Source of the DNA: Minisyncoccota bacterium | Lineage (GTDB): Bacteria; Patescibacteriota; Minisyncoccia; Phycocordibacterales; UBA9973 | DNA: 41,801 bases | Direction: 5' to 3' | NCBI GenBank assembly: GCA_016649835.1 | Contig: JAENWX010000002.1 | Location: forward strand, 1-41,801 | Shown: positions 1-41,801 of the stretch, piece after piece | How the letters are laid out: every line of letters begins with the position of its first letter | Position numbering within the stretch: position 1 is the first letter of the stretch | Made by a program: the position numbers and the translations under genes | Notes under the pieces: generated by a model | Seen by the model: the letters and a program-made list of their open reading frames with translations, nothing else | What the model was told of the DNA's origin: nothing | Database searches by the model: none

Positions 1-124
1 GGACGTCCTACGCACAGATATAGAGCACGGGGCCGATTGCTTAGAGATTTATATCCTCTTAATTAAAATGCTATAATAAAACCATATCAAATTTCTGAGA
101 TAAGTATATCATAATAAAAATATA

Positions 125-1117
125 ATGTCAAGCACAAATAAAACAAGTAAAGATGAGGGTTTTTTGGACCAAACACTGCGTCCAGAGGTCTGGTCTGAAT
201 ATATTGGGCAAGAAAACATAAAAGCCAATCTTAAAATACTTCTTACAGCAGCAGAAGAACGTGCTCACCCGGCTGAGCATATTCTTTTTTATGGACCACC
301 AGGCCTTGGAAAAACTACCCTCGCCCATTTAATAGCAAAAGAAACAAGAAGACAAATAAAAATTACTTCTGGCCCTGCCATAGAAAAAGTTGGAGACCTT
401 GCTTCTATATTAACCAATCTTTCACCTGGAGATATTGTTTTTATAGATGAAATTCATCGACTAAATAAAATGGTTGAGGAAATACTTTACCCTGCCATGG
501 AGTCTGGAGTTCTCGATATAATTATTGGGAAGGGTCCGTCTGCTCGCACAATACAACTTGAACTTCCTCCTTTTACACTTATTGCTGCTACTACAAGAAT
601 TGCATTACTCTCAGCACCTCTTAGGTCTCGTTTTTCTGGAGGAGTTTTTCGTTTAGAATTTTATACTCATGATGAAATCAAAAAAATAATAAGTCGTTCT
701 GCTAAAATACTTGGAGTAAAACTTGAAGACGACGCTTTGGATGAAATAGCTAAACGCGCTCGTTTTACTCCTCGTACTGCAAATTATTTTCTAAAGAGAT
801 GCCGTGATTATGCCCAAGTAAACAAAACCCCTCTTTCAAAAGAAGCTGTTAAAAAAGCATTGGCACTACTAGAAATAGACGAGCTTGGACTGTCTTCTTC
901 TGATAGACGAATACTAGATATAATAATTTCCAAATTTGGAGGTGGTCCAGTAGGCCTTAAAACTATTGCTGCGGCAACTAGTGAAGAAGAAGCAACAATA
1001 GAAGAGGTGGTGGAGCCATATTTAATACAACTTGGATTACTAGACCGTACTACACGTGGAAGAATAGTAACAAAAAAAGGTTATGAGCATTTGGGGTATG
1101 AGTTTGTAAATAATTAA
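125..1117 (+). CDS. ruvB: Holliday junction branch-migration helicase RuvB
   Basis: 330-aa ORF; Walker A GPPGLGKTTLA, Walker B IVFIDEIHRL, RuvB-type C-terminal region. Confidence 0.95.
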   Translation: MSSTNKTSKDEGFLDQTLRPEVWSEYIGQENIKANLKILLTAAEERAHPAEHILFYGPPGLGKTTLAHLIAKETRRQIKITSGPAIEKVGDLASILTNLSPGDIVFIDEIHRLNKMVEEILYPAMESGVLDIIIGKGPSARTIQLELPPFTLIAATTRIALLSAPLRSRFSGGVFRLEFYTHDEIKKIISRSAKILGVKLEDDALDEIAKRARFTPRTANYFLKRCRDYAQVNKTPLSKEAVKKALALLEIDELGLSSSDRRILDIIISKFGGGPVGLKTIAAATSEEEATIEEVVEPYLIQLGLLDRTTRGRIVTKKGYEHLGYEFVNN

Positions 1118-1145
1118 GAATTAATAATTAATAATTACGAATTAA
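1111..1145 (+). repeat. Heptamer array TAATTAA GAATTAA TAATTAA TAATTAC GAATTAA containing the ruvB stop codon
   Basis: Five consecutive 7-nt units read directly; stop TAA at 1115-1117 lies in the first unit. Confidence 0.7.
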
Positions 1146-1170
1146 CCCAGTAGGTGATTTTAATAAATCA
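1142..1170 (+). repeat. Family C 3' hairpin motif (degenerate copy)
   Basis: TTAACCCAGTAGGTGATTTTAATAAATCA aligns with copies at 11387, 18066, 18559 and 23034. Confidence 0.55.
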
Positions 1171-1199
1171 GAATTTAAATACGGCAATACAAAAATTAA

Positions 1200-1318
1200 T
1201 TAAAAAATTTAAATAGTCTTATCAAAGGGGCTTGTGAGCGCGTCGGCGCGAACACTGAACGAATTTTCACCAGAAAATTAGTGTACCCTTTGAGAAGAGC
1301 TATTTTAATTTTTAAAAA
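1200..1318 (+). repeat. Family B structured element (long imperfect outer stem plus two inner hairpins)
   Basis: Outer arms TTAAAAAATTTAAATAGTCTTATCAAAGGGG / CCCTTTGAGAAGAGCTATTTTAATTTTTAA. Inner hairpins GCGC-GTCG-GCGC (1238-1249) and AATTTTC-ACCA-GAAAATT (1262-1279). Homologous to 30432-30544 and 30721-30839. Confidence 0.8.
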
Positions 1319-1325
1319 CCTAATT

Positions 1326-1817
1326 ATGAGAATAATATCAATCGATCCTGGTTTTGAAAGAGTGGGAATAGCTATTATAGAAAAAACTTTTTTAAAGAAA
1401 GATATTTTAATATATTCAAATTGTTTTAAAACCTCTGCCAAAATTCCTTTTCCAGAAAGACTCAGAAATATCGGCGCTGAATTAGAAAAAATTATTAAAA
1501 AATACAAACCTGTTGCTCTGGCAATTGAAAAACTGTATTTTACTACAAACCAAAAAACAGTTATGGGTGTATCTGAAGCGCGTGGGGTTATTATATATGT
1601 GGCCTCTAAAAACAATCTTTCTATATACGAATATACACCACCTCAAATAAAAGTAGCTGTAACTGGATATGGAAAAGCCACAAAACAAATGGTTATGTCT
1701 ATGGTTCCAAAGCTTATAGACATAAAAACTGACATAAATTCAGACGACGAAATAGATGCTATTGCTATTGGCCTCACCTGTCTTGCCTGTGAAAATGCTG
1801 ATTTTATTAAAAAATAA
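1326..1817 (+). CDS. ruvC: Holliday junction resolvase RuvC
   Basis: N-terminus MRIISIDPGFERVGIAII (catalytic DPG) and C-terminal DEIDAIAIG. The ORF-track start at 1281 lies inside the family B hairpin, so the in-frame ATG at 1326 is preferred. Confidence 0.9.
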   Translation: MRIISIDPGFERVGIAIIEKTFLKKDILIYSNCFKTSAKIPFPERLRNIGAELEKIIKKYKPVALAIEKLYFTTNQKTVMGVSEARGVIIYVASKNNLSIYEYTPPQIKVAVTGYGKATKQMVMSMVPKLIDIKTDINSDDEIDAIAIGLTCLACENADFIKK

Positions 1818-1931
1818 ACACTGGAAATTACTCCATATAAACAACCCTTAGTTATCCCCATGCTGTGTGGGTATTGCAAAGAAAATAATAATTTGATACA
1901 ACTAGTAAATTATAATTTTGTTTATTTTATT

Positions 1932-2111
1932 ATGAGCTATATTGATGATGAAGAATTAAAAATAGGTGACGGAGATGAAGAGGAAGAAGTTGAAATAAGT
2001 GAAGAAGGTGAGGATGAAAATTTCAACGACTTACTTGATATCGACGATGAAGAGGAAGAAGAAGTTGGCCTTTTGGGAGACGACGAAAAAGAGGCTGACG
2101 ATTTAGAATAA
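1932..2111 (+). CDS. Small highly acidic (D/E-rich) hypothetical protein
   Basis: In-frame ATG at 1932 (MSYIDDEEL...); TATAAT at 1911-1916; followed by a strong hairpin terminator; no recognisable family. Confidence 0.4.
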   Translation: MSYIDDEELKIGDGDEEEEVEISEEGEDENFNDLLDIDDEEEEEVGLLGDDEKEADDLE

Positions 2112-2149
2112 AAAAATTCCCTACGACCAAAGTCGGAGGGAATTTTTTT
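2110..2149. terminator. Bidirectional intrinsic terminator
   Basis: A-run, stem TTCCCTACGAC / GTCGGAGGGAA (one mismatch), T-run; lies between convergent genes. Confidence 0.8.
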
Positions 2150-3353
2150 ATATAATATTTATTTTACAAAATCTTTTTTTACCTATTCTGTAAACCCCAG
2201 CTTCTGAAACTTCTGTGTGTGATGTAATTTTTTTATCTAAGTCTAAGTTTGTTATTGCTCCACCGTCAACGAGTCTTCTAAACTCTCCCTTGGAAGAGAC
2301 TATTTTGTTTGTTAAGAAAGTGTCTACAAGCAATTCTTTTATACCTACTGTTATGTTTTCTATATCATCAGGAATCTCATTTTTTTGAAAAGTATTTATA
2401 AAATTTTCCTCAGCTTGTTTTGATTTCTTTTCTCCGTGATAAATAGAAACAATCTCTCTTGCCAGTCTCATTTTTAAATCACGAGGATTAACTTTTTCAG
2501 AAAGTATATCTTTTTTAATATTTTCTATTTCAGACATCGGGACATTTGTACACAACTCAAAACCAGAAACTATTAAACCGTCGGTCCAGCTCATAATCTT
2601 TCCATACATTTCAAACTCAGAATCAGAAAGTGCTGCCATATTGCCTTCTGTTTTACCCATTTTTTTCCCTGTATTATCCTCAAGAAGTTTTACGGTAACA
2701 ACAAACTTTTCTTTATTTTTCATTGTCTTCATTAGGTCACGACCACAAAGCATATTAAAGGTTTGGTCATTACCCCCTATTTCTCCATCAACATTCATAG
2801 CAACAGAATCGTAGGCTTGCATAAGTGGATACATAAATTCGTTTATATATATTGGCTTACCTTCTTTAATTCTTTTGTCGAACATGTCACGCTCAAGCAT
2901 TTGTTGAACAGTCATTTGTGAAGCAAGAGAAAGAACATCTTCAAAATTCATTTTACTAAGCCATTTGGAATTAAATTTTATAACGGCTGCATTTTTCCCA
3001 GAAAAAGAAAGTAGTGCGCTTGCTTGTTTTTTGTAATTTTTTAAATTTACCATTACCTCTTTGTGAGTAAGTTGTTTGCGAACTGCGGCTTTGTCTGTTG
3101 GATCACCTATCATTGCCGTAAAATCACCCATGAGTAAAATTACCTTATGGCCCGCTTTTTGAAAGTCTCGTAATATTTTTATTGGTATAGCATGACCAAG
3201 GTGTAGTGTTGGACCAGTAGGGTCGATACCCAAATATATAGTAAGTTTTTCACCTTTATTCATTTTACTTAAAATAAAATCTTTTGAGGGGTATGTTGCA
3301 GCTATTCCCCTGGTCAAAAGTTCATTATTTTTAATATTGTTATTTGTTTCCAT
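2148..3353 (-). CDS. tyrS: Tyrosyl-tRNA synthetase
   Basis: GIDPTGPTLHLGH (HIGH motif), KMGKT (KMSKS motif), C-terminal S4-like domain (GEFRRLVDGGAITN); 401 aa. Confidence 0.92.
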   Translation of the reverse strand: METNNNIKNNELLTRGIAATYPSKDFILSKMNKGEKLTIYLGIDPTGPTLHLGHAIPIKILRDFQKAGHKVILLMGDFTAMIGDPTDKAAVRKQLTHKEVMVNLKNYKKQASALLSFSGKNAAVIKFNSKWLSKMNFEDVLSLASQMTVQQMLERDMFDKRIKEGKPIYINEFMYPLMQAYDSVAMNVDGEIGGNDQTFNMLCGRDLMKTMKNKEKFVVTVKLLEDNTGKKMGKTEGNMAALSDSEFEMYGKIMSWTDGLIVSGFELCTNVPMSEIENIKKDILSEKVNPRDLKMRLAREIVSIYHGEKKSKQAEENFINTFQKNEIPDDIENITVGIKELLVDTFLTNKIVSSKGEFRRLVDGGAITNLDLDKKITSHTEVSEAGVYRIGKKRFCKINII

Positions 3354-3361
3354 ACTTTAGT

Positions 3362-3370
3362 ATATTAACA
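3362..3370 (-). promoter_or_regulatory. Extended -10 box TGTTAATAT, 8 nt upstream of the tyrS ATG (leaderless-type promoter)
   Basis: Gene-sense TGTTAATAT-ACTAAAGT-ATG; no Shine-Dalgarno. Confidence 0.5.
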
Positions 3371-3420
3371 TATCTTAGTCCAAAAAAGACAGATATTGTG
3401 TTATGATAAAAAAATATGAG

Positions 3421-3539
3421 TCCCGTTAGAGATGTGCATGTTATCTTTCTAACAGGAGTTTAAGATTTTGGTGAAGTATATATTATTAACAATAATTAAT
3501 CAGACACGTCCCACTTTTGGGGGACTATCTCTAATGGGA
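3421..3539 (+). repeat. Family A cassette copy 1 (inverted-repeat-bounded promoter/leader-like element ending on the A of the PBP start codon)
   Basis: TCCCGTTAGAGAT...ATCTCTAATGGGA; internal hairpin GTCCC/GGGAC at 3508-3525; aligns along its length with the copies at 6303, 22719, 36581 and 41683. Confidence 0.9.
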
Positions 3540-6037
3540 TGAAACATGTTAAAAAAACAGCTTTAAAAAATATAGTTTTGGTTGTTATAGGTCTCGGCCT
3601 TCTTTTTACTGGTATTTTAATGGTGTGGGTTAGCACATTACAGCTTCCTGATTTTAAATCTTTCACCGATAGAAAAATGAAAAGTTCAACTAAAATTTAT
3701 GATAAAACGGGAACCATTTTACTTTATGATGTTCACCAAAATATAAAAAGAACTATTATTCCTTATGAGGAGATGGGTGTAAATATTTTAAACTCCACAG
3801 TGGCCATAGAGGATTCAGAGTTTTATAAACACAAAGGTATCCGTATTTCTTCTATAATCCGTGCAACTTTTTGGGCAAAATTAACAGGGAAAAAAGTTCA
3901 GGGTGGCTCAACTATTACCCAGCAATTAATTAAAAACACCCTTCTAACTCCAGAAGTTTCTATTACTCGTAAAATTAAAGAATGGATTCTAGCAATAAAA
4001 CTAGAGAAAATTATGAATAAAGAAGAAATCTTAACTCTTTATTTAAATGAAGCTCCTTATGGTGGAAATCTTTACGGCATAGAAGAAGCTGCAAAAGCAT
4101 TTTTTGGTAAAAGACCAACAGACTTAACACTGGCAGAGGCTTCGTATTTAGCTGCTATTCCAAACGGCCCTACTTATTATTCTCCATATCGAAAAAACAA
4201 AGACAAACTAGATGAGCGTAAAAATTTGGTTTTACGTAGAATGCTTGAAATTAATTTTATAAACGAAGAAGAGTATAACAAAGCAAAAGAAGAAATTGTT
4301 GTCTTTTTACCAGAACAACCAATGCATATAGCTGCTCCTCATTTTGTATTTTTTATAAAAGAATATTTAGAAAACAAATATGGTCTTGATGCTGTTGAAG
4401 GTGGAGGCTTAAAAGTCATAACTACACTTGATTACGAATTACAAAAGAAAGCTGAAAAAATAGCTGAAGCTAAGGCAAAAGAAAATGAAGTAAACTGGTT
4501 GGGTTCAAATGCAGCAGTTGTTGTTGTAGACCCAAAAACAGGACAAATACTTTCTATGGTTGGTTCTCGTGATTATTTTGACTTAACTGTTGATGGAAAT
4601 TTTAATGTTGCAACAGCAGCAAGACAACCAGGGTCTTCTTTTAAGCCAATTATTTATTCTTTGGCTTTTGAAAAAGGTTATACTGAAAAAACTACTCTTT
4701 TTGATGTTAAAACTGAGTTTAATTCATCTTGTAATCCTTCTGCCTCGTCAACATCACAAACCTGTTATTCACCAGACAACTATGATAATGCCTTTCGTGG
4801 TCCCCTGACTCTTCGTGAAGGACTTGCTCAGTCTATCAACATACTAGCTGTAAAACTTTTATATTTAGTAGGAATATCTGATTCTATTAAACTAGCACAC
4901 GACCTAGGAGTCACCACATTAAAAAATGACCCTAACTTGTATGGATTAACTCTAGTTATCGGAGGAGGAGAAACTACTCTTCTTGATATGACTTCTGTTT
5001 ATGGAGTTTTTGCTAATGATGGAGTAAAAAACAATACTCAAGGAATTTTATCTGTAGAAGATGGAGAAGGAAATATTTTAGAAAAATATGAAAACAAAAC
5101 ACAACAAATAATAAAACCAAATACCTCTCGTCTTATATCAAGTATATTATCAGACGATGTTTCTAGAATTCCTACTTTTGGTAAAAATTCTATATTAAAT
5201 ATTCCAGGAAGAGAGGTTGCTGTTAAAACAGGTACTACAAACAACAACAAGGATGCCTGGACTATTGGATATACGCCCTCTGTGTCGGTTGGAGTGTGGG
5301 TTGGTAACAATGACAACAAACCAATGAAAAAAGGTGGTGCTGCTCTTGCTGGCCCCATATGGAACGCTGTTATGGTAGAAGCCCTTAGTTCTCTACCCAA
5401 TGAATCATTTATTAAGCCGGACCCTATAGATAACTCTATTCCGCCAATTCTTCGTGGTTTTTGGCAAGGAGGAGAAACGTTTACAATAGATACTCTTTCT
5501 AAAGGCTTGGCCACCGAATATACACCTGAGGAATTAAAGAAGGAAATATCAATAACAAATGTTCATACTATTTTACATTGGATAAACAAAAACAATCCTT
5601 TGGAAAAATTTTCATCTCCTCAGACAAATGACTCTCAGTATGACAACTGGGAATATGGGATTAGAAATTGGTGGAATGCAAATAGTTATAAATACAACAA
5701 CGTTACAGAATTAGATATACCAAAAAACATAGACAATATTCACACATCGGAGTCTAAACCTGTTTTTGAAATTCAAGGACTTGAAAACAAAACATACAGA
5801 GAAGATGAAAGTGTAAATATTTCAATACTCTATAAGAGTATAAATCCAATAATAAAAATTGATGTTTTTGTAAACAACACTTATGTTTCTTCTTTAAAAT
5901 CATACCCATTTAATGTTTCTTTTTTACCAAAAGATATAAATGATATTTCAAAAACAAATACTATACGTATTATGGGTGTTGATAATCTTGGAAATAAAGG
6001 AGAACAAATTACTACTTTTAAAGTATTTAGTCTTTAG
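3539..6037 (+). CDS. ponA: Class A penicillin-binding protein (glycosyltransferase plus transpeptidase) with a long C-terminal extension
   Basis: N-terminal TM; GT51 motifs EDSEFYKHKGI, GGSTITQQL, RKIKEW; transpeptidase motifs SSFKP, SIN, KTGTT; about 200 aa of unassigned C-terminal sequence. Confidence 0.92.
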   Translation: MKHVKKTALKNIVLVVIGLGLLFTGILMVWVSTLQLPDFKSFTDRKMKSSTKIYDKTGTILLYDVHQNIKRTIIPYEEMGVNILNSTVAIEDSEFYKHKGIRISSIIRATFWAKLTGKKVQGGSTITQQLIKNTLLTPEVSITRKIKEWILAIKLEKIMNKEEILTLYLNEAPYGGNLYGIEEAAKAFFGKRPTDLTLAEASYLAAIPNGPTYYSPYRKNKDKLDERKNLVLRRMLEINFINEEEYNKAKEEIVVFLPEQPMHIAAPHFVFFIKEYLENKYGLDAVEGGGLKVITTLDYELQKKAEKIAEAKAKENEVNWLGSNAAVVVVDPKTGQILSMVGSRDYFDLTVDGNFNVATAARQPGSSFKPIIYSLAFEKGYTEKTTLFDVKTEFNSSCNPSASSTSQTCYSPDNYDNAFRGPLTLREGLAQSINILAVKLLYLVGISDSIKLAHDLGVTTLKNDPNLYGLTLVIGGGETTLLDMTSVYGVFANDGVKNNTQGILSVEDGEGNILEKYENKTQQIIKPNTSRLISSILSDDVSRIPTFGKNSILNIPGREVAVKTGTTNNNKDAWTIGYTPSVSVGVWVGNNDNKPMKKGGAALAGPIWNAVMVEALSSLPNESFIKPDPIDNSIPPILRGFWQGGETFTIDTLSKGLATEYTPEELKKEISITNVHTILHWINKNNPLEKFSSPQTNDSQYDNWEYGIRNWWNANSYKYNNVTELDIPKNIDNIHTSESKPVFEIQGLENKTYREDESVNISILYKSINPIIKIDVFVNNTYVSSLKSYPFNVSFLPKDINDISKTNTIRIMGVDNLGNKGEQITTFKVFSL

Positions 6038-6039
6038 TT

Positions 6040-6303
6040 CTATTTGATATCAAAAAAATGAATATTAGGGAAAAGAGATTCTAATTTATTTAGAATCTCT
6101 TTTTTGTGCATCAAAATTTCACTTCTAAGCATTGGGGATCCTTTTACATAAATACATCCTCCTTTTATTTTTAGTGAATCATTTTCAATAGGATGAGATA
6201 TCTCTTCTGAAATGGTTTTAATAACCAAATCTCTTAATTCTTCTTTTTCATAAATTATTTTTTTAAATTTATCTAAGAAATTTTTTATATGATTATAATC
6301 CAT
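6040..6303 (-). CDS. Small DUF721/DciA-like protein
   Basis: 87 aa; lies downstream of dnaN as in many bacteria; pattern LKIKGGCIYVKGSPMLRSEI resembles DUF721. Confidence 0.55.
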   Translation of the reverse strand: MDYNHIKNFLDKFKKIIYEKEELRDLVIKTISEEISHPIENDSLKIKGGCIYVKGSPMLRSEILMHKKEILNKLESLFPNIHFFDIK

Positions 6304-6421
6304 CCCATTAGAGATAGGAAGTTATTAAACTTCCATGTCTTATTATTTATTGTTAATAATATGCACTTTATCAAAATTTTAAACTCCTGTTAGCAAGATA
6401 ACATACACATCTCTAACGGGA
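6303..6421 (-). repeat. Family A cassette copy 2
   Basis: Gene-sense TCCCGTTAGAGATGTGTATG...CTATCTCTAATGGGA+TG; hairpin GGAAGTT/AACTTCC at 6317-6334; TTGATA (6369-6374), 17 nt, AATAAA (6346-6351). Confidence 0.9.
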
Positions 6422-6435
6422 CAGGTTTTTTTATA

Positions 6436-6477
6436 AATTAGTAATTATTAATTAGTAATTAGTAATTAGTAATTATT
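6436..6477 (-). repeat. Heptamer array (six units AATTAGT/AATTATT on the + strand, ACTAATT in gene sense) abutting the dnaN stop
   Basis: Read directly; ends one base from the dnaN stop codon (6479-6481). Confidence 0.75.
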
Positions 6478-6478
6478 T

Positions 6479-7576
6479 CTACCTATTCATTGGCATAACT
6501 AAATACATAAAAGACGAGTCGCCTATTCCTCTTATTGTCATTGGTTTATTGTTTCCATTTAATTCTATATCTAAACTATCTCCACTAATAGATTGAAAAC
6601 AATCCAATATATATTTGTAATTAAAATTAGCAGATACATCTTCTCCAGAAAGGGCACCTGAGATAATTGTTGTATTTTCTCCTACATCTGCGTTGTTTGA
6701 TTTTATTTCAAAAATTTTATCATGTGGTTTAACAGTTAAAACAATTTGATTAAATTTATCTGAAAATATGTTTGAAATTTTTAAAGAAGAAATAAAATCT
6801 TGTTTTAAAACAACTGTTTTAGTTGTTGGATTTTTAGGAATAATTTGTTTATAGTCAGGAAAACTTCCATCAACAACCCTAGATGTTAGATAAATATTTT
6901 CAATAGAAAAAGATATTTGATTTTTTTGCAGAGTAATTTTTAAATCGTCTTCTATTCCATCAAATACTTTAATTATTTCAACTACGTTTTTAAATGGTAT
7001 TAATATGCCTTCAAATGATAATTTTTGTTTTATTTTTATTTTCTTTTCTGCTAGTCGAAATGAGTCTGTAGACACAAAAACTAACATGTCATCCTCTGGA
7101 TATATATAAACACTTCCTATTTCTGGTTTAATTTCTGAAATAGAAGCACTATAATAAACGGATTTAATACCATCTATAAATTTACTATTGGATATATTGA
7201 AACTTTCTCCTTCAACCATAGGTATTGTTGGAAAATCTTCGTGTGAGATACTTTTTAATAAAATTGTACTTGTATTTGTTTTAACAGATAGGTTTCCATT
7301 TATTAATTCAAATTTAACCATTAAATCACCTTGTAATATAGAAAATAAAGAAGATAAAATATCTCCACGAACAGCAACAGTACCTTCGGCTTCTATTTTT
7401 GCTGGTATTTCTATTTCTATTCCTATATTTAGATTTGTAGCTCTAAGTTTTAATGTTTTACCAGAGGCAACCCATAAAACTGAACCTAGCACAGGAAGTG
7501 TTAAATTTTTACCAGTAATTCTTTCTACTGAAACAAGTGCCTTTTTTATTTTATCTATTGAACATTCTATTTTCAT
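6479..7576 (-). CDS. dnaN: DNA polymerase III beta sliding clamp
   Basis: 365 aa; three-domain clamp-like sequence; C-terminal YLVMPMNR; immediately downstream of dnaA. Confidence 0.93.
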   Translation of the reverse strand: MKIECSIDKIKKALVSVERITGKNLTLPVLGSVLWVASGKTLKLRATNLNIGIEIEIPAKIEAEGTVAVRGDILSSLFSILQGDLMVKFELINGNLSVKTNTSTILLKSISHEDFPTIPMVEGESFNISNSKFIDGIKSVYYSASISEIKPEIGSVYIYPEDDMLVFVSTDSFRLAEKKIKIKQKLSFEGILIPFKNVVEIIKVFDGIEDDLKITLQKNQISFSIENIYLTSRVVDGSFPDYKQIIPKNPTTKTVVLKQDFISSLKISNIFSDKFNQIVLTVKPHDKIFEIKSNNADVGENTTIISGALSGEDVSANFNYKYILDCFQSISGDSLDIELNGNNKPMTIRGIGDSSFMYLVMPMNR

Positions 7577-7829
7577 AATATTTTATTTATTAGCTGATAT
7601 AATTGAATCCCCTGTATTGTATAACTTATATATTAATACTTACTATTATTACTATGGGTGTGGATATGTGGATTACTTTATTACTCTTTTAAAATAAACC
7701 TTTTTATATTTTTTTATTAATTATTAAATAATTAACTTGTTAACTATTTTTTTTATTTTTAATAAACAGATATTTATCCACATTTGTATTTTATTCAAAC
7801 ACACTTTATCCACAGACTTATCATTTTAT
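7577..7829. other. Candidate oriC (dnaA-dnaN intergenic region)
   Basis: DnaA boxes TTATCCACA at 7774-7782 and 7806-7814; TGTGGATAT at 7659-7667 and TGTGGATTA at 7667-7675 in opposite orientation; very AT-rich tract at about 7680-7770. Confidence 0.6.
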
Positions 7830-9188
7830 TTATTTAAACATAATTCTAATTTTTTCAATTTCTTGTAATAAAGATGGATCTGTTTTTAAATCCACTTTTA
7901 TTTTTAAATGAGAGTGGATAACTGTTGTGTGATCTCTATCCCCCAATTTTTGACCTATTAATGGATATGAGATATTAAAATCTTCACGAAGTAGATACAT
8001 AGCAACCTGACGAGCTCTGACTATTTCTTTTCTTCTTGTTTTTTCATATATAACTTCTTCTGCAAGCCCGTAATAATCAGCAACAATTTTAACAATATCT
8101 TTAATAGCAACAGTCTTTTTGGGTCTAATATTATTCTTTATAAGAAGTTTAACTTCTGCAAGTGTTAGACTTCTATTTTTCAATTGAGACTGGCAAATAA
8201 CGGTATTTAGGCTACCTTCTAACTCGCGAATATTACCCTCAAGAGATTCTGCTAAAGAAGAAACAATTTCTGGTTCGATTATGCAGTTAGTTGATTCAAA
8301 TTTTGCTTTTATTATAGCTACTCTAGATTCATAATCTGGTTCAACTATTTGTACTGTCATACCAGAAGCAAAACGAGATTGCAGTCTTTCTTCTAATCCT
8401 TGAATAAAATTAGGGTGCTTGTCTGAAGAAAAAATTATTTGTTTGTTGCTCTCATACAGTGTATTAAAAAGATGGAACAACTCTTCTTGGGTTTTATCTT
8501 TTCCAGAAATAAATTGTATATCATCCATAATGATAACATCGTACTTTCTATATTTTTCTTTGAAAGAGTTTGGATTTTTGTTTTGAATAGAATTAATATA
8601 ATCAATAGTAAAGCGCTCCAAAGAAACATAATAAATCTTTTTTAGTGGATGATTTATTTTAATTGTGTTACCTATAGCTTGAATTATGTGTGTTTTTCCT
8701 AATCCTGTTCCCCCATAAATAAAAAATGGATTATAGTTTTGGCCCGGGTTTGATATTATTGCTTGAGCAACAGCATAAGCAAGCTCGTTGAAAGGACCAA
8801 CAACAAAAGAATTAAAATTATATTTAGGATTTAAATTGTCTTCTTTGTTTAAATATAAATCATTTAAAGGAAGTTCTTTTGTTATATTTATAGCTTTCTT
8901 TACAACAACCCCCTCATCTGTTTTGTTCTCGTTTTTAGGATCATGTTTGTGTATTGAATATTCTACACCACGAATAGTTTCATCGTTTCCTATCAATGTT
9001 TTTAGTATTAGTTTATGAAACTTATTGTAAAGCCAGTCTTTTACAAACTCGTTTGGAACACCAACATGTATAACACCACTATCCTCTTTGATAATATATG
9101 TATTTTTAAACCAAGTAGTGAAATTAGCCTTTGAAATATTTAGTTCGATTTCAGATAAGCATTTATCCCAAAGTTCTTTTTTTTCCAT
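7830..9188 (-). CDS. dnaA: Chromosomal replication initiator DnaA
   Basis: Walker A GGTGLGKTH, DDIQFISGK, C-terminal DNA-binding motif DHTTVIH. Start moved to MEKKELWDKCL (9188), which sits 7 nt after a TGTATAAT box. Confidence 0.93.
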   Translation of the reverse strand: MEKKELWDKCLSEIELNISKANFTTWFKNTYIIKEDSGVIHVGVPNEFVKDWLYNKFHKLILKTLIGNDETIRGVEYSIHKHDPKNENKTDEGVVVKKAINITKELPLNDLYLNKEDNLNPKYNFNSFVVGPFNELAYAVAQAIISNPGQNYNPFFIYGGTGLGKTHIIQAIGNTIKINHPLKKIYYVSLERFTIDYINSIQNKNPNSFKEKYRKYDVIIMDDIQFISGKDKTQEELFHLFNTLYESNKQIIFSSDKHPNFIQGLEERLQSRFASGMTVQIVEPDYESRVAIIKAKFESTNCIIEPEIVSSLAESLEGNIRELEGSLNTVICQSQLKNRSLTLAEVKLLIKNNIRPKKTVAIKDIVKIVADYYGLAEEVIYEKTRRKEIVRARQVAMYLLREDFNISYPLIGQKLGDRDHTTVIHSHLKIKVDLKTDPSLLQEIEKIRIMFK

Positions 9189-9195
9189 AGTGTTT

Positions 9196-9203
9196 ATTAT
9201 ACA
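9196..9203 (-). promoter_or_regulatory. Extended -10 box TGTATAAT, 7 nt upstream of the dnaA ATG
   Basis: Gene-sense AATGTATAAT-AAACACT-ATG. Confidence 0.6.
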
Positions 9204-9255
9204 TTGTTTTCCAATTCTCCAAAAATTCAATACCTTAATTAACATGTTGATATCG

Positions 9256-9264
9256 TGTGGATAT
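9256..9264. promoter_or_regulatory. DnaA box (TGTGGATAT) in the dnaA/rpmH divergent promoter region
   Basis: Complement is ATATCCACA, 8 of 9 matches to TTATCCACA. Confidence 0.5.
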
Positions 9265-9280
9265 GTTTTTTCCTTTTATG

Positions 9281-9309
9281 TTGCAAAGTTCGATAATATA
9301 GTATATATT
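9281..9309 (+). promoter_or_regulatory. rpmH promoter TTGCAA-17 nt-TATATT, with the -10 box 7 nt upstream of the ATG
   Basis: Spacings counted directly; no Shine-Dalgarno. Confidence 0.6.
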
Positions 9310-9316
9310 ATCCAAT

Positions 9317-9457
9317 ATGTCTCAAACGTACCAACCAAACAAAAGAAAAAGAGCTAAAACACACGGCTTTCTTGTTCGTGCTAAAACACCAAATGGTAGA
9401 AAAGTAAACACTGCTAGACGCCAAAAAGGTAGAGCCAACGTATCAATAAAGAAATAA
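9317..9457 (+). CDS. rpmH: 50S ribosomal protein L34
   Basis: 46-aa [49 protein letters not shown], too short for the ORF track; classical rpmH-rnpA-yidD-yidC synteny. Confidence 0.9.
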
Positions 9458-9459
9458 AT

Positions 9460-9780
9460 ATGTTTCCAAAGAAAAAGCGGGTTACAAAAGGAGTTTTTCA
9501 AATCTTGCTAAAGGATGGAAAAACCTTTTCCACCAAGCTTTTTTTGTTTTATTTTCAAAAAAACGACTCCCCTCAATATGCAATAGTGGCACCAAAAAAT
9601 ATATTTAAAAACGCAGCCAAAAGGAATAAATATAGAAGAATTGGTTACAACATACTAAGATCTGTTCCTATAAAATCAGGTTCAGGTATTTTTATGTATA
9701 AAAAACCAACTATTACGGCAAACAACAAAGAAATTAAAGAAGAAATGTTATTTATATTAAATAAATTCAATATCATTTAG
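9460..9780 (+). CDS. rnpA: RNase P protein component
   Basis: 106-aa basic protein directly after rpmH and before yidD/yidC. Confidence 0.8.
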   Translation: MFPKKKRVTKGVFQILLKDGKTFSTKLFLFYFQKNDSPQYAIVAPKNIFKNAAKRNKYRRIGYNILRSVPIKSGSGIFMYKKPTITANNKEIKEEMLFILNKFNII

Positions 9781-9826
9781 TAGTTTTTAATAAAATACGC
9801 TTCCAATAAGGAGTATTTGTAATGGA

Positions 9827-10033
9827 GTGAAAAAAGTAATAATTTGGCTTATAAATATTTACCAAAAAACACCATTAAGGTCCCATTCCTCGTGTGTTTT
9901 TTTGCCAACTTGTTCTGAATACACCAAACAGTCTGTATTTAAATATGGAGCCCTGAGAGGCACTTTACGAGGCATTAAAAGGATTTTACGTTGTCACCCT
10001 TGGCAAAAAAACCACTATGATCCGGTAATATAA
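9827..10033 (+). CDS. yidD: Membrane protein insertion efficiency factor YidD
   Basis: LINIYQ..., CVFLPTCSEY, RCHPW motifs; GTG start. Confidence 0.88.
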   Translation: MKKVIIWLINIYQKTPLRSHSSCVFLPTCSEYTKQSVFKYGALRGTLRGIKRILRCHPWQKNHYDPVI

Positions 10034-10065
10034 TTACCAATTACTAATTAATGATTACTAATTGA
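10031..10065 (+). repeat. Heptamer array TAATTAC CAATTAC TAATTAA TGATTAC TAATTGA starting with the yidD stop codon
   Basis: Read directly; the first TAA is the stop codon. Confidence 0.75.
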
Positions 10066-10150
10066 AAAATAACTACTAATAAGATGACTAAGGGGTAAAA
10101 TTGGGATATAAAAAAACAGGAAAATCAACTTTTTATTTTTTGTCTTCTTG

Positions 10151-10159
10151 TGATACAAT
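10151..10159 (+). promoter_or_regulatory. Extended -10 box TGATACAAT, 6 nt upstream of the yidC ATG
   Basis: TGATACAAT-AGGACA-ATG. Confidence 0.55.
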
Positions 10160-10165
10160 AGGACA

Positions 10166-10906
10166 ATGTCAGCATTATGGAACTCTATATTTTATAATCC
10201 TATATATAACATTCTTATTTTTATAATAGACAACATCACTTTTGGGGATGTTGGTTTTGCTATTATTTTAGTAACTATTATTGTTAAATTGGCTCTTGCT
10301 CCCCTTACTCGTAAGTCTATTAAAAGCCAGATACTTATGAAGAGGATGGAACCAGAGATAAAGCAAATAAAGAAAGACTATCCAAACAAAGAAGAACAAG
10401 CTAAAAAAACCTTTGAATTATATAAAAAATATGGAACAAACCCATTTTCTGGATGTTTGGTTATAATTATTCAGCTCCCTATAATTTTTGCTTTATATTA
10501 TGTCTTTTATAAAGGACTTTCTATTGATTCAAGTATAATATATTCATTTATACAAATTCCTACTACTTTACACACAAATTTTCTTGGTCTTTTAGAAATG
10601 GGAGAAAAGAGTATTGTTTTAGCCTTCCTTGCTGGTTTAACTCAGTTTATACAAGGATATCTTGCAACTCCTATTAAGCCAAAACTAGAAATAGTAAAAG
10701 AAGAAGACATAAATGCACCTAAAACTTTTCAAGAGCAACTTTCAGATAGTATGCAAATGAACGTAAGATATATATTGCCAATTTTCATAGCCTTTATTGC
10801 CTGGCAAATTTCCGCAGCTGTCGCTTTATACTGGATTACAAGTAATGTTTTTACAATTGTTCAAGAATGGTATATTCGAAGACAGTTGTCTAAAAACTCA
10901 ATATAA
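10166..10906 (+). CDS. yidC: YidC/Oxa1-family membrane insertase (short form)
   Basis: 246-aa polytopic protein; position after yidD; amphipathic basic loop KRMEPEIKQIKKDY typical of short YidC. Confidence 0.85.
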   Translation: MSALWNSIFYNPIYNILIFIIDNITFGDVGFAIILVTIIVKLALAPLTRKSIKSQILMKRMEPEIKQIKKDYPNKEEQAKKTFELYKKYGTNPFSGCLVIIIQLPIIFALYYVFYKGLSIDSSIIYSFIQIPTTLHTNFLGLLEMGEKSIVLAFLAGLTQFIQGYLATPIKPKLEIVKEEDINAPKTFQEQLSDSMQMNVRYILPIFIAFIAWQISAAVALYWITSNVFTIVQEWYIRRQLSKNSI

Positions 10907-10911
10907 ATATT

Positions 10912-11379
10912 ATGTATAAAGAAAAAATACAAGAAGCAGTAGAACAAATATTCAAACATTCAGCCTGTACTATTTCTAAATGTGAGTTTTCTGAAGAAAG
11001 TGGAATGCTTTGGTGTATGATAGAAACTCCAGACTCAAACCTTATGATTGGTAGAGAAGGAGAAACACTTCGCTCCCTAAACCACATAGTTCAAAAAATT
11101 GTAGAAAAAGGATTAATAGAAAAAGAAGAAAAAAGGCCAAGTATATTTATTGATATAAATGGATATCAAAAAAAGAGATTTGAAAACTTGAAAAACATAG
11201 CACACATGATGGCTGAGCGCGCTCGTTATTTTAAGAGTAATATTGAAGTAGACCCAATGCCCGCATTTGAAAGAAGAATAATACATATGTTTCTTGAAGG
11301 ACATAAAGATATAAAAACAGAATCAGAGGGTTATGGTCCAACACGAAGAGTTGTTATTAAATATGTAAATAATGACTAA
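10912..11379 (+). CDS. jag: Jag/KhpB-like RNA-binding protein (KH plus R3H)
   Basis: R3H region FERRIIHMFL...GYGPTRRVVIKY; follows yidC. Confidence 0.8.
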   Translation: MYKEKIQEAVEQIFKHSACTISKCEFSEESGMLWCMIETPDSNLMIGREGETLRSLNHIVQKIVEKGLIEKEEKRPSIFIDINGYQKKRFENLKNIAHMMAERARYFKSNIEVDPMPAFERRIIHMFLEGHKDIKTESEGYGPTRRVVIKYVNND

Positions 11380-11386
11380 TTAATGA

Positions 11387-11415
11387 TTAACCCAGAGGGT
11401 GATTCTGTTGAATCA
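11387..11415 (+). repeat. Family C 3' hairpin motif
   Basis: TTAACCCAGAGGGTGATTCTGTTGAATCA, 8 nt after the jag stop. Confidence 0.75.
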
Positions 11416-11427
11416 TAATTACTAATT

Positions 11428-11458
11428 AAAAACACCTAGGCATCGCCTAGGTGTTTTT
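11428..11458. terminator. Bidirectional intrinsic terminator
   Basis: AAAA-ACACCTAGG-CATCG-CCTAGGTGT-TTTT between convergent genes. Confidence 0.85.
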
Positions 11459-11468
11459 AATTGTATTT

Positions 11469-11503
11469 AATTAGTCATTAGTAATTGGTAATAAGTAATT
11501 ATT
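11469..11503 (-). repeat. Heptamer array (AATTAGT CATTAGT AATTGGT AATAAGT AATTATT) overlapping the stop of the 11499 gene
   Basis: Read directly. Confidence 0.7.
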
Positions 11504-13001
11504 TGAGTTTCAACCCCCACAACGATGAATCTTTTTTGTTTATGAAGAATAGATTGCTTTCAGTTTTATCTAAAAATAAATGAGTTGCATCTATTGGAGT
11601 TTCTTTTCGGGAGTTTGCTATTGTTTCCCATTCCCCATTTACTGTATTAATCTTTATAAAATAATCAGTGAATGATGTTAGTCCTTGGTACCAAGAATCC
11701 GGATACTGGTTTCCAACTACAAGGTTTGGAATACCACAATAAACAGAAATACTATCAATACTCCAGACACATTTTTCAGGTAAACCATATTTATCCAAGT
11801 CGGTACTTATATGGTTACTTATATTAAAAATTTGTAGTTTTGGGCCTGTGGCTGTTGATATACTGTATAAAACAAGGGATCCGTTACGGTTTACAAGAGT
11901 AGTAAGGCCGGGAACTCCACCCATTATTTTAGTAGTAGTTTTACTAGATGCATTTAAAAGAAAGATGCTGCCGTTTGACACATATGAGGCTTTGTTTGTT
12001 AAATATATTCTTTGGTTATTGTCTATTTGTGATAACCATTCTGTAAAAGGAGAATTAAATATCATTTCTTTTTTTGTGTTTCCAAAAAAACCTAAGGTGC
12101 CAGCAGAGCCATTACTATTTCCTGTTAGATAAAAAAATTGAGTTTTATTTGGGGAAATACTAAAATCAAAAATATTTTGAGGTAGAAATTCTCCTTTAGG
12201 AGCGCCCAGTGTTGCCACAAAAGTATCAATCACTTTATTTTCAGAAAGATATCTGTAAACTACGGTCTTGCCTGTGCCGTCAAAAATAGCTTCATAAATA
12301 TTTGGAATAGTAGAGTTTGAGATTTTTTCTTTAGACTGTGTGTCTAAAAACATTTTATAAATATGACCATTTGCTCTCTCCACATATCTTATAGAAGGAG
12401 CTTCTTCTGTTTTTTCTGTGGGGATAACATTTTCTGTTGTTGTTGATTTTGTAAAGTAGGGAGCGGTTTCTGCATCTATAATTCCTGTTACTGTTAGACT
12501 GTTTAAAGTTTGAAATTCTTTTACTGCGTCTGTAACTTTCTTTCCAAAAGCTCCATCAACAACAAGTGGTGGACTAAGAGAAAGAGTCTCGTTTAAAATT
12601 TTTTGTATTTCTTTTCTTCCCTCTTTTGTATTTGGAGAGATAACAGTTTTAATAATTTCTTGTTGTGGGGCTACTTCGGCAGTAGTATCAACTACAACAG
12701 GTCTTGTGTCATCTAAAAAGGTCGCTCCAGCAACAGCAAAATCAGTTATTTGGTAAAACCTTGATACAGAAGTACCAGGTGTTTCTTCTCCTGGAAGTTG
12801 ACCGTCTATTGGTATCTCTCCGTCGGGTCCTGTTACCACATCACTACCAGTTCCAAAAGGATTAAAACTTTGGTACCAAGGAGTTGTCTCAGCTACATTC
12901 CCTGCTCCTTTGTCTTTATTCATCCAGAAAAAAACACCAAGGATAATAACTCCGACGAGAACAAATGTTGTTATAAAAATGATTATTGTTTTTTTAGGCA
13001 T
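11499..13001 (-). CDS. Membrane-anchored protein with a peptidoglycan-binding domain and a beta-rich (propeller-like) C-terminal region
   Basis: N-terminal TM; VVDGAFGKKVTDAVKEFQTLNSLTVTGIIDAETAPYF matches the PG_binding_1 pattern; last gene of the secretion-like cluster. Confidence 0.7.
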   Translation of the reverse strand: MPKKTIIIFITTFVLVGVIILGVFFWMNKDKGAGNVAETTPWYQSFNPFGTGSDVVTGPDGEIPIDGQLPGEETPGTSVSRFYQITDFAVAGATFLDDTRPVVVDTTAEVAPQQEIIKTVISPNTKEGRKEIQKILNETLSLSPPLVVDGAFGKKVTDAVKEFQTLNSLTVTGIIDAETAPYFTKSTTTENVIPTEKTEEAPSIRYVERANGHIYKMFLDTQSKEKISNSTIPNIYEAIFDGTGKTVVYRYLSENKVIDTFVATLGAPKGEFLPQNIFDFSISPNKTQFFYLTGNSNGSAGTLGFFGNTKKEMIFNSPFTEWLSQIDNNQRIYLTNKASYVSNGSIFLLNASSKTTTKIMGGVPGLTTLVNRNGSLVLYSISTATGPKLQIFNISNHISTDLDKYGLPEKCVWSIDSISVYCGIPNLVVGNQYPDSWYQGLTSFTDYFIKINTVNGEWETIANSRKETPIDATHLFLDKTESNLFFINKKDSSLWGLKLK

Positions 13002-13004
13002 AAT

Positions 13005-14258
13005 TTACCATTTTATTATATGATAATGATTTGGTTCACGCATAAATTGAGTTGTTCCTTTTAAAAATACAGGGAAGTTCATTCCGGTTGATTTTATTTT
13101 TGTTTTGCTTTCATCCACGTATTTTACCAATGAAGTAGTTAATCTTAAATCAACAAAACTATTTCCAGGCAGGTGTAGAGTTTTATTTGAGTGTAACCAA
13201 CATTCAGTCCCACCTGTGATTACTATATCACAGGATGGACAAGTACTTTTTTTTAAAGCAATAACACTACTAGTATTTAATCCAGCTAAACTTGTGCATC
13301 CACTTTGTCCAACTTTTGTACAATTAGGAGAATTAACTGTAATTCCAGCAGTAATAACTGCATCTCTCTCTTTTTTATCACTTGCCCACACATCACCGGA
13401 TGTATATTTACCATTACAATATTTACCACTAATAGCAGATTGAGGGGTATCACCATGAACTTCAGGATCTATAACAACGCTGACAGCCTTAATGGTTACT
13501 CCCCTCCCTCCCAGTAAGTCTGGGTTTATTGTGTTTAACAAAGCATATGAACCTAGGGCAATAAGTAATCCAAAGATAGCCTTAGTTATTCTGTCTTTAG
13601 CTTCTGTTTTTCCAAAAATAGATTCGTCTCCCATGTATTGTACTCCGCCAATAACTATCATAATAACAGCAAGTACAGCACATAAACCGAGAGCGATATT
13701 AAATATAGTATTAAAATATGAACCAATATCTTCTGGAGCAGTTTTAAACTCTCCAATTGGAGCGAGGAGTGTATATACCTTAGAATCAGAAGAAGTGTCT
13801 TCTGTTTGAGGTGTAAAGGTTACCGCTTCGTCAGCTGCAGCAGCTAAAATTTCTTCCTTTGTAACTTCTTTTTGAGCAGCAATTACCTCACTGTTTGCAG
13901 CAGCCCATACATCTCTGTTTATAACAGTTAAGTCTTTTTCTAGTTGAGTAGTATCTTGATTTTTTGATTTAGCTTCTGCTATTTTATCTTGATAGTCTTT
14001 TATAATAAGATTAATTTTATTTAAATTGGCCTTAGCCTCCTCTAATTTCTTTTGAGCAGCTTCTAACGTTGTTTCTGCGGTCACTATATTTTTTTCTAAA
14101 GAAACCCCACCCAAATGAGTAAAGACAACATTAAAAGGTAATAAAATATTTATAAATAATATAATTATTAAAAAAGAAAGTGATTGTTTTTTGATACCAC
14201 TATAAATAAATGATAATGAATTATTTTTTACTATTTTATTTTTGTTATTTATTTTCAT
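13005..14258 (-). CDS. VirB2/TrbC-like two-TM pilin module fused to a Cys-rich LAS (M15-type) zinc peptidase-like domain
   Basis: TM, coiled coil, then FNIALGLCAVLAVIMIVIGGVQYMGDES...AKDRITKAIFGLLIALGSYALL (two TM helices with a short loop). C-terminus ITGGTE...HLPGNSFVDL...EPNHYHI fits the H-x-D / H-x-H LAS signature. Confidence 0.6.
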   Translation of the reverse strand: MKINNKNKIVKNNSLSFIYSGIKKQSLSFLIIILFINILLPFNVVFTHLGGVSLEKNIVTAETTLEAAQKKLEEAKANLNKINLIIKDYQDKIAEAKSKNQDTTQLEKDLTVINRDVWAAANSEVIAAQKEVTKEEILAAAADEAVTFTPQTEDTSSDSKVYTLLAPIGEFKTAPEDIGSYFNTIFNIALGLCAVLAVIMIVIGGVQYMGDESIFGKTEAKDRITKAIFGLLIALGSYALLNTINPDLLGGRGVTIKAVSVVIDPEVHGDTPQSAISGKYCNGKYTSGDVWASDKKERDAVITAGITVNSPNCTKVGQSGCTSLAGLNTSSVIALKKSTCPSCDIVITGGTECWLHSNKTLHLPGNSFVDLRLTTSLVKYVDESKTKIKSTGMNFPVFLKGTTQFMREPNHYHIIKW

Positions 14259-14294
14259 GTTTTATTTTATAATGATTTTTAACAGAGATAAGTG

Positions 14295-15290
14295 CTATAT
14301 ATTTATCCTCAATTGGTTGGTAGCTGTCTGGAATAATTCAGAAATATTTTCAATTACAAAATTTATTGTAGCGTAGCCACCTCGTGATGCGGGGCGGATT
14401 GTTAACTCTGTTTTTTTGAAAGGAGTCTGAATACTCTCGTTGTTTATTTTCCAACTATAACTAAAGTCACTCTCATTCCCTTTTAGAGAAATAAAATATG
14501 GCTCAGCAACAACAGTCATTTCGTCTTCTGTCATAAATGTTTCTTTATTCAAAGCGTTGTTGTATAAAACTCCTTCTGTTGGTGACTTTTTATAAAAAAC
14601 CACCTTTGGTTTATATGTTGGTATTGTTATGGTATTTTCTGCTCCATAACTACCACCAACAGACGAGGCGGTAACTTTTATTTCATTAAGCTCATCAAAT
14701 ACACTGTTTTTAAAAACATAAGAATTTTTATTATAGCCAGAAGCAGCTAGAATAACTTCCCCATTGTTTTTCCAAGTATATGTAATACTACCACTACCAG
14801 ATTTTATTGTAGAAGTATTTGGTATTGCAACAACGCGAACAAATCCACCAGAAACAGGAAGGGCCTTCCCTCTATAAAAAGAAGGAACATATCCATCAAC
14901 AGATTCCCAGACAACTTCAACTTCAGAAGGAATTATTGCTATTTTTTTAATAAGAGTACTTACAGAACCCACCACTCGAATATTAACAGTAATAACACTA
15001 ACTATATCAGGACCTTTTGCCGTAAAAGAATAACTTGTTTTTCCTATTCCAGAAAGAACTGTTCCTGTTTCTGTTTGCCAAGTTATAATAGCTTTGTTTA
15101 GGTCGGTTGCGTAACTAGAAAGATTTATAGTTACATCTTGATATGGTTGTGGGTTGTTTGGAATAGTTTCTACGTTTATTTCCCCTTCTTGGACCTCAAT
15201 CTGGGTTTCAGCAATAGAAAAAGACGGTATATTTATTATTCCTAGAATAAAAATTCCAATTAGAAAAAGTTTTATTTTTGTAAATTTCAC
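14295..15290 (-). CDS. Secreted beta-sandwich repeat protein (hypothetical)
   Basis: Signal peptide; about three Ig-like repeats each with a Y-x-W-K-x-N-G/N-like motif. Confidence 0.6.
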   Translation of the reverse strand: MKFTKIKLFLIGIFILGIINIPSFSIAETQIEVQEGEINVETIPNNPQPYQDVTINLSSYATDLNKAIITWQTETGTVLSGIGKTSYSFTAKGPDIVSVITVNIRVVGSVSTLIKKIAIIPSEVEVVWESVDGYVPSFYRGKALPVSGGFVRVVAIPNTSTIKSGSGSITYTWKNNGEVILAASGYNKNSYVFKNSVFDELNEIKVTASSVGGSYGAENTITIPTYKPKVVFYKKSPTEGVLYNNALNKETFMTEDEMTVVAEPYFISLKGNESDFSYSWKINNESIQTPFKKTELTIRPASRGGYATINFVIENISELFQTATNQLRINI

Positions 15291-15333
15291 TCCTTATATT
15301 ATATAATAATCTTGTAAACCAAACAACCCGTAA

Positions 15334-15368
15334 TAATTACTAATTACTAATTAATAATTAATAATTAC
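15334..15368. repeat. Heptamer array TAATTAC TAATTAC TAATTAA TAATTAA TAATTAC
   Basis: Read directly; lies between the VirB4-like stop and the next gene start. Confidence 0.7.
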
Positions 15369-15369
15369 A

Positions 15370-15389
15370 AACCTGCCTGCCGGCAGGTT
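15370..15389 (-). terminator. Hairpin AACCTGCC-TGCC-GGCAGGTT downstream of the VirB4-like gene
   Basis: 8-bp GC-rich stem followed in gene sense by T-rich TGTAATTATTAATT; a degenerate copy of the same sequence lies at about 22996-23010. Confidence 0.6.
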
Positions 15390-15431
15390 AAGAACTAGGG
15401 TCAAAATACAGACACATAGAGATGAAGGTTT

Positions 15432-17264
15432 TTATTGAGTGTTCGCGGCCAGTAGTTCACTCTTGGCTTTTTTAATAGCAAGAATTTGTGATGGGTCAGA
15501 TGTTATAATCTGGTCCTCAGTATAAGAGGCAATTGTTTTTATGGCGACATGTTTTAATCCAGCAAAGAATATACCTTCTCCTACGTTTGCTTCAAGCAAT
15601 AGATATTTTTCTTCATCAGTAAGATTGAATGTTTTTTGAAGTACATCTATGGTTGCTGGGGATTGTTTTAAGAGCAACTGAATAGACGAGTTTGTAACAA
15701 TTGGAATACCATAAGGACTCTTCATAAAGTCCCCTACATCTTGGGTAATAGTAGCAAGTCCCAAGTAGTATTTACGTCCTCTTTTGGCGATAGAATATAG
15801 GAAAGAAGCAGTGTCTTCGGATTTCATCATCCACCAAGCCTCATCTACAACAAGAAGCCTTTTTTTAATATTTTTACGGATAGCATTCCATATATAATGA
15901 GTAATTATATACATAGCAACAGGTTTGAGCTCATCTTCCATGTCTCGAACAGAGAAAACAATAAACTTTCTGTTGATATCTACGTTTGATGGTTGGTTCA
16001 AAAAAGAAGACCAAGAACCGTGTGTAAACTTTACTAAACGTTGCATAAGAGATTCACTACCTTCCATTCCAGATAGAACCACTTCAAAGTCAGACAACAT
16101 TGGGGGTTCAATATTCATAAAATCAGAATCAGAAGTAATGTCTTTTAACGCATAGGTTTCAGTAATAGCTGCATCGATAATAGAATCCTCTTCTGGAGAA
16201 AGGCCTCCAAGCATTATTCTAAATAAACCAACAAGGTTTATAGTGTTTGCTCTTAGGACATCTGCGCCAGTTTCATCTCCGGTAGGTATTGGTAAATCAA
16301 AAGGATTTATGTGGTGGTCAGAAGAAAGAGCGATGTTGAAATATCTTCCTCCTACAGCTTCTGCAAGATACTCATATTCTCTTTCAGGGTCGATAACAAT
16401 AACCTCTGTATCAAACATCAGAGTACGAATAATTTCTAGTTTAGTGGCATAGGATTTACCCGCTCCAGCTGTCGCGAACGTAATAGAGTTGTAGTTTGGT
16501 AGAGAAAATCTATCAAAAAGAATTAGACTAGAATTGTGTCTGTTTACGCCATATAGTATTCCTTTGTCTTCAGTAAGGTCAAAGGAAACGAAAGGAAAAA
16601 TACTTGAAAGAGGTTCAGTATTGAGTTTTTGGTGTATTCCCAAAATATCAGTACCAAGAGGAATAACACTTTTAAATCCTTCGTTTTGTTGAAATAGAGC
16701 TGGTTTTAGATAAATAAGTTTTGAATCAAGAAGAGATTTTATTTCATTTTCTATTTTGAATAAATCATTATCGTTTTCTGCATAAACAGTAATATAAAGA
16801 CCAACATCAAACATTTTTTCTTGAGCCTGCATTAAGTTGTTTCTTAAATCTTCAAGATCTCTGTAGGCAGTGTCTAACATTGGGTCGCGGACTAGACCTT
16901 TTGACTCACGAATAGAAATCTGACTTTGAACCTCAGCTACTTTTTTCTGAAAAGACCTTAATATTTCTGCTGTATCAATAGGGTGTATAAAAATAGAAAC
17001 ATCAAAAACTTTATCTAGGTTTATGATAGGTGAAAACCAGTTATCAGTAAGATATCTAGGATATGATATAACAAAGAAAGTTCTAACTATTCTGTCTCCT
17101 AGGTTAAGAGACTTTGGTGTTATTTGAAGAGCAGAAGGAGCAATAATATCTTGAAGTTCTAGTGTTGCAGCTTTGTATATTTCGCTAGGCAAAATAGGCA
17201 TAACAACACTTTTGTTTTTGTTGATATCATCCCCTTTTCCTAATAATGATGAAAATATTCCCAT
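15432..17264 (-). CDS. virB4: VirB4/TraC/TrbE-like type IV secretion ATPase
   Basis: 610 aa; Walker A FATAGAGKSY; Walker B RLLVVDEAW; N-terminal VirB4-like domain (RTFFVISYPRYL...). Confidence 0.85.
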   Translation of the reverse strand: MGIFSSLLGKGDDINKNKSVVMPILPSEIYKAATLELQDIIAPSALQITPKSLNLGDRIVRTFFVISYPRYLTDNWFSPIINLDKVFDVSIFIHPIDTAEILRSFQKKVAEVQSQISIRESKGLVRDPMLDTAYRDLEDLRNNLMQAQEKMFDVGLYITVYAENDNDLFKIENEIKSLLDSKLIYLKPALFQQNEGFKSVIPLGTDILGIHQKLNTEPLSSIFPFVSFDLTEDKGILYGVNRHNSSLILFDRFSLPNYNSITFATAGAGKSYATKLEIIRTLMFDTEVIVIDPEREYEYLAEAVGGRYFNIALSSDHHINPFDLPIPTGDETGADVLRANTINLVGLFRIMLGGLSPEEDSIIDAAITETYALKDITSDSDFMNIEPPMLSDFEVVLSGMEGSESLMQRLVKFTHGSWSSFLNQPSNVDINRKFIVFSVRDMEDELKPVAMYIITHYIWNAIRKNIKKRLLVVDEAWWMMKSEDTASFLYSIAKRGRKYYLGLATITQDVGDFMKSPYGIPIVTNSSIQLLLKQSPATIDVLQKTFNLTDEEKYLLLEANVGEGIFFAGLKHVAIKTIASYTEDQIITSDPSQILAIKKAKSELLAANTQ

Positions 17265-17279
17265 ATAGTATAGTGTCTA

Positions 17280-17930
17280 TTATTGTAATTTAATTCCTTG
17301 ACTAGTGTCTCCGGGATTAAATGTTTTATAAAAAAGTTCGACAACCTGGTCTGTTTTTAATTGAGATGTTCTTATGCCTACTCTTCCAAGTCCACTCATA
17401 ATAACTCCAACTCTTTGGTCTAGCTGAGTTCTCTTTTCTTCAAATGAAGCCAAGTCCATTGCTTTTTTGGTCTCATCAATTTGTTTTTTTTGAGAACCGC
17501 CAAGAAGACTATCAACCATTGTGCTACCAGGTTTTATTAAAGAGGAACTATATGGGACAACAATAAAGAATGTTTTTGTCATTATATTTACTTCGTCTGT
17601 GAAAGATTTAATAAAATCTATATATTCTTTGGTTTGTATTTTTAAAAGAGGCTCTGCTTGTTCTTTGAGTCTACCCTCTAGCATTAGAAGATAAGGTCTG
17701 ATGTCTAGTCTACGAGACTGCATACATATCTGAGTAGGAAAATCTAACCCGTTTAAAAAATTTTGAAATTCGTTTACAATAGCAGCCTGCTCGTCGGCTG
17801 ATTTGAGAGAAAGGTTTAAAGAAGAAGCAATTAAAATTGCACGAAGACCACCATCTTTTAAAATGATGATACCGTTTCGGACTTCTTTAATTGGGACAAA
17901 TTCCTGAGAACTTTTTGCGCTGATTGCCAT
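17280..17930 (-). CDS. Stand-alone paralog of the VirB4/Tn916-Orf16-type N-terminal domain
   Basis: 216 aa; FVPIKEVRNGIIILKDGGLRAILIASSLNLSLKSADEQAAIVNEFQNFLNGL resembles the N-terminal region of Gram-positive VirB4 homologs; no NTPase motifs. Confidence 0.5.
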   Translation of the reverse strand: MAISAKSSQEFVPIKEVRNGIIILKDGGLRAILIASSLNLSLKSADEQAAIVNEFQNFLNGLDFPTQICMQSRRLDIRPYLLMLEGRLKEQAEPLLKIQTKEYIDFIKSFTDEVNIMTKTFFIVVPYSSSLIKPGSTMVDSLLGGSQKKQIDETKKAMDLASFEEKRTQLDQRVGVIMSGLGRVGIRTSQLKTDQVVELFYKTFNPGDTSQGIKLQ

Positions 17931-17936
17931 AAAGAT

Positions 17937-17971
17937 AATTACAAATTACTGATTACTAATTACTAATTTAA
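17937..17971. repeat. Heptamer array AATTACA AATTACT GATTACT AATTACT AATTTAA
   Basis: Read directly. Confidence 0.7.
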
Positions 17972-17997
17972 ATTCAAACACTACTAGGTCTATCCTC

Positions 17998-18006
17998 ATT
18001 GTATCA
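17998..18006 (-). promoter_or_regulatory. Extended -10 box TGATACAAT (internal promoter candidate for 17280-17930 and virB4-like)
   Basis: Gene-sense ATGATACAAT about 65 nt upstream of the ATG at 17930. Confidence 0.45.
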
Positions 18007-18065
18007 TATAATTCTTGATCGGTTTATTAAATATCAATCTTTTTAACCCATTACTAATTATTAAT

Positions 18066-18096
18066 CATGATTCAAAAGAATCACCCCATGGATTAA
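18066..18096 (-). repeat. Family C 3' hairpin motif
   Basis: Gene-sense TTAATCCATGGGGTGATTCTTTTGAATCA just downstream of the PrgI-like stop. Confidence 0.75.
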
Positions 18097-18114
18097 TTGT
18101 TAATTGTTAATTAT

Positions 18115-18534
18115 TTACTTCCCCTCCTCCCCCTTGTCTTGTACATCCAAACTCCAAGATAAATCTTTTAATTTATTTGTAGTTGTCATGGGTACAATAG
18201 ATACCAAAGGAAGAGCAGAAGGTTCCTCTTCTTTACCCTTTGTTCCTGGCTTAACTAGTCTTTGTCTCCAGATGTATAACTTACTTGAAACCAAATAATT
18301 TAGCCCAGCCTCAAGATAAAAAATAAAAGGCTTCTCATTTATTTTATAAAAAACAAGTAGAAAGGTAAGTACTGCAAAAGGAATAATGAAAAAAATACCA
18401 ATCCATAAAGGAAATATTTTATAAAGCACAAAAACTATACCAGCTCCTCCAATAAGGTATATGAACTGACGAAAAGTAAAAGGACCAAATAGTTTATCCT
18501 CAACATCAATAAATTGTGGTACTTTGAATTGCAT
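18115..18534 (-). CDS. PrgI-family (VirB3-like) small membrane protein
   Basis: MQFKVPQFIDVEDKLFGPFTFRQFIYLIGG followed by two TM helices; start moved to the Met at 18534. Confidence 0.7.
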   Translation of the reverse strand: MQFKVPQFIDVEDKLFGPFTFRQFIYLIGGAGIVFVLYKIFPLWIGIFFIIPFAVLTFLLVFYKINEKPFIFYLEAGLNYLVSSKLYIWRQRLVKPGTKGKEEEPSALPLVSIVPMTTTNKLKDLSWSLDVQDKGEEGK

Positions 18535-18558
18535 ATGATAATAATTACTAATTAACAA

Positions 18559-18587
18559 TTAATCCAGGGGGTGATTCTTTTGAATCA
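18559..18587 (+). repeat. Family C hairpin motif (opposite orientation to the flanking genes)
   Basis: TTAATCCAGGGGGTGATTCTTTTGAATCA. Confidence 0.75.
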
Positions 18588-18651
18588 TGATTACTAATTT
18601 AAAAACAATAACACTACTTTAATCTATTATACTATATAAAAACAAAGTTAC

Positions 18652-19023
18652 TTAACGGTTTTCTTTTGTGGTTTTTTGAATTGCAGTTAATAATTTCAAT
18701 ATTATGGTTATTCCCTCGATATAAACATTAAACTCTTCTTGTGTTATATATTTTCCACCCAATAATAATTTTAACCAATATTCAGTTTCCCTAGCCTCTT
18801 TGTATGAAATAGATATTTTTGATATAAAATCATTTCTTGATTGAGCTCCTATTGATTCCTCTATATTTGCCCCAATAGAAGTACCTGATCTTAAAATTTG
18901 CTTAGATAATACAAATTCATTTCTTTTGATAAGTTTTTTATATAATTCAATTATTAATAAAGCAAAATCAAAACTTTTTTGTTGAATTATATTCTCTCTC
19001 ATTATTATTTGTTTTAATTCCAA
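18652..19023 (-). CDS. Four-helix-bundle protein (23S rRNA intervening-sequence protein / Avd-like family)
   Basis: SKQILRSGTSIGANIEES...YKEARETEYWLKLL is the hallmark of this family; the start could instead be the Met at 19002. Confidence 0.85.
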   Translation of the reverse strand: MELKQIIMRENIIQQKSFDFALLIIELYKKLIKRNEFVLSKQILRSGTSIGANIEESIGAQSRNDFISKISISYKEARETEYWLKLLLGGKYITQEEFNVYIEGITIILKLLTAIQKTTKENR

Positions 19024-19056
19024 TTATTAATCAGTAATTGGTAATTAGTAATTGCC
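19022..19056 (-). repeat. Heptamer array AATTATT AATCAGT AATTGGT AATTAGT AATTGCC
   Basis: Read directly; fills the gap between the 19058 stop and the 19023 start. Confidence 0.7.
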
Positions 19057-19057
19057 T

Positions 19058-20164
19058 CTAGAACGCTTCTCGATACGGGTCGTTTGATTTAGCTGGAGCT
19101 TCGTGGACTTCTTTTGAAGGGTCAGATATTTTTGGAATAGAATAATCTGTAACAACATGGTCACTCATGGTTACACTTTTAAGTTTTTCATCCATAATGT
19201 TTAAAGGAGCACTTTTTATTTCAGGAGAAATTACAGAAGGTTTTGCTTCCCAAACATCTTTTAACTCATCTTTTTCTATTATATCATTAATTTTTTTAGA
19301 CTCTTCTTGTTTTTCCGATGGAGTTTTTTCATTACTAATTTCTAATCCAACTGCCGGAGAGATAGATTCCTCTTTTTTAATAGTTTCTTCATTAGTAATT
19401 ACTTTTTCATAAGGAGGAACTGGAACTTTTTCTATTTCTATTTCATTATTAATTAGTAATTTGTCATTAGTAATTATTTTACCATAAGGAGGAAGAGGAA
19501 CATCTTCTTGTCCTTCATTTACTCTCATTAATTCTCTTATTTTTAATAAAATAGTATCATTAACATCTTTTATTAGGCTGGAAATATCTTCTCTTGGAAT
19601 TGTAATTTTAGAGATAACCTCACTTTCATATTTACTTGGGTGTGTTTCGTTTTTCATTACTTTAACAGTAATGTCTTCTAAAATCCCCATTTGTTCAATA
19701 TTTAGATTGTAGTCTTTGGATATTTTGTATAGTTTTTCTTTCCAATCAGACCTAGCAACAGCCTCCTGTGTTTCTTTTGGCATACCAATAAAACGAGGGT
19801 CTAAGACCAGGGGTTTGTTTTCAAAAACAGCCTTAGGCGACCTATTTATTTTTTTCTCTAAACCCTCTTGTATTTTTTTAAATATTTTATCATCTAAATC
19901 TTTTAATAAAATAAAAACTCCTTCGTCGTTTAACATTAGTTTTTGTTTTAAGCTTTTTTCATATTCATCTGGAAGTAAAATTCCAGACAATAATAATTCT
20001 GTTTCAGTCACAAGGTCTTCTAGTTGTTCCTCTGTATATTGATCCTTCATTCCTCGGATAATTAACTTCCAGTTAACATCATCAATAGCCTCTCTGCTTT
20101 CTTTTGGAAGTAGGTCTCTAGCCTCGTTAATCTTTATTTGTAGTAAATCTATAGAATTATCCAT
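19058..20164 (-). CDS. Acidic hypothetical protein with duplicated N-terminal module and VP(L/V)PPY(G/E)K(I/V)ITN repeats
   Basis: 368 aa, no TM; internal similarity between about aa 20-105 and 130-215; tandem VPLPPYGKIITND / VPVPPYEKVITNE. Confidence 0.55.
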   Translation of the reverse strand: MDNSIDLLQIKINEARDLLPKESREAIDDVNWKLIIRGMKDQYTEEQLEDLVTETELLLSGILLPDEYEKSLKQKLMLNDEGVFILLKDLDDKIFKKIQEGLEKKINRSPKAVFENKPLVLDPRFIGMPKETQEAVARSDWKEKLYKISKDYNLNIEQMGILEDITVKVMKNETHPSKYESEVISKITIPREDISSLIKDVNDTILLKIRELMRVNEGQEDVPLPPYGKIITNDKLLINNEIEIEKVPVPPYEKVITNEETIKKEESISPAVGLEISNEKTPSEKQEESKKINDIIEKDELKDVWEAKPSVISPEIKSAPLNIMDEKLKSVTMSDHVVTDYSIPKISDPSKEVHEAPAKSNDPYREAF

Positions 20165-20178
20165 TTTGTTTATAAAAA

Positions 20179-22719
20179 TTATTTTTTCTCATCTTTTATT
20201 CCAGCTAAAATTTTGTTTGAAGCTTCTCTTTCTCCCCTAAAAGAATGTTGACCTCCTGAGACTACAAAATTAACGGCCTGTGACCACCCTCCTCTATTTG
20301 AAGCAGCATAATTTTCTCTTGTTGTTCTGTTTTTGGATATAACTGCATTTTCAGCATTTTTAACCAATCTTTCTGCGGCGTTAATTGGGCCTTGGGCATC
20401 TGCAAGGGCCTTTTGAATTCCTTCTAGTTTTTCTCTTGTGCCTCCAGTACCATCTCTTCCTCCAACTCCTTTTACTCCATTAATTAAATCATCTCTAACT
20501 GTTCTTGCTCTTGCTGCTGCCGGTTTATTACCAGAATCAACAGCATCTTTTAATGTTCTTTCTGCTGCTGCAATAGCTCTTTCTGATGCCGCAAGAGCTT
20601 TTTCTGCTCCGCCAATTGCAGCAGTTTGTGTTATTATTTCATCTTGTCTATTTACAGAATTCCCATTTGAATCTGTTATTTTTTGGTTTTTTATAACATC
20701 AAGATTGTTTTGGGCGGCATAAACATTTTGTTTTAGTGGTGAATCTTCTCCCACCTCAAGGTCTTTCATTCTCTTTTGTCTCTTTTCAACATGTTCTGCG
20801 CGTGCTTTTGTAAATCCACCCTCTTTTGCTTTTCCGAGGTCTACACCAAGGCTTTTACCTGCAGCAGCTCCAGCTTTGGTTGCACGAGCATCAAAACTTC
20901 CTTTCCCTGCAGCTGTCCCAGTCTTTAATAGCATCTTTGCTGCAAAACCACCAGGGCCACCCTTTGCCTCCATTGCTTTTAGCCTGTCTGAACTAGCAAC
21001 CGCACTTCCAAGTCTTCCCACTGTACCTCTCATTGCAAATGCTGCACCACCTGTCATTGCTCCAACAGCTAGCCCACCAACAACCCCACCCGCCTTAGAC
21101 AAGGATGCTCCTATTTCACCAGACATACTAACAGCAACGTCTTTTGCCTTCATGAGAAGAATCATAATAAATGCAAATGGAACTATAATTTTTATAATCC
21201 AACCTAATCCGCTAACTATCTCTCCGGTTGGGGTTTTAAATGCATCCATAACTCCTAATCCCTTTCCCATAAATCCAACAATTAAATACATAAAGAAAAC
21301 AAAAACAGGAGCTACAAAAGCCATTTTTAATAAATTGGGCCACCATTCCTTCCACCCAATCATTTTAATTCCTTGCATTTGAGGGACAATATAACTAAAG
21401 AAAGCAAGAGGGGCAACTATCATTGAAAGCCAAAGCATCACAACTCTACCTATAAAAATAAGAGCTGTAGATGTGAAAGCAATGATTCCAACTATGTTAA
21501 CTATTGTTGCGAGAAAAACAATTAAAAAGAAACTAGTAAGTGGAATGTCTCCAGTCATAACATTAGTATTTCCAGTGTCAAAACCCGACGATGCTGGTTT
21601 TGCCCTGCTGATCTCCCTAGAGTTTATGATAAGGTTCTGTGGATTAACGCCTGAAACTATTGCCGTTGATAGTTGAAGTTCTCCATATTCACCAAGCACA
21701 CTTGTAACTTTTGTAGACTTGCCATTCTCGTCTTTTTGGGTAATTATTATAGTTTTATCATTATAAAAAACCCTCGCTAAAATATTGGAGGCATCTATAA
21801 CAACCTGTGTGGTAAATAAACTAAAGTTTATAAGAAGGCCTATAATGACTACGTTGATAATCATTTCTTTTGTCTTAACGCTACTTAGATTTAAAATAGT
21901 ACCAAAAGCTATATAAAGTAAAACGAAAATAAAGAATATATTACTAAAATCTTTTACTACTTCCCATCCACTAGTGACAAATTCTGAACGATAAGCCATG
22001 TCACTAATAGAATAATATAAAGTAAAGTCTAAGGCCTTACCAGCAATAGCAAAAACTGCAGACGTTGTTGCAAAAAATAAATAATAAAATCCTTGAGCTA
22101 AACATCCCATAGGGGTGCCAGGAGCACCCAATAATCCACAAGCTGGAAGAGCTCCAGGGCTTTCTGGCTCAACTCCACCTTCGGCACCAGCATTACCATC
22201 AGGAACTAAATCTTGGTCGTATGTTTTATCTGTGCCAGGATTAATTGTTACAACATTACTGTCTATTCGAACGGAGTCCTTCATAATAACAATTTTTACA
22301 TAGTATTCAATTCCTATTACCGTATCAGCAACAGCTGTGGCATCTGAGTAAGTATTTATTTTTTTAGTAGATATATTATAGGTAGTATATTCTCCTTCAA
22401 CCTTAGAAGGAGAAGAAAAACTAAGATTCTCCGTTCCAACTTTTACACCTCCAAAAGTTTCTTTTGTGCTTACAAAATATAATATTTCAGCACCTGCAAG
22501 CTGGTCCTTTTCTGAGGTCAACATTTTAAGACTTCCCGAAACACTAATTACAGGAGAGTTGTCATTTTGGGTTGCAAAAACAACAAGTGTTTTTTCTGCA
22601 GCATGAGCAGTATTTTTTTGTATTGCTATATTATTTTTTACTCCAGTACCAACAGTAAATGGCGCAAATAATTGCACTACAATAAAAAATATTAGAATGT
22701 ATGGTAAGAATTTTTTCAT
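20179..22719 (-). CDS. Large polytopic membrane protein, VirB6/TrbL-like candidate, with an Ala/Gly/Lys-rich C-terminal tail
   Basis: Signal peptide, about 190-aa extracytoplasmic domain, at least 6 TM helices, about 300-aa low-complexity coiled tail; located next to the PrgI-like and VirB4-like genes. Confidence 0.55.
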   Translation of the reverse strand: MKKFLPYILIFFIVVQLFAPFTVGTGVKNNIAIQKNTAHAAEKTLVVFATQNDNSPVISVSGSLKMLTSEKDQLAGAEILYFVSTKETFGGVKVGTENLSFSSPSKVEGEYTTYNISTKKINTYSDATAVADTVIGIEYYVKIVIMKDSVRIDSNVVTINPGTDKTYDQDLVPDGNAGAEGGVEPESPGALPACGLLGAPGTPMGCLAQGFYYLFFATTSAVFAIAGKALDFTLYYSISDMAYRSEFVTSGWEVVKDFSNIFFIFVLLYIAFGTILNLSSVKTKEMIINVVIIGLLINFSLFTTQVVIDASNILARVFYNDKTIIITQKDENGKSTKVTSVLGEYGELQLSTAIVSGVNPQNLIINSREISRAKPASSGFDTGNTNVMTGDIPLTSFFLIVFLATIVNIVGIIAFTSTALIFIGRVVMLWLSMIVAPLAFFSYIVPQMQGIKMIGWKEWWPNLLKMAFVAPVFVFFMYLIVGFMGKGLGVMDAFKTPTGEIVSGLGWIIKIIVPFAFIMILLMKAKDVAVSMSGEIGASLSKAGGVVGGLAVGAMTGGAAFAMRGTVGRLGSAVASSDRLKAMEAKGGPGGFAAKMLLKTGTAAGKGSFDARATKAGAAAGKSLGVDLGKAKEGGFTKARAEHVEKRQKRMKDLEVGEDSPLKQNVYAAQNNLDVIKNQKITDSNGNSVNRQDEIITQTAAIGGAEKALAASERAIAAAERTLKDAVDSGNKPAAARARTVRDDLINGVKGVGGRDGTGGTREKLEGIQKALADAQGPINAAERLVKNAENAVISKNRTTRENYAASNRGGWSQAVNFVVSGGQHSFRGEREASNKILAGIKDEKK

Positions 22720-22832
22720 CCCGTTAGAGATAGTCCCTCAAAGATGGGACGTGTTTGTTTTTGTTAATAATATCTACTTTATCAAAACTTGAAACTCCTG
22801 CTAGAAAGATAACATGCACATCTCTAATGGGA
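22719..22832 (-). repeat. Family A cassette copy 3
   Basis: Gene-sense TCCCATTAGAGATGTGCATG...CTATCTCTAACGGGA+TG; hairpin GTCCC/GGGAC at 22733-22750. Confidence 0.9.
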
Positions 22833-22836
22833 TTCA

Positions 22837-22858
22837 TCCCGTTAGAATCAGGCCATAG
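22837..22858 (-). repeat. Orphan family A terminus (TCCCGTTAGAATCAGGCC...) separated from copy 3 by TTCA
   Basis: Matches the ATG-proximal terminus of the variant copy at 36459; I found no partner terminus. Confidence 0.6.
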
Positions 22859-22896
22859 TGTTTATATTAAATAATTAATATAATTTAATATAAACA
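22859..22896. repeat. Perfect 14-bp AT-rich inverted repeat TGTTTATATTAAAT-N10-ATTTAATATAAACA
   Basis: Read directly. Confidence 0.8.
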
Positions 22897-23033
22897 TTTA
22901 CTTTTAAACCTCGTTTACGTTATCTTTTTTTATAACAAAGCTCTTTTATTATAACAAATTTTCTATAAAACCTTCATTTTTAAAACTTTTTTCTTAACCT
23001 GCCTGCTGGTTATTAATAAGTAATTAGTAATTG

Positions 23034-23062
23034 TGATTCAACAGAATCACCCTATGGGTTAA
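23034..23062 (-). repeat. Family C 3' hairpin motif
   Basis: Gene-sense TTAACCCATAGGGTGATTCTGTTGAATCA downstream of the 23078 stop. Confidence 0.75.
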
Positions 23063-23077
23063 TCATTAATTACTTTC

Positions 23078-25543
23078 TTACCAAATATTAAGGATTTTTT
23101 CGTATTCCTTTATATTTGTTATATGGGTCCAAGTACAGCCAGTATTATTAAGATCTGAACCATAAGTTTCACAACTAACTTGTGTTTTTTGAGCAGGACA
23201 ATCGGTCTTGTATGTTCCTGAGCCAAAAATACTAATAGCAGCAGTATGTTCACCGTCACCAGTACATGTGCTGATACCTGTTTTAACATCATTCTCAATA
23301 TAAGAACCTCTATCCTCATATTTATACCAAGGGTTACCAAATCTTAATGTTGGTCCTGTATACCCAGGGTTTTTAGCACCTGTTTTTGTAACAGTTTGCG
23401 CATAGCATTGGTTTGTAAGGTCGTCTACCGCCCCAATAAAAGTTTTATAGGTTTCAATTTCTCTATAGGCTAAGGTTATATCAGCTTCTGTTTTAAGAGT
23501 TGGTGCTATGATATAAAATTTACGTAGAAGCTCTGCAAGTTTTGCTTGTTCTACTTCATTGAAAGTTAGAGGATTTTGCTCTATATATAAACATTTGTTT
23601 TCTTCATAAACTACTGGAGTTATAGGAAAGCTTAATTCAGAATAATGATTTGGCACATAGGCTTTGTTTAAATCACCGTCCATATGACATTCTGGGTCAA
23701 AGTTATCTATTTTACCATCATTATCATTGTCAAAAGCATCGTTACATTGATACAGGGTTACGGGAGAAGTAGACTCAGAGTCGTGGTCGGGTACATACTC
23801 ATTATTTATGTTTCCATCATAGTGACAGTTTGGATCTAGTTCATCTATTTTACCATCAGTGTCGTTGTCTTTAGAGTCAGAACATTGTTTTTGTCCATCA
23901 GGTGGATTAATAGAATCTTTTACTGTAAATGTTGTCCATGCTCCGCAGTTATTATTTTCATTAATTTCAGTTATTGTACCAGCATCTCCTCCTGTTTTTT
24001 TATCAGCACAAGCTCTTATATAATACGTACCAGACTTTGTAAAAGTATGAGTTGCCTTTGCGGTGCTACTAGTTCCTGGAGATAATGCTAGTGTGTCAAC
24101 TACTAATTCGATATTATTTGCAGCGTCTGTTTGAGCTTCATCTGGACTGGTTTCTGTAATTGTAAAAAAACTAGAAAAACCAGAAACAGTTGAACCTTCA
24201 CCATCATTTCGGATTAAAGAGTTAAGTATTGTGGCTGTGTCTATAAGAGTGCTTGAAGGAGTAACAAATCCAGCTACTAAATCTGGCTCACCACTAGTAA
24301 TAATAATTGATTCAGAAAAATGATTTGCTATATAAGCTTTATTTAAATCTCCCCCTATGTGGCAAGCAGAATCTTGTTCGTCAGTAGTTGTATCTCCGTC
24401 GTTGTCTATGCCGTCACTACACTCTGGACTTATTCCAATATTTCCAACTCTGACAAAAACATTACCACTACCAAATCCTATATTACCAAGACAAGTAACT
24501 GCATATGATTTACTAAGAGTAAGGGTTCCAGTGTTAAAGGAGCCACTTGTTTCTGTGCTGTTTCCTGCTCCAGCATTACATGAAGTTGTGTTTACTGAAG
24601 TCCAACTAACAGTAGAAGATGCCCCAGATGCGATAGATGAAGGACTAGCTGTAACAGTAACAGAGGGGAAAAGGTTGGTGCCTCCCCTGACAACAACATA
24701 AGCATTGTCGCTACTTGAACCGTTCTCTCCTGTACAAATAATGGTATATGAGCTGCTATCTGTAAGTGCGCCTGTTTCAAATGAACCAGTTGTGCCTATC
24801 TCTACGCCGTCACCTTTATTACATGATGTTGTATTTTCTGAAGACCAACTAATAGTAGAAAATTCTCCAGGTCCTATTAAAGAAGGACTAGCTGTAACAG
24901 TAACTGAAGGGAAAAGATTTATTCCACTAGTACAATCTGGAGGGTTTGTTGCTCCGTTTAGGCAAGAGCCACTTGGGAGAGTCCATGTATTGGTAATAGG
25001 ATCAAAAAACCAACCCTCTCCTGGAGGAGGAGTCCAAGTGTTAGTAGTAGAGTCAAAAACCCAACCCTCTCCTGAAGGAGGAGTCCAAGTGTTGGTAATA
25101 GGATCAAAAATCCATCCTTCTCCTGGGGATTGTGGGGTTGTTTTAATATTGAAAACATCATTTATAAAACCAGAAAATGAATCCCAAAAAGTATTTGTTC
25201 CTCCGTCGTTAATCATAAATTCTCCAAGTTCACCGCTTTGTATGTCTTGATTGGCAAAACCAAAGTCGGCACTATCTGATTTCCTATAAATAGGATTGCC
25301 ATTCGCGTCTGTGCCAGAAAAGACTACTCCATCCCCTTTTTTCAAATCCCCGTCAGATAAACCTACTGTTAATTTTGCATTACTTGATGGAGTTAATGGA
25401 CTAAAAAGTTTAGCAATGCTTGTTGAAGTTTTAACACCAAAAGAATCTCTATTTTTATAGATTAAATAGCCGGCTATTATAAGTAAAACAACAACAATTA
25501 ATGTTATTATTAGCGCTTTACTTTTTTTAGGTTTATTTTCCAT
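23078..25543 (-). CDS. Giant membrane-anchored surface protein (adhesin-like)
   Basis: N-terminal TM. 3x GEGW(I/V/F)FD..TNTWTPP repeats (24971-25129). 2x ~78-aa Ig-like repeats NLFPSVTVTASPS... (24446-24922). CARDB-like domain ending ITEINENNN. 3x C-x-D-x-x-D-N-D-x-D-G...D-P-x-C-H...Y(V/I)xxH modules. Confidence 0.7.
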   Translation of the reverse strand: MENKPKKSKALIITLIVVVLLIIAGYLIYKNRDSFGVKTSTSIAKLFSPLTPSSNAKLTVGLSDGDLKKGDGVVFSGTDANGNPIYRKSDSADFGFANQDIQSGELGEFMINDGGTNTFWDSFSGFINDVFNIKTTPQSPGEGWIFDPITNTWTPPSGEGWVFDSTTNTWTPPPGEGWFFDPITNTWTLPSGSCLNGATNPPDCTSGINLFPSVTVTASPSLIGPGEFSTISWSSENTTSCNKGDGVEIGTTGSFETGALTDSSSYTIICTGENGSSSDNAYVVVRGGTNLFPSVTVTASPSSIASGASSTVSWTSVNTTSCNAGAGNSTETSGSFNTGTLTLSKSYAVTCLGNIGFGSGNVFVRVGNIGISPECSDGIDNDGDTTTDEQDSACHIGGDLNKAYIANHFSESIIITSGEPDLVAGFVTPSSTLIDTATILNSLIRNDGEGSTVSGFSSFFTITETSPDEAQTDAANNIELVVDTLALSPGTSSTAKATHTFTKSGTYYIRACADKKTGGDAGTITEINENNNCGAWTTFTVKDSINPPDGQKQCSDSKDNDTDGKIDELDPNCHYDGNINNEYVPDHDSESTSPVTLYQCNDAFDNDNDGKIDNFDPECHMDGDLNKAYVPNHYSELSFPITPVVYEENKCLYIEQNPLTFNEVEQAKLAELLRKFYIIAPTLKTEADITLAYREIETYKTFIGAVDDLTNQCYAQTVTKTGAKNPGYTGPTLRFGNPWYKYEDRGSYIENDVKTGISTCTGDGEHTAAISIFGSGTYKTDCPAQKTQVSCETYGSDLNNTGCTWTHITNIKEYEKILNIW

Positions 25544-25578
25544 ATAATATTTATTCTTTAATAATCAATTACTTGTAT

Positions 25579-28485
25579 TTATTTACAATCCGGGTCTAGT
25601 TTGTCTATTAATCCATCCAAATCATTATCTATGTTGTCAAAACATCTCTTTGATTCATCTCCTCCCGTATCGTTCATTATATCTGACGCATCATAGTAAA
25701 ATATATCTTCTTCTTCAAAACACTCTGCATATTTTGTTTTGTATTGTGTGACAGTTAGTACTCCCCCTGCTTCTTGGATACAACTATTGTATTCTGATAA
25801 ACATTGAGCTGTAGGAATAGAACTATTATTACAATCTATCTGAGAATTTTTACAAGTAGATACTTGTAGGTTGTGTAATTCATTTATTTGAGTCAAGAGT
25901 CTTGCGTCACGGCGGGCTTGAGCAGCCTTTATTATTTTACTGACTTCACTTTTAATAGCGTTTAGCTTAAGAGTGTTTGATTCAGCAAGAATTATATTAG
26001 CGCGATAGTCTTCTATTGCATCAAGAGTGTCTTCGTTGTAATTTATAATATCTTTTGTAAAACTATATCCATCATTTACCATAGGCAAATAATCCTTGTT
26101 TGCTACTAGTTCTGGTCTGTTTTCTATTTCTTTGAATTCAGACTGCATTGTTTTATAAACACCATTGAAAACAGTTGTCGCATATTCTTCAAAAAATACT
26201 CTAGTGTCATTTTGAATAGAATTTACAAGGTCGTCAATTAGTTTGGATGCTTTATCTTCTGACCTATCTTTTTTTACCTTTCCAACATTACCTAAAGTTT
26301 GTAAAGCTTTCCAAGGCATGGAGTTTTGAATAGCAGACCAAAGAGTGTTTGACCATGGAACAGGATTTTGTTTTAACCATATATTTTGAGGTCTCATAAA
26401 TATATTTCGGTAATCATCATAAGCATATTGACCTGGTTCTGCAATTGAGAAAGTACTGGTATCTCTTTTGAATAAAGAACCTTCTTTATATGAAGACTGT
26501 AGAGATCCAGCATAGTCGTTGAATAAAGCAGCGGTGTCTCCGCTATTTGCTGCAAAATATGGATTTGGTCCTGGTATACAGTAGTCTAACTCTCCTAGTT
26601 TTGGCATTATACTAGGTAGTATTTTTAGAATTTCTTTTGCTGAAACCACATAATCTTTTTGGTTTTGTATGACACCTCTAATTGCAATAGGACTAGCAAC
26701 TCCTTTTTTCCAGTTTTGCCATTCTTGACCATTCCAATATGCCCTGTCTCCAACTGCCCAGCCGGAGTATCCATTATTGAAAAGTTTTGTATCCCCTCCG
26801 CGTGACACGGTATAGTATGATTGAGTACAATATCCAGTACATTTTTTATCATACGGAGCAAGTCCAACATGAAGCTCTGGAATATTGGTGCTAGCATTCC
26901 AACTGCCAAGATTTATAGTATCGCTGTGGTCAAATGTATTTCCTAAGTCACGAGTAAGGTCAAATTCTGCATTTATGTATCCTTCAGAGTCAGAACCGTA
27001 GTCGAAATTACCATCATATCCAACTCCAATATTGGAGCCATAACCGCCAGCTCCCATGTTGTCGTTTCCGTTATAAGAATATCCTTCTTGTGAAAGACCA
27101 AAAAGCCCTTCATTTCTGAAATTTTCTATAAGAGAAGTAAACAAACTATTTAGTGATTTATTTATAGTGTCAGCAAGCTCAAGTTGGCGCTCTGGTGAGT
27201 TTATGTAAGTAGAAAGTTTATCTTTAATAATACTTCCAGGGGTCACTACGTTCCAACTACCTGGTACACAAACATCAAAGTCGCTAGTTTTTGTTTTGCT
27301 ATATTTGTTTTTGTCTGAAGTAGCAGTGTCAAAAGCATATTTGGGACTTACTGCGGGCTTTCCTTCTTTCTCGTATACTTGCCATTTTGTACATGTCTTC
27401 TGGCTCAGAAAACCGTTGTTTTGAGCAAGTTCTTCTTTGGTCTCGTTTGCTTGGCGGTTTATATTGTCGGCTATTCTTTGGGTTGCGAGCATTGTAAATC
27501 CAAGAGGATTGTTTGCTTCTCTTTGTGTTAATGCCATATATCCATCCCAACCACCACAAGAAAAATCATTGGCAAAACAGTCGTTTGCATCTTGAGCTCT
27601 TTGTTTGGCAGTTCTTTCTTTTGATTCAATACTAGAACCTATTCCAAGAGAAACAGGGTCTGTAATAAAAGCAGCTAAATCAGAAGTAAGATTACCCAAA
27701 AAGTTATTAGCTCCGTTGTCTATACCACCGGATCTAGACTGTCGGACTAAAGACATAGAGAAGTCACTACCATAAGGAAAGGCTCCATAAGCAAGCTGTT
27801 CCACTCCTCTTTCTAAAACATTTTTACCAATACTATTTGTAAGAGATGTAATATTTTGAACGTAAAGTGGATTTCCGTTGAAACCACTGTTGACCCAGTT
27901 GATAGTCTGGCGAGTCATTGAGGTTAGTTGGTTTTTAGCCAGAGTATAAGCTAGTCCGTTGAAGCACTTTTCTCTTTCTTCTGCAGCTTCTAATTTTTTA
28001 TTGGTTTCTTTTTGTTGTTCTTCTGTTTTAGGGGCATCTGTTGTCTGAACTGGATCACAATTTATAGCTTCATTAGCTGCAGGAGCAAAATTTGTACCAA
28101 CTTTATCCACAAAAGCAAGAGCTTGGACTACTGTGGTTTTCACCGCCGTACACATAGTCCTTTTTGCATCATCTCTTGCTCTCCCTTTCCAAATTTTCTG
28201 AATCTCTTTACTCGCTTGGTTTTTAAGAAAATCTGTTGTAACAATAGTTAATTTGTCTACAAGGCCGGTACATCCAACAACCTTCATCATTGTTTGAGAA
28301 TTTAAAAGGGCGTCAGTATTTATTTTATAAGGATTTTTTGAGTTACTGTTTGGGTTGTCCCAATTTAAACCACCACTAACAGCAGATGCGGTAGTGGGTA
28401 AAATAAATTGCGAAAAAGTTACAAATAATGAAAAAACAAAAATTGCTGAAATTATTTTTGACACAATTTGTTTTTTATCTTTCAT
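25579..28485 (-). CDS. Giant secreted/surface hypothetical protein ending in the same CxDxxDNDxDG module
   Basis: 968 aa; N-terminal signal/anchor; C-terminal RCFDNIDNDLDGLIDKLDPDCK; no other recognisable domain. Confidence 0.65.
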   Translation of the reverse strand: MKDKKQIVSKIISAIFVFSLFVTFSQFILPTTASAVSGGLNWDNPNSNSKNPYKINTDALLNSQTMMKVVGCTGLVDKLTIVTTDFLKNQASKEIQKIWKGRARDDAKRTMCTAVKTTVVQALAFVDKVGTNFAPAANEAINCDPVQTTDAPKTEEQQKETNKKLEAAEEREKCFNGLAYTLAKNQLTSMTRQTINWVNSGFNGNPLYVQNITSLTNSIGKNVLERGVEQLAYGAFPYGSDFSMSLVRQSRSGGIDNGANNFLGNLTSDLAAFITDPVSLGIGSSIESKERTAKQRAQDANDCFANDFSCGGWDGYMALTQREANNPLGFTMLATQRIADNINRQANETKEELAQNNGFLSQKTCTKWQVYEKEGKPAVSPKYAFDTATSDKNKYSKTKTSDFDVCVPGSWNVVTPGSIIKDKLSTYINSPERQLELADTINKSLNSLFTSLIENFRNEGLFGLSQEGYSYNGNDNMGAGGYGSNIGVGYDGNFDYGSDSEGYINAEFDLTRDLGNTFDHSDTINLGSWNASTNIPELHVGLAPYDKKCTGYCTQSYYTVSRGGDTKLFNNGYSGWAVGDRAYWNGQEWQNWKKGVASPIAIRGVIQNQKDYVVSAKEILKILPSIMPKLGELDYCIPGPNPYFAANSGDTAALFNDYAGSLQSSYKEGSLFKRDTSTFSIAEPGQYAYDDYRNIFMRPQNIWLKQNPVPWSNTLWSAIQNSMPWKALQTLGNVGKVKKDRSEDKASKLIDDLVNSIQNDTRVFFEEYATTVFNGVYKTMQSEFKEIENRPELVANKDYLPMVNDGYSFTKDIINYNEDTLDAIEDYRANIILAESNTLKLNAIKSEVSKIIKAAQARRDARLLTQINELHNLQVSTCKNSQIDCNNSSIPTAQCLSEYNSCIQEAGGVLTVTQYKTKYAECFEEEDIFYYDASDIMNDTGGDESKRCFDNIDNDLDGLIDKLDPDCK

Positions 28486-28520
28486 AAATAATTACTTATA
28501 GTATATCACCTTATTATTGT

Positions 28521-29405
28521 TTATTGCAAAATTTCATTAAGTATTTCAAAGTCTGAACCAATGGCGTCTGTGTATTTTTTATAATTAAGAAGGGCTCTCA
28601 TTCCAATAATTGGATCTGTGATAATTTGAGTTAGTCCTTCTACAGATTGAGCTACTTTTTCATAGTTGTTTGATAGGCTCATATGGGAAAGAGCTGCAGA
28701 GCTTGGTACGGGTATAGATATTAACTCTCTTCCAAATAGTCTATATGCTGTCGCTACTGTTCTTGCTGCATATAATGCTTGGGGGTCTTGGTCTACTATT
28801 CCCTGAGAAACAAGAGTTAGCTCACTACCTAGGTCGCTGTCTTGATATTTTTCTAGAAGACCAATAAAAGCAAAAAAATATTCAGTATCTGATTCGTCAG
28901 AGTCTTTTTGGATATTTAACATGTCTCTTGTATAAACATCTGGAATATTTGTAGGTTTTATGGTCTGTCCAATAGAACTAGAAATAGAATTAATAGCCTC
29001 GTCGTCTAGCTGGCCTGTTTGCTGTAAGGACATGATTGTTGCAAAAAACTGACGAGAGAGTAGGTCATTTTCTGTTATGGCCTTAGAATCATCAGAAATT
29101 GTTATAATTCCATTTTGTTCTAAGGTTTTTTTCTTGGCTAGGATGAATTCTTTATTTTCTGGCCCATTTTCAAAAGGGTCAAGACCCCAAATGCGCTCTT
29201 CCCAGTCACTGATGCCGTTTTTGTTGCCATCTTCTTGAAGAAGAGTCTCAATAGTTAGTTCAATTGGCTTATCTTTAGAACCATCTTTGTCTGAAAAAAA
29301 AGTGATGGCTCCTTTTATAGTAAAAAAAAGAAGTATTATTACTAAGATAAATAAAACAATTGTTATAAATTTTTTACTTGGAAGATAATTTTTAAAATTA
29401 TTCAT
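28521..29405 (-). CDS. Membrane-anchored hypothetical protein with a thrombospondin-type-3-like Ca-binding motif
   Basis: N-terminal TM; DGNKNGISDWEERIWGLDP. Confidence 0.6.
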   Translation of the reverse strand: MNNFKNYLPSKKFITIVLFILVIILLFFTIKGAITFFSDKDGSKDKPIELTIETLLQEDGNKNGISDWEERIWGLDPFENGPENKEFILAKKKTLEQNGIITISDDSKAITENDLLSRQFFATIMSLQQTGQLDDEAINSISSSIGQTIKPTNIPDVYTRDMLNIQKDSDESDTEYFFAFIGLLEKYQDSDLGSELTLVSQGIVDQDPQALYAARTVATAYRLFGRELISIPVPSSAALSHMSLSNNYEKVAQSVEGLTQIITDPIIGMRALLNYKKYTDAIGSDFEILNEILQ

Positions 29406-29492
29406 ATGGTTGGTGCCAATAAAAAATTAAAGGCACTGTTTAAATTACAGGAATATTACAAGTATAATTATATAACTTATTTTTTAAATATC

Positions 29493-30374
29493 CTAGTCTT
29501 TTTTAAATAAAAATTCAGATATTTTAATCCAATTATCAAATTTTATATCCTCCGCTCTGGCCTTAGGGTCAATCTTTAGTTTTTCAAAAATATTATCAAT
29601 TTGGAGGGGTGTTTTTTGTAAAATTTCTAAATTTTTACGAAGAACTTTTCTTTTGTGAGCAAAACCAGATTTAACAACACTAAAAAAATTATTTTCACTT
29701 ACTTCTCCTATAAAATTATTTTTAGAAATATCGTATATTGCAATAATTGCGGAATCCACCTTGGGTGCTGGGCTAAAAAACCTCTTTGCCACTTTCATTA
29801 TATATTTAGGTGTTCCGTATGCTTTGACGCTCAAGGAAAGAATGCTTTCTTTTCCGGCACCAGTTCCTCCTTTGGCAGGTTTGGCAACAATACGCTCAGC
29901 AACTTCTTTTTGAACAAGCAAGACCATTGTTTTGGGTTGGTCTTGTGAAGATAAAAATTTTTTAAAAATTGCTCCGGTAATATTGTAAGGTATGTTTGCA
30001 ATTATTTTATAGTCTCCTTTTTTTAGATTATAATCTTTTACATTAATTTCTAAAATATCTTCATTTATGATTTCAAATTTTCCAGACTTTATTTCATCTG
30101 CAAATTTTTCTTTTAAAAATTCAAAAAGTTCTCTATCTTTTTCTACCGCCAAAACTTTTTTTGAAATAGCTAGAAGCTTGGTTGTAAGAGCTCCCTTGCC
30201 AGGTCCTATTTCTAAAATAATATCTTTATCGTTGACCTCTCCCGCCTCACACATTTTTTTTAATGCAGGTTCTGATTTTAGAAAATTTTGTCCTAAAGAC
30301 TTTTTAGCACGAAAAGAAGAAGTCTCGTTGTGAAACTTTTTTATTTCAAATGACTTTTTTTCTTTGTGAAACAT
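29493..30374 (-). CDS. rsmA: 16S rRNA (adenine1518/1519-N6)-dimethyltransferase RsmA/KsgA
   Basis: SLGQNFL, EIGPGKGALT, ANIPYNIT motifs. Confidence 0.92.
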   Translation of the reverse strand: MFHKEKKSFEIKKFHNETSSFRAKKSLGQNFLKSEPALKKMCEAGEVNDKDIILEIGPGKGALTTKLLAISKKVLAVEKDRELFEFLKEKFADEIKSGKFEIINEDILEINVKDYNLKKGDYKIIANIPYNITGAIFKKFLSSQDQPKTMVLLVQKEVAERIVAKPAKGGTGAGKESILSLSVKAYGTPKYIMKVAKRFFSPAPKVDSAIIAIYDISKNNFIGEVSENNFFSVVKSGFAHKRKVLRKNLEILQKTPLQIDNIFEKLKIDPKARAEDIKFDNWIKISEFLFKKD

Positions 30375-30380
30375 ATAAAT

Positions 30381-30389
30381 ATAATAGCA
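30381..30389 (-). promoter_or_regulatory. Extended -10 box TGCTATTAT, 6 nt upstream of the rsmA ATG
   Basis: Gene-sense GTGCTATTAT-ATTTAT-ATG. Confidence 0.55.
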
Positions 30390-30431
30390 CTAATTGTAAG
30401 GAGATAAAATATAAAGTTACTTTTGTAAATG

Positions 30432-30544
30432 TTGGTTTTTAAATAGCTCTTCCCAAGGGGTACGGATATTTTTCTGCTGAAAAATTCCTCGTGCTCGGCT
30501 CGACAGCCTCCCAAGTCCCCTTGATAAGACTATTTAAAAACCAA
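30432..30544 (-). repeat. Family B structured element (inverted relative to the copy at 1200)
   Basis: Reverse complement reads AAATAGTCTTATCAAGGGGACTTGGGAGGCTGTCGAGCCGAGCACGAGGAATTTTTCAGCAGAAAAATATCCGTACCCCTTGGGAAGAGCTATTT. Confidence 0.85.
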
Positions 30545-30616
30545 CTATAGCTTATAATTAAATATCGGTAAATTTTTTACAAACAAATTTAATACTTTAA
30601 AGAATCTATACCAGAG

Positions 30617-30701
30617 AAAATCTTTTCAATAAAAAATGTCTGGCCGAGCTTCCTAAGGAATTAGGCGAGGAGATCCGAGGACTTTTTTATTGATAAGATT
30701 T
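30617..30701. repeat. Family B-related hairpin element (variant)
   Basis: Arms AAAATCTTTTCAATAAAAAATGTC / GACTTTTTTATTGATAAGATTT; shares TCTTATCAA with family B arms; inner CCTAA-GGAA-TTAGG hairpin. Confidence 0.65.
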
Positions 30702-30720
30702 ACGGAGGTATTATAAATAT

Positions 30721-30839
30721 AAATTAAAATGCAAATAGTCTTTGAAAAATACATTTCGGAGGCTGTCGAGCCGAGAATAACAAATTTTCAGCAGAAAATT
30801 ATGTGCGTATTTTAAGAAGAGCTATTTGCATTTTAATTT
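30721..30839 (+). repeat. Family B structured element
   Basis: Arms AAATTAAAATGCAAATAGTCTT / AAGAGCTATTTGCATTTTAATTT; inner hairpins GGCT-GTCG-AGCC (30761-30772) and AATTTTC-AGCA-GAAAATT. Confidence 0.85.
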
Positions 30840-30868
30840 TTATTTAATTATAAGGGTCTATAAATTTT

Positions 30869-32815
30869 TTATAAATAAACTATTTTTTCTCCCCCGGAAC
30901 CTTGTGCATGTTCGAAGATAGTTAAGTGAGCTGGAATATCATAAATAAATTCACTTGGTTGGTTTACTTGTTTCATACCATATATAGTACGCAAAGTTGC
31001 ATAAGATAAAAATAATTTTTCTCTTGCTCGAGTTATTGCAACATAAAACAACCTACGCTCTTCTTCTGTGTCTTCTTTTTTCTTCATTCTGTCTTTAATA
31101 TGAGGGAATAAATCTTGTTCTAGCCCTGTAATAAAAACATATTTAAATTCAAGGCCTTTTGAGGCATGGACGGTCATTAGTCTCACACCTTTACCTTTTT
31201 CGTGCATAAGGGTATCCTGGTCGCTCGACAAGGAAGCGTCCTCCAAAAGCTTTTCTATTCCAACGCCGTCGGGCATGTTGTCGTATTTAATAGCTAGAGT
31301 TACTAACTCCATCATGTTTTCCAATCGCTCCTGCTCGTCGCTTGTGCCGTGAGAAAGTTCGTCTTTCATCCCACTTTTTTCTATTACGTATTTAATAGAT
31401 TCAGACGGTTTATGTGTTTCTATATATGCATGAATATCTTCAATTATTTTGAAAAAATTATTTATTTTTTCTTGAGTACCTCGAGGTAATTCATTTTGTT
31501 GATTTGCAAAAAGTTTAGCTATTGTAACTTTTCCTATTCCACGAACAGGTATATTTATAATTCTTTTAATGTCAGAGAGGCTGTCTCTGTTGAAAGAAAG
31601 TCGAATATAAGAAAGAATATCTTTAATTTCTTTACGTTCAAAAAACTTAACACCAAGAACTTGATAAGGGATTTGGTTATCGAGCAACGCCTCCTCTATA
31701 ATTCTGGACTGAAAGTTGGCACGATAAAGAATCGCGATATCTTCGGGCTCATTTGTTTTTAATAATTCATCTATAGTTCTGGCAACATATATTGCCTCAC
31801 CTTTCTCATCAAATGCTTCACAAATATTTATTTCCTCCCCATTCACATTTTCTGTAAATAAAATTTTAGGAACTCGATATTGGTTTTTTTCAATAATACT
31901 ATTTGCGGCTTCAATAATATTTTTAGTTGAGCGATAGTTTTGTTCTAACAAAATAATTTTTGCTCTTGGATAATCTTTTTCAAAATGAAGCATGTTTTTT
32001 ATATTTGCTCCACGCCAACTATAAATATTTTGGTCTGTGTCACCAACAACGCAAATATTTTCGGACTCTCCAACTAAAAGTTTTGTCATTTCATACTGAA
32101 CTTCATTTGTGTCTTGATATTCATCAATGTGAATATATTTCCATCTTTCTTGGTATCTCTTTTTTACTTCCGGATATTTTTTCAAAATTAAAACAGTTTC
32201 AAGAAGCAGGTCATCAAAGTCTAGAGACTTTTCTTTCTTTAGCTGAGCTTCATAGTCTCTCCATATCACAGCTACAATACTACCTATTGCACTGTTAACG
32301 TTGGCACTAAAAGTATCCACAGTTATAAAGTCACCTTTTGATTTTGAAATGATTGATTTAATCTTTCTAGGCTCGTGCAGTTTTGGGTCTATGTCACGCA
32401 ACTTCATTATGCTTTTTATAATACTCAAAGCACCGGCTTCGTCCATAATAGTGAAGTATTTGTTTAGGCCAATCAGGTGAGAATTTTCTTTTATGACATG
32501 AACCCCTAGAGAGTGAAAAGTAGAGACAAAAGGGACATTTTCCATGTTACCAAAGTGGTCTCTTTTAGTATCATTGCCGTGAATCGTTTCATTTAGCATT
32601 GCCATAATACGGTCTCGCATTTCTTGAGAGGCCTTGTTTGTAAAAGTGACAGCTAGGATGGAACTTGGGTTCACTCCGCTATGGATGAGATGTATTATTC
32701 GGTGGGTTATGGTTTTTGTCTTACCAGCCCCTGCGCCAGCTACTATTAAAAGAGGTCCTTCTAGGTACAAGACCGCCTCTTTTTGTTTTTCATTTAAAGA
32801 ATCAATATATTGCAT
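30869..32815 (-). CDS. pcrA: ATP-dependent DNA helicase PcrA/UvrD (SF1)
   Basis: AGAGAGKTKT, DEYQDTN, QNYRST, VHASKGLEF, VAITRA motifs. Confidence 0.93.
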   Translation of the reverse strand: MQYIDSLNEKQKEAVLYLEGPLLIVAGAGAGKTKTITHRIIHLIHSGVNPSSILAVTFTNKASQEMRDRIMAMLNETIHGNDTKRDHFGNMENVPFVSTFHSLGVHVIKENSHLIGLNKYFTIMDEAGALSIIKSIMKLRDIDPKLHEPRKIKSIISKSKGDFITVDTFSANVNSAIGSIVAVIWRDYEAQLKKEKSLDFDDLLLETVLILKKYPEVKKRYQERWKYIHIDEYQDTNEVQYEMTKLLVGESENICVVGDTDQNIYSWRGANIKNMLHFEKDYPRAKIILLEQNYRSTKNIIEAANSIIEKNQYRVPKILFTENVNGEEINICEAFDEKGEAIYVARTIDELLKTNEPEDIAILYRANFQSRIIEEALLDNQIPYQVLGVKFFERKEIKDILSYIRLSFNRDSLSDIKRIINIPVRGIGKVTIAKLFANQQNELPRGTQEKINNFFKIIEDIHAYIETHKPSESIKYVIEKSGMKDELSHGTSDEQERLENMMELVTLAIKYDNMPDGVGIEKLLEDASLSSDQDTLMHEKGKGVRLMTVHASKGLEFKYVFITGLEQDLFPHIKDRMKKKEDTEEERRLFYVAITRAREKLFLSYATLRTIYGMKQVNQPSEFIYDIPAHLTIFEHAQGSGGEKIVYL

Positions 32816-32822
32816 GACTTGT

Positions 32823-32831
32823 ATTGTAGCA
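32823..32831 (-). promoter_or_regulatory. Extended -10 box TGCTACAAT, 7 nt upstream of the pcrA ATG
   Basis: Gene-sense ATGCTACAAT-ACAAGTC-ATG. Confidence 0.6.
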
Positions 32832-33182
32832 TTTTATAAATATTTTTAAATTTTTTGCTATTTTGGCTAAATATTTGATGTGTGTCCTAATTTTTTACCT
32901 GTGGATTACTTTGTTGACTATGGTACCCATCTGGGCTACCCTTATATATGTAGGACCTTAGAGATAGGGTTTATGCAGCGGAAAGTCCATAAAAGCTTTA
33001 TTTTATAAGCTTTTCAGAAATGATTGTAACAATTGTGTTAACTTTACTTACAATTACAGCTCTCGCTAAAGGCGGTCGCACTGTGATTCCTAATGTAGGG
33101 GTAAGATAACATAATTACTTAATTTAGGCTTATTCAACTAAAAACAAAAGATTCAAAAGACAGTCCCCAAAGAGGATATCTT

Positions 33183-34301
33183 ATGATGAAAATATCGTTA
33201 TTTTACAAGCCTTCTATTATAAAGGTTTGTTCTGTTTTATTGATGACATCTTTTATTGCGGGGAATCCATTAATAGCCGATGCTAACTGGATTACAGATT
33301 TTTTTACTGGAGGAAAGGTTCAGGCTAGTGACGAAGGTATCATAGAGGTTAGCAGTATTGCTTTTAACTCACAAAATATAGATCTTTTTAATTCTGAATC
33401 AGCTGTAAACCCTGACCGTAAAAATAGCAGTGAAGCAAGTGACATGTTGATAGTTCAAGATGACTCATTTATTTATACGGAAAGTCTTTTTGTTCCAGAT
33501 GCTAAATTTGAAAAGAGTTCAATATCTGAACAGATAAGTGTTTATACTGTCGAAAAAAACGACACCCTTTCAGAAATAGCAGAAAAATTTAATATTTCTA
33601 CAAATACTATTCGTTGGGAAAATAATATTTCAGGTCAAACAATAAAAGAAGGACAAAAGCTTAATATTCTTCCTGTTACTGGTGTAAAACACATAGTTAA
33701 AAGTGGAGATACTTTAGGTAAAATAGTAGATAAATACGACGCAGAAATGGAAGACGTAGAAATCTTTAATGGTATTTTAAAAGGAGATGCACTTAAACCT
33801 GGTGATATAATTTTCGTTCCTAACGGTATTATTAAGCCAGTTGTAGTTGTAAGCACAAAAACATCTGTTTCAAGTAAAACAGCAACAGTAGCATCAAACA
33901 CAAAAGTTCAATCAGGATATTATATAAGACCAACGACGGGAATAGTGACTTCTCCTTATGGTCCAAGACGCGGAGGATTTCATTATGGAGTAGATATAGG
34001 AAACAAGAGAGGGACACCAATAGTTGCAGCTGCCTCGGGTATAGTTGTTAAAGTTATAAGTGGTTGTGTAGAAGGAAATTCAAGATGCGGTGGAGGCTAT
34101 GGGAATTATATTGAAATACAGCATTCAAATGGGACAAAGACTACTTATGCTCACTTGGGTAAAGTTTCTGTAAAATATGGTCAAACAGTTTCTGTTGGAG
34201 GGCAGATTGGTACAATTGGTAATACGGGTAGATCTACTGGTCCACACCTTCACTTTGAAATAGAAAATATAAACGGTTCAAAAATGAGACCTTCGTTTTA
34301 G
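33183..34301 (+). CDS. Secreted LysM-LysM-M23 peptidoglycan endopeptidase
   Basis: Signal peptide; two LysM repeats (YTVEKNDTLSEIAEKF..., HIVKSGDTLGKIVDKY...); M23 motifs HYGVDI and GPHLHFEI; preceded by AGAGGA-6 nt-ATG. Confidence 0.92.
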   Translation: MMKISLFYKPSIIKVCSVLLMTSFIAGNPLIADANWITDFFTGGKVQASDEGIIEVSSIAFNSQNIDLFNSESAVNPDRKNSSEASDMLIVQDDSFIYTESLFVPDAKFEKSSISEQISVYTVEKNDTLSEIAEKFNISTNTIRWENNISGQTIKEGQKLNILPVTGVKHIVKSGDTLGKIVDKYDAEMEDVEIFNGILKGDALKPGDIIFVPNGIIKPVVVVSTKTSVSSKTATVASNTKVQSGYYIRPTTGIVTSPYGPRRGGFHYGVDIGNKRGTPIVAAASGIVVKVISGCVEGNSRCGGGYGNYIEIQHSNGTKTTYAHLGKVSVKYGQTVSVGGQIGTIGNTGRSTGPHLHFEIENINGSKMRPSF

Positions 34302-34302
34302 A

Positions 34303-34337
34303 TAATTACTAATTACCAATTAATAATTACTAATTTA
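34303..34337 (+). repeat. Heptamer array TAATTAC TAATTAC CAATTAA TAATTAC TAATTTA directly after the stop codon
   Basis: Read directly. Confidence 0.75.
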
Positions 34338-34347
34338 AAAATACAAA

Positions 34348-34381
34348 TAAATCCCCCGAAGCGAAGCTTCGGGGGATTTTA
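34348..34381. terminator. Bidirectional intrinsic terminator
   Basis: AAA-TCCCCCGAAGC-GAA-GCTTCGGGGGA-TTTT. Confidence 0.85.
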
Positions 34382-34445
34382 ATTAGAGCTATCTGTTTAA
34401 ATTTCAGACTTTTTTAAATGCAGATATCAATTTTAATTGGTGTGC

Positions 34446-34480
34446 GTAATTTAATTAGTAATTGGTAATCAGTAATTATT
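34446..34480 (-). repeat. Heptamer array (AATTAGT AATTGGT AATCAGT AATTATT) overlapping the comM stop
   Basis: Read directly. Confidence 0.7.
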
Positions 34481-36050
34481 AATTCATCTCCCTCGGTCTA
34501 TATTGCAGCGCCTCCAATATGTGATTTGAGGAAATATTTTCAATACCTTCTAAGTCGCAAATAGTTCTAGCTAGCTTAATAGTACGATGATATGCACGAG
34601 CAGAAAGCTGTAATCTCTCCGCACTCGTATTTAATAATTTTTTTGTTTCATCACTAAGTGGCGCATAAATATTTAATTCTTTCACATTTATTTCACTGTT
34701 GGTATTTATTTTTCTTGTAGAATTTTTAAATCTTTTTGTTTGAATTTCTCGAGCATTTTTTACTCGTGTTTTTATATTGATTGTTTTATCTCCTTCTTGT
34801 GTATCATCTGATAATTTTTCATAATCAACATTTCCAACTGTAACCCAAATATCAATACGGTCCATTATGGGTCCAGATAATTTTCTTTTATATCTATCTA
34901 GGTCACTTGGTTTACAAATGCATTGTTTTTGTTTGTTACCTTTATTTCCACAAGGGCATGGATTCATTGCTGCTACTAAAATAAAATTTGATGGAAAAAT
35001 AGCGGAACCTTTTGCTCTTGATATTGAAATTATATTATCTTCAAGAGGTTGTCTTAGTGATTCTAAAACTCGTTTTTCAAATTCTGGAAATTCATCTAAA
35101 AATAGTACACCCTTGTGAGCAAGTGTAACTTCTCCTGGTTTTGGGTTTACTCCACCACCTATCATAGAGACATAACTTGCTGTATGGTGTGGCGCACGAA
35201 AAGGAGATTCTGTTATTAGTGCATCGTCTAGTAGCCCCACAACAGAGTGAATACCTGTAATTTCTAAACAATCATCCTTGCTTAAGTTTGGAAGTATTTG
35301 AGAAAACACTCGAGCAAGCATTGTTTTACCTGTGCCAGGAGGGCCAGACATAGCTATGTTGTGCCCACCTGCAGCAGCTATTTCAAGCCCACGCTTAGCA
35401 CCTTCTCGACCTTTGATATCAGAAAAATCAATACCACCAGTTTTTTCTTCATGGCTAATTTCAGTAGTTGGAACTGGTGTTAGCTTCGGTCTTTCTTTTT
35501 CTAGTGGTTTATTGTTTTTATCTTTCTTTATAATATAAATATGGTCTATTACTTCTTTCAAATTTTTTACACCATAAACTTTTATATCTTCTACTAGCGC
35601 CGCCTCTTTTGCGTTTTCAAATGGTAAATATATTTCTTTATAGCCAAGTTTCTTTGCCATTTCGGTTAGAGGTAGAGCGCCTTTAATAGGACGAAGCTCT
35701 CCGTTGAGAGACAGTTCTCCTAGAAAAATTCTACCATCTGGATTAAAATTTATTTCTTCTGCTGAAAGTAGATACGCAAGTGCGATGGCTAAGTCAAAAT
35801 ACGGACCCTCTTTTTTTATATCTGCAGGAGAAAGAGATATTACTATTTTTTGGTTTTGATTTTTAGGTGATTTAAATCCAGAATTTTTTAAAGCAGAACT
35901 CATTCGGTCTTTTGATTCGCCCACAGCTTTATCCGGGAGTCCAACCAGGGTAAAAGAATGCAAAGTTTTCTTTGTGATGTCTACTTCGACTGCAACGACC
36001 TTACCTTTAAGTAAATGAGTTTGAGCTGAATAAATTCTTGAGAATGACAT
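34479..36050 (-). CDS. comM: YifB/ComM-family Mg-chelatase-like AAA+ ATPase
   Basis: Lon-like N-domain, GPPGTGKTM, VLFLDEFPEF, CPCG zinc motif. Confidence 0.9.
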   Translation of the reverse strand: MSFSRIYSAQTHLLKGKVVAVEVDITKKTLHSFTLVGLPDKAVGESKDRMSSALKNSGFKSPKNQNQKIVISLSPADIKKEGPYFDLAIALAYLLSAEEINFNPDGRIFLGELSLNGELRPIKGALPLTEMAKKLGYKEIYLPFENAKEAALVEDIKVYGVKNLKEVIDHIYIIKKDKNNKPLEKERPKLTPVPTTEISHEEKTGGIDFSDIKGREGAKRGLEIAAAGGHNIAMSGPPGTGKTMLARVFSQILPNLSKDDCLEITGIHSVVGLLDDALITESPFRAPHHTASYVSMIGGGVNPKPGEVTLAHKGVLFLDEFPEFEKRVLESLRQPLEDNIISISRAKGSAIFPSNFILVAAMNPCPCGNKGNKQKQCICKPSDLDRYKRKLSGPIMDRIDIWVTVGNVDYEKLSDDTQEGDKTINIKTRVKNAREIQTKRFKNSTRKINTNSEINVKELNIYAPLSDETKKLLNTSAERLQLSARAYHRTIKLARTICDLEGIENISSNHILEALQYRPREMN

Positions 36051-36054
36051 ATAA

Positions 36055-36090
36055 ATAAAAAAACTCCGAAATATATATTTCGGAATTTTT
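36055..36090 (-). terminator. Intrinsic terminator after the dksA-like gene
   Basis: Stem TCCGAAATA/TATTTCGGA flanked by A and T runs. Confidence 0.75.
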
Positions 36091-36096
36091 ATGCTA

Positions 36097-36459
36097 TTAA
36101 AAAATCTTTTCCATACAGTCTTTACAAGTAAGTGCTGCTGGGTTAGCTTCTAATCTATCTTCTTCAATTTTTTTGTTACACTTTTCACAAATTCCATAAC
36201 CTTCCCCGTCTATTTTTACTAAGGCTTTGTTGATGTCGCCTAGTCTTGTTTCTAGTGAATTTAATTTAATAGAACGTTCTTCGTAGTCAGCATTTCTTTC
36301 TGCCATATCAGCTTCATCTTGAACTTCTTGAGTATTCATTTCAGACTCTGGGACTGCTTCCCAATCACCTGTTTCGTCTACTTTACCAAGAGAACCCAAC
36401 TCCTCTTTTAGTAGTTTTTTTTCTTCTTCTAATTTTGTTTTATAAAAATTTAAATTCAT
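36097..36459 (-). CDS. DksA/TraR-family C4 zinc-finger protein
   Basis: Coiled-coil N-terminal part plus CEKCNKKIEEDRLEANPAALTCKDC. Confidence 0.8.
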   Translation of the reverse strand: MNLNFYKTKLEEEKKLLKEELGSLGKVDETGDWEAVPESEMNTQEVQDEADMAERNADYEERSIKLNSLETRLGDINKALVKIDGEGYGICEKCNKKIEEDRLEANPAALTCKDCMEKIF

Positions 36460-36576
36460 CCCGTTAGAAGCAGGTCGCGGTCAGTTTAAAACTAACTTTA
36501 ATCTACTTATGTTAAATTAATTAATATTTTTCTTTTATATTCCCATTATTTACTGCGACCGCGGCTTCTAACGGGA
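36459..36576 (-). repeat. Family A variant copy (same termini, unrelated interior)
   Basis: Gene-sense TCCCGTTAGAAGCCGCGGTCGCAG...CTGACCGCGACCTGCTTCTAACGGGA+TG; AT-rich interior has no similarity to canonical copies. Confidence 0.8.
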
Positions 36577-36580
36577 TTCA

Positions 36581-36699
36581 TCCCGTTAGAGATAGTTCCC
36601 CAAAGGTGGAACGTATCTTATTAATTATTGTTAATAATATCTACTTTATTAAAACTTTAAATTCCTGTTAGAAAAATAACATACATATCTCTAACGGGA
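36581..36699 (-). repeat. Family A cassette copy (canonical; second unit of the tandem array)
   Basis: Aligns over its full length with the other canonical copies; hairpin GTTCC/GGAAC at 36595-36612; flanked on both sides by TTCA (gene-sense TGAA). Confidence 0.9.
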
Positions 36700-36703
36700 T
36701 TCA

Positions 36704-36760
36704 TTTGGTTATAGATAGTCCGTATTTACACGGAACAAATCTGATTATTTTTAATGCAAT
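36704..36760 (-). repeat. Degenerate partial family A copy (ATG-proximal half only)
   Basis: TTTGGTTATAGATAG-TCCGTATTTACACGGAAC-AAATCTGATTATTTTTAAT aligns with TCCCGTTAGAGATAG-hairpin-GTATCTTATTAATTATTGTTAAT. Confidence 0.6.
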
Positions 36761-36862
36761 TACGCTACCCAATACTACGAGATTTACATATAAATCTATT
36801 TAGCTATTTATATATTAACAATTAATATAATAAATAACAATAATTAACAATAATTAACCAAG

Positions 36863-37744
36863 CTAAACATTCTTTATTAGCAAACGAGATATTACCTCTT
36901 TGAGTGTTTCAATGTTGCTTGTAATTACAAAATTATTTTTATTAACAAAAACATAGTAAAGCAAATCCTCTCCGTTTAGTCCATACAGCACTCTGGCGTC
37001 TTTGTTGTTTACAACAATATCACTCCACTTCTTCTCTAGGAGACTATAGTTTGATTCTGTAATATTTATACCAAATAAAACATTTAAATCTTTCAGCAGA
37101 TTGCCTTCCCAGTCGAGCATAGATGCATAGGCTTGGTTGTAGTCTGTTGTTTGAAAAATTAAAAAAACAGTAGAACCATCACCTCCACTTAAAATATTTT
37201 TATTTGAATATTTTCCTAAGAGATATTTATCAGACAGTGACCGAGTTAAAGCACCTGGCACACTTGCTCCTGTTAACGTTAGAAAGTTTTTTGAGGTTAT
37301 TATTTGAGATACCTCCAAATTTTTTGTTGCTAGAAATAGAGCTTTTATTAAACCGGGTGCCACTGGAGGAACATTTTGAACTATTGTGGATAGGTCGTTA
37401 ATATTTTTAACCGAGCTTGCATCAATATTTGAATATGAATCATAAGTAATAAAAGTATCTATTTCTTTTGTTATCACAGGAGCTTGGGTCTCATTTCTTT
37501 TTTGAATCAAAAAATACGAGCCAAAAATTGCAGCTGCTATTAACAAAACACCTCCAATAATCAAAAAAGTTTTTGAAGTGTTTGTTCCTTCTGCTTCTTT
37601 ATATAACTGTTCTTGCTCTCGCTTTTCTTTTTCTGCTAGGGCAATTTTAATAACCGACATCTCGTTGGTTCGAATAGCATCAGCCATATCGGAAGTATAT
37701 GTTCTAAGAACTTTATTATTTGGTTGTTTTTTATTTTCTTCCAT
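36863..37744 (-). CDS. Membrane-anchored hypothetical protein
   Basis: 293 aa; cytoplasmic N-terminus, one TM (FLIIGGVLLIAAAIFGSYFLI), extracytoplasmic domain; no named family recognised. Confidence 0.6.
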   Translation of the reverse strand: MEENKKQPNNKVLRTYTSDMADAIRTNEMSVIKIALAEKEKREQEQLYKEAEGTNTSKTFLIIGGVLLIAAAIFGSYFLIQKRNETQAPVITKEIDTFITYDSYSNIDASSVKNINDLSTIVQNVPPVAPGLIKALFLATKNLEVSQIITSKNFLTLTGASVPGALTRSLSDKYLLGKYSNKNILSGGDGSTVFLIFQTTDYNQAYASMLDWEGNLLKDLNVLFGINITESNYSLLEKKWSDIVVNNKDARVLYGLNGEDLLYYVFVNKNNFVITSNIETLKEVISRLLIKNV

Positions 37745-37812
37745 TAGATAAGAGATAGCCTGTTTTTAATTAGAAACAAAAATTTAAATTGTCGTCTTCT
37801 TAAATTATAGCA
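37745..37812 (-). promoter_or_regulatory. Diverged family A-like leader: TGCTATAAT box, hairpin, CTATCTCTTATCTA, then ATG
   Basis: Extended -10 at 37804-37812; hairpin TGTTT-N7-AAACA at 37761-37778; TATCTCT motif at 37745-37758. Confidence 0.5.
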
Positions 37813-37900
37813 CACACAACTATGTCGAGAGTCTGGTTCAATGTTGAAAACTATATTTTTGCAATATCTTTAATTTTTAATTTATGCCCACTGTATAAAT

Positions 37901-40039
37901 TTACGCCTTAGCAGAATCTTCTTTTTTAAAGAAATTTTCATTGGCTGCTTTTATGGACAAATTTAGGCGTCCTCTTTCATCCACTTTAATAACTTTTACA
38001 GGAACAATTGCTCCTTCTTTTAAAATATCAGAAACTTTTTCAACACGGAAAGGTGCTATCTCTGAGATGTGAACTAGTCCTTCTGCGTCGGGTCCTATTT
38101 TTACAAATGCACCAATTTCTATAATTTTTACAACTTCACCCTGTGCGGTATCGCCTACTTTATATTCATGAGTCATGCTCTCTATTATTTCAACAGCTTT
38201 TTCTGCGCCACCATTTTTGCCTGTTACAAAGACAGTACCATCTTCTTCTATGGTAATATCAGTACCAGTTTTTTCACGAATAGCATTAATATTTTTTCCT
38301 CCTGGTCCAATTATCAAACCTATTTGATCCTTCTTAATTTTAATAGTTAGAATCATAGGAGCCTTTGGTGATATTTTTAGACGCGGTGTTGCTATTTCTG
38401 CGGTTATTGCTTCAAGTATTTTTAGACGTGCAACACGAGCGCGAGTAAGAGCTTCTTTTAATATTGAGATTTGAACTCCAGCAACTTTAACGTCTAGTTG
38501 AATAGCAGTGATTCCATTTTTTGTTCCAGCCACTTTGAAGTCCATATCACCGTAGTGGTCTTCTGGTCCTTGGATGTCCGATAGAAGTACATATTTGTTG
38601 GTGTCCTTTTCATCTGACATTAGTCCGATAGAAATACCTGCAACTGGAGTGGTAATTGGAACTCCTCCGTCCATAAGAGCGATAGTTGCGGCACATATTG
38701 AAGCCTGAGATGTGGAACCATTTGATGCTGTTGATTCAGATACAACACGAATAGTATATGGGAAGATAGATTTTTCTGGAATAACTGGAGTTAAAGCTTT
38801 TTCTGCTAAAAATCCATGACCCATTTCTCTTCTATTTATTCCACCAACTCTTCCTGTTTCACCGCCAGAGTATGGAGGGAAATTGTAGTGATGCATAAAA
38901 CGTTTTTTTGATTCTGATTCCATTCCTTGAACAGACAACATGTCTTCAGGTCCACCAAGAGCAAGAACGGATAGAACGTGTGTTTCACCACGATAAAAAA
39001 TACCGGAACCATGTAACACGTCAGAGATACCGCCAGCTTTTGCATAAAGCGCACGAATTTCATCTACAGCTCTTCCGTCTGCACGAATTCCTTGTAGAAG
39101 TGCCATCTTGTGAAATGCACCATCAAGATAATGATGAAGATAGTCTTCGGCAACATCTTTTTCTTTACTATCATCTTGGTCTTTATATTTTTCATCTAAG
39201 ATTTCACCCCACAAACTCTCCGCTTCACGTGTAACCTTTTTACTTTCTTTACTAAAAAGTTTTTCTTCTAGCATAGGTCTTACTTTTTCATTAAATATAG
39301 ATATTACATCTGCATCCATTTCTGTTTTTGGAAATAAAAGTTTTTCCTTACCAAATTCACTTCTGATTTTATTTTGAAAGTCTTCCCATTTTGAAATTTC
39401 AACGGAAGCTATATCAAAAGACTTACCCATTTCTTCTTCAGACAATTCAAAGGACATTGCTTCTATCATGTTAATAGTTTTGTCCTTTCCACAAACGAGC
39501 AAGTCTAGTTCGTAAACAGCTTCATCTGCACTGGGAATATAGTTGTTTACTTTTATTGTTTGGTCTTCTTTTGTCTTACTCATTTGGATAGCACCAATAG
39601 GTCCATTCCAAGGAATATCTGACATATGGAGAGCTATTGAGACAGCGTTAATACCAAGAGTTTTTGGGTCTGTTTCACCAACTGCAATAACAGTCACAAT
39701 AACTTGGACAGCATTTTTTATGTGTTGGTCAAAAAGAGGACGAATAGTACGGTCTATCATACGAGCAGCAAGTATTGACTGATCGCTTGGTCTGCCTTCT
39801 CTTTTGTTATATTGGCCACCCAATATTTTTCCTGCAGCATAAAACTTTTCTAGATACTCAACAGTTAGATTAAAGTATCCCATGTTCTTACTTCCATCTT
39901 TTGAAATGACCGCTGTTGCCATAACTACAGTTCCTTCACTTTTTAAAATAACAGAACCATTTGCTTGGTCAGCTAAATCACTAAACATAGCGATAATTAT
40001 TTTACCACCAATTTCTACTTCATATTCTTTGCTTTTCAT
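37901..40039 (-). CDS. pnp: Polyribonucleotide nucleotidyltransferase (PNPase)
   Basis: Two RNase PH-like domains, KH (GPGGKNI) and S1 (GEVVKIIEIGAFVKI) domains; 712 aa. Confidence 0.95.
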   Translation of the reverse strand: MKSKEYEVEIGGKIIIAMFSDLADQANGSVILKSEGTVVMATAVISKDGSKNMGYFNLTVEYLEKFYAAGKILGGQYNKREGRPSDQSILAARMIDRTIRPLFDQHIKNAVQVIVTVIAVGETDPKTLGINAVSIALHMSDIPWNGPIGAIQMSKTKEDQTIKVNNYIPSADEAVYELDLLVCGKDKTINMIEAMSFELSEEEMGKSFDIASVEISKWEDFQNKIRSEFGKEKLLFPKTEMDADVISIFNEKVRPMLEEKLFSKESKKVTREAESLWGEILDEKYKDQDDSKEKDVAEDYLHHYLDGAFHKMALLQGIRADGRAVDEIRALYAKAGGISDVLHGSGIFYRGETHVLSVLALGGPEDMLSVQGMESESKKRFMHHYNFPPYSGGETGRVGGINRREMGHGFLAEKALTPVIPEKSIFPYTIRVVSESTASNGSTSQASICAATIALMDGGVPITTPVAGISIGLMSDEKDTNKYVLLSDIQGPEDHYGDMDFKVAGTKNGITAIQLDVKVAGVQISILKEALTRARVARLKILEAITAEIATPRLKISPKAPMILTIKIKKDQIGLIIGPGGKNINAIREKTGTDITIEEDGTVFVTGKNGGAEKAVEIIESMTHEYKVGDTAQGEVVKIIEIGAFVKIGPDAEGLVHISEIAPFRVEKVSDILKEGAIVPVKVIKVDERGRLNLSIKAANENFFKKEDSAKA

Positions 40040-40170
40040 TTTATTTATAGCTACTCTTCAGACCCTAGTATTGAAATCCACAAAATATATGGCTTCAAAT
40101 CTAACCGTCCAAAGACTAACCAGGTTACTTATTAATACTTATATTTATAACACAGATTGGGTAAAATACA

Positions 40171-40203
40171 AAAAACCCACAATATATATTATGTGGGTTT
40201 GTT
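40171..40203 (-). terminator. Intrinsic terminator
   Basis: Stem ACCCACA/TGTGGGT with a T-run in gene sense. Confidence 0.7.
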
Positions 40204-40224
40204 AAGATAAAAAATATTTTTATT

Positions 40225-40428
40225 TTAATTAGAATTTTTTTTAAAAATTCCTTTCAATAAAAAATAAATACCTACAATAGAGGTAGTCAAAAAAAACAAA
40301 AAATAAAGGTTAGAATAAATTCCTTTTAAGTCTGGGAAAGCACCAAGCTTAAGTGCAACTATTTGAAATATAGATGTACCCAACACAATGATTCCCAAAC
40401 GAACAATAACTCCTTTTTCTTTTAACAT
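40225..40428 (-). CDS. Small two-TM hypothetical membrane protein
   Basis: 67-aa hydrophobic ORF bracketed by terminators; no family recognised. Confidence 0.4.
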   Translation of the reverse strand: MLKEKGVIVRLGIIVLGTSIFQIVALKLGAFPDLKGIYSNLYFLFFLTTSIVGIYFLLKGIFKKNSN

Positions 40429-40600
40429 TTCATCGACGCTCCTAACGCCATTTTTAAAGATTAATATTTAGTAGTATTATACAATATTTTAAGTAATATA
40501 GCAAGTGATAAACATCTCTTACACTATAAAAATATTGGTCACTTTTTATAGTATTAAATTTGACCAAGGAAGATAAAACTGTAAATATTATAAAATAAAG

Positions 40601-40627
40601 AACCGCATATTATAAAAATATGCGGTT
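40601..40627. terminator. Hairpin terminator AACCGCATA-N9-TATGCGGTT
   Basis: Stem flanked by T-rich sequence on both strands. Confidence 0.7.
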
Positions 40628-40634
40628 TATTTTT

Positions 40635-41060
40635 TTAAGGAAAATAAATTTTTTGTACAAGATAAAAATTTTCGTCAAGAAGAAAAAATTTTTCTCCTTT
40701 TTTAGGGGTGTGGTTTAGCCAATATGTTGGAGAAGTTGGAAATGTAACAATGGCTTTTCCAAAACCTTCTATGTTCACAACAACATCAGCTTCTGCTTTA
40801 GAATTGTTGTAAGATTCGAAATCTGCGCTTATCGCAAGTATTTCAAATTTTTTTTCTTCCTTTAACCATCTCCAGTGATAAACCCCCCTTTCTCGATAAA
40901 AATACTGGCCAGTCATCATGGCGCTAGCTATGACTATGGCTAAAAGGAGATAAAATAATATAGGACTTTCCTTTTCAATTGGATGTACCAAAAATAAAAA
41001 ACAAATTCCAGAATTTATAAAAACAATAAATCCAAGTGTTAATATTAAATTTTTTTTCAT
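40635..41060 (-). CDS. Hypothetical membrane protein (two N-terminal TM helices plus a soluble domain)
   Basis: 141-aa ORF; no family recognised. Confidence 0.5.
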   Translation of the reverse strand: MKKNLILTLGFIVFINSGICFLFLVHPIEKESPILFYLLLAIVIASAMMTGQYFYRERGVYHWRWLKEEKKFEILAISADFESYNNSKAEADVVVNIEGFGKAIVTFPTSPTYWLNHTPKKGEKFFLLDENFYLVQKIYFP

Positions 41061-41140
41061 TTTTCTTGCCGTGTTAACGGACTTTTTTAAGATTCAATTT
41101 TATATTATGGTACCACTATATGCTCATATTGTCAATCAAC

Positions 41141-41168
41141 AAAAAAAGACCTCACCATGAGGTCTTTT
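41141..41168. terminator. Intrinsic terminator
   Basis: AAAAAA-AGACCTCA-CCA-TGAGGTCT-TTT. Confidence 0.8.
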
Positions 41169-41176
41169 AATTGTGT

Positions 41177-41683
41177 TTAGTAAATTAAATATTTACGATA
41201 GTTGTTTGATAAATCCAAAAAGTCATCTGCGTGTTCTTTGAGCTTCATTGAAGCACTTTTACCAAAAGATACAACTTCCACTTGAACCCCAGAGGTACTC
41301 TGTAAGTATTCTACTAGAGGAACAAAATCCCCATCCCCTGCTACTAAAACTACGGCGTCGAGCTTGGGAGCCATCTTCATTGCATCCACAGCTAGTCCGA
41401 CATCCCAGTCACCCTTTTTGGCACCACCAGCAAAAATTTGTAATTCTTTTGTTTTAGTTTCTATTCCTAATTTTGTTAGAGCATCAAAAAAATTTTTTTC
41501 TTCTCCTCCTTCACTTGTTATAACATAGGCTATTGCACGGACTAGTTTTCGTCCAGCAACAGCATCTTTTAAAACTGCTCCAAAATTAACTTTTCTCTTA
41601 TATAAATTTTTAGCAGAGTGATATAGATTTGATGTATCTATAAATACTCCAACTCTCTGTTCTTTATGTTTAATTATACTCAT
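41177..41683 (-). CDS. NYN-domain (LabA-like) protein
   Basis: VGVFIDTSNLYHSAK and VLVAGDGDFVPLV motifs. Confidence 0.8.
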   Translation of the reverse strand: MSIIKHKEQRVGVFIDTSNLYHSAKNLYKRKVNFGAVLKDAVAGRKLVRAIAYVITSEGGEEKNFFDALTKLGIETKTKELQIFAGGAKKGDWDVGLAVDAMKMAPKLDAVVLVAGDGDFVPLVEYLQSTSGVQVEVVSFGKSASMKLKEHADDFLDLSNNYRKYLIY

Positions 41684-41801
41684 CCCGTTAGAGATAGGAA
41701 GTTATTAAACTTCCGTATCTAATTAATTTTAGTTAATAATATCTACTTTATCAAAATCTTAAACTCCTGTTAGCAAGATAACATACACATCTCTAACGGG
41801 A
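41683..41801 (-). repeat. Family A cassette copy (distal end coincides with the window edge)
   Basis: Nearly identical to copy 2, including hairpin GGAAGTT/AACTTCC (41697-41714); TTGATA-17 nt-TAAAAT. Confidence 0.9.

What the first reader, a model, noticed from the sequence alone, without database searches (positions are those of the whole stretch)
3416..3541. One ~119-nt inverted-repeat-bounded cassette is fused to the start codon of five unrelated genes
The same element occurs at five loci, given here in gene sense:
- 3421-3539, class A PBP
- 6303-6421, DUF721-like
- 22719-22832, VirB6-like
- 36581-36699 plus variant 36459-36576, dksA-like
- 41683-41801, NYN protein
The consensus is TCCCGTTAGAGAT GTGYATGTT ATCTTKCTAAC AGGAGTTTAA..TTTTGATAAAGT..ATATTATTAAC AATAAT.. 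hairpin CTATCTCTAAYGGGA. Its last A is the A of the ATG in every case. The N-termini that follow look genuine (signal/TM peptides or conserved N-terminal motifs). The termini form a 13-nt inverted repeat, TCCCGTTAGAGAT / ATCTCTAACGGGA. Five loci in 42 kb is a very high density, and I cannot assign the element to any named riboswitch, leader, REP, MITE or IS family.
Basis: seen in the sequence. Interest (0 to 1): 0.8.

Follow-up and report, generated by a model that had tools for sequence, protein, structure and literature searches.

The report
Mobile element that targets start codons
The 119-base cassette is a stripped-down copy of a tiny (about 280-base) jumping gene, widespread in ultra-small CPR bacteria, that inserts exactly into the start codon of host genes and rebuilds that codon; I found no published description of such an element.

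Summary
Five full copies, one variant and two decayed remnants lie in 41.8 kb. Each gene-adjacent copy ends with the A of the host ATG.

It is a mobile element, not a leader RNA. Of 126 copies, 105 are fused to ATG plus a long ORF. A 4-bp target duplication (mostly TGAA or TGGA) follows the A of the original start codon. About 75 orthologous PBP loci are empty sites.

The copies are internal-deletion derivatives (MITEs) of a 277-280-bp parent with the same termini. The parent's only gene is an 85-aa GIY-YIG (UPF0213-type) nuclease. That ORF reads in frame from the relic host ATG through the 5' terminus (MNPVRD...). It ends in the 3' terminus (...LSLTG), with a TGA stop that overlaps the rebuilt host ATG (ATGA). 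More than 4,600 homologous protein clusters exist.

Shown: element anatomy, insertion rule, mobility and parentage. Inferred: the nuclease is the mobility enzyme, and ribosomes are relayed to the host gene. No match in Rfam or in the searchable literature.

The parts
3421..3539 (+). MITE copy 1 (119 nt). 5' TIR 3421-3433, subterminal hairpin 3508-3525, conserved T 3526, 3' TIR 3527-3539. The terminal A (3539) is the A of the PBP start codon.
3416..3420 (+). Relic of the original PBP start codon plus the left target duplication (ATGAG). The right copy is 3539-3543 (ATGAA). A native promoter-like box (TGTGTTATGAT) lies just upstream.
   Evidence: orthologous empty sites have ...TGnTATnAT-N7-9-ATGAA
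3539..6037 (+). Host gene: class A penicillin-binding protein (transglycosylase + transpeptidase). Its ATG is rebuilt by the element.
6303..6421 (-). MITE copy 2 (119 nt). Hairpin version GGAAGTT/AACTTCC. Fused to the 87-aa ORF 6040-6303 downstream of dnaN. The left duplication has decayed (CCTG vs TGGA).
22719..22832 (-). MITE copy 3 (114 nt), fused to the 846-aa ORF 20179-22719 in a type IV secretion gene neighbourhood. TSD is TGAA on both sides. A uORF from the relic ATG runs the whole element and stops at the TAA in the 3' TIR.
22833..22852 (-). Left TSD plus the 3'-end remnant (..GATTCTAACGGGATGAA) of an older copy at the same start codon.
   Evidence: (D5)
36459..36576 (-). Variant copy (118 nt) of the extended-TIR subfamily (TCCCGTTAGAAGCCGCGGTC.../...GACCGCGACCTGCTTCTAACGGGA). 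Fused to the dksA/traR-type zinc-finger gene 36097-36459.
36581..36699 (-). MITE copy 4 (119 nt). It lies in tandem upstream of the variant copy, separated only by the shared TGAA.
36700..36773 (-). TGAA plus a decayed third, oldest copy (hairpin GTTCCGT..ACGGAC, then T, then degenerate TIR ATCTATAACCAAA).
   Evidence: weak nhmmer hit 36706-36773
41683..41801 (-). MITE copy 5 (119 nt), fused to the NYN-domain gene 41177-41683. The window ends at its first base, so its upstream flank is unseen.

Best explanation
The cassettes are non-autonomous deletion derivatives (MITEs) of a very compact mobile element of CPR/Patescibacteria.

The parent is 277-280 bp. It is bounded by the 13-bp inverted termini TCCCGTTAGAGAT / ATCTCTAACGGGA. 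It carries one gene, an 85-aa stand-alone GIY-YIG nuclease of the UPF0213/YhbQ type.

Insertion (shown). Parent and MITE insert between the A and the TG of a start codon. The preferred target is A^TGAA or A^TGGA, and 4 bp (sometimes 3) are duplicated. The element ends in A, so that A plus the duplicated TG.. rebuilds the host ATG and leaves the host protein unchanged. The old ATG, with the host's own initiation signals, stays upstream.

Parent reading frame (shown by sequence). In the parent, the old ATG is in frame with the nuclease ORF, giving MNPVRD.. across the 5' terminus. The ORF ends ..LSLTG across the 3' terminus. Its stop is the TGA of the duplication, which overlaps the rebuilt host ATG (ATGA).

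Translation (inferred). The element is translated from the host's start signals and hands the ribosome back by stop-start coupling.

Origin of the MITE (shown). The MITE arose by loss of about 155 nt between two inverted copies of GGAAACGC, in codons ..LRKRF.. and ..LKRF... This collapsed them into the conserved subterminal hairpin.

Mobilisation (inferred). MITEs are mobilised in trans by the nuclease of full-length copies. A 4-nt staggered cut at the target is inferred from the duplication.

Host expression after a MITE insertion (inferred). It is kept up partly by uORF relay from the relic ATG, which unwinds the terminal stem that holds the host AUG.
For: Distribution. Nearly all are CPR MAGs of Parcubacteria/Paceibacterota, Saccharibacteria and related groups. 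None occur in 2.9 M viral contigs.

Insertion rule.
- 105 of 126 copies have the terminal A in ATG followed by an ORF of at least 60 codons.
- The 4-bp duplication is perfect in 63 of the 105.
- The base before the left duplication is A in 60 and G in 2, matching ATG and GTG starts.
- The duplication is TGAA in 63 and TGGA in 22.

Mobility. Of 80 PBP orthologue loci at 54-79% identity, about 75 are empty sites with ..ATGAA.. intact. One locus (L142) has an independent insertion of the other subfamily at the same codon, with TSD TGAG.

Parent element.
- L108 3141-3417, TIR to TIR, encodes a GIY-YIG domain (Pfam PF01541, E 1.2e-15, 58 bits against a cut-off of 22.6).
- 4,607 homologous protein clusters have E<=1e-5. 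The top 120 are all 83-111 aa (mostly 85 or 93-96) and come from Patescibacteria.
- The sequences begin MNPVRD (MIPLE where the duplication is 3 bp, still in frame) and end RFLSLTG.
- DNA was checked in 5 independent loci. All are 277 or 280 nt with perfect TIRs and perfect TSDs.
- The nuclease ORF overlaps the host gene (ruvX, a TrmB-family gene, rpoD, an NTP-transferase gene) by 4 nt in 4 of 4 look-ups.
- GIY-YIG motif residues are invariant or nearly so: Y3, Y5, YTG, R23/R25, H29, E49.
- The nearest solved structures are the UPF0213 proteins 1zg2 and 1ywl.

MITE-parent relation. The alignment shows the MITE equals about the first 97 nt plus the last 24 nt of the parent.

Hairpin. It is a 7-bp stem one nt from the TIR. 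The closing G:C is present in 77 of 83 copies and never replaced by another Watson-Crick pair; the other six positions show 3-4 Watson-Crick pair types.

Orientation. The hairpin is gene-proximal in 83 copies and distal in 10.

Relay.
- In the frame that stops at the TAA of the 3' TIR, the uORF from the relic ATG is open through the whole MITE in 17 of 40. Shuffles give 9.7% (p 6e-8), and the other two frames give 3 and 4 of 40.
- A chain of uORFs reaches the host ATG in 37 of 84, against 22.4 expected (z 3.7).

Co-occurrence. Full-length copies turned up in 3 of the 120 MITE-bearing 8-kb loci (L108, L003, L073).
Against: - No experiment or computation here shows that the GIY-YIG protein cuts the termini or the target. 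An 85-aa bare catalytic domain has no obvious DNA-recognition module.
- GIY-YIG enzymes I know of give short 3' overhangs rather than a 4-nt stagger (from memory).
- No full-length copy lies in this window, so trans-mobilisation in this genome is assumed.
- Only about 44% of MITEs keep a uORF relay. Internal promoter-like matches are no more frequent than chance. So host-gene expression downstream of most MITEs is unexplained.
- An ATGRA preference plus loss of insertions inside genes predicts 40-51% of copies at start codons. The observed share is 83% (with crude ORF calls). Something more, either target context or selection, is at work.
- The locus sample was ascertained on perfect 13-nt termini and a 75-105-nt interior, so it favours young copies.
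Confidence: 0.8

Rival explanations
1. The termini belong to a conventional DDE transposon, for example a piggyBac/IS1380-like one. Its transposase, encoded elsewhere, moves both the MITEs and the 277-bp units. The GIY-YIG ORF is then only a passenger or an addiction gene.
For: The 13-bp terminus (T)CCCGTTAGAGATAG resembles piggyBac's CCCTAGAAAGATAG. piggyBac also has a 4-bp duplication and a palindromic subterminal repeat a few bp inside one end. IS1380 transposases are the prokaryotic relatives. TIR plus TSD is the classical DDE signature.
Against: - No longer element with these termini was found in 1.4 Mb of CPR loci.
- No transposase is present in the window.
- The GIY-YIG ORF fills the unit from terminus to terminus. 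Its first and last codons are the termini themselves, in hundreds of diverged copies. That is hard to reconcile with a passenger.
- The duplication is TGAA/TGGA, not TTAA.
Confidence: 0.12
2. The GIY-YIG unit is a free-standing homing endonuclease gene. It spreads only to the same site in related genomes by recombination. The many different sites result from rare illegitimate events.
For: It is a nuclease-only selfish ORF placed between host genes, like the free-standing GIY-YIG Seg genes of phage T4 (PMC2988022, listed). Identical proteins sit at the same site in many samples.
Against: - At least 100 different host genes are occupied.
- Short duplications are perfect, with varied sequence (TGCG, TGTA, CTGA, TCAA).
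- Terminal inverted repeats are present.
- Nested insertions occur in tandem at one codon.
- Hundreds of nuclease-less derivatives exist.

These features point to transposition, not homing.
Confidence: 0.06
3. The cassette is primarily a cis-regulatory 5' leader (a riboswitch-like or protein-binding RNA) that has been copied to several genes.
For: It has a conserved long-range stem that holds the AUG and a covarying hairpin 14 nt upstream of the AUG. Orientation is biased.
Against: - The interior is not conserved between lineages.
- No Rfam family matches.
- Host genes are unrelated.
- Duplications, empty sites and a coding parent all show insertion by a mobile element.
- G.T versus A.C mismatches in the stem do not single out the RNA strand (7 vs 2).
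Confidence: 0.03
4. The cassette is an invertible promoter switch, an RNA-level intron, or a translational bypass element.
For: Perfect inverted repeats flank an AT-rich core. Identical ATGAA lies on both sides, like take-off and landing sites.
Against: - No recombinase gene is nearby.
- The flanking repeats decay (TGAG/TGAA at copy 1, CCTG/TGGA at copy 2), so matching is not maintained.
- There is no ribozyme or intron signature.
- Promoter-like matches are at chance level.
Confidence: 0.02

Closest known systems
Bacterial MITEs such as Correia/NEMIS elements of Neisseria (from general knowledge)
   Same: They are short (about 100-150 bp) and bounded by terminal inverted repeats, with a short target duplication. 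There are many copies per genome, they lie next to gene starts, and they are transcribed with the neighbouring gene.
   Different: Correia elements duplicate TA, have about 26-bp termini and have no known coding parent. They are not locked to the start codon. Here the target is the start codon itself, the element's last base completes the ATG, and a coding parent is identified.
Free-standing GIY-YIG homing endonuclease genes (Seg genes of T4-like phages; PMC2988022)
   Same: It is a selfish unit whose only product is a small GIY-YIG nuclease, placed between host genes without disrupting them.
   Different: Seg genes have no terminal inverted repeats, no target duplication and no MITE derivatives. 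Each has one homing site. Here there are inverted termini, a 4-bp duplication, more than 100 host genes and nuclease-less derivatives.
UPF0213 / YhbQ-type stand-alone GIY-YIG proteins (PDB 1zg2, 1ywl)
   Same: This is the closest sequence relative of the parent's nuclease (E 9e-9). Both are about 85-100 aa and consist of the catalytic domain only.
   Different: Those proteins are annotated as proteins of unknown function and are not known, to me, as mobile. The CPR family is bounded by inverted termini that encode its first and last residues.
piggyBac (and the prokaryotic IS1380 family)
   Same: Both have a 13-bp terminus starting CCC with a TAGA..GATAG core, a 4-bp duplication, a palindromic subterminal repeat close to one end, and precise reconstitution of the target (PMC5861402).
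   Different: piggyBac encodes a roughly 600-aa DDE transposase and targets TTAA. No DDE gene is associated here, and the target is A^TGRA. The resemblance of the termini may be coincidence.
Rickettsia palindromic elements (RPE; from memory, Ogata et al. 2000)
   Same: They are palindromic mini-elements that proliferate in reduced genomes, in intimate contact with coding sequences, without destroying the host protein.
   Different: RPEs sit in frame inside genes and are translated as part of the host protein. The window copies sit outside the host ORF, at its first codon. One 50-nt derivative in L216 does sit in frame inside a gene.
Safe-site transposons (Tn7 at attTn7; from general knowledge)
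   Same: They avoid harm by inserting at a defined position that leaves the neighbouring essential gene intact.
   Different: Tn7 uses one site per genome and a dedicated target-selector protein. This element uses a feature present in every gene.

Membership tests
MITE (non-autonomous inverted-repeat transposable element) | Short, with no mobility gene of its own | tested here: met
   The copies are 114-119 nt. There is no tblastn match to the GIY-YIG ORF anywhere in the window.
MITE (non-autonomous inverted-repeat transposable element) | Terminal inverted repeats and a short target-site duplication | tested here: met
   The termini are 13 nt. The 4-bp duplication is perfect in 63 of 105 copies.
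MITE (non-autonomous inverted-repeat transposable element) | Filled and empty orthologous sites | tested here: met
   About 75 of 80 PBP orthologue loci lack the element. One carries an independent insertion.
MITE (non-autonomous inverted-repeat transposable element) | Shares its ends with a longer coding element from which it derives by internal deletion | tested here: met
   The alignment of MITEs with 277-nt elements shows about 97 nt of the 5' part and 24 nt of the 3' part retained.
MITE (non-autonomous inverted-repeat transposable element) | Mobilised in trans by the parent's enzyme | not testable with these tools
   This needs a transposition assay. Full-length and short copies co-occur (L108 tandem).
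GIY-YIG nuclease superfamily, UPF0213/YhbQ type (parent element only) | Domain match above Pfam's curated threshold | tested here: met
   PF01541 scores 58 bits against a cut-off of 22.6. The best PDB matches are the UPF0213 proteins 1zg2 and 1ywl.
GIY-YIG nuclease superfamily, UPF0213/YhbQ type (parent element only) | Catalytic motif residues conserved (two Tyr, Arg, His/Asn, Glu) | tested here: met
   Y3, Y5, H29 and E49 are invariant. The YTG motif and R23/R25 are at least 90% conserved in 25 sequences.
GIY-YIG nuclease superfamily, UPF0213/YhbQ type (parent element only) | Nuclease activity on element ends or target | not testable with these tools
   This requires biochemistry.
Free-standing homing endonuclease gene | One long, gene-specific homing site; spread by recombination with flanking homology; no TIR or TSD | tested here: not met
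   More than 100 different host genes are occupied, with 4-bp duplications and 13-bp inverted termini.
piggyBac / IS1380 | DDE transposase encoded between the termini | tested here: not met
   The only ORF between the termini is GIY-YIG. No longer element was found.
piggyBac / IS1380 | TTAA target duplication (piggyBac) | tested here: not met
   The duplications are TGAA, TGGA and other TGNN.
Rickettsia palindromic element | Inserted in frame inside a coding sequence and translated as part of the host protein | tested here: not met
   Host ORFs start at the terminal A. The in-gene frame through the element is never open (0 of 22).
Any Rfam RNA family | Covariance-model match | tested here: not met
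   There is no hit at gathering score in the window or in 18 diverse loci. Only chance-level hits appear at E<=10.
Invertible promoter (inverton) | Both orientations at one locus; invertase nearby; promoter inside | tested here: inconclusive
   No recombinase is in the window. Promoter-like matches are at chance level. Orientation polymorphism at a single locus could not be examined.

The most novel reading that the evidence does not exclude
The 85-aa GIY-YIG nuclease is the whole transposition machinery. That would make this a new class of prokaryotic DNA transposon, alongside the DDE, HUH, serine, tyrosine and Cas1 classes. At about 280 bp it would be by far the smallest autonomous mobile element known. 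It would live as an extra cistron slotted into the start codon of host genes, borrowing the host's translation start and returning the ribosome through an AUGA overlap. It would also give a function to the widespread UPF0213/YhbQ proteins.
Probability: 0.45. Interest if true: 0.95.

Novelty: categorically new. Interest (0 to 1): 0.87.

Why it matters
1. It would add a mobile-element type with a new enzyme and a new insertion logic. The element targets the one sequence feature every gene has, repairs it, and uses it to express itself.

2. At 277-280 bp the parent is far below the roughly 700 bp of the smallest insertion sequences I know of. That bears on how small an autonomous selfish gene can be.

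3. It shows that the streamlined CPR/Patescibacteria genomes, usually described as poor in mobile DNA, carry a large and active family. There are thousands of protein clusters, and up to one copy per 7 kb in this window.

4. It matters for annotation. The mini-ORFs are named 'excinuclease ABC subunit C' or 'GIY-YIG family protein'. The MITEs shift or obscure start sites of essential genes such as rpoD, ruvX and PBP.

5. It makes translation initiation and re-initiation in CPR bacteria directly testable. Many genes here look leaderless.

6. A nuclease or integration system that recognises start codons could be a useful tool.

Tried and rejected
- Rfam at gathering and at E<=10 found nothing.
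- tRNA/tmRNA search found none.
- Internal sigma-70-type promoter: consensus matches are no more frequent than in shuffles, and -10-like hexamers are as common on the antisense strand. Dropped as the main mechanism.
- Promoter in the 3' terminus (TATCTC-N7-ATG): the spacing fits native leaderless promoters, but the hexamer lacks the final T. Not supported.
- Targeting of transcription start sites of leaderless genes: suggested by -10-like boxes 6-9 nt before many target ATGs. Rejected because 36 of 99 insertions are at operon-internal start codons that abut or overlap the upstream gene's stop.
- Pure 'ATGRA preference plus purifying selection': it explains 40-51% at starts, not the observed 83%.
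- Search for a long autonomous element with the same termini among 1.4 Mb of loci found none.
- piggyBac/IS1380 parentage: a resemblance of the ends only.
- Exact-protein look-ups of two window proteins found nothing on record.
- Viral contigs and the phage collection: no element and no nuclease homologue.
- Strand test on stem mismatches (G.T 7 vs A.C 2) was not significant.
- Literature: ten searches found no description. The nearest is a note that GIY-YIG ORFs occur in non-intron insertions of CPR rRNA genes 'outside the context of homing' (PMC11270868).
Full report
**1. The observation**

The 13-mer TCCCRTTAGAGAT occurs ten times in the window, as five inverted pairs, against 0.78 expected. 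The five elements are 114-119 nt long and 74-92% identical.
- A sixth copy at 36459-36576 shares only the outer about 10 nt. It has a longer terminal inverted repeat.
- In each case the first possible start codon of the downstream ORF begins with the last A of the element: 3539+, 6303-, 22719-, 36459-, 41683-.
- The downstream proteins are unrelated. They are a class A PBP, an 87-aa protein after dnaN, an 846-aa protein in a type IV secretion cluster, a dksA/traR zinc-finger protein and an NYN-domain protein.
- The window is the dnaA-dnaN-rnpA-yidC region of a low-GC (about 32%) genome and has no transposase gene.
- Rfam and tRNA searches are empty.

**2. Flanks**

In gene sense, the sequence just upstream of most copies is again ATGAA or ATGAG.
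- At the dksA-type gene three copies are nested head to tail. Each is separated by TGAA, and the oldest has decayed.
- A remnant of an older copy precedes the copy at 22719.

This is the signature of insertion with a 4-bp target duplication into a site that is recreated each time.

**3. Distribution**

Nearly all are MAGs of CPR/Patescibacteria: Parcubacteria/Paceibacterota, Saccharibacteria, and Nomura-, Wolfe-, Lloyd-, Zambryski- and Yanofskybacteria. Their base composition ranges from AT-rich to clearly GC-richer lineages. None were found in viral contigs.

Interiors differ greatly between lineages. What is kept is the termini and a 7-bp hairpin one nucleotide inside one terminus.

**4. The insertion rule**

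- Of 126 copies, 105 have the terminal A in an ATG followed by at least 60 open codons.
- The 4-bp duplication is perfect in 63 of those 105.
- The base before the left duplication is A in 60 and G in 2, as expected if the site was an ATG or GTG start.
- The duplication is TGAA (63), TGGA (22) or another TGNN.
- Rare non-start insertions have near-cognate sites such as A|CTGA, A|TTGA and A|TAAA.

The cut therefore falls between the A and the T of the start codon. Because the element ends in A, the ATG is rebuilt downstream and a relic ATG stays upstream.

**5. Proof of insertion**

Eighty PBP orthologue loci (54-79% identity) were fetched from metagenomes. About 75 have no element. They show a promoter-like TGnTATnAT box 7-9 nt before an intact ATGAA-type start. 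One locus (L142) has an independent insertion of the extended-terminus subfamily at the same codon, with duplication TGAG.

Density in those loci is 4 per 518 kb, against 6 per 42 kb in the window. The window's lineage has therefore had a burst.

**6. Why start codons?**

Many targets look leaderless, with a -10-like box 6-9 nt before the ATG and no Shine-Dalgarno sequence. I tested whether the target is the transcription start. It is not. 36 of 99 insertions are at operon-internal starts that abut or overlap the upstream stop codon.

A preference for ATGRA, plus loss of insertions inside genes, predicts 40-51% at start codons. The observed share is 83% (with crude ORF calls). Sequence preference plus selection explains much of the pattern but not all.

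**7. The parent element**

Among longer inverted-terminus pairs, L108 3141-3417 (277 nt) lies in tandem with a standard copy. It encodes, from terminus to terminus, a protein with a GIY-YIG domain.
- A protein search gave 4,607 clusters at E<=1e-5. The best 120 are all 83-111 aa (mostly 85 or 93-96) and come from Patescibacteria.
- The 93-96-aa forms begin MNPVRD. This is ATG AA|T CCC GTT AGA GAT: relic host ATG, duplication and 5' terminus, in frame with the nuclease.
- Forms with a 3-bp duplication begin MIPLE.. and carry a compensating spacer, so the frame is kept.
- Nearly all end ..GMGKRYLKNRLKRFLSLTG. The last five codons are the 3' terminus, and the stop is the TGA of the duplication.
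- In DNA, five independent loci have 277- or 280-nt elements with perfect termini and perfect duplications.
- The nuclease ORF overlaps the host gene by 4 nt (ATGA) in 4 of 4 look-ups. The host genes are ruvX, a TrmB-family gene, rpoD (between dnaG and rpoD) and an NTP-transferase gene.
- GIY-YIG motif residues are conserved.
- The nearest solved structures are the UPF0213 proteins 1zg2 and 1ywl.
- At 50% clustering, 438 representative clusters have E<=1e-10.

**8. Origin of the 119-nt cassette**

Aligning MITEs with parents shows that the MITE is about the first 97 nt plus the last 24 nt of the parent. The deletion runs between ACGGAAACGC (codons ..LRKRF..) and its inverted copy GCGTTTCC (codons ..LKRF..). 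Those two motifs become the arms of the subterminal hairpin.
- MITEs still show ATGTTnT, the start of the nuclease ORF, about 20 nt in.
- After the deletion the hairpin sequence drifted but pairing was kept. The closing G:C is present in 77 of 83 copies and never replaced by another Watson-Crick pair; the other six positions show 3-4 Watson-Crick pair types.
- The window itself holds two versions, GTCCCAC/GGGGGAC and GGAAGTT/AACTTCC.

The hairpin therefore has a cis function. Whether it acts in DNA or RNA is open.

**9. How it most likely works**

Shown by sequence:
- The parent is an extra cistron placed between a host start codon and the host ORF.
- It is in frame with the host's own start.
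- It ends in a stop that overlaps the rebuilt start.

Inferred:
- The host's initiation signals, whatever they are (leaderless, coupled or SD-led), drive the nuclease.
- Termination at AUGA returns ribosomes to the host gene.
- The nuclease makes a 4-nt staggered cut at A^TGRA and acts on the termini. MITEs use it in trans.

For MITEs there is statistical support for a ribosome relay.
- The uORF from the relic ATG is open through the whole element in 17 of 40 copies whose frame ends at the TAA of the 3' terminus (UAA-CGGG-AUG). Shuffles give 9.7%, and the other two frames give 3 and 4 of 40.
- A chain of uORFs reaches the host AUG in 37 of 84, against 22.4 expected.
- In addition, a ribosome on the relic AUG covers the 5' terminus and must melt the 13-bp terminal stem that holds the host AUG.

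More than half of the MITEs lack a complete relay, and internal promoters are not supported. This part remains weak.

The orientation bias (83:10) fits either a directional mechanism or selection for expression.

**10. Comparison with known systems**

- It meets every testable criterion of a MITE.
- It is not an Rfam family, a Correia element or an RPE.
- It is not a piggyBac/IS1380 derivative, despite a resemblance of the ends.
- It is not a classical homing endonuclease gene, given the many sites, inverted termini and duplications.
- Ten literature searches found no description. The closest is a remark that GIY-YIG ORFs occur in non-intron insertions of CPR rRNA genes and seem not to spread by homing (PMC11270868).
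- ISfinder and Dfam could not be searched.

**11. Verdict**

The finding is real. The element is the non-coding derivative of an undescribed, very small mobile element whose only gene is a GIY-YIG nuclease and whose target is the start codon.

The main unproven step is that the nuclease is the mobility enzyme.

Noticed in passing
window 1123-1175(+), 11356-11432(+), 18528-18604(+), 18050-18115(-), 23016-23072(-): A second, unrelated repeat family of about 50 nt: TAATTAAyrATTAAYCCAKrGGGTGATTCTnTTGAATCAyrATTAcTAATTA, with a small hairpin TGATTC/GAATCA. Two inverted copies bracket the PrgI-like ORF 18115-18558.
   Followed up: partly
window 6423-6492, 10027-10081, 11449-11507, 15316-15384, 17932-17986, 19002-19060, 19424-19482, 34299-34353, 34426-34484: Arrays of AT-rich heptamers (TAATTAG/TAATTAC)n fill many intergenic spacers on both strands, often next to the second repeat family.
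   Followed up: no
window, upstream of most genes (e.g. 10166, 29493-30374, 30869-32815): Most genes have a TGnTAnAAT-like box ending 6-9 nt before the ATG and no Shine-Dalgarno motif. Leaderless or very short-leader mRNAs seem to be the rule in this genome.
   Followed up: partly
L216 3549-3598: A 50-nt mini-derivative with extended termini (TCCCGTTAGAAGT...ACTTCTAACGGGA, duplication TTGG) lies inside a PCMT-type methyltransferase ORF. 50+4 = 54 nt keeps the reading frame, in the manner of Rickettsia palindromic elements.
   Followed up: partly
L002 2200-2560 (minus strand): A different small GIY-YIG ORF (37% identical to the parent nuclease) is flanked by about 50-nt direct repeats. These repeats copy the 5' part of the adjacent tRNA gene with an inserted palindrome (TCCGCCAGCTGGCGGAGG). 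It may be another nuclease-only mobile unit with a tRNA-gene target.
   Followed up: no
L130, L131, L141 upstream of the PBP orthologue: 45-125 nt of extra sequence without recognisable termini lie between the conserved promoter-like box and the PBP start codon. It may be fully decayed insertions.
   Followed up: no
window 24979-25131: Three tandem 51-nt repeats (82-84% identical) lie inside the 821-aa CARDB-domain gene 23078-25543.
   Followed up: no
window 1208-1255 and 30491-30538: A 48-nt inverted pair (79% complementary, TTTAAATAGTCTTATCAAAGGGGC...) lies in two intergenic spacers, ruvB-ruvC and ksgA-uvrD.
   Followed up: no
proteins P0048, P0061 and others; P0122-P0132: Public records name some of these 85-95-aa mini-ORFs 'excinuclease ABC subunit C'. 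Some database representatives are 117-131 aa because the nuclease ORF reads on, out of frame, into the host gene when the duplication is not TGA.
   Followed up: no
window 18652-19023: A gene for a 23S rRNA-intervening-sequence protein family member (PF05635) lies in the type IV secretion cluster, far from any rRNA gene. The same family appears in L217.
   Followed up: no

Follow-up and report, generated by a model that had tools for sequence, protein, structure and literature searches.

Structure of the insert at 6303–6421 and its copies in the window

Within the window, the whole stretch of 41,801 nt (41.8 kb) that was analysed, an 87-aa ORF (6040–6303) is preceded by a 119-nt element copy of type 1 (C2, 6303–6421) that runs TCCCG...TGGGA on the minus strand; its final A doubles as the first base of the ORF’s ATG. 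The features of C2 described here all lie on the minus strand. Its ends are 13-nt terminal inverted repeats, TCCCGTTAGAGAT...ATCTCTAACGGGA in general form. The 5’ repeat TCCCGTTAGAGAT (6409–6421) contains a 9-nt box1, GTTAGAGAT (6409–6417), and the 3’ repeat ATCTCTAATGGGA (6303–6315), here box3, makes the host start codon at 6301–6303 with the TG that follows. Nine nt after box1 lies box2, ATCTTGCTAACAGGA (6385–6399), apparently an internal and degenerate third copy of the repeat; together with box1 it makes up a mini inverted-repeat unit of 37 nt. The interior further contains the promoter-like hexamers TTGATA (6369–6374) and AATAAA (6346–6351) with 17-nt spacing, which together span 6346–6374 and match the consensus no better than chance, and a subterminal hairpin GGAAGTT-TAAT-AACTTCC (6317–6334) positioned one base before the 3’ repeat, the sequence of which varies between copies. 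C2 carries no target duplication and has the 5’ flank ACCTG, one of a recurrent ACYTG class.

A sequence-only reading of this region had described three 9-nt boxes, the third 3 nt before the ATG, together with a sigma70-like promoter and a hairpin. These features were located where they had been placed, including the local inverted repeat of box1 and box2 with 9 nt between them, and the corrections concern the length of the boxes, the distance of box3 from the ATG and the significance of the promoter. All three boxes are present, but box1 and box3 belong to 13-nt terminal inverted repeats, and the last base of box3 is itself the A of the ATG.

The box1 sequence GTTAGAGAT occurs eight times in the window against 0.47 expected (17-fold), a count reached in 0 of 100 shuffles. 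Five type 1 copies, one element of a second type and two remnants are present in the window. Copy C1 (3421–3539, plus strand; hairpin 3508–3525) lies at the start codon of PBP1A, with a relic ATGAG at 3416–3420 behind the retained host promoter. Copy C3 (22719–22832, minus strand; 114 nt; hairpin 22733–22750) lies at the start of an 846-aa ORF with a relic ATGAA at 22833–22837, and directly 5’ of it is a solo 3’ repeat GATTCTAACGGGA (22837–22849, minus strand), a further element remnant. Copy C4 (36581–36699, minus strand; hairpin 36595–36612) is in tandem with the type 2 element T2 (36459–36576, minus strand; 118 nt), which has the repeats TCCCGTTAGAAGC...GCTTCTAACGGGA and abuts the ATG of a DksA/TraR-like ORF (36097–36459). 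The degenerate 3’ end of a third tandem element lies at 36700–36736 (minus strand) and consists of a hairpin GTTCCG...CGGAC and then TATCTATAACCAAATGAA. Copy C5 (41683–41801, minus strand; hairpin 41697–41714) lies at the start of an NYN-domain ORF, and the window stops at its first base. The 13-nt repeats TCCCGTTAGAGAT/ATCTCTAACGGGA bound units of 114–119 nt in the window, and they bound more than 100 elements elsewhere. Repeat ends number 16 in the 41.8-kb window compared to 0–4 per 21 kb in relatives. The subfamily of the window, TTAGAGATGTGNATGTTATCTT, gave 0 matches in a metagenome scan, so the type 1 arrangement with box2 was not seen outside the window. An exact look-up of window proteins found neither on record.

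Insertion sites, the phylum-wide family and its nuclease-encoding form

To relatives with DnaN proteins 78–92% identical, orthologous sites were compared. The site at the 87-aa gene is empty in all five close relatives, and C2 separates dnaN from a gene that follows it at a distance of 1–71 nt in relatives. The start of PBP1A is empty in three relatives (L125/L126, L127 and L128), reading ...tatataatATGAGaaaacat in L125/L126, and is filled in three genomes by three different types of element, namely type 2 in L124, a variant repeat in L121 and type 1 in the window. The insertions at PBP1A in L124 and L121 are accompanied by perfect TGAG duplications. The host promoter is retained upstream in the filled PBP1A sites.

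When GTDB genomes were scanned with a 15-mer, 120 loci were obtained. Paired repeats were present in about 90 of these loci; counting the window as a source, 92 of 121 contained at least two ends. Judged on the 80 record titles listed, paired repeats occur only in MAGs labelled as Patescibacteria or unlabelled (‘bacterium’); the hosts include Paceibacteria-type lineages and Saccharibacteria, with GC contents of 29–59%. The extreme conservation of the repeats across the whole phylum could also reflect a host function. Element lengths peak at 115–123, 277–280 and about 50 nt. Neither the 5’ end nor the paired-repeat pattern was matched in the viral contigs scanned (0 matches), and a literature search that included the strings CCCGTTAGAG, CTCTAACGGG and MNPVRD found no description of the family.

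The element is placed exactly on a start codon, such that its terminal A and the TG of the host form ATG. Most copies show a duplication of the target TGNN, by which an ATGNN relic remains on their 5’ side. Direct duplications of at least 4 nt were found in 63 of 87 elements, compared to a mean of 27.3 and a maximum of 37 in 2000 shuffles, and the duplicated NN varies (GA, AG, CG, TA, CAA). About a quarter of the elements have no 4-nt duplication. In a second set of 116 elements chosen only by the 5’ end, ATGAA directly followed by TCCCGTTAGAGAT, the 3’ flank begins with TGAA in 98 and the junction is ATG in 100. From 87 of these 100 ATG junctions an ORF extends for at least 60 codons or past the end of the contig. 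The proteins encoded downstream are unrelated, with 86 clusters among 94, and include the products of pheT, topA, typA, frr and murG; a regulon was rejected because of this diversity.

The 277–280-nt form has the same ends and encodes a single-domain GIY-YIG nuclease of 95 aa, the N-terminus (MNPVRD) and C-terminus (FLSLTG*) of which are both encoded by the repeats. In most copies the nuclease ORF is open from the captured host ATG, with ATG-NN followed by TCC CGT TAG AGA T giving M-x-P-V-R-D, and ends inside the 3’ repeat, where its TGA stop overlaps the regenerated host ATG. Because the protein also has a conserved internal Met near residue 10, use of the captured ATG is not obligatory. The nuclease proteins form 2866 clusters, and among the top 120 of these M.PVRD is present in 83 and a RFLSLTG end in 93. 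The sole domain match is PF01541 (residues 10–77), the nearest solved structures are the UPF0213 proteins 1zg2 and 1ywl, and a search of NCBIfam with the nuclease returned no family. No GIY-YIG ORF was found within the window.

The target duplications, the empty orthologous sites and the ORF-bearing form show the boxes to be the terminal inverted repeats of an inserted element. The family has the terminal inverted repeats, target-site duplication and presence/absence polymorphism at orthologous sites by which MITEs are recognized. We consider it likely, with a probability of about 80%, that 6303–6421 is a MITE-like, non-autonomous 119-nt copy of a mobile element family found across Patescibacteria (CPR bacteria).

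The hairpin, the promoter-like hexamers and regulatory explanations

The hairpin is a structurally conserved, sequence-variable stem of 7 bp located one base inside the 3’ repeat. As the sequence-only reading had pointed out, it differs between copies of the window but stays paired in every variant (GTCCC/GGGAC, GGAAGTT/AACTTCC and GTTCC/GGAAC). MAFFT alignment of the hairpin tails was not structurally meaningful, and an anchored pairing test and a covariance-model alignment were used instead. A perfect 7-bp stem was formed with the element’s own arm in 32 of 68 elements, compared to 1.2% with foreign arms, and 23 distinct stems were represented. In an independent set of 112 family members selected by the 5’ end alone, 95.1% of cells were paired versus 61.7% in shuffles, in an alignment that was fitted to the model structure and so favours pairing; slid controls were 37–58% paired. 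All seven pairs of the hairpin changed on both sides, with 142 compensatory cells compared to 38. These results support the earlier proposal that the hairpin is selected as a structure. Mismatches in otherwise perfect stems were G.T in five cases and A.C in five (small numbers), and since the two are equally frequent nothing favours selection at the level of RNA.

Four of the five window copies contain the hexamers at a spacing of 17 nt, and these could indicate a mobile promoter, in which an outward sigma70-type TTGATA-17-AATAAT starts a transcript just before the hairpin and produces a leader of about 37 nt protected by its 5’ stem-loop. The geometry fits, with the end of the -10 about 11 nt before the hairpin, the location of C2 between dnaN and a gene that closely follows it in relatives is consistent with such a role, and Correia elements in Neisseria are a precedent. 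The frequency of the motif argues against it. Promoter-like sites in 6200–6520 numbered 1 compared to 2.4 ± 1.3 in shuffles, and a second count of such sites gave 3 compared to 3.6 ± 1.8, so that the hexamers and spacing claimed in the sequence-only reading are real but not enriched over shuffles. Among 132 oriented members of the family a site was present in sense in 39 and in antisense in 29, with 33.5 ± 4.5 in shuffled interiors. A positional profile based on 64 anchored stems showed only weak biases in the 45 nt 5’ of the hairpin (IC of at most 0.34 bit except for an AC before the stem) and no recognizable -10 or -35 at a fixed distance. The hexamers also vary within the window itself, with TTGGTG in C1, TTAATA in C4 and no -10 in C3, and host promoters are kept upstream of filled sites. 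A family-wide sigma70 promoter was rejected given the lack of enrichment, strand bias or fixed position, and the mobile promoter as an explanation of the flagged copy appears rather unlikely.

Pairing of box1 with either box2 or box3, as had been suggested, is borne out to the extent that a box2-like CGGG recurs about 29 nt from the 5’ end in 22 of 66 members, whereas its complement does so in 4 of 66. This would allow an RNA-level switch in a transcribed leader, where box1:box2 pairing frees the start codon and box1:box3 pairing buries it to control translation or termination, with the hairpin as an RNA element. Full-length folds do close with a box1:box3 stem of 13–15 bp that takes in the nucleotides immediately ahead of the AUG (MFE -30.7 to -41.7 kcal/mol; z -2.5 to -7.1), box2-like partners exist in about one third of members, and the retention of the host promoter upstream of filled sites makes read-through likely. 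In 16 of 76 elements no stop codon interrupts the frame of the relic ATG within the interior, compared to 0 of 152 for the other two frames. However, the downstream genes have no common function and so no common signal is evident, the interiors are not alignable between genomes and show no conserved core resembling a ligand pocket, and the equal numbers of G.T and A.C mismatches in the hairpin do not favour selection on an RNA stem. The differences between box1 and box3 in the window are G.U in C1 and C2 but A.C in C3 and are not compensatory. Rfam returned nothing at gathering score across the window, and permissive scans of two cassette regions gave noise only (WsnRNA46 at 21.5 bits against a gathering score of 65.3 bits, and microRNA precursors). 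Insertion polymorphism and target duplications would in any case require an origin at the level of DNA. An RNA switch is quite improbable, and attenuation is not supported as the primary function, although a side effect of this kind on read-through transcripts is physically possible. The boxes had alternatively been proposed as operator half-sites bracketing the promoter. A DNA-binding regulator would in that case bind them and control a regulon of the cassette genes. The 17-fold over-representation of GTTAGAGAT in the window and the occurrence of the boxes as inverted repeats near gene starts would suit this, but the genes that carry them have nothing in common and are not the same ones from one close relative to the next, the box1 to box3 spacing of about 93 nt is not operator-like, both termini of the nuclease ORF are encoded by these boxes, and the inserted unit that they delimit has target duplications. 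We regard operators as very improbable.

The repeats could also be domesticated. The host, rather than transposition, would then maintain them as marks on genes for the cutting of single-stranded DNA that enters by natural transformation. A role in cleaving incoming single-stranded DNA in natural transformation has been proposed for NTS/SsnA of Neisseria (PMC11893778), and the architecture is the same as that of NTS-ssnA-NTS, with many dispersed copies (PMC11893778) and repeats conserved phylum-wide. The Ssn-related motif consensus, HGTCWYN(0-2)YYVSBRHN(0-5)WNVSBRGN(0-2)RNCYNB, was nevertheless found in 0 of 66 elements and at 0 window sites on either strand, and the precision at start codons, the TGNN duplication and the recent, lineage-specific expansion (16 ends compared to 0–4) look like active insertion. 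Domestication is an unlikely account of the repeats, though it and transposition are not mutually exclusive and both could hold.

Proposed mechanism and comparison with known systems

The flagged region is best read as a non-autonomous transposon copy, for which mobilization in trans by the GIY-YIG nuclease is probable; the nuclease would act on ORF-less copies. By analogy with Ssn/NTS, the nuclease may recognize each end as a repeat plus the adjoining hairpin, and its substrate would probably be single-stranded DNA. Box2 may be a third repeat, now decayed, which provides the 5’ end with a local hairpin of its own. Read-through from the host promoter, which is kept, would maintain expression of the host genes, and a short uORF from the relic ATG or, in the subfamily of the window, a promoter borne by the element may contribute.

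A broader and more tentative proposal, to which we give slightly less than even odds, is that the family represents an undescribed class of prokaryotic transposon in which a lone 95-aa GIY-YIG protein mobilizes the element, the start codon is the target, and ORF-less derivatives of 120 nt have colonized the starts of housekeeping genes phylum-wide. In such a class the element would take the host ATG and a leaderless-type host promoter for its own nuclease, and the ...GGGA end before the duplicated TGNN would rebuild a host ATG overlapping the TGA stop of the nuclease; with the host ATG rebuilt, insertion would be nearly harmless. To our knowledge, no transposon with only a GIY-YIG enzyme is established in prokaryotes, and we know of no strand transfer by hydrolytic GIY-YIG enzymes.

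If correct, small selfish inserts occupy the starts of many patescibacterial genes, with seven copies in this 42-kb window, including that at PBP1A, and others at topA, pheT, typA and frr in other genomes. A GIY-YIG nuclease of a single domain would then be the basis of a transposition system that targets start codons, and the recently described Ssn-type nucleases would gain a mobile-element context. For annotation, gene callers pick up the relic ATG, uORFs and 95-aa ORFs. How an AUG is used behind a stem of 13–15 bp, in genomes without Shine-Dalgarno sequences and often with the -10 beside the ATG, is a testable question, and the nuclease, 13-nt repeat and hairpin together are a candidate for sequence- and structure-specific DNA cleavage.

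Several known systems share parts of this arrangement. Integron attC sites were considered and rejected, given that the elements precede genes on either strand and are scattered among core genes (dnaN, PBP1A, tyrS), with target duplications and no adjacent integrase; GTTAGAG merely resembles the GTTRRRY core site. Putative mobile promoters, reportedly described by Matus-Garcia et al. in 2012, likewise place the same upstream sequence before unrelated genes within one genome, whereas the present family has no promoter signal above chance and has defined ends, duplications and a coding form. Free-standing GIY-YIG homing endonuclease genes such as T4 seg are similar as nuclease genes wedged between host genes, often with a stop/start overlap. 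In homing, recombination carries a copy of the gene to the corresponding locus of a naive genome, without terminal inverted repeats, target duplication, spread to unrelated genes or ORF-less derivatives, and enzymes of the T4 seg type carry extra DNA-binding domains. IS200/IS605 elements with the REP/BIME-RAYT systems resemble the family in their small nuclease gene, subterminal hairpins and abundant ORF-less hairpin repeats. Their hairpins are recognized by shape and the ORF-less repeats are mobilized or maintained in trans, but by HUH/Y1 enzymes with covalent intermediates that insert 3’ of a tetra- or pentanucleotide, and they have neither target duplication nor terminal inverted repeats. 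Correia elements (CREE/NEMIS), which are bacterial MITEs, share a length of 100–150 bp, terminal inverted repeats, a short target duplication and many gene-adjoining copies. Such MITEs are transcribed as long hairpins able to alter expression of neighbouring genes; in Correia elements the duplicated target is TA, with no tie to start codons, and we know of no cognate protein-coding form. The present family, by comparison, has an ORF-bearing form and a start-codon target, and regenerates the start codon.

Among known systems, Ssn/NTS (Chenal et al. 2025, PMC11893778) comes closest. There the single-stranded-DNA nuclease SsnA, a single-domain GIY-YIG protein of similar size (about 94–95 aa), is encoded by a gene flanked on both sides by oriented, hairpin-containing repeats. 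The dispersed repeats lie mostly outside genes in both cases, with hundreds per genome in Neisseria and seven here in the 42-kb window, and the authors themselves point out the IS-like architecture of the system; the paper discusses the IS200/IS605 and REP/BIME-RAYT systems and makes no mention of Patescibacteria (PMC11893778). The repeat sequences are unrelated. In contrast to Ssn/NTS, the 13-nt terminal inverted repeats of the present family encode the termini of the protein itself, and the elements are located exactly on start codons with TGNN duplications.

The flagged copy and its counterparts in the window

The minus-strand region 6303-6421 had been described in the sequence-only reading as three copies of a 9-nt box, a sigma70-like promoter and a hairpin, forming a promoter, operator or attenuator cassette. 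The observation was real, with all of these features present at 6301-6421, although the boxes extend further than described, box1 and box3 being 13-nt inverted repeats. The cassette interpretation is replaced here by another, to which we give a probability of about 0.8: the region is a copy, itself non-autonomous, of an element family that nests on start codons across the phylum and is linked to a GIY-YIG nuclease. Minus-strand 6421-6301 runs TCCCGTTAGAGAT-GTGTATGTT-ATCTTGCTAACAGGA-...TTGATA-17 nt-AATAAA... and continues GGAAGTT-TAAT-AACTTCC-T-ATCTCTAATGGGA-TG, the final A of box3 being the A of the ATG of an 87-aa ORF (6040-6303).

The window has eight occurrences of GTTAGAGAT, where 0.47 would be expected, and the unit of about 119 nt is present in five type-1 copies, at 3421-3539 on the plus strand and at 6303-6421, 22719-22832, 36581-36699 and 41683-41801 on the minus strand. 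The copy at 36581-36699 lies in tandem with a type-2 element bounded by the repeats TCCCGTTAGAAGC and GCTTCTAACGGGA (36459-36576), and element remnants are found at 22837-22849 and about 36700-36736. Each complete copy adjoins the ATG of a different gene (PBP1A, the 87-aa ORF, an 846-aa ORF, a DksA/TraR-like gene and an NYN-domain gene). The 41.8-kb window contains 16 repeat ends, compared with 0-4 per 21 kb in relatives, and the window's own subfamily had no match in JGI metagenomes, which together point to a recent, lineage-specific expansion.

Several further features were observed in the window. The heptamer AATTACT, with close variants, forms arrays that are mostly found just past stop codons (1108-1146, 6434-6477, 10028-10058, 11415-11500, 15333-15368, 17937-17970, 18541-18555, 19027-19055, 19388-19475, 23013-23032, 34302-34337 and 34451-34484), with AATTACTAATTAC matching 67 times at up to two mismatches against 5.1 expected; similar arrays follow dnaN in relatives, and the arrays might bind a protein or stand in for terminators. 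Minus-strand genes at 11499-20164 match a conserved TraC-like, P-loop TraG, VanY or SLT and PG-binding cluster of relatives, whose gene tables (loci L121, L124 and L125) supplied the Pfam labels, and the run resembles a Patescibacteria type IV secretion locus. An 821-aa CARDB-domain ORF (23078-25543) carries tandem and dispersed internal repeats at 24575-24919 and 24979-25131, consisting of three 51-nt units and a 102-nt pair.

Target duplication and empty sites

A flank duplication of at least 4 nt (TGNN) was found at 63 of 87 oriented elements, compared with a mean of 27.3 and a maximum of 37 in 2000 shuffles, and the variable bases agree at both flanks whether they are GA, AG, CG, TA or CAA. 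In an unbiased set collected from metagenomes by the 5' end ATGAA/TCCCGTTAGAGAT alone (the slash marking the junction), the 3' junction is ATG in 100 of 116 loci and the 3' flank begins TGAA in 98, and 87 of the 100 junction ATGs start an ORF that has 60 codons or more or reaches the contig end.

Relatives whose DnaN is 78-92% identical retain the order rnpA-dnaA-dnaN-87aa-PBP1A-tyrS. In all five, the 87-aa gene starts 1-71 nt after dnaN and the element is absent; the corresponding gap in the window is 175 nt, element included. The PBP1A start is empty in the relatives L125/L126 (...tgtgatatgattatataatATGAGaaaacat), as it is in L127 and L128. It is filled in L124 (ATGAG/type-2 element/TGAGaaaaaac), in L121 (ATGAG/element with the variant repeats TCCCGTAGTAGAAAATGGCAT.../TGAGaaaacat) and in the window, by a type-1 copy, and the extended -10 of the host gene (TGTGATATGAT) is kept upstream of the relic ATGAG. 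A single TGAG target holds three element types in three close genomes and is empty in three others (window 3416-3420; L121:13937-14139; L124:13989-14191; L125:13892-13961), and is either a hot spot for insertion or a place where one element displaces another. Another class of 5' junction, ACYTG/TCCCG, has neither target duplication nor relic ATG; it includes the flagged copy (6422-6426) and recurs in unrelated genomes (L011, L013, L022, L029, L039 and L040).

Scanning one genome per GTDB species for the 15-mer ATCTCTAAYGGGATG returned at least 120 loci. Patescibacteria MAGs make up about two thirds of those listed, despite some 2000 chance occurrences expected for one 15-mer in that collection; they range from 29 to 59% GC and include Saccharibacteria and the Paceibacteria-type Lloyd-, Ryan-, Wolfe-, Nomura-, Yanofsky-, Kaiser- and Liptonbacteria. 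Across the 80 record titles of the matches listed, a matching 5' repeat lies upstream only in MAGs labelled Patescibacteria or simply 'bacterium'. The architecture does not change: ATGNN and TCCCGTTAGAGAT are followed by an AT-rich interior that varies, then by AC, a 7-bp hairpin whose sequence also varies, T, ATCTCTAACGGGA and TG. Lengths cluster at 115-123 nt, at 277-280 nt and near 50 nt. One 51-nt mini element (TCCCGTTAGAAGCC...GCTTCTAACGGGA) is nested in the loop of another element's subterminal hairpin (L013:3307-3358). No copies were found in IMG/VR viral contigs, and no prior description of the family was found in the literature searched by sequence string and topic.

Hairpins, transcription and translation

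The proposal that the subterminal hairpin covaries is strongly confirmed in a larger alignment. In 32 of 68 elements a perfect stem joins the 7 nt preceding T-ATCTC to a segment 3-13 nt upstream, through 23 distinct stem sequences, compared with 1.2% when arms are taken from other elements. As an independent test, a covariance model from 12 seed sequences gave 112 matches on 100 metagenome loci picked by 5' end alone; in this alignment, which is fitted to the model, 95.1% of cells are paired against 61.7% in shuffles and only 37-58% in slid controls, all seven pairs change on both sides, and compensatory cells number 142 against 38. Mismatches of G.T and A.C are equal (five each), so there is no indication of selection on one RNA strand. 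On the plus strand, opposite the gene, the hairpin is followed by a T-rich stretch at 6317-6344 and 36595-36622, resembling an intrinsic terminator (1 site against 0.0-0.1 in shuffles).

In box2 the 3' repeat is present in degenerate form, and box1 to box2 translated from the relic ATG (MNPVRD-VHV-IFLTG-V-stop) mimics both ends of the nuclease. Elements of 37-52 nt, hardly more than the two repeats, exist outside the window; 22 of 66 elements have CGGG at an internal position some 29 nt from the 5' end (CCCG in 4), and the 5' repeat takes part in 17 local helices of 5 bp or more, where about 6 are expected. A hairpin at the 5' end is therefore recurrent, not universal. Folded in silico, the full-length RNA favours long-range pairing of box1 with box3.

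That elements of the window's subfamily bear a promoter is unlikely. The sigma70-like hexamers exist, but such matches are as common in shuffles. Of 132 oriented elements, 39 have a promoter-like site in sense and 29 in antisense, against 33.5 +/- 4.5 with shuffled interiors. Within the 45 nt preceding the hairpin, strong conservation is confined to the AC next to the stem, other positions being weakly biased (IC up to 0.34 bit). Window ORFs lack a Shine-Dalgarno sequence, and at many of the genes a TATAAT-like box falls no more than about 10 nt from the ATG. This layout suggests mRNAs with a very short leader or none, and makes read-through from the retained host promoter the simplest source of a transcript. 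Read in the frame of the relic ATG, 16 of 76 ORF-less elements have no stop before the 3' repeat, and in the other two frames this holds for none of 152 (loci L129-L248). The open frames end in ...SLTG-stop (8) or ...SYL-stop (4), or continue in frame into the host protein (...ISNGM..., 4). The pattern is compatible with recent deletions within the nuclease ORF that kept the frame, or with selection for ribosomes to arrive at the host AUG.

The nuclease-encoding form and known systems

Elements of 277-280 nt hold an ORF of about 95 aa, whose only domain match is the GIY-YIG catalytic domain PF01541 (residues 10-77) and whose nearest solved structures are UPF0213 proteins. It begins ATG-NN/T-CCC-GTT-AGA-GAT, translating across the junction as M-x-P-V-R-D, so the N-terminus is encoded by the 5' repeat; it ends ...R-F-L-S-L-T-G-stop, the final codons being the 3' repeat and the TGA overlapping the host ATG (ATGA). 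In this form the codons for G-K-R and for R-F-L contain the two hairpin arms, and the loop is 21 nt. Among the best 120 of 2866 protein clusters, 79 are exactly 95 aa, 83 have M.PVRD and 93 end in RFLSLTG, the only names being 'GIY-YIG nuclease family protein' from Paceibacterota or the Patescibacteria group. Translation from the captured host ATG is likely, with a conserved internal Met near residue 10 as an alternative start. The window holds no such ORF; in one relative it adjoins the start of the TraG-like gene, where the window has no counterpart.

The terminal repeats, start-codon position, target duplication, empty sites, repeat-encoded coding form and structurally conserved hairpin are established, and the family is very probably a mobile element. 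The GIY-YIG nuclease is probably the mobilising enzyme and would act on ORF-bearing and ORF-less forms alike, insertion being tolerated, presumably, because the ATG is regenerated. By likeness to SsnA, which recognises NTS on single-stranded DNA (PMC11893778), the nuclease might recognise the repeat and hairpin in single-stranded form, a more tentative proposal.

Integron attC sites are rejected on the position of the elements 5' of genes, on both strands, with target duplications and no adjacent integrase; known RNA families on the lack of any Rfam match at gathering score in the window; and a regulon on the downstream genes, which are unrelated (94 proteins in 86 clusters) and include pheT, topA, typA, frr, murG and that of the ATP synthase alpha subunit. 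Correia-type MITEs and IS200/IS605-REP systems are functional analogues with different ends and enzymes. The Ssn/NTS motif consensus matches none of 66 elements, and its description mentions neither start-codon targeting nor Patescibacteria; Ssn/NTS is nevertheless the closest system, sharing the protein type and the repeat-gene-repeat layout (PMC11893778).

Follow-up and report, generated by a model that had tools for sequence, protein, structure and literature searches.

A chromosomal type IV secretion locus of the Patescibacteria type near dnaA in a Paceibacteria genome

Background

Chromosomal type IV secretion systems (T4SS) of the Patescibacteria (CPR) have been described in work of 2023 to 2025. 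Wang et al. (2023) found by Tn-seq that Southlakia epibionticum, the one Saccharibacterium from which essentiality is known, cannot grow epibiotically without its T4SS genes; the locus concerned (SEML1_0006-0019) includes pilins and has neither a relaxase nor a coupling protein (PMC10633639). Few machines have been shown to be indispensable to epibiotic life in this very large and mostly uncultivated radiation, and the Patescibacteria T4SS is one of them. The survey of Quinonero-Coronel et al. (2025), which covered 2,417 of 3,035 genomes, reported TrsD, PrgI, VirB6 and VirB2-like pilins as parts of the system and no relaxase, a monophyletic Patescibacteria VirB4 in its published tree, VirD4-like genes in most genomes but usually far from virB4, and a position near dnaA, dnaN, rnpA and ksgA in Paceibacteria (PMC12102498). 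The same interpretation of the Patescibacteria T4SS is given in a review (PMC12857230).

Here a cluster of twelve genes from a Paceibacteria/Nomurabacteria genome is described from a 41.8-kb window (the whole stretch of DNA analysed, which appears to be an entire contig). The cluster is the Patescibacteria system already published in 2023-2025 (PMC10633639; PMC12102498) and not a new kind of system. The substance of that annotation, a resident and minimised Gram-positive-type T4SS with a probable role in host interaction, agrees with the family assignments, the core-gene flanks and the strict collinearity found here, and is also the published reading (PMC10633639; PMC12102498; PMC12857230).

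Results and discussion

Layout and genomic context

The ORFs of the cluster (g1 to g12; Table 1) all lie on the minus strand, in the gene order first annotated. In the 41.8-kb window they are flanked on one side by dnaN-dnaA-rpmH-rnpA-yidD-yidC-jag and on the other by ksgA-uvrD. The proposed proximity to oriC is borne out by dnaN-dnaA, rpmH, rnpA, yidD, yidC and jag together with four DnaA boxes; GC skew was rejected as a locator of oriC because in this window it simply follows the gene strand. As had been claimed, the cluster resembles its neighbours in composition, with a GC content of 0.30-0.38 versus 0.25-0.37 in the flanks. The terminator-like hairpin at its 3' end was recovered in a scan of the plus strand only, and such a hairpin would form on either strand.

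Also in agreement with the initial annotation, no relaxase, VirD4 coupling protein, VirB11, integrase or tRNA gene was found in the window. Relaxase families were absent among ORFs of at least 80 aa, and the absences of relaxase and coupling protein hold for the 41.8-kb contig, the pilin protein being recorded on a single contig of 41,801 bp. No direct-repeat borders were found at the cluster, and an Rfam scan of the whole window gave no matches.

Table 1. Positions of the T4SS genes and associated features in the window
Feature	Position	Strand	Remarks
DnaA boxes	7659-7814		four, within 156 bp
rpmH	9317-9457		part of the oriC-side context
Intergenic element	11377-11428, 18056-18115, 18540-18599, 23021-23072		four copies of 52-60 nt
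Terminator-like hairpin	11423-11463		19-bp stem; convergent gap between jag and g12, 3' end of cluster
T4SS cluster	11499-29405	minus	12 co-directional ORFs, 18 kb
g12	11499-13001	minus	500 aa; membrane anchor, PG_binding_1, candidate TolB-like beta-propeller; last gene of cluster
g11	13005-14258	minus	417 aa; VirB2-like pilin fusion
g10	14295-15290	minus	331 aa; secreted, beta-rich, three internal repeats
g9	15432-17264	minus	VirB4 ATPase, monoderm MPF-FATA, CD1110-like, without N-domain of its own
g8	17280-17930	minus	216 aa; TrsD-like, detached VirB4 N-terminal domain; directly upstream of g9
g7	18115-18558	minus	about 140 aa; PrgI/VirB3-like small membrane protein
g6	18652-19023	minus	123 aa; four-helix bundle, 23S rRNA intervening-sequence protein (IVP)
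g5	19058-20164	minus	368 aa; acidic, no membrane segments
g4	20179-22719	minus	846 aa; extended polytopic membrane protein, putatively VirB6-like
g3	23078-25543	minus	821 aa; anchored surface protein; variable slot of locus
g2	25579-28485	minus	968 aa; secreted; orphan family
g1	28521-29405	minus	294 aa; N-terminal membrane anchor, one TSP3-like motif, helical domain; first gene of locus
comM	34479-36050		uvrD/pcrA likewise a few genes from the cluster
DksA/TraR-type zinc finger gene	36097-36459		

Conservation and synteny

Relatives of the VirB4 protein g9 were confirmed in species-representative genomes (593 in total); the best 80 of these 593 were all from Patescibacteria MAGs, with 75-96% identity. 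The VirB4 of RAAC4_OD1_1, a closed genome of this lineage, is 87% identical. When related genomes were compared, as the initial annotation had proposed, a collinear locus was found in 43 full-length loci picked by VirB4 similarity. The order across Paceibacteria is strictly KsgA-g1-g2-(g3)-g4-g5-(IVP)-PrgI-TrsD-VirB4-g10-pilin-g12-Jag-YidC-RnpA-DnaA-DnaN, and the site of the cluster is unchanged in at least 40 species. Such recurrence in dozens of species of Paceibacteria marks the locus as resident and inherited vertically, and not as an integrative conjugative element (ICE).

VirB4, TrsD, PrgI and g4 are each present in 43/43 loci, g10 and g12 in 42/43 and g11 in 41-42/43, followed by g2 (38/43), g1 (32/43) and g5 (29/43), and g3 is detectable in just 13 of the 43. 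Median identity across these loci is 59% for the TrsD-like g8, and 79% for VirB4 versus 64% for DnaA, the latter comparison being biased because similarity of VirB4 guided the choice of loci. A conserved core of ten genes can be defined (g1, g2, g4, PrgI, TrsD, VirB4, g10, pilin and g12, plus the less conserved g5), beside which lies a single variable surface-protein slot (g3), making the locus a clean Paceibacteria example.

The VirB4 motor and the PrgI-like protein

Profile searches upheld the VirB4-like and VirB3-like assignments of the initial annotation, and gave no support to the VirB6-like one. The ATPase g9 exceeds the cutoff of NF045971 (CD1110 family; 364.7 bits versus 325, E 1e-108), matches PF19044 (E 3e-24) and, in the PDB, 4ag5 (E 1e-38) and TrwK (E 5e-5), and has intact Walker A (GAGKS) and Walker B (VVDEAW) motifs; the VirB4 models that score best against it are CD1110 and Mbov_0397. 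The small membrane protein g7 is above the cutoff of PF12666 (38 bits versus 27), with a match to TcpE at E 8e-5; its translation may in fact begin at the ATG that lies eight codons downstream of the TTG.

The gene upstream of the ATPase had been taken for a paralogue of the VirB4 N-domain. It does encode an N-domain, matching NF045975 (E 2.7e-8, profile positions 102-233) and NF041427 (TrsD; E 7e-6), each below its cutoff, and carrying a precomputed assignment to PF26593 (TraC-like). NF045971 is covered by g8 at positions 2-119 and by g9 only at positions 183-734; since each protein matches a different part of the VirB4 profile, by these alignments the two are a split VirB4 with a TrsD-type N-domain and not paralogues.

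The polytopic membrane protein g4

The protein g4 consists of a signal peptide, an N-terminal beta-sandwich, six long membrane helices and a helical C-terminal domain of about 270 aa. Its sequence had no match in Pfam or NCBIfam, and a 62-sequence profile searched against the PDB returned only coiled-coil noise. With the AF2 model (pLDDT 74) as query, the top Foldseek matches in the PDB were 8rt9_F and 8rtd_L, which are TrwI/VirB6 of R388 (E 0.079, prob 0.97, TM-target 0.43); no match reached E 1e-3. The VirB6-like identity first proposed for g4 is thus weakly supported, by a sub-threshold structural match to a modelled fold and by gene context. The family PF19590 is precomputed on some relatives of g4; a Pfam scan did not reproduce this tag, and the literature gave nothing on it.

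A pilin hairpin fused to a C-terminal domain

The protein g11 begins with a signal or anchor segment, followed by an extracellular coiled-coil hairpin (residues 62-141), a VirB2-like pilin hairpin (178-244), a linker and a Cys-rich globular domain (about 270-417). It had been described as a pilin-peptidase fusion. The pilin part stands: the hairpin matches PF18895 (T4SS_pilin) at 26.9 bits versus a cutoff of 26.6, and TrbC at E 0.04, and PF18895 is matched by 56 of 69 positional orthologues. The C-terminal domain is modelled by AF2 with pLDDT >90 and has invariant residues (H356, H362, D370, E408 and H413), with the invariant patterns H362-x7-D370 and E408-x2-H411-x-H413. In LAS/M15 zinc peptidases, zinc is bound by H-x(n)-D and H-x-H ligands on a LAS fold.

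A peptidase fold for this domain was not confirmed by Pfam, PDB profile, Foldseek and hhalign searches, all of which proved negative or marginal. Neither phmmer nor a profile against the PDB gave a significant match; Pfam matched neither the domain nor 22 relatives; Foldseek searches of the PDB and BFVD with the whole model were dominated by coiled-coil matches and yielded no peptidase fold; and hhalign comparisons with VanY, NlpC/P60 and YkuD domains from paralogous fusions found nothing significant, that with VanY giving a probability of 27% and E 7e-4. The wall hydrolase announced in the initial annotation is not demonstrated for g11 in this genome. It is the positional orthologues alone, bearing NlpC/P60, VanY, M15_4, YkuD, SLT or Amidase_5 domains, that would suggest a wall-enzyme role for the C-terminal domain, and this role is unproven.

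A tentative proposal, of low probability, is that the Paceibacteria pilin is a modular carrier in which the hairpin is kept and the C-terminal domain has been exchanged between five or more unrelated folds active on peptidoglycan (NlpC/P60, VanY or M15_4, YkuD, SLT and Amidase_5), with a further unannotated H/H/D/E/H Cys-rich domain in the present genome. Were such modularity real and functional, the pilin would carry a wall-cutting enzyme for the T4SS to display or deliver, which would account for the "missing VirB1"; the choice of enzyme could match the cell wall of the host and so act as a determinant of host range. The main text of the 2025 survey makes no mention of pilin/wall-enzyme fusions (PMC12102498), and the occurrence of alternative cell-wall-enzyme domains on a pilin gene of fixed slot across species may be unreported. 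These fusions are a testable lead for a Gram-positive-type T4SS with a wall-less pilus that faces two cell walls.

The IVP gene and intergenic repeats

The gene that had been annotated as an inserted four-helix bundle (g6) is confirmed as a four-helix-bundle gene by matches to PF05635 (E 1.6e-28) and TIGR02436 (E 8e-30). It is an accessory passenger at a recurrent slot and not a part of the T4SS; of 81 related loci, 16 contain an IVP-family ORF, which almost always lies between g5 and PrgI. A link to diversity-generating retroelements (DGR; g6 as bAvd-like) was rejected, there being no reverse transcriptase in the window and a bAvd match of only E 0.007.

The four copies of the intergenic element have the core GGTGATTCT[G/T]TTGAATCA with AATTANN heptamer arrays on its flanks; one inverted pair flanks prgI, and the other brackets the region from g12 to g4. 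The element is absent from all related loci compared. Heptamer arrays were found beside the closest relatives of the g6 gene. The idea that arrays always accompany IVP genes is weakened, since 12 of the 16 IVP-bearing related loci are without them. The recurrent IVP slot, with heptamer arrays beside the closest relatives, may be unreported.

Surface, secreted and accessory proteins

Most partners of the motor were said to belong to no recognisable family, and this proved true on profile searches: for g1, g2, g5 and g10, neither orthologue profiles against the PDB nor Pfam scans of individual members produced a usable match. The TSP3-like label of g1 is weakly supported: it fits the orthologue consensus of its motif, which is acidic and of the Ca-binding type (DTDGDGIxDWEExLWGxDP), and found no HMM counterpart; Pfam and NCBIfam had no match to g1 and its PDB profile search was empty. 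The g2 family comprises 247 relatives aligned over their full length, all unnamed, about 1000 aa long and restricted to Paceibacteria-type genomes; g2 has no Pfam match and only coiled-coil noise against the PDB, and at its C-terminus is one acidic double-disulfide repeat (NF033662, E 2e-5, under the cutoff). Three such repeats are present in g3 (NF033662, 66 bits versus a cutoff of 41), together with a CARDB match (E 8e-7), 17-aa repeats and two repeats of about 81 aa (DNA repeats D1 and D4).

The acidic protein g5 has no membrane segments and is therefore probably cytoplasmic. It has no family in Pfam or NCBIfam profile searches and is poorly conserved except at its C-terminal DPY(RE), whose D362, P363 and Y364 do not vary among 49 orthologues. 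For g10, annotated as a secreted Ig-repeat protein, the consensus has a repeated W..NG...SG.GK.S..F motif; Ig_3 matches 5 of 70 orthologues (best E 0.002) and the protein of the window itself has no family match, so the repeats are possibly Ig-like. The PG-binding part of g12 holds (PF01471, PG_binding_1, E 1e-11) and the propeller is weak, the orthologue profile having matched only TolB propeller chains in the PDB (best E 0.0027); among 66 orthologues, PD40 is found in 4 and PG_binding_1 in 8.

Interpretation

The locus is, with high probability, a resident, vertically inherited Patescibacteria-type T4SS that derives from monoderm MPF-FATA conjugation machinery. In the proposed mechanism, a VirB4 hexamer would dock on PrgI and the extended VirB6-like protein to form a translocon in the cytoplasmic membrane, and the pilin hairpin would be pulled from the membrane into a short pilus or stalk. 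The extracellular C-terminal domain of g11 might act, with the PG-binding/TolB-like propeller protein, on peptidoglycan of the cell itself or of its host, and so stand in for the absent VirB1. Adhesins or wall-spanning parts could be supplied by the large Cys- and acidic-repeat proteins, secreted or anchored (g1-g3 and g10), with g3 as the candidate variable component that faces the host. On the analogy of Southlakia epibionticum, the system would support epibiotic life through the transfer of macromolecules between host and symbiont, and not through conjugation.

An unlikely alternative is a nucleic-acid import machine like ComB or Ced, pulling host DNA or RNA into a cell unable to make nucleotides. 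Such a machine would suit a window with no relaxase or coupling protein and with comM and uvrD/pcrA a few genes away, as well as an ABY1-class locus that sits with comF, recG and radA (PMC12102498); uptake has been raised as a candidate role (PMC11665869), and a 2026 preprint connects the acquisition of host RNA by a cultivated relative with T4SS-like tubes (10.64898/2026.06.21.733656). However, the CedB model NF041017 scored 28.6 bits versus a cutoff of 700, the window yielded no CedA/CedB or ComB-type components, including ComB-type outer parts, and no work has yet shown import in the Patescibacteria clade. In S. epibionticum the T4SS is essential though ComEC-dependent transformation is dispensable (PMC12857230), which separates the system from competence and leaves other uptake routes.

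Less probable again is an organelle mainly of attachment or wall remodelling, in which VirB4 would power only the assembly of pili or adhesins without substrate translocation. The VirB6-like channel component and PrgI are retained universally (43/43 loci) and type IV pili already serve adhesion in Patescibacteria (PMC10633639), both of which argue against it, although secreted or anchored repeat proteins, pilin and wall-binding modules take up over half of the coding capacity, VirB4 is a known driver of pilus biogenesis (PMC12102498), and a coupling protein that could recruit substrates is missing. An ICE or its decayed remnant, lying near dnaA by chance, is highly improbable and was rejected: the VirB4, PrgI and TrsD families are typical of Firmicutes ICEs and plasmids and a DksA/TraR-type zinc finger gene is present, but neither an integrase, relaxase, T4CP or tRNA nor direct-repeat borders were found in the window, the cluster adjoins housekeeping genes at both ends, its GC content resembles the flanks, its motor genes are intact and highly conserved, and the same position and order recur in dozens of species despite divergence of their DnaA to about 60% identity.

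Comparison with known systems

ComB of H. pylori and Ced of Sulfolobales are likewise T4SS-derived, relaxase-free and put to non-conjugative use, but the present locus has no family-level match to them and no ComB-type VirB7-10 parts. With the MPF-T systems (R388 Trw and Agrobacterium VirB) it shares the match of VirB4 to TrwK (E 5e-5), TrwI/VirB6 as the best structural match of g4, and a pilin weakly similar to TrbC/VirB2; unlike them it has no VirB5 and no VirB7-11, its VirB4 is split, and g4 is three times the length of TrwI, with an added N-terminal beta-sandwich and long helical tail.

The VirB4, TrsD, PrgI and TcpE families, and the lack of outer-membrane core proteins, are shared with monoderm MPF-FATA systems (pCF10 Prg/Pcf, pGO1 Trs, CTn2 CD1110 and the mycoplasma ICE). 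In contrast to these conjugative systems, the present locus is chromosomally fixed and not mobile, and has no relaxase, T4CP or oriT; no VirB8-like protein (PrgL/TcpC) was identified among the cluster genes, nor is there a separate hydrolase gene of the PrgK/TraG type. A VirB2-like pilin is present here, whereas Gram-positive systems are without one.

The locus is like the T4SS of the Patescibacteria clade in having a VirB4 of MPF-FATA ancestry with adjacent TrsD, PrgI/VirB3 and a PF18895 pilin, a putatively VirB6-like protein (here on a structural match of E 0.079), no relaxase and no nearby coupling protein, and a chromosomal site by dnaA/dnaN/rnpA/ksgA as in Paceibacteria. The Saccharibacterial locus has six small pilins in an array and, as genes of their own, a peptidase and a lysozyme after virB4, whereas here there is a single pilin gene, a fusion that adds a coiled coil and a globular domain at the C-terminus; compared with that locus, the large secreted proteins g1-g3, g10 and g12 are specific to Paceibacteria.

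Organization of the locus and its surroundings

The minus strand between 11499 and 29405 is filled by twelve open reading frames (ORFs), in the same co-directional order as in the initial annotation, and the cluster is closed by a terminator-like hairpin with a 19-bp stem. On its lower-coordinate side the cluster is flanked by ruvB, ruvC, tyrS, a class A PBP gene, dnaN, dnaA, rpmH, rnpA, yidD, yidC and jag, and on its higher-coordinate side by ksgA, uvrD/pcrA, comM and genes encoding an M23/LysM peptidase, a DksA/TraR zinc-finger protein, PNPase and an NYN protein. GC content is ~33% across the 41.8-kb window, in which no tRNA genes were found. The window appears to span an entire contig, as the database record of its pilin protein places it on one contig of 41,801 bp. 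Among ORFs of at least 80 aa, none matched a relaxase, VirD4/TcpA, VirB11, integrase or transposase family. The previously noted absence of VirD4, VirB11, relaxase, integrase and tRNA is upheld within the window.

The dnaA-dnaN spacer contains four DnaA boxes, two of them perfect, within 156 bp. If oriC is located there, the T4SS cluster, ksgA and uvrD (11499-32815) are transcribed towards it, head-on to a rightward fork. The GC skew of the window merely tracks gene strand and therefore cannot confirm the origin. The comM gene, whose helicase product is linked to natural transformation, and the DksA/TraR-type gene are found ~5-7 kb past the cluster; both are common housekeeping genes, and their proximity may bear on the idea that the T4SS takes up DNA.

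Features of the T4SS cluster and its surroundings, with presence in 43 syntenic loci
Feature	Position	Loci
g1	28521-29405	32/43 (limited by 10-kb flank)
g2	25579-28485	38/43 (limited by 10-kb flank)
g3	23078-25543	13/43
g4	20179-22719	43/43
g5	19058-20164	29/43
g6 (IVP)	18652-19023	
g7 (PrgI)	18115-18558	43/43
g8 (TrsD-like)	17280-17930	43/43
g9 (VirB4)	15432-17264	43/43
g10	14295-15290	41-42/43
g11 (pilin)	13005-14258	41-42/43
g12	11499-13001	41-42/43
DnaA boxes	7659-7814	
rpmH	9317-9457	
yidD	9827-10033	
comM	34479-36050	
DksA/TraR-type gene	36097-36459	
Intergenic element	11377-11428, 18056-18115, 18540-18599, 23021-23072	
Degenerate element	near 1140-1170	
Heptamer arrays	1111-1145, 6442-6476, 10031-10051, 11416-11429, 15334-15368, 17936-17969, 18542-18562, 19034-19054, 23014-23033, 34303-34330, 34451-34485	

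Core T4SS proteins

VirB4 exceeds the curated threshold set for the CD1110-family VirB4 model (E 1e-108) and matches the Gram-positive VirB4 structure 4ag5 (E 1e-38) and R388 TrwK (E 5e-5), with its alignment confined to profile positions 183-734. The 216-aa TrsD-like protein encoded upstream matches TrsD, PF26593 (TraC-like) and the N-terminal part of VirB4 models, which the ATPase lacks. The pair is a split VirB4, of which g8 is the TrsD-like half and not, as initially annotated, an N-domain paralogue. PrgI scores above the Pfam cutoff. No HMM match was found for g4 (846 aa), of which the AlphaFold model (pLDDT 74) has a signal peptide, an N-terminal beta-sandwich, six long membrane helices and a helical tail. 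The best match to this model among 350,542 PDB chains is R388 TrwI/VirB6 (E 0.079, prob 0.97, TM-target 0.43), a structural match below significance that is supportive of a VirB6-like g4.

Conservation and inheritance

When a single genome was scanned for each species, 593 relatives of the VirB4 were confirmed. The best 80 (75-96% identity) are all from MAGs of Patescibacteria, which carry the labels Paceibacteria, Nomurabacteria or Parcubacteria; RAAC4_OD1_1 (87%) is among them. All 43 loci having complete 10-kb flanks are collinear, in the order KsgA, g1, g2, (g3), g4, g5, (IVP), PrgI, TrsD, VirB4, g10, pilin, g12, Jag, YidC, RnpA, DnaA, DnaN, PBP. Median identity in these loci is 79% for VirB4 versus 64% for DnaA, a comparison biased by the choice of loci by VirB4 similarity. 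Together with the closing hairpin, this order and these identities fit a locus that is resident, passed on vertically and kept under purifying selection, and the synteny comparison bears out the initial reading of a resident apparatus. An ICE is very unlikely, given the collinearity across species, the core-gene flanks and the lack of relaxase, integrase and tRNA genes in the window.

Pilin, wall and surface proteins

The g11 protein contains a PF18895 (T4SS_pilin) hairpin, marginally over the cutoff, which is kept in database relatives that have different partner domains (VanY, NlpC/P60, YkuD, SLT). The ORF between g10 and g12 was examined in 68 related species (from loci L002-L081) and the window; 56 of these 69 proteins match T4SS_pilin, and the partners are NlpC/P60 (11), VanY (9), YkuD (5), SLT types (5), Peptidase_M15_4 (3), Amidase_5 (2) and Extensin-like_C (1), with no add-on domain in some species. 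The Cys/His-rich, unannotated C-terminal domain of g11 is common to ~50 database proteins and modelled at pLDDT >90, with invariant H356, H362, D370, E408 and H413 and four Cys; it is a further alternative partner domain at this slot, with a putative enzyme role.

The g12 protein has a PG_binding_1 domain. A propeller in its C-terminal half is a weaker assignment: an orthologue profile matches TolB propellers only (best E 0.0027), and four orthologues have a PD40 match. Also tentative are an Ig-like g10, which has three internal repeats and a few orthologues touching Ig-type models, and a TSP3-like g1, for which no HMM match was found and whose family consensus includes DTDGDGIxDWEE. CARDB and three acidic double-disulfide repeats are present in g3, and a single such repeat is at the C-terminus of g2, an orphan family conserved over its full length. 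The acidic g5 protein lacks membrane segments and shows little conservation outside its C-terminal tail (DPYRE), of which DPY is invariant in 49 orthologues; this pattern suggests a docking peptide.

IVP gene and repeated sequences

By profile match, g6 encodes a 23S-rRNA-IVP four-helix-bundle protein. IVP-family ORFs are found in 16 of 81 related loci (L024, L032, L033, L038, L039, L044, L047, L050, L055, L056, L058, L060, L062, L070, L076 and L080), nearly always between g5 and prgI, indicating a recurrent passenger at one slot rather than a one-off insertion. Tandem heptamer arrays (AATTANN)n, such as TAATTACTAATTAC, are located directly at gene boundaries throughout the window (46 matches versus 0.6 expected). 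They adjoin terminator-like hairpins and introduce stops in every reading frame of both strands. Arrays flank the IVP gene here and likewise its nearest homologues, some of which lie in metagenome loci outside any T4SS context; among related loci the arrays are restricted to those with a close homologue of this IVP gene.

An intergenic element of 52-60 nt, whose core GGTGATTCT[G/T]TTGAATCA is palindromic, occurs in four near-identical copies, all within the T4SS cluster, and a degenerate copy lies outside. One inverted pair surrounds prgI (93% identical) and another, 11.6 kb apart, brackets g12 to g4 (96% identical). None of the 80 related loci has the element, not even the one whose VirB4 is 96% identical; candidate readings are an operator, a REP/MITE-like element and an inversion substrate.

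Proposed mechanism

The split VirB4, PrgI and the VirB6-like g4 would form the membrane translocon. Extraction of the pilin hairpin would give rise to a stalk or pilus, and g12 and the pilin C-terminal domain would handle peptidoglycan. Surface or adhesin components would be g1-g3 and g10, with g3 as the variable, host-facing one. Candidate functions are effector export or import of DNA, RNA or nutrients, between which sequence does not discriminate.

Comparison with known systems

Epibiotic growth of Southlakia epibionticum depends on an essential Gram-positive-like T4SS; its pilins are essential too, and it has neither a coupling protein nor a relaxase that can be recognised (Wang et al. 2023, PMC10633639). 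A phylum-wide survey (Quinonero-Coronel et al. 2025, PMC12102498) found VirB4 in 2,417 of 3,035 genomes, as a monophyletic Patescibacteria clade nested within MPF-FATA, with TrsD, PrgI/VirB3, VirB6 and VirB2-like pilins as neighbours, relaxases in just 103 genomes, and dnaA, dnaN, rnpA, ksgA and rpmH in the T4SS neighbourhood of Paceibacteria and Microgenomatia. Its main text makes no mention of pilin/wall-enzyme fusions and infers pilus biogenesis without need for VirB1. A 2025 review counts the Patescibacteria system as a new T4SS superfamily member (PMC12857230), a 2024 perspective describes what it does as "completely unknown" and brings up uptake of nucleic acids (PMC11665869), and a 2026 preprint (10.64898/2026.06.21.733656) describes tube-like structures, maybe T4SS pili, at the interface of a cultivated host-RNA-feeding relative.

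The pilin-slot modularity, the IVP recurrence, the heptamer arrays and the intergenic element may go beyond published descriptions. The interest of the locus lies in the question of what the T4SS does throughout the clade, with the pilin/wall-enzyme modularity as a lead. The cluster itself matches the published Patescibacteria T4SS and is the same, already known system (PMC10633639, PMC12102498); the initial reading of a resident T4SS-like apparatus is therefore correct, as a rediscovery.

Follow-up and report, generated by a model that had tools for sequence, protein, structure and literature searches.

Probable start-codon-rebuilding MITEs stacked upstream of a dksA/TraR-like gene in Patescibacteria, and their candidate GIY-YIG-encoding parents

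Three short elements abut one another directly upstream of a dksA/TraR-like gene in the window, as we call the whole 41,801-nt stretch of DNA that was analysed. With a probability of roughly 80%, an estimate that also takes in the parent, nuclease and expression steps proposed below, we read this stack as three successive insertions of non-autonomous MITEs. From comparisons of sequence only, we show that such elements integrate into a start codon immediately after its A, duplicate 4 bp (TGNN) and rebuild the ATG, and that they prefer the targets A/TGAA, A/TGAG and A/TGGA (the slash marks the point of insertion). The family is common in the ultra-small Patescibacteria/CPR bacteria, and a literature search confined to open-access papers and bioRxiv found no description of such a start-codon element.

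As the sequences also show, an insertion leaves an orphan ATGNN upstream, and the terminal A of the element, together with the duplicated TG, remakes the ATG of the host gene. Because each insertion makes two ATGAA sites that can be hit again, tandem stacks with GGGA/TGAA/TCCC junctions arise. A GIY-YIG protein is inferred, without enzymology, to mobilise both the longer parent elements and the MITEs. Many targets are inferred to be leaderless, in which case the host promoter and the host start codon would serve for transcription and translation of the element, and the host protein would be made by termination-reinitiation at an ATGA or TAA-N4-ATG junction, where many MITEs keep a frame that ends. 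That the elements share the direction of the host gene and are confined to start codons would reflect enzyme targeting plus selection, and excision would leave either ATGAATGAA or a single ATGAA as its trace. Such an insertion logic would be new, and would bear on how mobile DNA persists where a genome is very compact and few of its genes are dispensable: only at the start codon do a 4-bp duplication and one base of the element suffice to restore the gene, and there host start signals would also express the element.

The dksA stack and its empty and filled relatives

The features of the window are listed below, with the dksA locus first.

36459-36811, minus strand: stack of three abutting elements (F, D, E) directly 5' of the dksA/TraR-like gene
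36812-36840, minus strand: putative host promoter of the dksA/TraR-like gene (-35 TTGTTA, 36840-36835; N17; -10 TAATAT, 36817-36812)
36704-36811, minus strand: copy F, an old decayed element; recognisable 3' half at 36760-36704, ending ...ACGGACTATCTATAACCAAA
36700-36703, minus strand: TGAA junction separating F from D (target-site duplication copy)
36581-36699, minus strand: copy D, family-1 non-autonomous element, 119 nt, ends TCCCGTTAGAGAT...ATCTCTAACGGGA
36577-36580, minus strand: TGAA junction between D and E
36459-36576, minus strand: copy E, family-2 non-autonomous element, 118 nt, ends TCCCGTTAGAAGC...GCTTCTAACGGGA
36097-36459, minus strand: host gene, 120-aa DksA/TraR C4 zinc-finger protein (Pfam PF01258)
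3421-3539, plus strand: copy A, family 1, preceded by orphan ATGAG (3416-3420) and followed by TGAAAC
6303-6421, minus strand: copy B, family 1, 5' of an 87-aa ORF (6303-6040)
22719-22832, minus strand: copy C, family 1, 114 nt, followed by TGAAAA and an 846-aa gene of a type IV secretion cluster
22837-22940, minus strand: copy C', decayed family 2, stacked 5' of copy C across a TGAA junction; 5' boundary inferred
41683-41801, minus strand: copy G, family 1, 5' of an NYN-domain gene (ATGAGT)

An earlier note on this DNA had described a triple stack reading GGGA/TGAA/TCCC at each junction, which we confirm on the minus strand between 36459 and 36811, and had located copies A, B, C and G, which lie, with their flanks, as it stated. 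Its view of F as a half copy has to be revised: F is a full old copy whose 5' half has decayed, and the whole of 36811-36704, from the -10 box to the first ATGAA, is missing from empty alleles. Its account of E as a variant with shared termini and an unrelated interior stands, except that E is no oddity and belongs to a second widespread family.

Within the stack, the last A of copy F and the adjoining TG form an orphan ATG (36704-36702). The 13-nt inverted ends of copy D are perfect, and its hairpin, GTTCC...GGAAC, stops 14 nt short of the 3' end; copy E reads TCCCGTTAGAAGC CGCGGTCGC ... GACCGCGACCTGC TTCTAACGGGA, with a predicted closing stem (z = -6.8). With its last base, at 36459, copy E supplies the A of the dksA ATG; the TG comes from the duplication, and the gene opens ATGAAT. 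The DksA protein of the window has no record elsewhere. That 36812-36840 acts as its promoter is inferred from a consensus match alone. Elsewhere in the window, copy A has rebuilt the ATG of a penicillin-binding protein gene at 3539, with TGTTATGAT lying 8 nt 5' of the orphan ATG; the flanks of copy B (CCTG/TGGA) show no duplication; and in copy C the frame of the orphan ATG is open across the whole element to a TAA in the 3' inverted repeat. Copy C' retains an intact 3' end, GGCCTGATTCTAACGGGA, and a 5' repeat decayed to CTTTGTTATAA, and the window and its contig end exactly at the first base of copy G. Five intact and two decayed copies were tallied, with elements at five gene starts. For the terminus TCCCGTTAGA with at most one mismatch, the window has 16 occurrences where 1.5 are expected, and none of 100 shuffles gave as many as 16.

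The short elements are 112-123 nt long, have no coding capacity for an enzyme of their own and are bounded by perfect terminal inverted repeats of 11-13 bp, TCCCGTTAGAG(AT)/(AT)CTCTAACGGGA, with the consensus TCCCGTTAGAR...YTCTAACGGGA. Their interior is not conserved between family 1 and family 2. The latter, to which copy E belongs (CGCGGTCGC...GACCGCGACCTGC), makes up 37 of 120 oriented elements among the matches listed, where all 37 lie in sense with the host gene, as do 50 family-1 copies, 12 others of that family being antisense. A strict co-orientation with the host gene was not foreseen in the earlier note. The 3' hairpin shows compensatory changes between copies, its wobble pairs (19 G:T, 15 T:G) do not discriminate between action as RNA and action as DNA, and the A of the AUG is sequestered in a predicted stem. 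Inverted ends, a short duplication, empty and filled sites, and small size combined with many copies all mark the elements as MITEs; that a longer partner encodes their mobilising enzyme is inferred.

Orthologous loci in relatives differ in occupancy. L121, whose dksA ortholog is 89% identical and whose spacer is ~95% identical, lacks exactly D+TGAA+E+TGAA, reading CCAAATGAATTTAAAT where the window reads CCAAATGAA[D]TGAA[E]TGAATTTAAAT. Copy F is common to the window and L121 at ~95% identity, and the copies at the same site in L122, L124 and L273 are less decayed or differently decayed. No element is present in L128-L132 and L274/275, one old copy is present in L121-L127 and L273, and three are present in the window. 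The empty site in two other lineages measures 38-39 nt and contains a putative sigma70-type promoter with a -10 box ending 6-7 nt 5' of ATGAAT; in the empty alleles of L128 and L274 the promoter found in the window takes the form TTGTCA-N17-TAATAT. Empty alleles retain a single TGAA, and dksA orthologs in conserved synteny also begin ATGAAT. Both the empty and the filled sites that the earlier note had suggested looking for in relatives are thus found (L121 being partially empty), and the array is not the fixed regulatory module of all relatives that would have refuted insertion.

These alleles also bear on the possibility that a fixed leader RNA acting in cis, for instance as a riboswitch, attenuator or thermosensor, was duplicated in tandem at the dksA locus. 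Such an RNA would account for a position that is always directly 5' of the start codon, for the stem predicted to sequester the A of the AUG and for the compensatory changes in the 3' hairpin, but not for its absence from close relatives with a single TGAA remaining, nor for the in-place decay of copies whose gene is retained (copy F, L122, L273), for unrelated interiors and functionally unrelated host genes, or for the 12 inverted family-1 copies among the matches listed. An Rfam gathering search of the whole window and an E-value search of 36300-36900 gave nothing meaningful. On the grounds of the empty sites, the absence of an Rfam match and the unrelated interiors we reject a riboswitch or leader RNA, to which we attach almost no weight.

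Target duplication and start-codon rebuilding across genomes

A genome scan that required intact termini, and whose at least 120 Patescibacteria loci are a sample and not a census, yielded 143 elements among the matches listed (120 Patescibacteria genome loci), 120 of these 143 adjoining the ATG of an ORF with 50 or more codons. The distribution over many Patescibacteria lineages was not anticipated by the earlier note. A few hits fell on contigs labelled WOR-3 or Gammaproteobacteria (labels taken as recorded), and no elements were found in the viral contigs searched. The host genes are unrelated to one another and include those for penicillin-binding protein, dksA, NYN and type IV secretion ATPases, among others.

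The earlier note had proposed insertion into A/TGAA with a 4-bp duplication and regeneration of the ATG by the terminal A, and this proposal is supported by the flanks. Identical 4-nt flanks were found at 84 of 119 elements among the matches listed, against ~33 of 119 with shuffled partners. The duplications seen include TGAA, TGGA, TGAG, TGCG and others, and 35 of the 56 non-TGAA sites among the matches listed still match on both sides, so that the flank identity goes beyond what start-codon context alone would give. The base before the upstream copy of the duplication is A in 90 cases and G in three, again among the matches listed; in those three the orphan start codon is GTG and the rebuilt codon ATG, which indicates that the A is supplied by the element. 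The duplication is missing or imperfect in ~30% of the copies listed, window copy B included, and its length has a mode of 4 bp, with 3 or 5 bp in ~8% of the same matches. Abutting pairs in other genomes have a 4-nt spacer in 11 of 13 cases among the matches listed, and the spacer is TGAA in 10 of those 11.

Target choice was compared with the free sites available. The same loci contain free ATGAA, ATGGA or ATGAG sites at 357 ORF starts, in 1232 intergenic positions and in 4771 coding positions, and despite these numbers ~90% of the elements among the matches listed stand at gene starts. The two bases after TG are AA, GA or AG (RR) at 86% of element sites in these matches vs 37-44% of background gene starts.

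Longer elements and their GIY-YIG nuclease

Longer elements of 265-285 bp with the same termini (individual examples being L085, L133, L143 and L152) are at least as abundant as the short ones. Their lengths have modes of 277 and 280 bp in a metagenome scan that likewise required intact termini and covered at least 120 loci, without being a census. MITEs and these parents share the terminal 14-19 nt, and in family-1 MITEs the short ORFs close with ...SYL or ...SYF before the stop, where the parent ends ...GASYL. Only two elements of 265-285 bp among the matches listed have family-2 ends, and at least one of the two, L176, lacks the GIY-YIG ORF. The parents adjoin a host ORF in 104 of 120 cases and have a perfect 4/4 duplication in 63 of 100, both among the matches listed.

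The sole ORF of the parent encodes an 84-95 aa GIY-YIG (UPF0213/Slx1-like) nuclease and reaches from repeat to repeat, leaving no space for a second gene. Relative to the host gene it is in sense in 95 and antisense in none of 100 parents among the matches listed, and it is intact in 92. A search for a transposase gene bounded by the same termini, which the earlier note had advised, therefore recovered a coding element, whose product is a GIY-YIG nuclease and no classical transposase.

Pfam, motifs, model and structure matches all place the protein in the GIY-YIG nuclease superfamily. PF01541 is on record for all homologs among the matches listed (120), and the motifs Y-x-Y, YTG, RKR, H, YYE and NR are conserved at or above 90-95%. 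The PDB sequence match is 1ZG2 (E = 4e-8), and a structural model (pLDDT 87.6) has beta-beta-alpha-beta-alpha-alpha topology, with UPF0213 proteins as its best fold matches and Slx1 next (1ZG2, 1YWL; 7CQ2, 6SEH, 4XLG). The fold match to I-TevI is marginal (E ~0.9), against the NCBIfam model for group I intron endonucleases the protein reaches 20-22 bits, below the cut-off of 56, and no DNA-binding domain was found in the nuclease outside the 84-aa catalytic core. Both termini are present at 125 of 130 hits of this GIY-YIG subfamily with enough flank, the five exceptions being distant paralogs, in a sample that was mostly selected by terminus. UPF0213/YhbQ and the Slx1 nuclease domain are thus the known proteins closest in sequence and fold. 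Slx1, the partner of Slx4 in eukaryotic repair, cuts branched DNA and stem-loops, an activity that, by analogy and as an inference only, would fit an element folding back on its inverted repeats. To our knowledge, UPF0213 proteins have no assigned function and have not been described as mobile.

We are evenly divided over a further claim: that the 265-285 bp elements are autonomous, with the 84-95 aa Slx1-like nuclease as the sole enzyme of a new prokaryotic transposon class and the smallest self-mobilising DNA, that they target start codons, probably leaderless ones, borrow the host promoter, ATG and stop, rebuild the ATG and couple translation, and that the window cassettes are their non-autonomous offspring. 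If the GIY-YIG protein does mobilise them, the catalytic class would be new and the lower size limit of an autonomous element would lie at ~278 bp. We know of no GIY-YIG enzyme that integrates DNA or catalyses strand transfer.

Inverted repeats with a short (3-5 bp) duplication are the classical signature of DDE transposases. The elements, whose duplication has its mode at 4 bp, may accordingly be classical MITEs moved in trans by an unidentified DDE transposase, with GIY-YIG as a passenger, addiction or defence gene. This would spare a GIY-YIG enzyme an integration step not known for it, it would agree with the family-2 MITEs having no clear GIY-YIG parent, and no paper tying GIY-YIG to an inverted-repeat, duplication-forming transposon was found among open-access papers and bioRxiv. 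We nevertheless hold it to be unlikely, as no longer element or lone terminus stood beside a transposase-like ORF in ~1.7 Mb of fetched loci, which were chosen for short elements, and the GIY-YIG ORF fills the element, mostly intact and never antisense in the parents listed, with both termini at nearly all subfamily hits of the largely terminus-selected sample. Terminus pairs 260-8000 nt apart were absent from the fetched loci except for nested or decayed copies. An ordinary DDE insertion sequence was rejected, with no element above 285 bp and no lone terminus by a large ORF in these same loci.

Homing-like spread appears more doubtful still. Here the nuclease would cut ATGRR and repair would copy the filled site, the apparent duplication being microhomology and not the product of a staggered cut; homing is a typical role of GIY-YIG nucleases, TGAA is the prevailing duplication (at 53 of 62 parent-element sites among the matches listed), and the length of the duplication does vary between 3 and 5 bp. 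The host genes are unrelated, however, so that repair templates would share only 4-5 bp, and many different duplications each match both sides of their own element. The nuclease has only its 84-aa core for binding DNA, and its nearest folds are structure-specific Slx1 nucleases and not I-TevI. For the bare core and the unrelated host genes, a GIY-YIG homing endonuclease gene was also rejected.

Expression from host signals and comparison with known systems

Under the insertion model, the parents would be expressed through host start signals. In their commonest form (277 or 280 bp) the reading frame starts at the orphan host ATG, reads the 5' repeat as M-N/D/S-P-V-R-D and the 3' repeat as ...RFLSLTG, and terminates at a TGA supplied by the duplicated TGAA, which overlaps the rebuilt ATG as ATGA; in another form the stop is a TAA inside the 3' repeat, 4 nt 5' of the ATG. 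Of 100 parents among the matches listed, 48 keep the orphan-ATG frame open as far as the ATGA overlap and 4 as far as the TAA. The 92-aa forms predicted by gene callers start MDPVRD, MNPVRD or MSPVRD, corresponding to the duplications TGGA, TGAA and TGAG. That the parental ORF is read from the host's own start codon was not foreseen in the earlier note.

A TANNNT hexamer ends 5-8 nt 5' of the orphan ATG at 31 of 62 parent-element sites, and an SD-like 4-mer is present at 4 of 62, both among the matches listed; at MITE sites the distance of the -10-like hexamer peaks at 6 nt. The anti-SD motif is missing in about half of Parcubacteria (PMC9297842). That targets are leaderless is inferred without transcript data, and no more than about half of the sites have a -10 box that can be recognised at leaderless distance.

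The frame ending at the TAA of the repeat is stop-free in 43 MITEs among the matches listed, compared with 5 and 18 in the other sense frames and 15, 21 and 14 in the antisense frames. Part of this stop depletion could be a remnant of the parental ORF and not a result of selection. In window copies A, D and E the frame is not open up to the host ATG, so that coupling cannot be the sole route of host-gene expression. Three other sources of expression signals were considered and rejected: a promoter in the 3' repeat, where the hexamer of TATCTC-N7-A does not end in the T that is conserved in -10 boxes; an SD in the 3' repeat, where GGGA adjoins the ATG with zero spacing; and an internal promoter with a leaderless mini-ORF, for which TATAAT lies 6-7 nt 5' of an internal ATG in some copies, with inconsistent spacing. 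For the open frame in MITEs, descent from the parental ORF, or mimicry of it, is the better explanation.

Bacterial MITEs such as the Neisseria Correia/NEMIS elements and MITEAba12 are similar in their ~100-150 bp size, inverted ends, short duplication and many copies, in standing beside genes with which they are co-transcribed, and in interiors unrelated to the parent except at the ends. The elements described here differ in that the target is a start codon rebuilt by the element's last base, that nearly all copies are at gene starts with a strong orientation bias, and that the candidate parent encodes a GIY-YIG nuclease and not a DDE transposase. Prokaryotic MITEs were reviewed in 2024 with no mention of start-codon insertion, GIY-YIG or Patescibacteria (PMC10969869). 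Rickettsia palindromic elements, also small and palindromic, are tolerated in expressed genes via an open reading frame (PMC10969869); they insert within ORFs and join the host protein, whereas the present element would stay outside it, handing over at ATGA or TAA-N4-ATG.

Homing genes (I-TevI, phage T4 Seg) are likewise selfish, with a GIY-YIG nuclease as sole product, but have no inverted repeats or duplication, possess a separate DNA-binding domain and long cognate sites, and enter the same locus by homologous repair, unlike a bare 84-aa core with unrelated genes downstream. IS200/IS605 elements, PATE and REP/RAYT share very small size, a structure-conserved subterminal hairpin, a tetranucleotide preference and a strand or orientation bias. 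IS200/IS605 and its derivatives have no terminal inverted repeats and no duplication, and their right-end tetranucleotide is fixed by the element, the left flank alone being marked by a fixed tetranucleotide in the target, whereas the 4-mer here varies by site and matches both sides; on these perfect inverted repeats and this co-variation, an IS200/IS605-type element or PATE was rejected. Integron attC sites have the order RYYYAAC...GTTRRRY on one strand, beside a cassette ORF and an integrase. The junction here forms a palindrome with GTTAGAG and CTCTAAC cores. An attC or Xer-type site was rejected because GTTAGAG...CTCTAAC runs in the opposite order, the spacer has 4 nt and varies, and the elements stand before core genes. 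If the targets are leaderless, yeast Ty3 would be alike in inserting within a few bases of a transcription start, although Ty3 is a eukaryotic LTR retrotransposon that reaches Pol III starts via TFIIIB, and an RNA polymerase interaction is without evidence here.

The elements offer a natural handle on SD-independent, leaderless and re-initiation translation in Patescibacteria, and could possibly serve as a compact site-specific insertion tool. They also affect annotation and assembly: orphan ATGs and 92-95 aa fusion ORFs have already been called as genes, and contigs break at copies, as at the end of the window.

A stack of elements before a dksA/TraR-like gene

On the minus strand, a 293-aa ORF and a gene encoding a 120-aa DksA/TraR zinc-finger protein (assigned by PF01258) are separated by a spacer that holds a stack of three elements; further copies immediately precede other start codons in the window.

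Elements and associated features in the window
36840-36835 and 36817-36812 (-): TTGTTA and TAATAT, 17 nt apart, sigma70-type promoter of the dksA/TraR-like gene (inferred from the consensus)
36811-36704 (-): element F, decayed, then TGAA
36699-36581 (-): element D, 119 nt, then TGAA
36576-36459 (-): element E, 118 nt, then TGAATTT...
3421-3539: copy A, directly before the start codon of a penicillin-binding protein gene
6421-6303: copy B, directly before the start codon of an 87-aa ORF
22832-22719: copy C, directly before the start codon of an 846-aa gene
22940-22837: copy C', decayed, stacked on C
41801-41683: copy G, directly before the start codon of an NYN-domain gene

The final A of E is also the A of the dksA/TraR-like gene's ATG. 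D is bounded by perfect 13-nt inverted repeats (TCCCGTTAGAGAT/ATCTCTAACGGGA), of which only TCCCGTTAGAAGC/GCTTCTAACGGGA are common to D and E. The window anatomy upholds the earlier note on both the tandem stack with TGAA junctions and the variant copy that keeps only its termini; the 10-nt terminus (one mismatch allowed) occurs 16 times in the window against 1.5 expected, which rules out a chance pattern, and an Rfam search of the window matched no family. The window end (41792-41801), which is also the end of the 41801-nt contig, coincides with the first base of copy G, and an assembly break at this repeat probably explains it.

Mobility, target choice and reconstruction of the host ATG

Sequence comparison across genomes and metagenomes shows that the elements are mobile, that they insert at A|TGNN and duplicate 4 bp, and that they rebuild the host ATG. 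The synteny NYN - PNPase - 29x-aa gene - dksA - ComM is kept in relatives, whose dksA sites are empty in L128-L132 and L274/275 (a 38-39 nt spacer, TTGTCA-N17-TAATAT, 6-7 nt, ATGAAT) and carry a single decayed copy in L124-L127, L122/123 and L273, some of these keeping an orphan ATGAA, the original start, 6 nt past the -10 box. The closest relative, L121 (protein 89% identical, spacer ~95% identical), has F but carries CCAAATGAATTTAAAT in place of the window's D+TGAA+E+TGAA; since exactly this segment is missing while F is present, D and E represent two later insertions into an ATGAA.

The 4-nt flanks are identical in 84/119 elements (TGAA 63, TGGA 20, TGAG 19, TGCG 5, TGCA 4, and others), compared with ~33/119 when flank partners are shuffled, and they match in 35/56 at non-TGAA sites. 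Immediately before the upstream flank copy stands an A in 90 elements and a G in three; the latter pair an orphan GTG with a rebuilt ATG, which means that the element supplies the A. Stacking is to be expected because every insertion leaves two ATGAA sites, and 13 abutting pairs were found elsewhere, in 12/273 loci, 11 with a 4-nt spacer that reads TGAA in ten. The earlier note had proposed that insertion at A|TGAA regenerates ATG through the element's terminal A and yields nested arrays, and had named empty sites and flank duplications as checks; the proposal passed both and is further borne out by the GTG orphans and the spaced pairs.

Scanning one genome per species for TCCCRTTAGAR-N(88-116)-YTCTAAYGGGA, a pattern that does not include the ATG, matched at least 120 loci, almost all from Patescibacteria/CPR metagenome-assembled genomes and a few labelled non-Patescibacteria, which may be binning errors; the Patescibacteria loci cover many lineages and G+C contents. 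These loci and the window together contain 143 short elements (MITEs), with length peaks at 117 and 120 nt. In the loci listed and the window, 120 of the 143 abut an ATG opening an ORF of 50 codons or more (ORF-based start calls being approximate), and the remainder mostly occupy upstream positions in stacks. Among the collected copies two large families stand out: family 1, with a 7-bp hairpin ending 14 nt from the 3' end and preserved by many compensatory changes, and family 2, with CGCGGTCGC...GACCGCGACCTGC adjoining the repeats, to which E belongs.

Free ATG(AA|GA|AG) sites in the same loci number 357 at ORF starts, 1232 in intergenic regions (an overestimate) and 4771 in coding regions, and ~90% of elements sit at gene starts despite the many free sites elsewhere. 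TG is followed by AA, GA or AG (RR) at 86% of element sites versus 37-44% at ordinary starts, and start bias and RR enrichment together imply that position is preferred as well as sequence (A|TGRR). An SD-like motif is almost never present upstream of the orphan ATG, where a TANNNT hexamer peaks at 6 nt before it. This pattern fits putatively leaderless target genes, an inference made without transcript data, and it agrees with the reported lack of the anti-SD motif in about half of Parcubacteria (PMC9297842).

Minority flanks were also seen. Six elements (L047, L064, L068, L075, L083, L099) have TAAA, TAAG or TAA rather than TGNN, some of them adjoining TATAA-like boxes; five (L018, L022, L073, L103, L111) have a left flank (A/G)ACTTG without duplication, and the left flank of copy B (6421-6426) is CCTG. 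Other targets, partial orphan deletion or recombination between copies are possible explanations. A ~310-nt composite in L086 (7264-7580) resembles an element nested in an element, with inner ends CCCCGTTAGAAAT...ATTTCTAACGGGG, indicating that start codons are not a strict limit for insertions.

A GIY-YIG parent element and its proposed mechanism

A lone terminus in L012 proved to close an ORF whose frame crosses the hairpin and the 3' repeat and enters the host ATG, and tblastn identified a complete parent unit of 278 bp in L085, comprising the 5' repeat, 5 nt and an 84-codon GIY-YIG ORF whose last codons and stop (…TCC TAT CTC TAA) lie inside the 3' repeat. GIY-YIG homologs 80-100% identical are very numerous across Patescibacteria; in all contigs examined the gene stops 4 nt short of the one that follows, and the duplication can be recognized (for instance TACAAT ACTAGA ATGGA|element|TGGAAATTC in L143).

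A metagenome scan for termini 240-270 nt apart returned at least 120 loci, with length modes of 277 and 280 bp; among those listed, 104 abut a host ORF. Among the matches listed, the duplication is perfect in 63/100 (preceding base A 62 times, G once), and the ORF is sense to the host gene in 95/100, antisense in 0 and intact in 92. The orphan-ATG frame is open through the whole parent in 48/100 of the same matches (MNPVRD...GIY-YIG...GMGKRYLKNRLKRFLSLTG), ending at a TGA that overlaps the rebuilt ATG. Gene callers already list 92-aa forms starting MDPVRD, MNPVRD and MSPVRD, which mirror the duplications TGGA, TGAA and TGAG. Both scans (at least 120 loci each) needed intact termini, and their proportions thus describe young copies only.

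The parent protein carries GIY-YIG motifs and matches UPF0213 structures by sequence (1ZG2); its predicted model (pLDDT 87.6) is closest in fold to UPF0213 and to Slx1, a structure-specific nuclease, rather than to I-TevI. No GIY-YIG gene was found in the window. A relative of the window organism does have a parent (L152, same genome as L122), whose last 19 nt are those of copy G and match copy B at 18/19. The earlier note suggested looking for a transposase gene bounded by the same termini; a longer gene-bearing element of this kind exists, and it encodes a GIY-YIG nuclease and no classical transposase. Being the sole ORF and filling the element, the GIY-YIG protein would most simply be the mobilising enzyme, an assignment that is untested and without precedent; mobilisation by a trans-acting DDE transposase remains possible.

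Parent ORFs that start at the orphan ATG and extend as far as an ATGA overlap or TAA-N4-ATG, and their co-orientation with the host gene, are read directly from the sequences. We infer, without expression data, that the host promoter would transcribe the element from the orphan A, and that ribosomes would initiate on the orphan AUG, unwind the paired repeats (a stem of 14-15 bp), terminate at the host AUG or 4 nt before it and re-initiate there. The MITE frame ending at the repeat's TAA is stop-free in 43 elements versus 5 and 18 for the other sense frames (antisense frames: 15, 21 and 14), and 29/91 MITEs have an uninterrupted frame from orphan ATG to TAA junction; both the stop depletion and the open frames lend support to the putative translation-through. 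Window copies A, D and E have no such open frame, so coupling alone is not a sufficient explanation, and these organisms must also be capable of SD-independent internal initiation.

The system is known in kind, combining inverted repeats, target duplication and derived MITEs: structurally, the short elements are MITEs and the parent resembles very small insertion sequences. It stands apart from the described families that were found in four features: a start-codon target with a rebuilt ATG, a parent ORF running through both repeats on a host ATG and a duplication-derived stop, strict co-orientation with the host gene, and a GIY-YIG nuclease as the only protein. A literature search, including a 2024 review of prokaryotic MITEs (PMC10969869), yielded no description of this element; where GIY-YIG proteins come up in papers on CPR rRNA insertions, the context is a different one. 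We put the chance that this is a new transposon class at about even.

Distant GIY-YIG paralogs (41-44% identical) in L011 (2229-2420, -) and L015 (6612-6770, +) lack inverted repeats of this type and adjoin tRNA genes, that of L011 being flanked on both sides by duplicated 5' tRNA gene fragments; GIY-YIG insertions that target tRNA genes may thus form a class of their own.

Other repeats and genes in the window

A G+C-rich unit of ~100 nt occurs twice, directly before ruvC (1196-1300, +) and ksgA/rsmA (30440-30540, -), with imperfect inverted ends AAATAGTCTTATCAAAGGGG...CCCTTTGAGAAGAGCTATTT and compensatory changes in its inner stem (GCGC-GTCG-GCGC vs GGCT-GTCG-AGCC). It has no match in Rfam and represents, at these gene starts, either another palindromic element or a structured leader. 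The type IV secretion cluster includes, with no rRNA gene nearby, a gene for a '23S rRNA-intervening sequence protein' (18652-19023, -; PF05635, E = 1.6e-28). Four copies of a palindromic repeat, with core GATTCTGTTGAATC in TAATTA-rich arms, may constitute a further family of small repeats or a module for termination; the two at 18056-18115 and 18540-18599 are inverted, 93% complementary to each other, and flank a PrgI-like ORF (18115-18558) in the same secretion cluster. AATTAGT/AATTACT-type heptamers (TAATTAGTAATTA...) form runs in nine or more intergenic places, most of them where genes end.

18056-18115, 18540-18599, 11377-11428, 23021-23072: 52-60 nt palindromic repeat
1108-1147, 6423-6478, 10028-10067, 11449-11504, 15331-15370, 17933-17972, 19424-19479, 34300-34339, 34426-34481: heptamer runs
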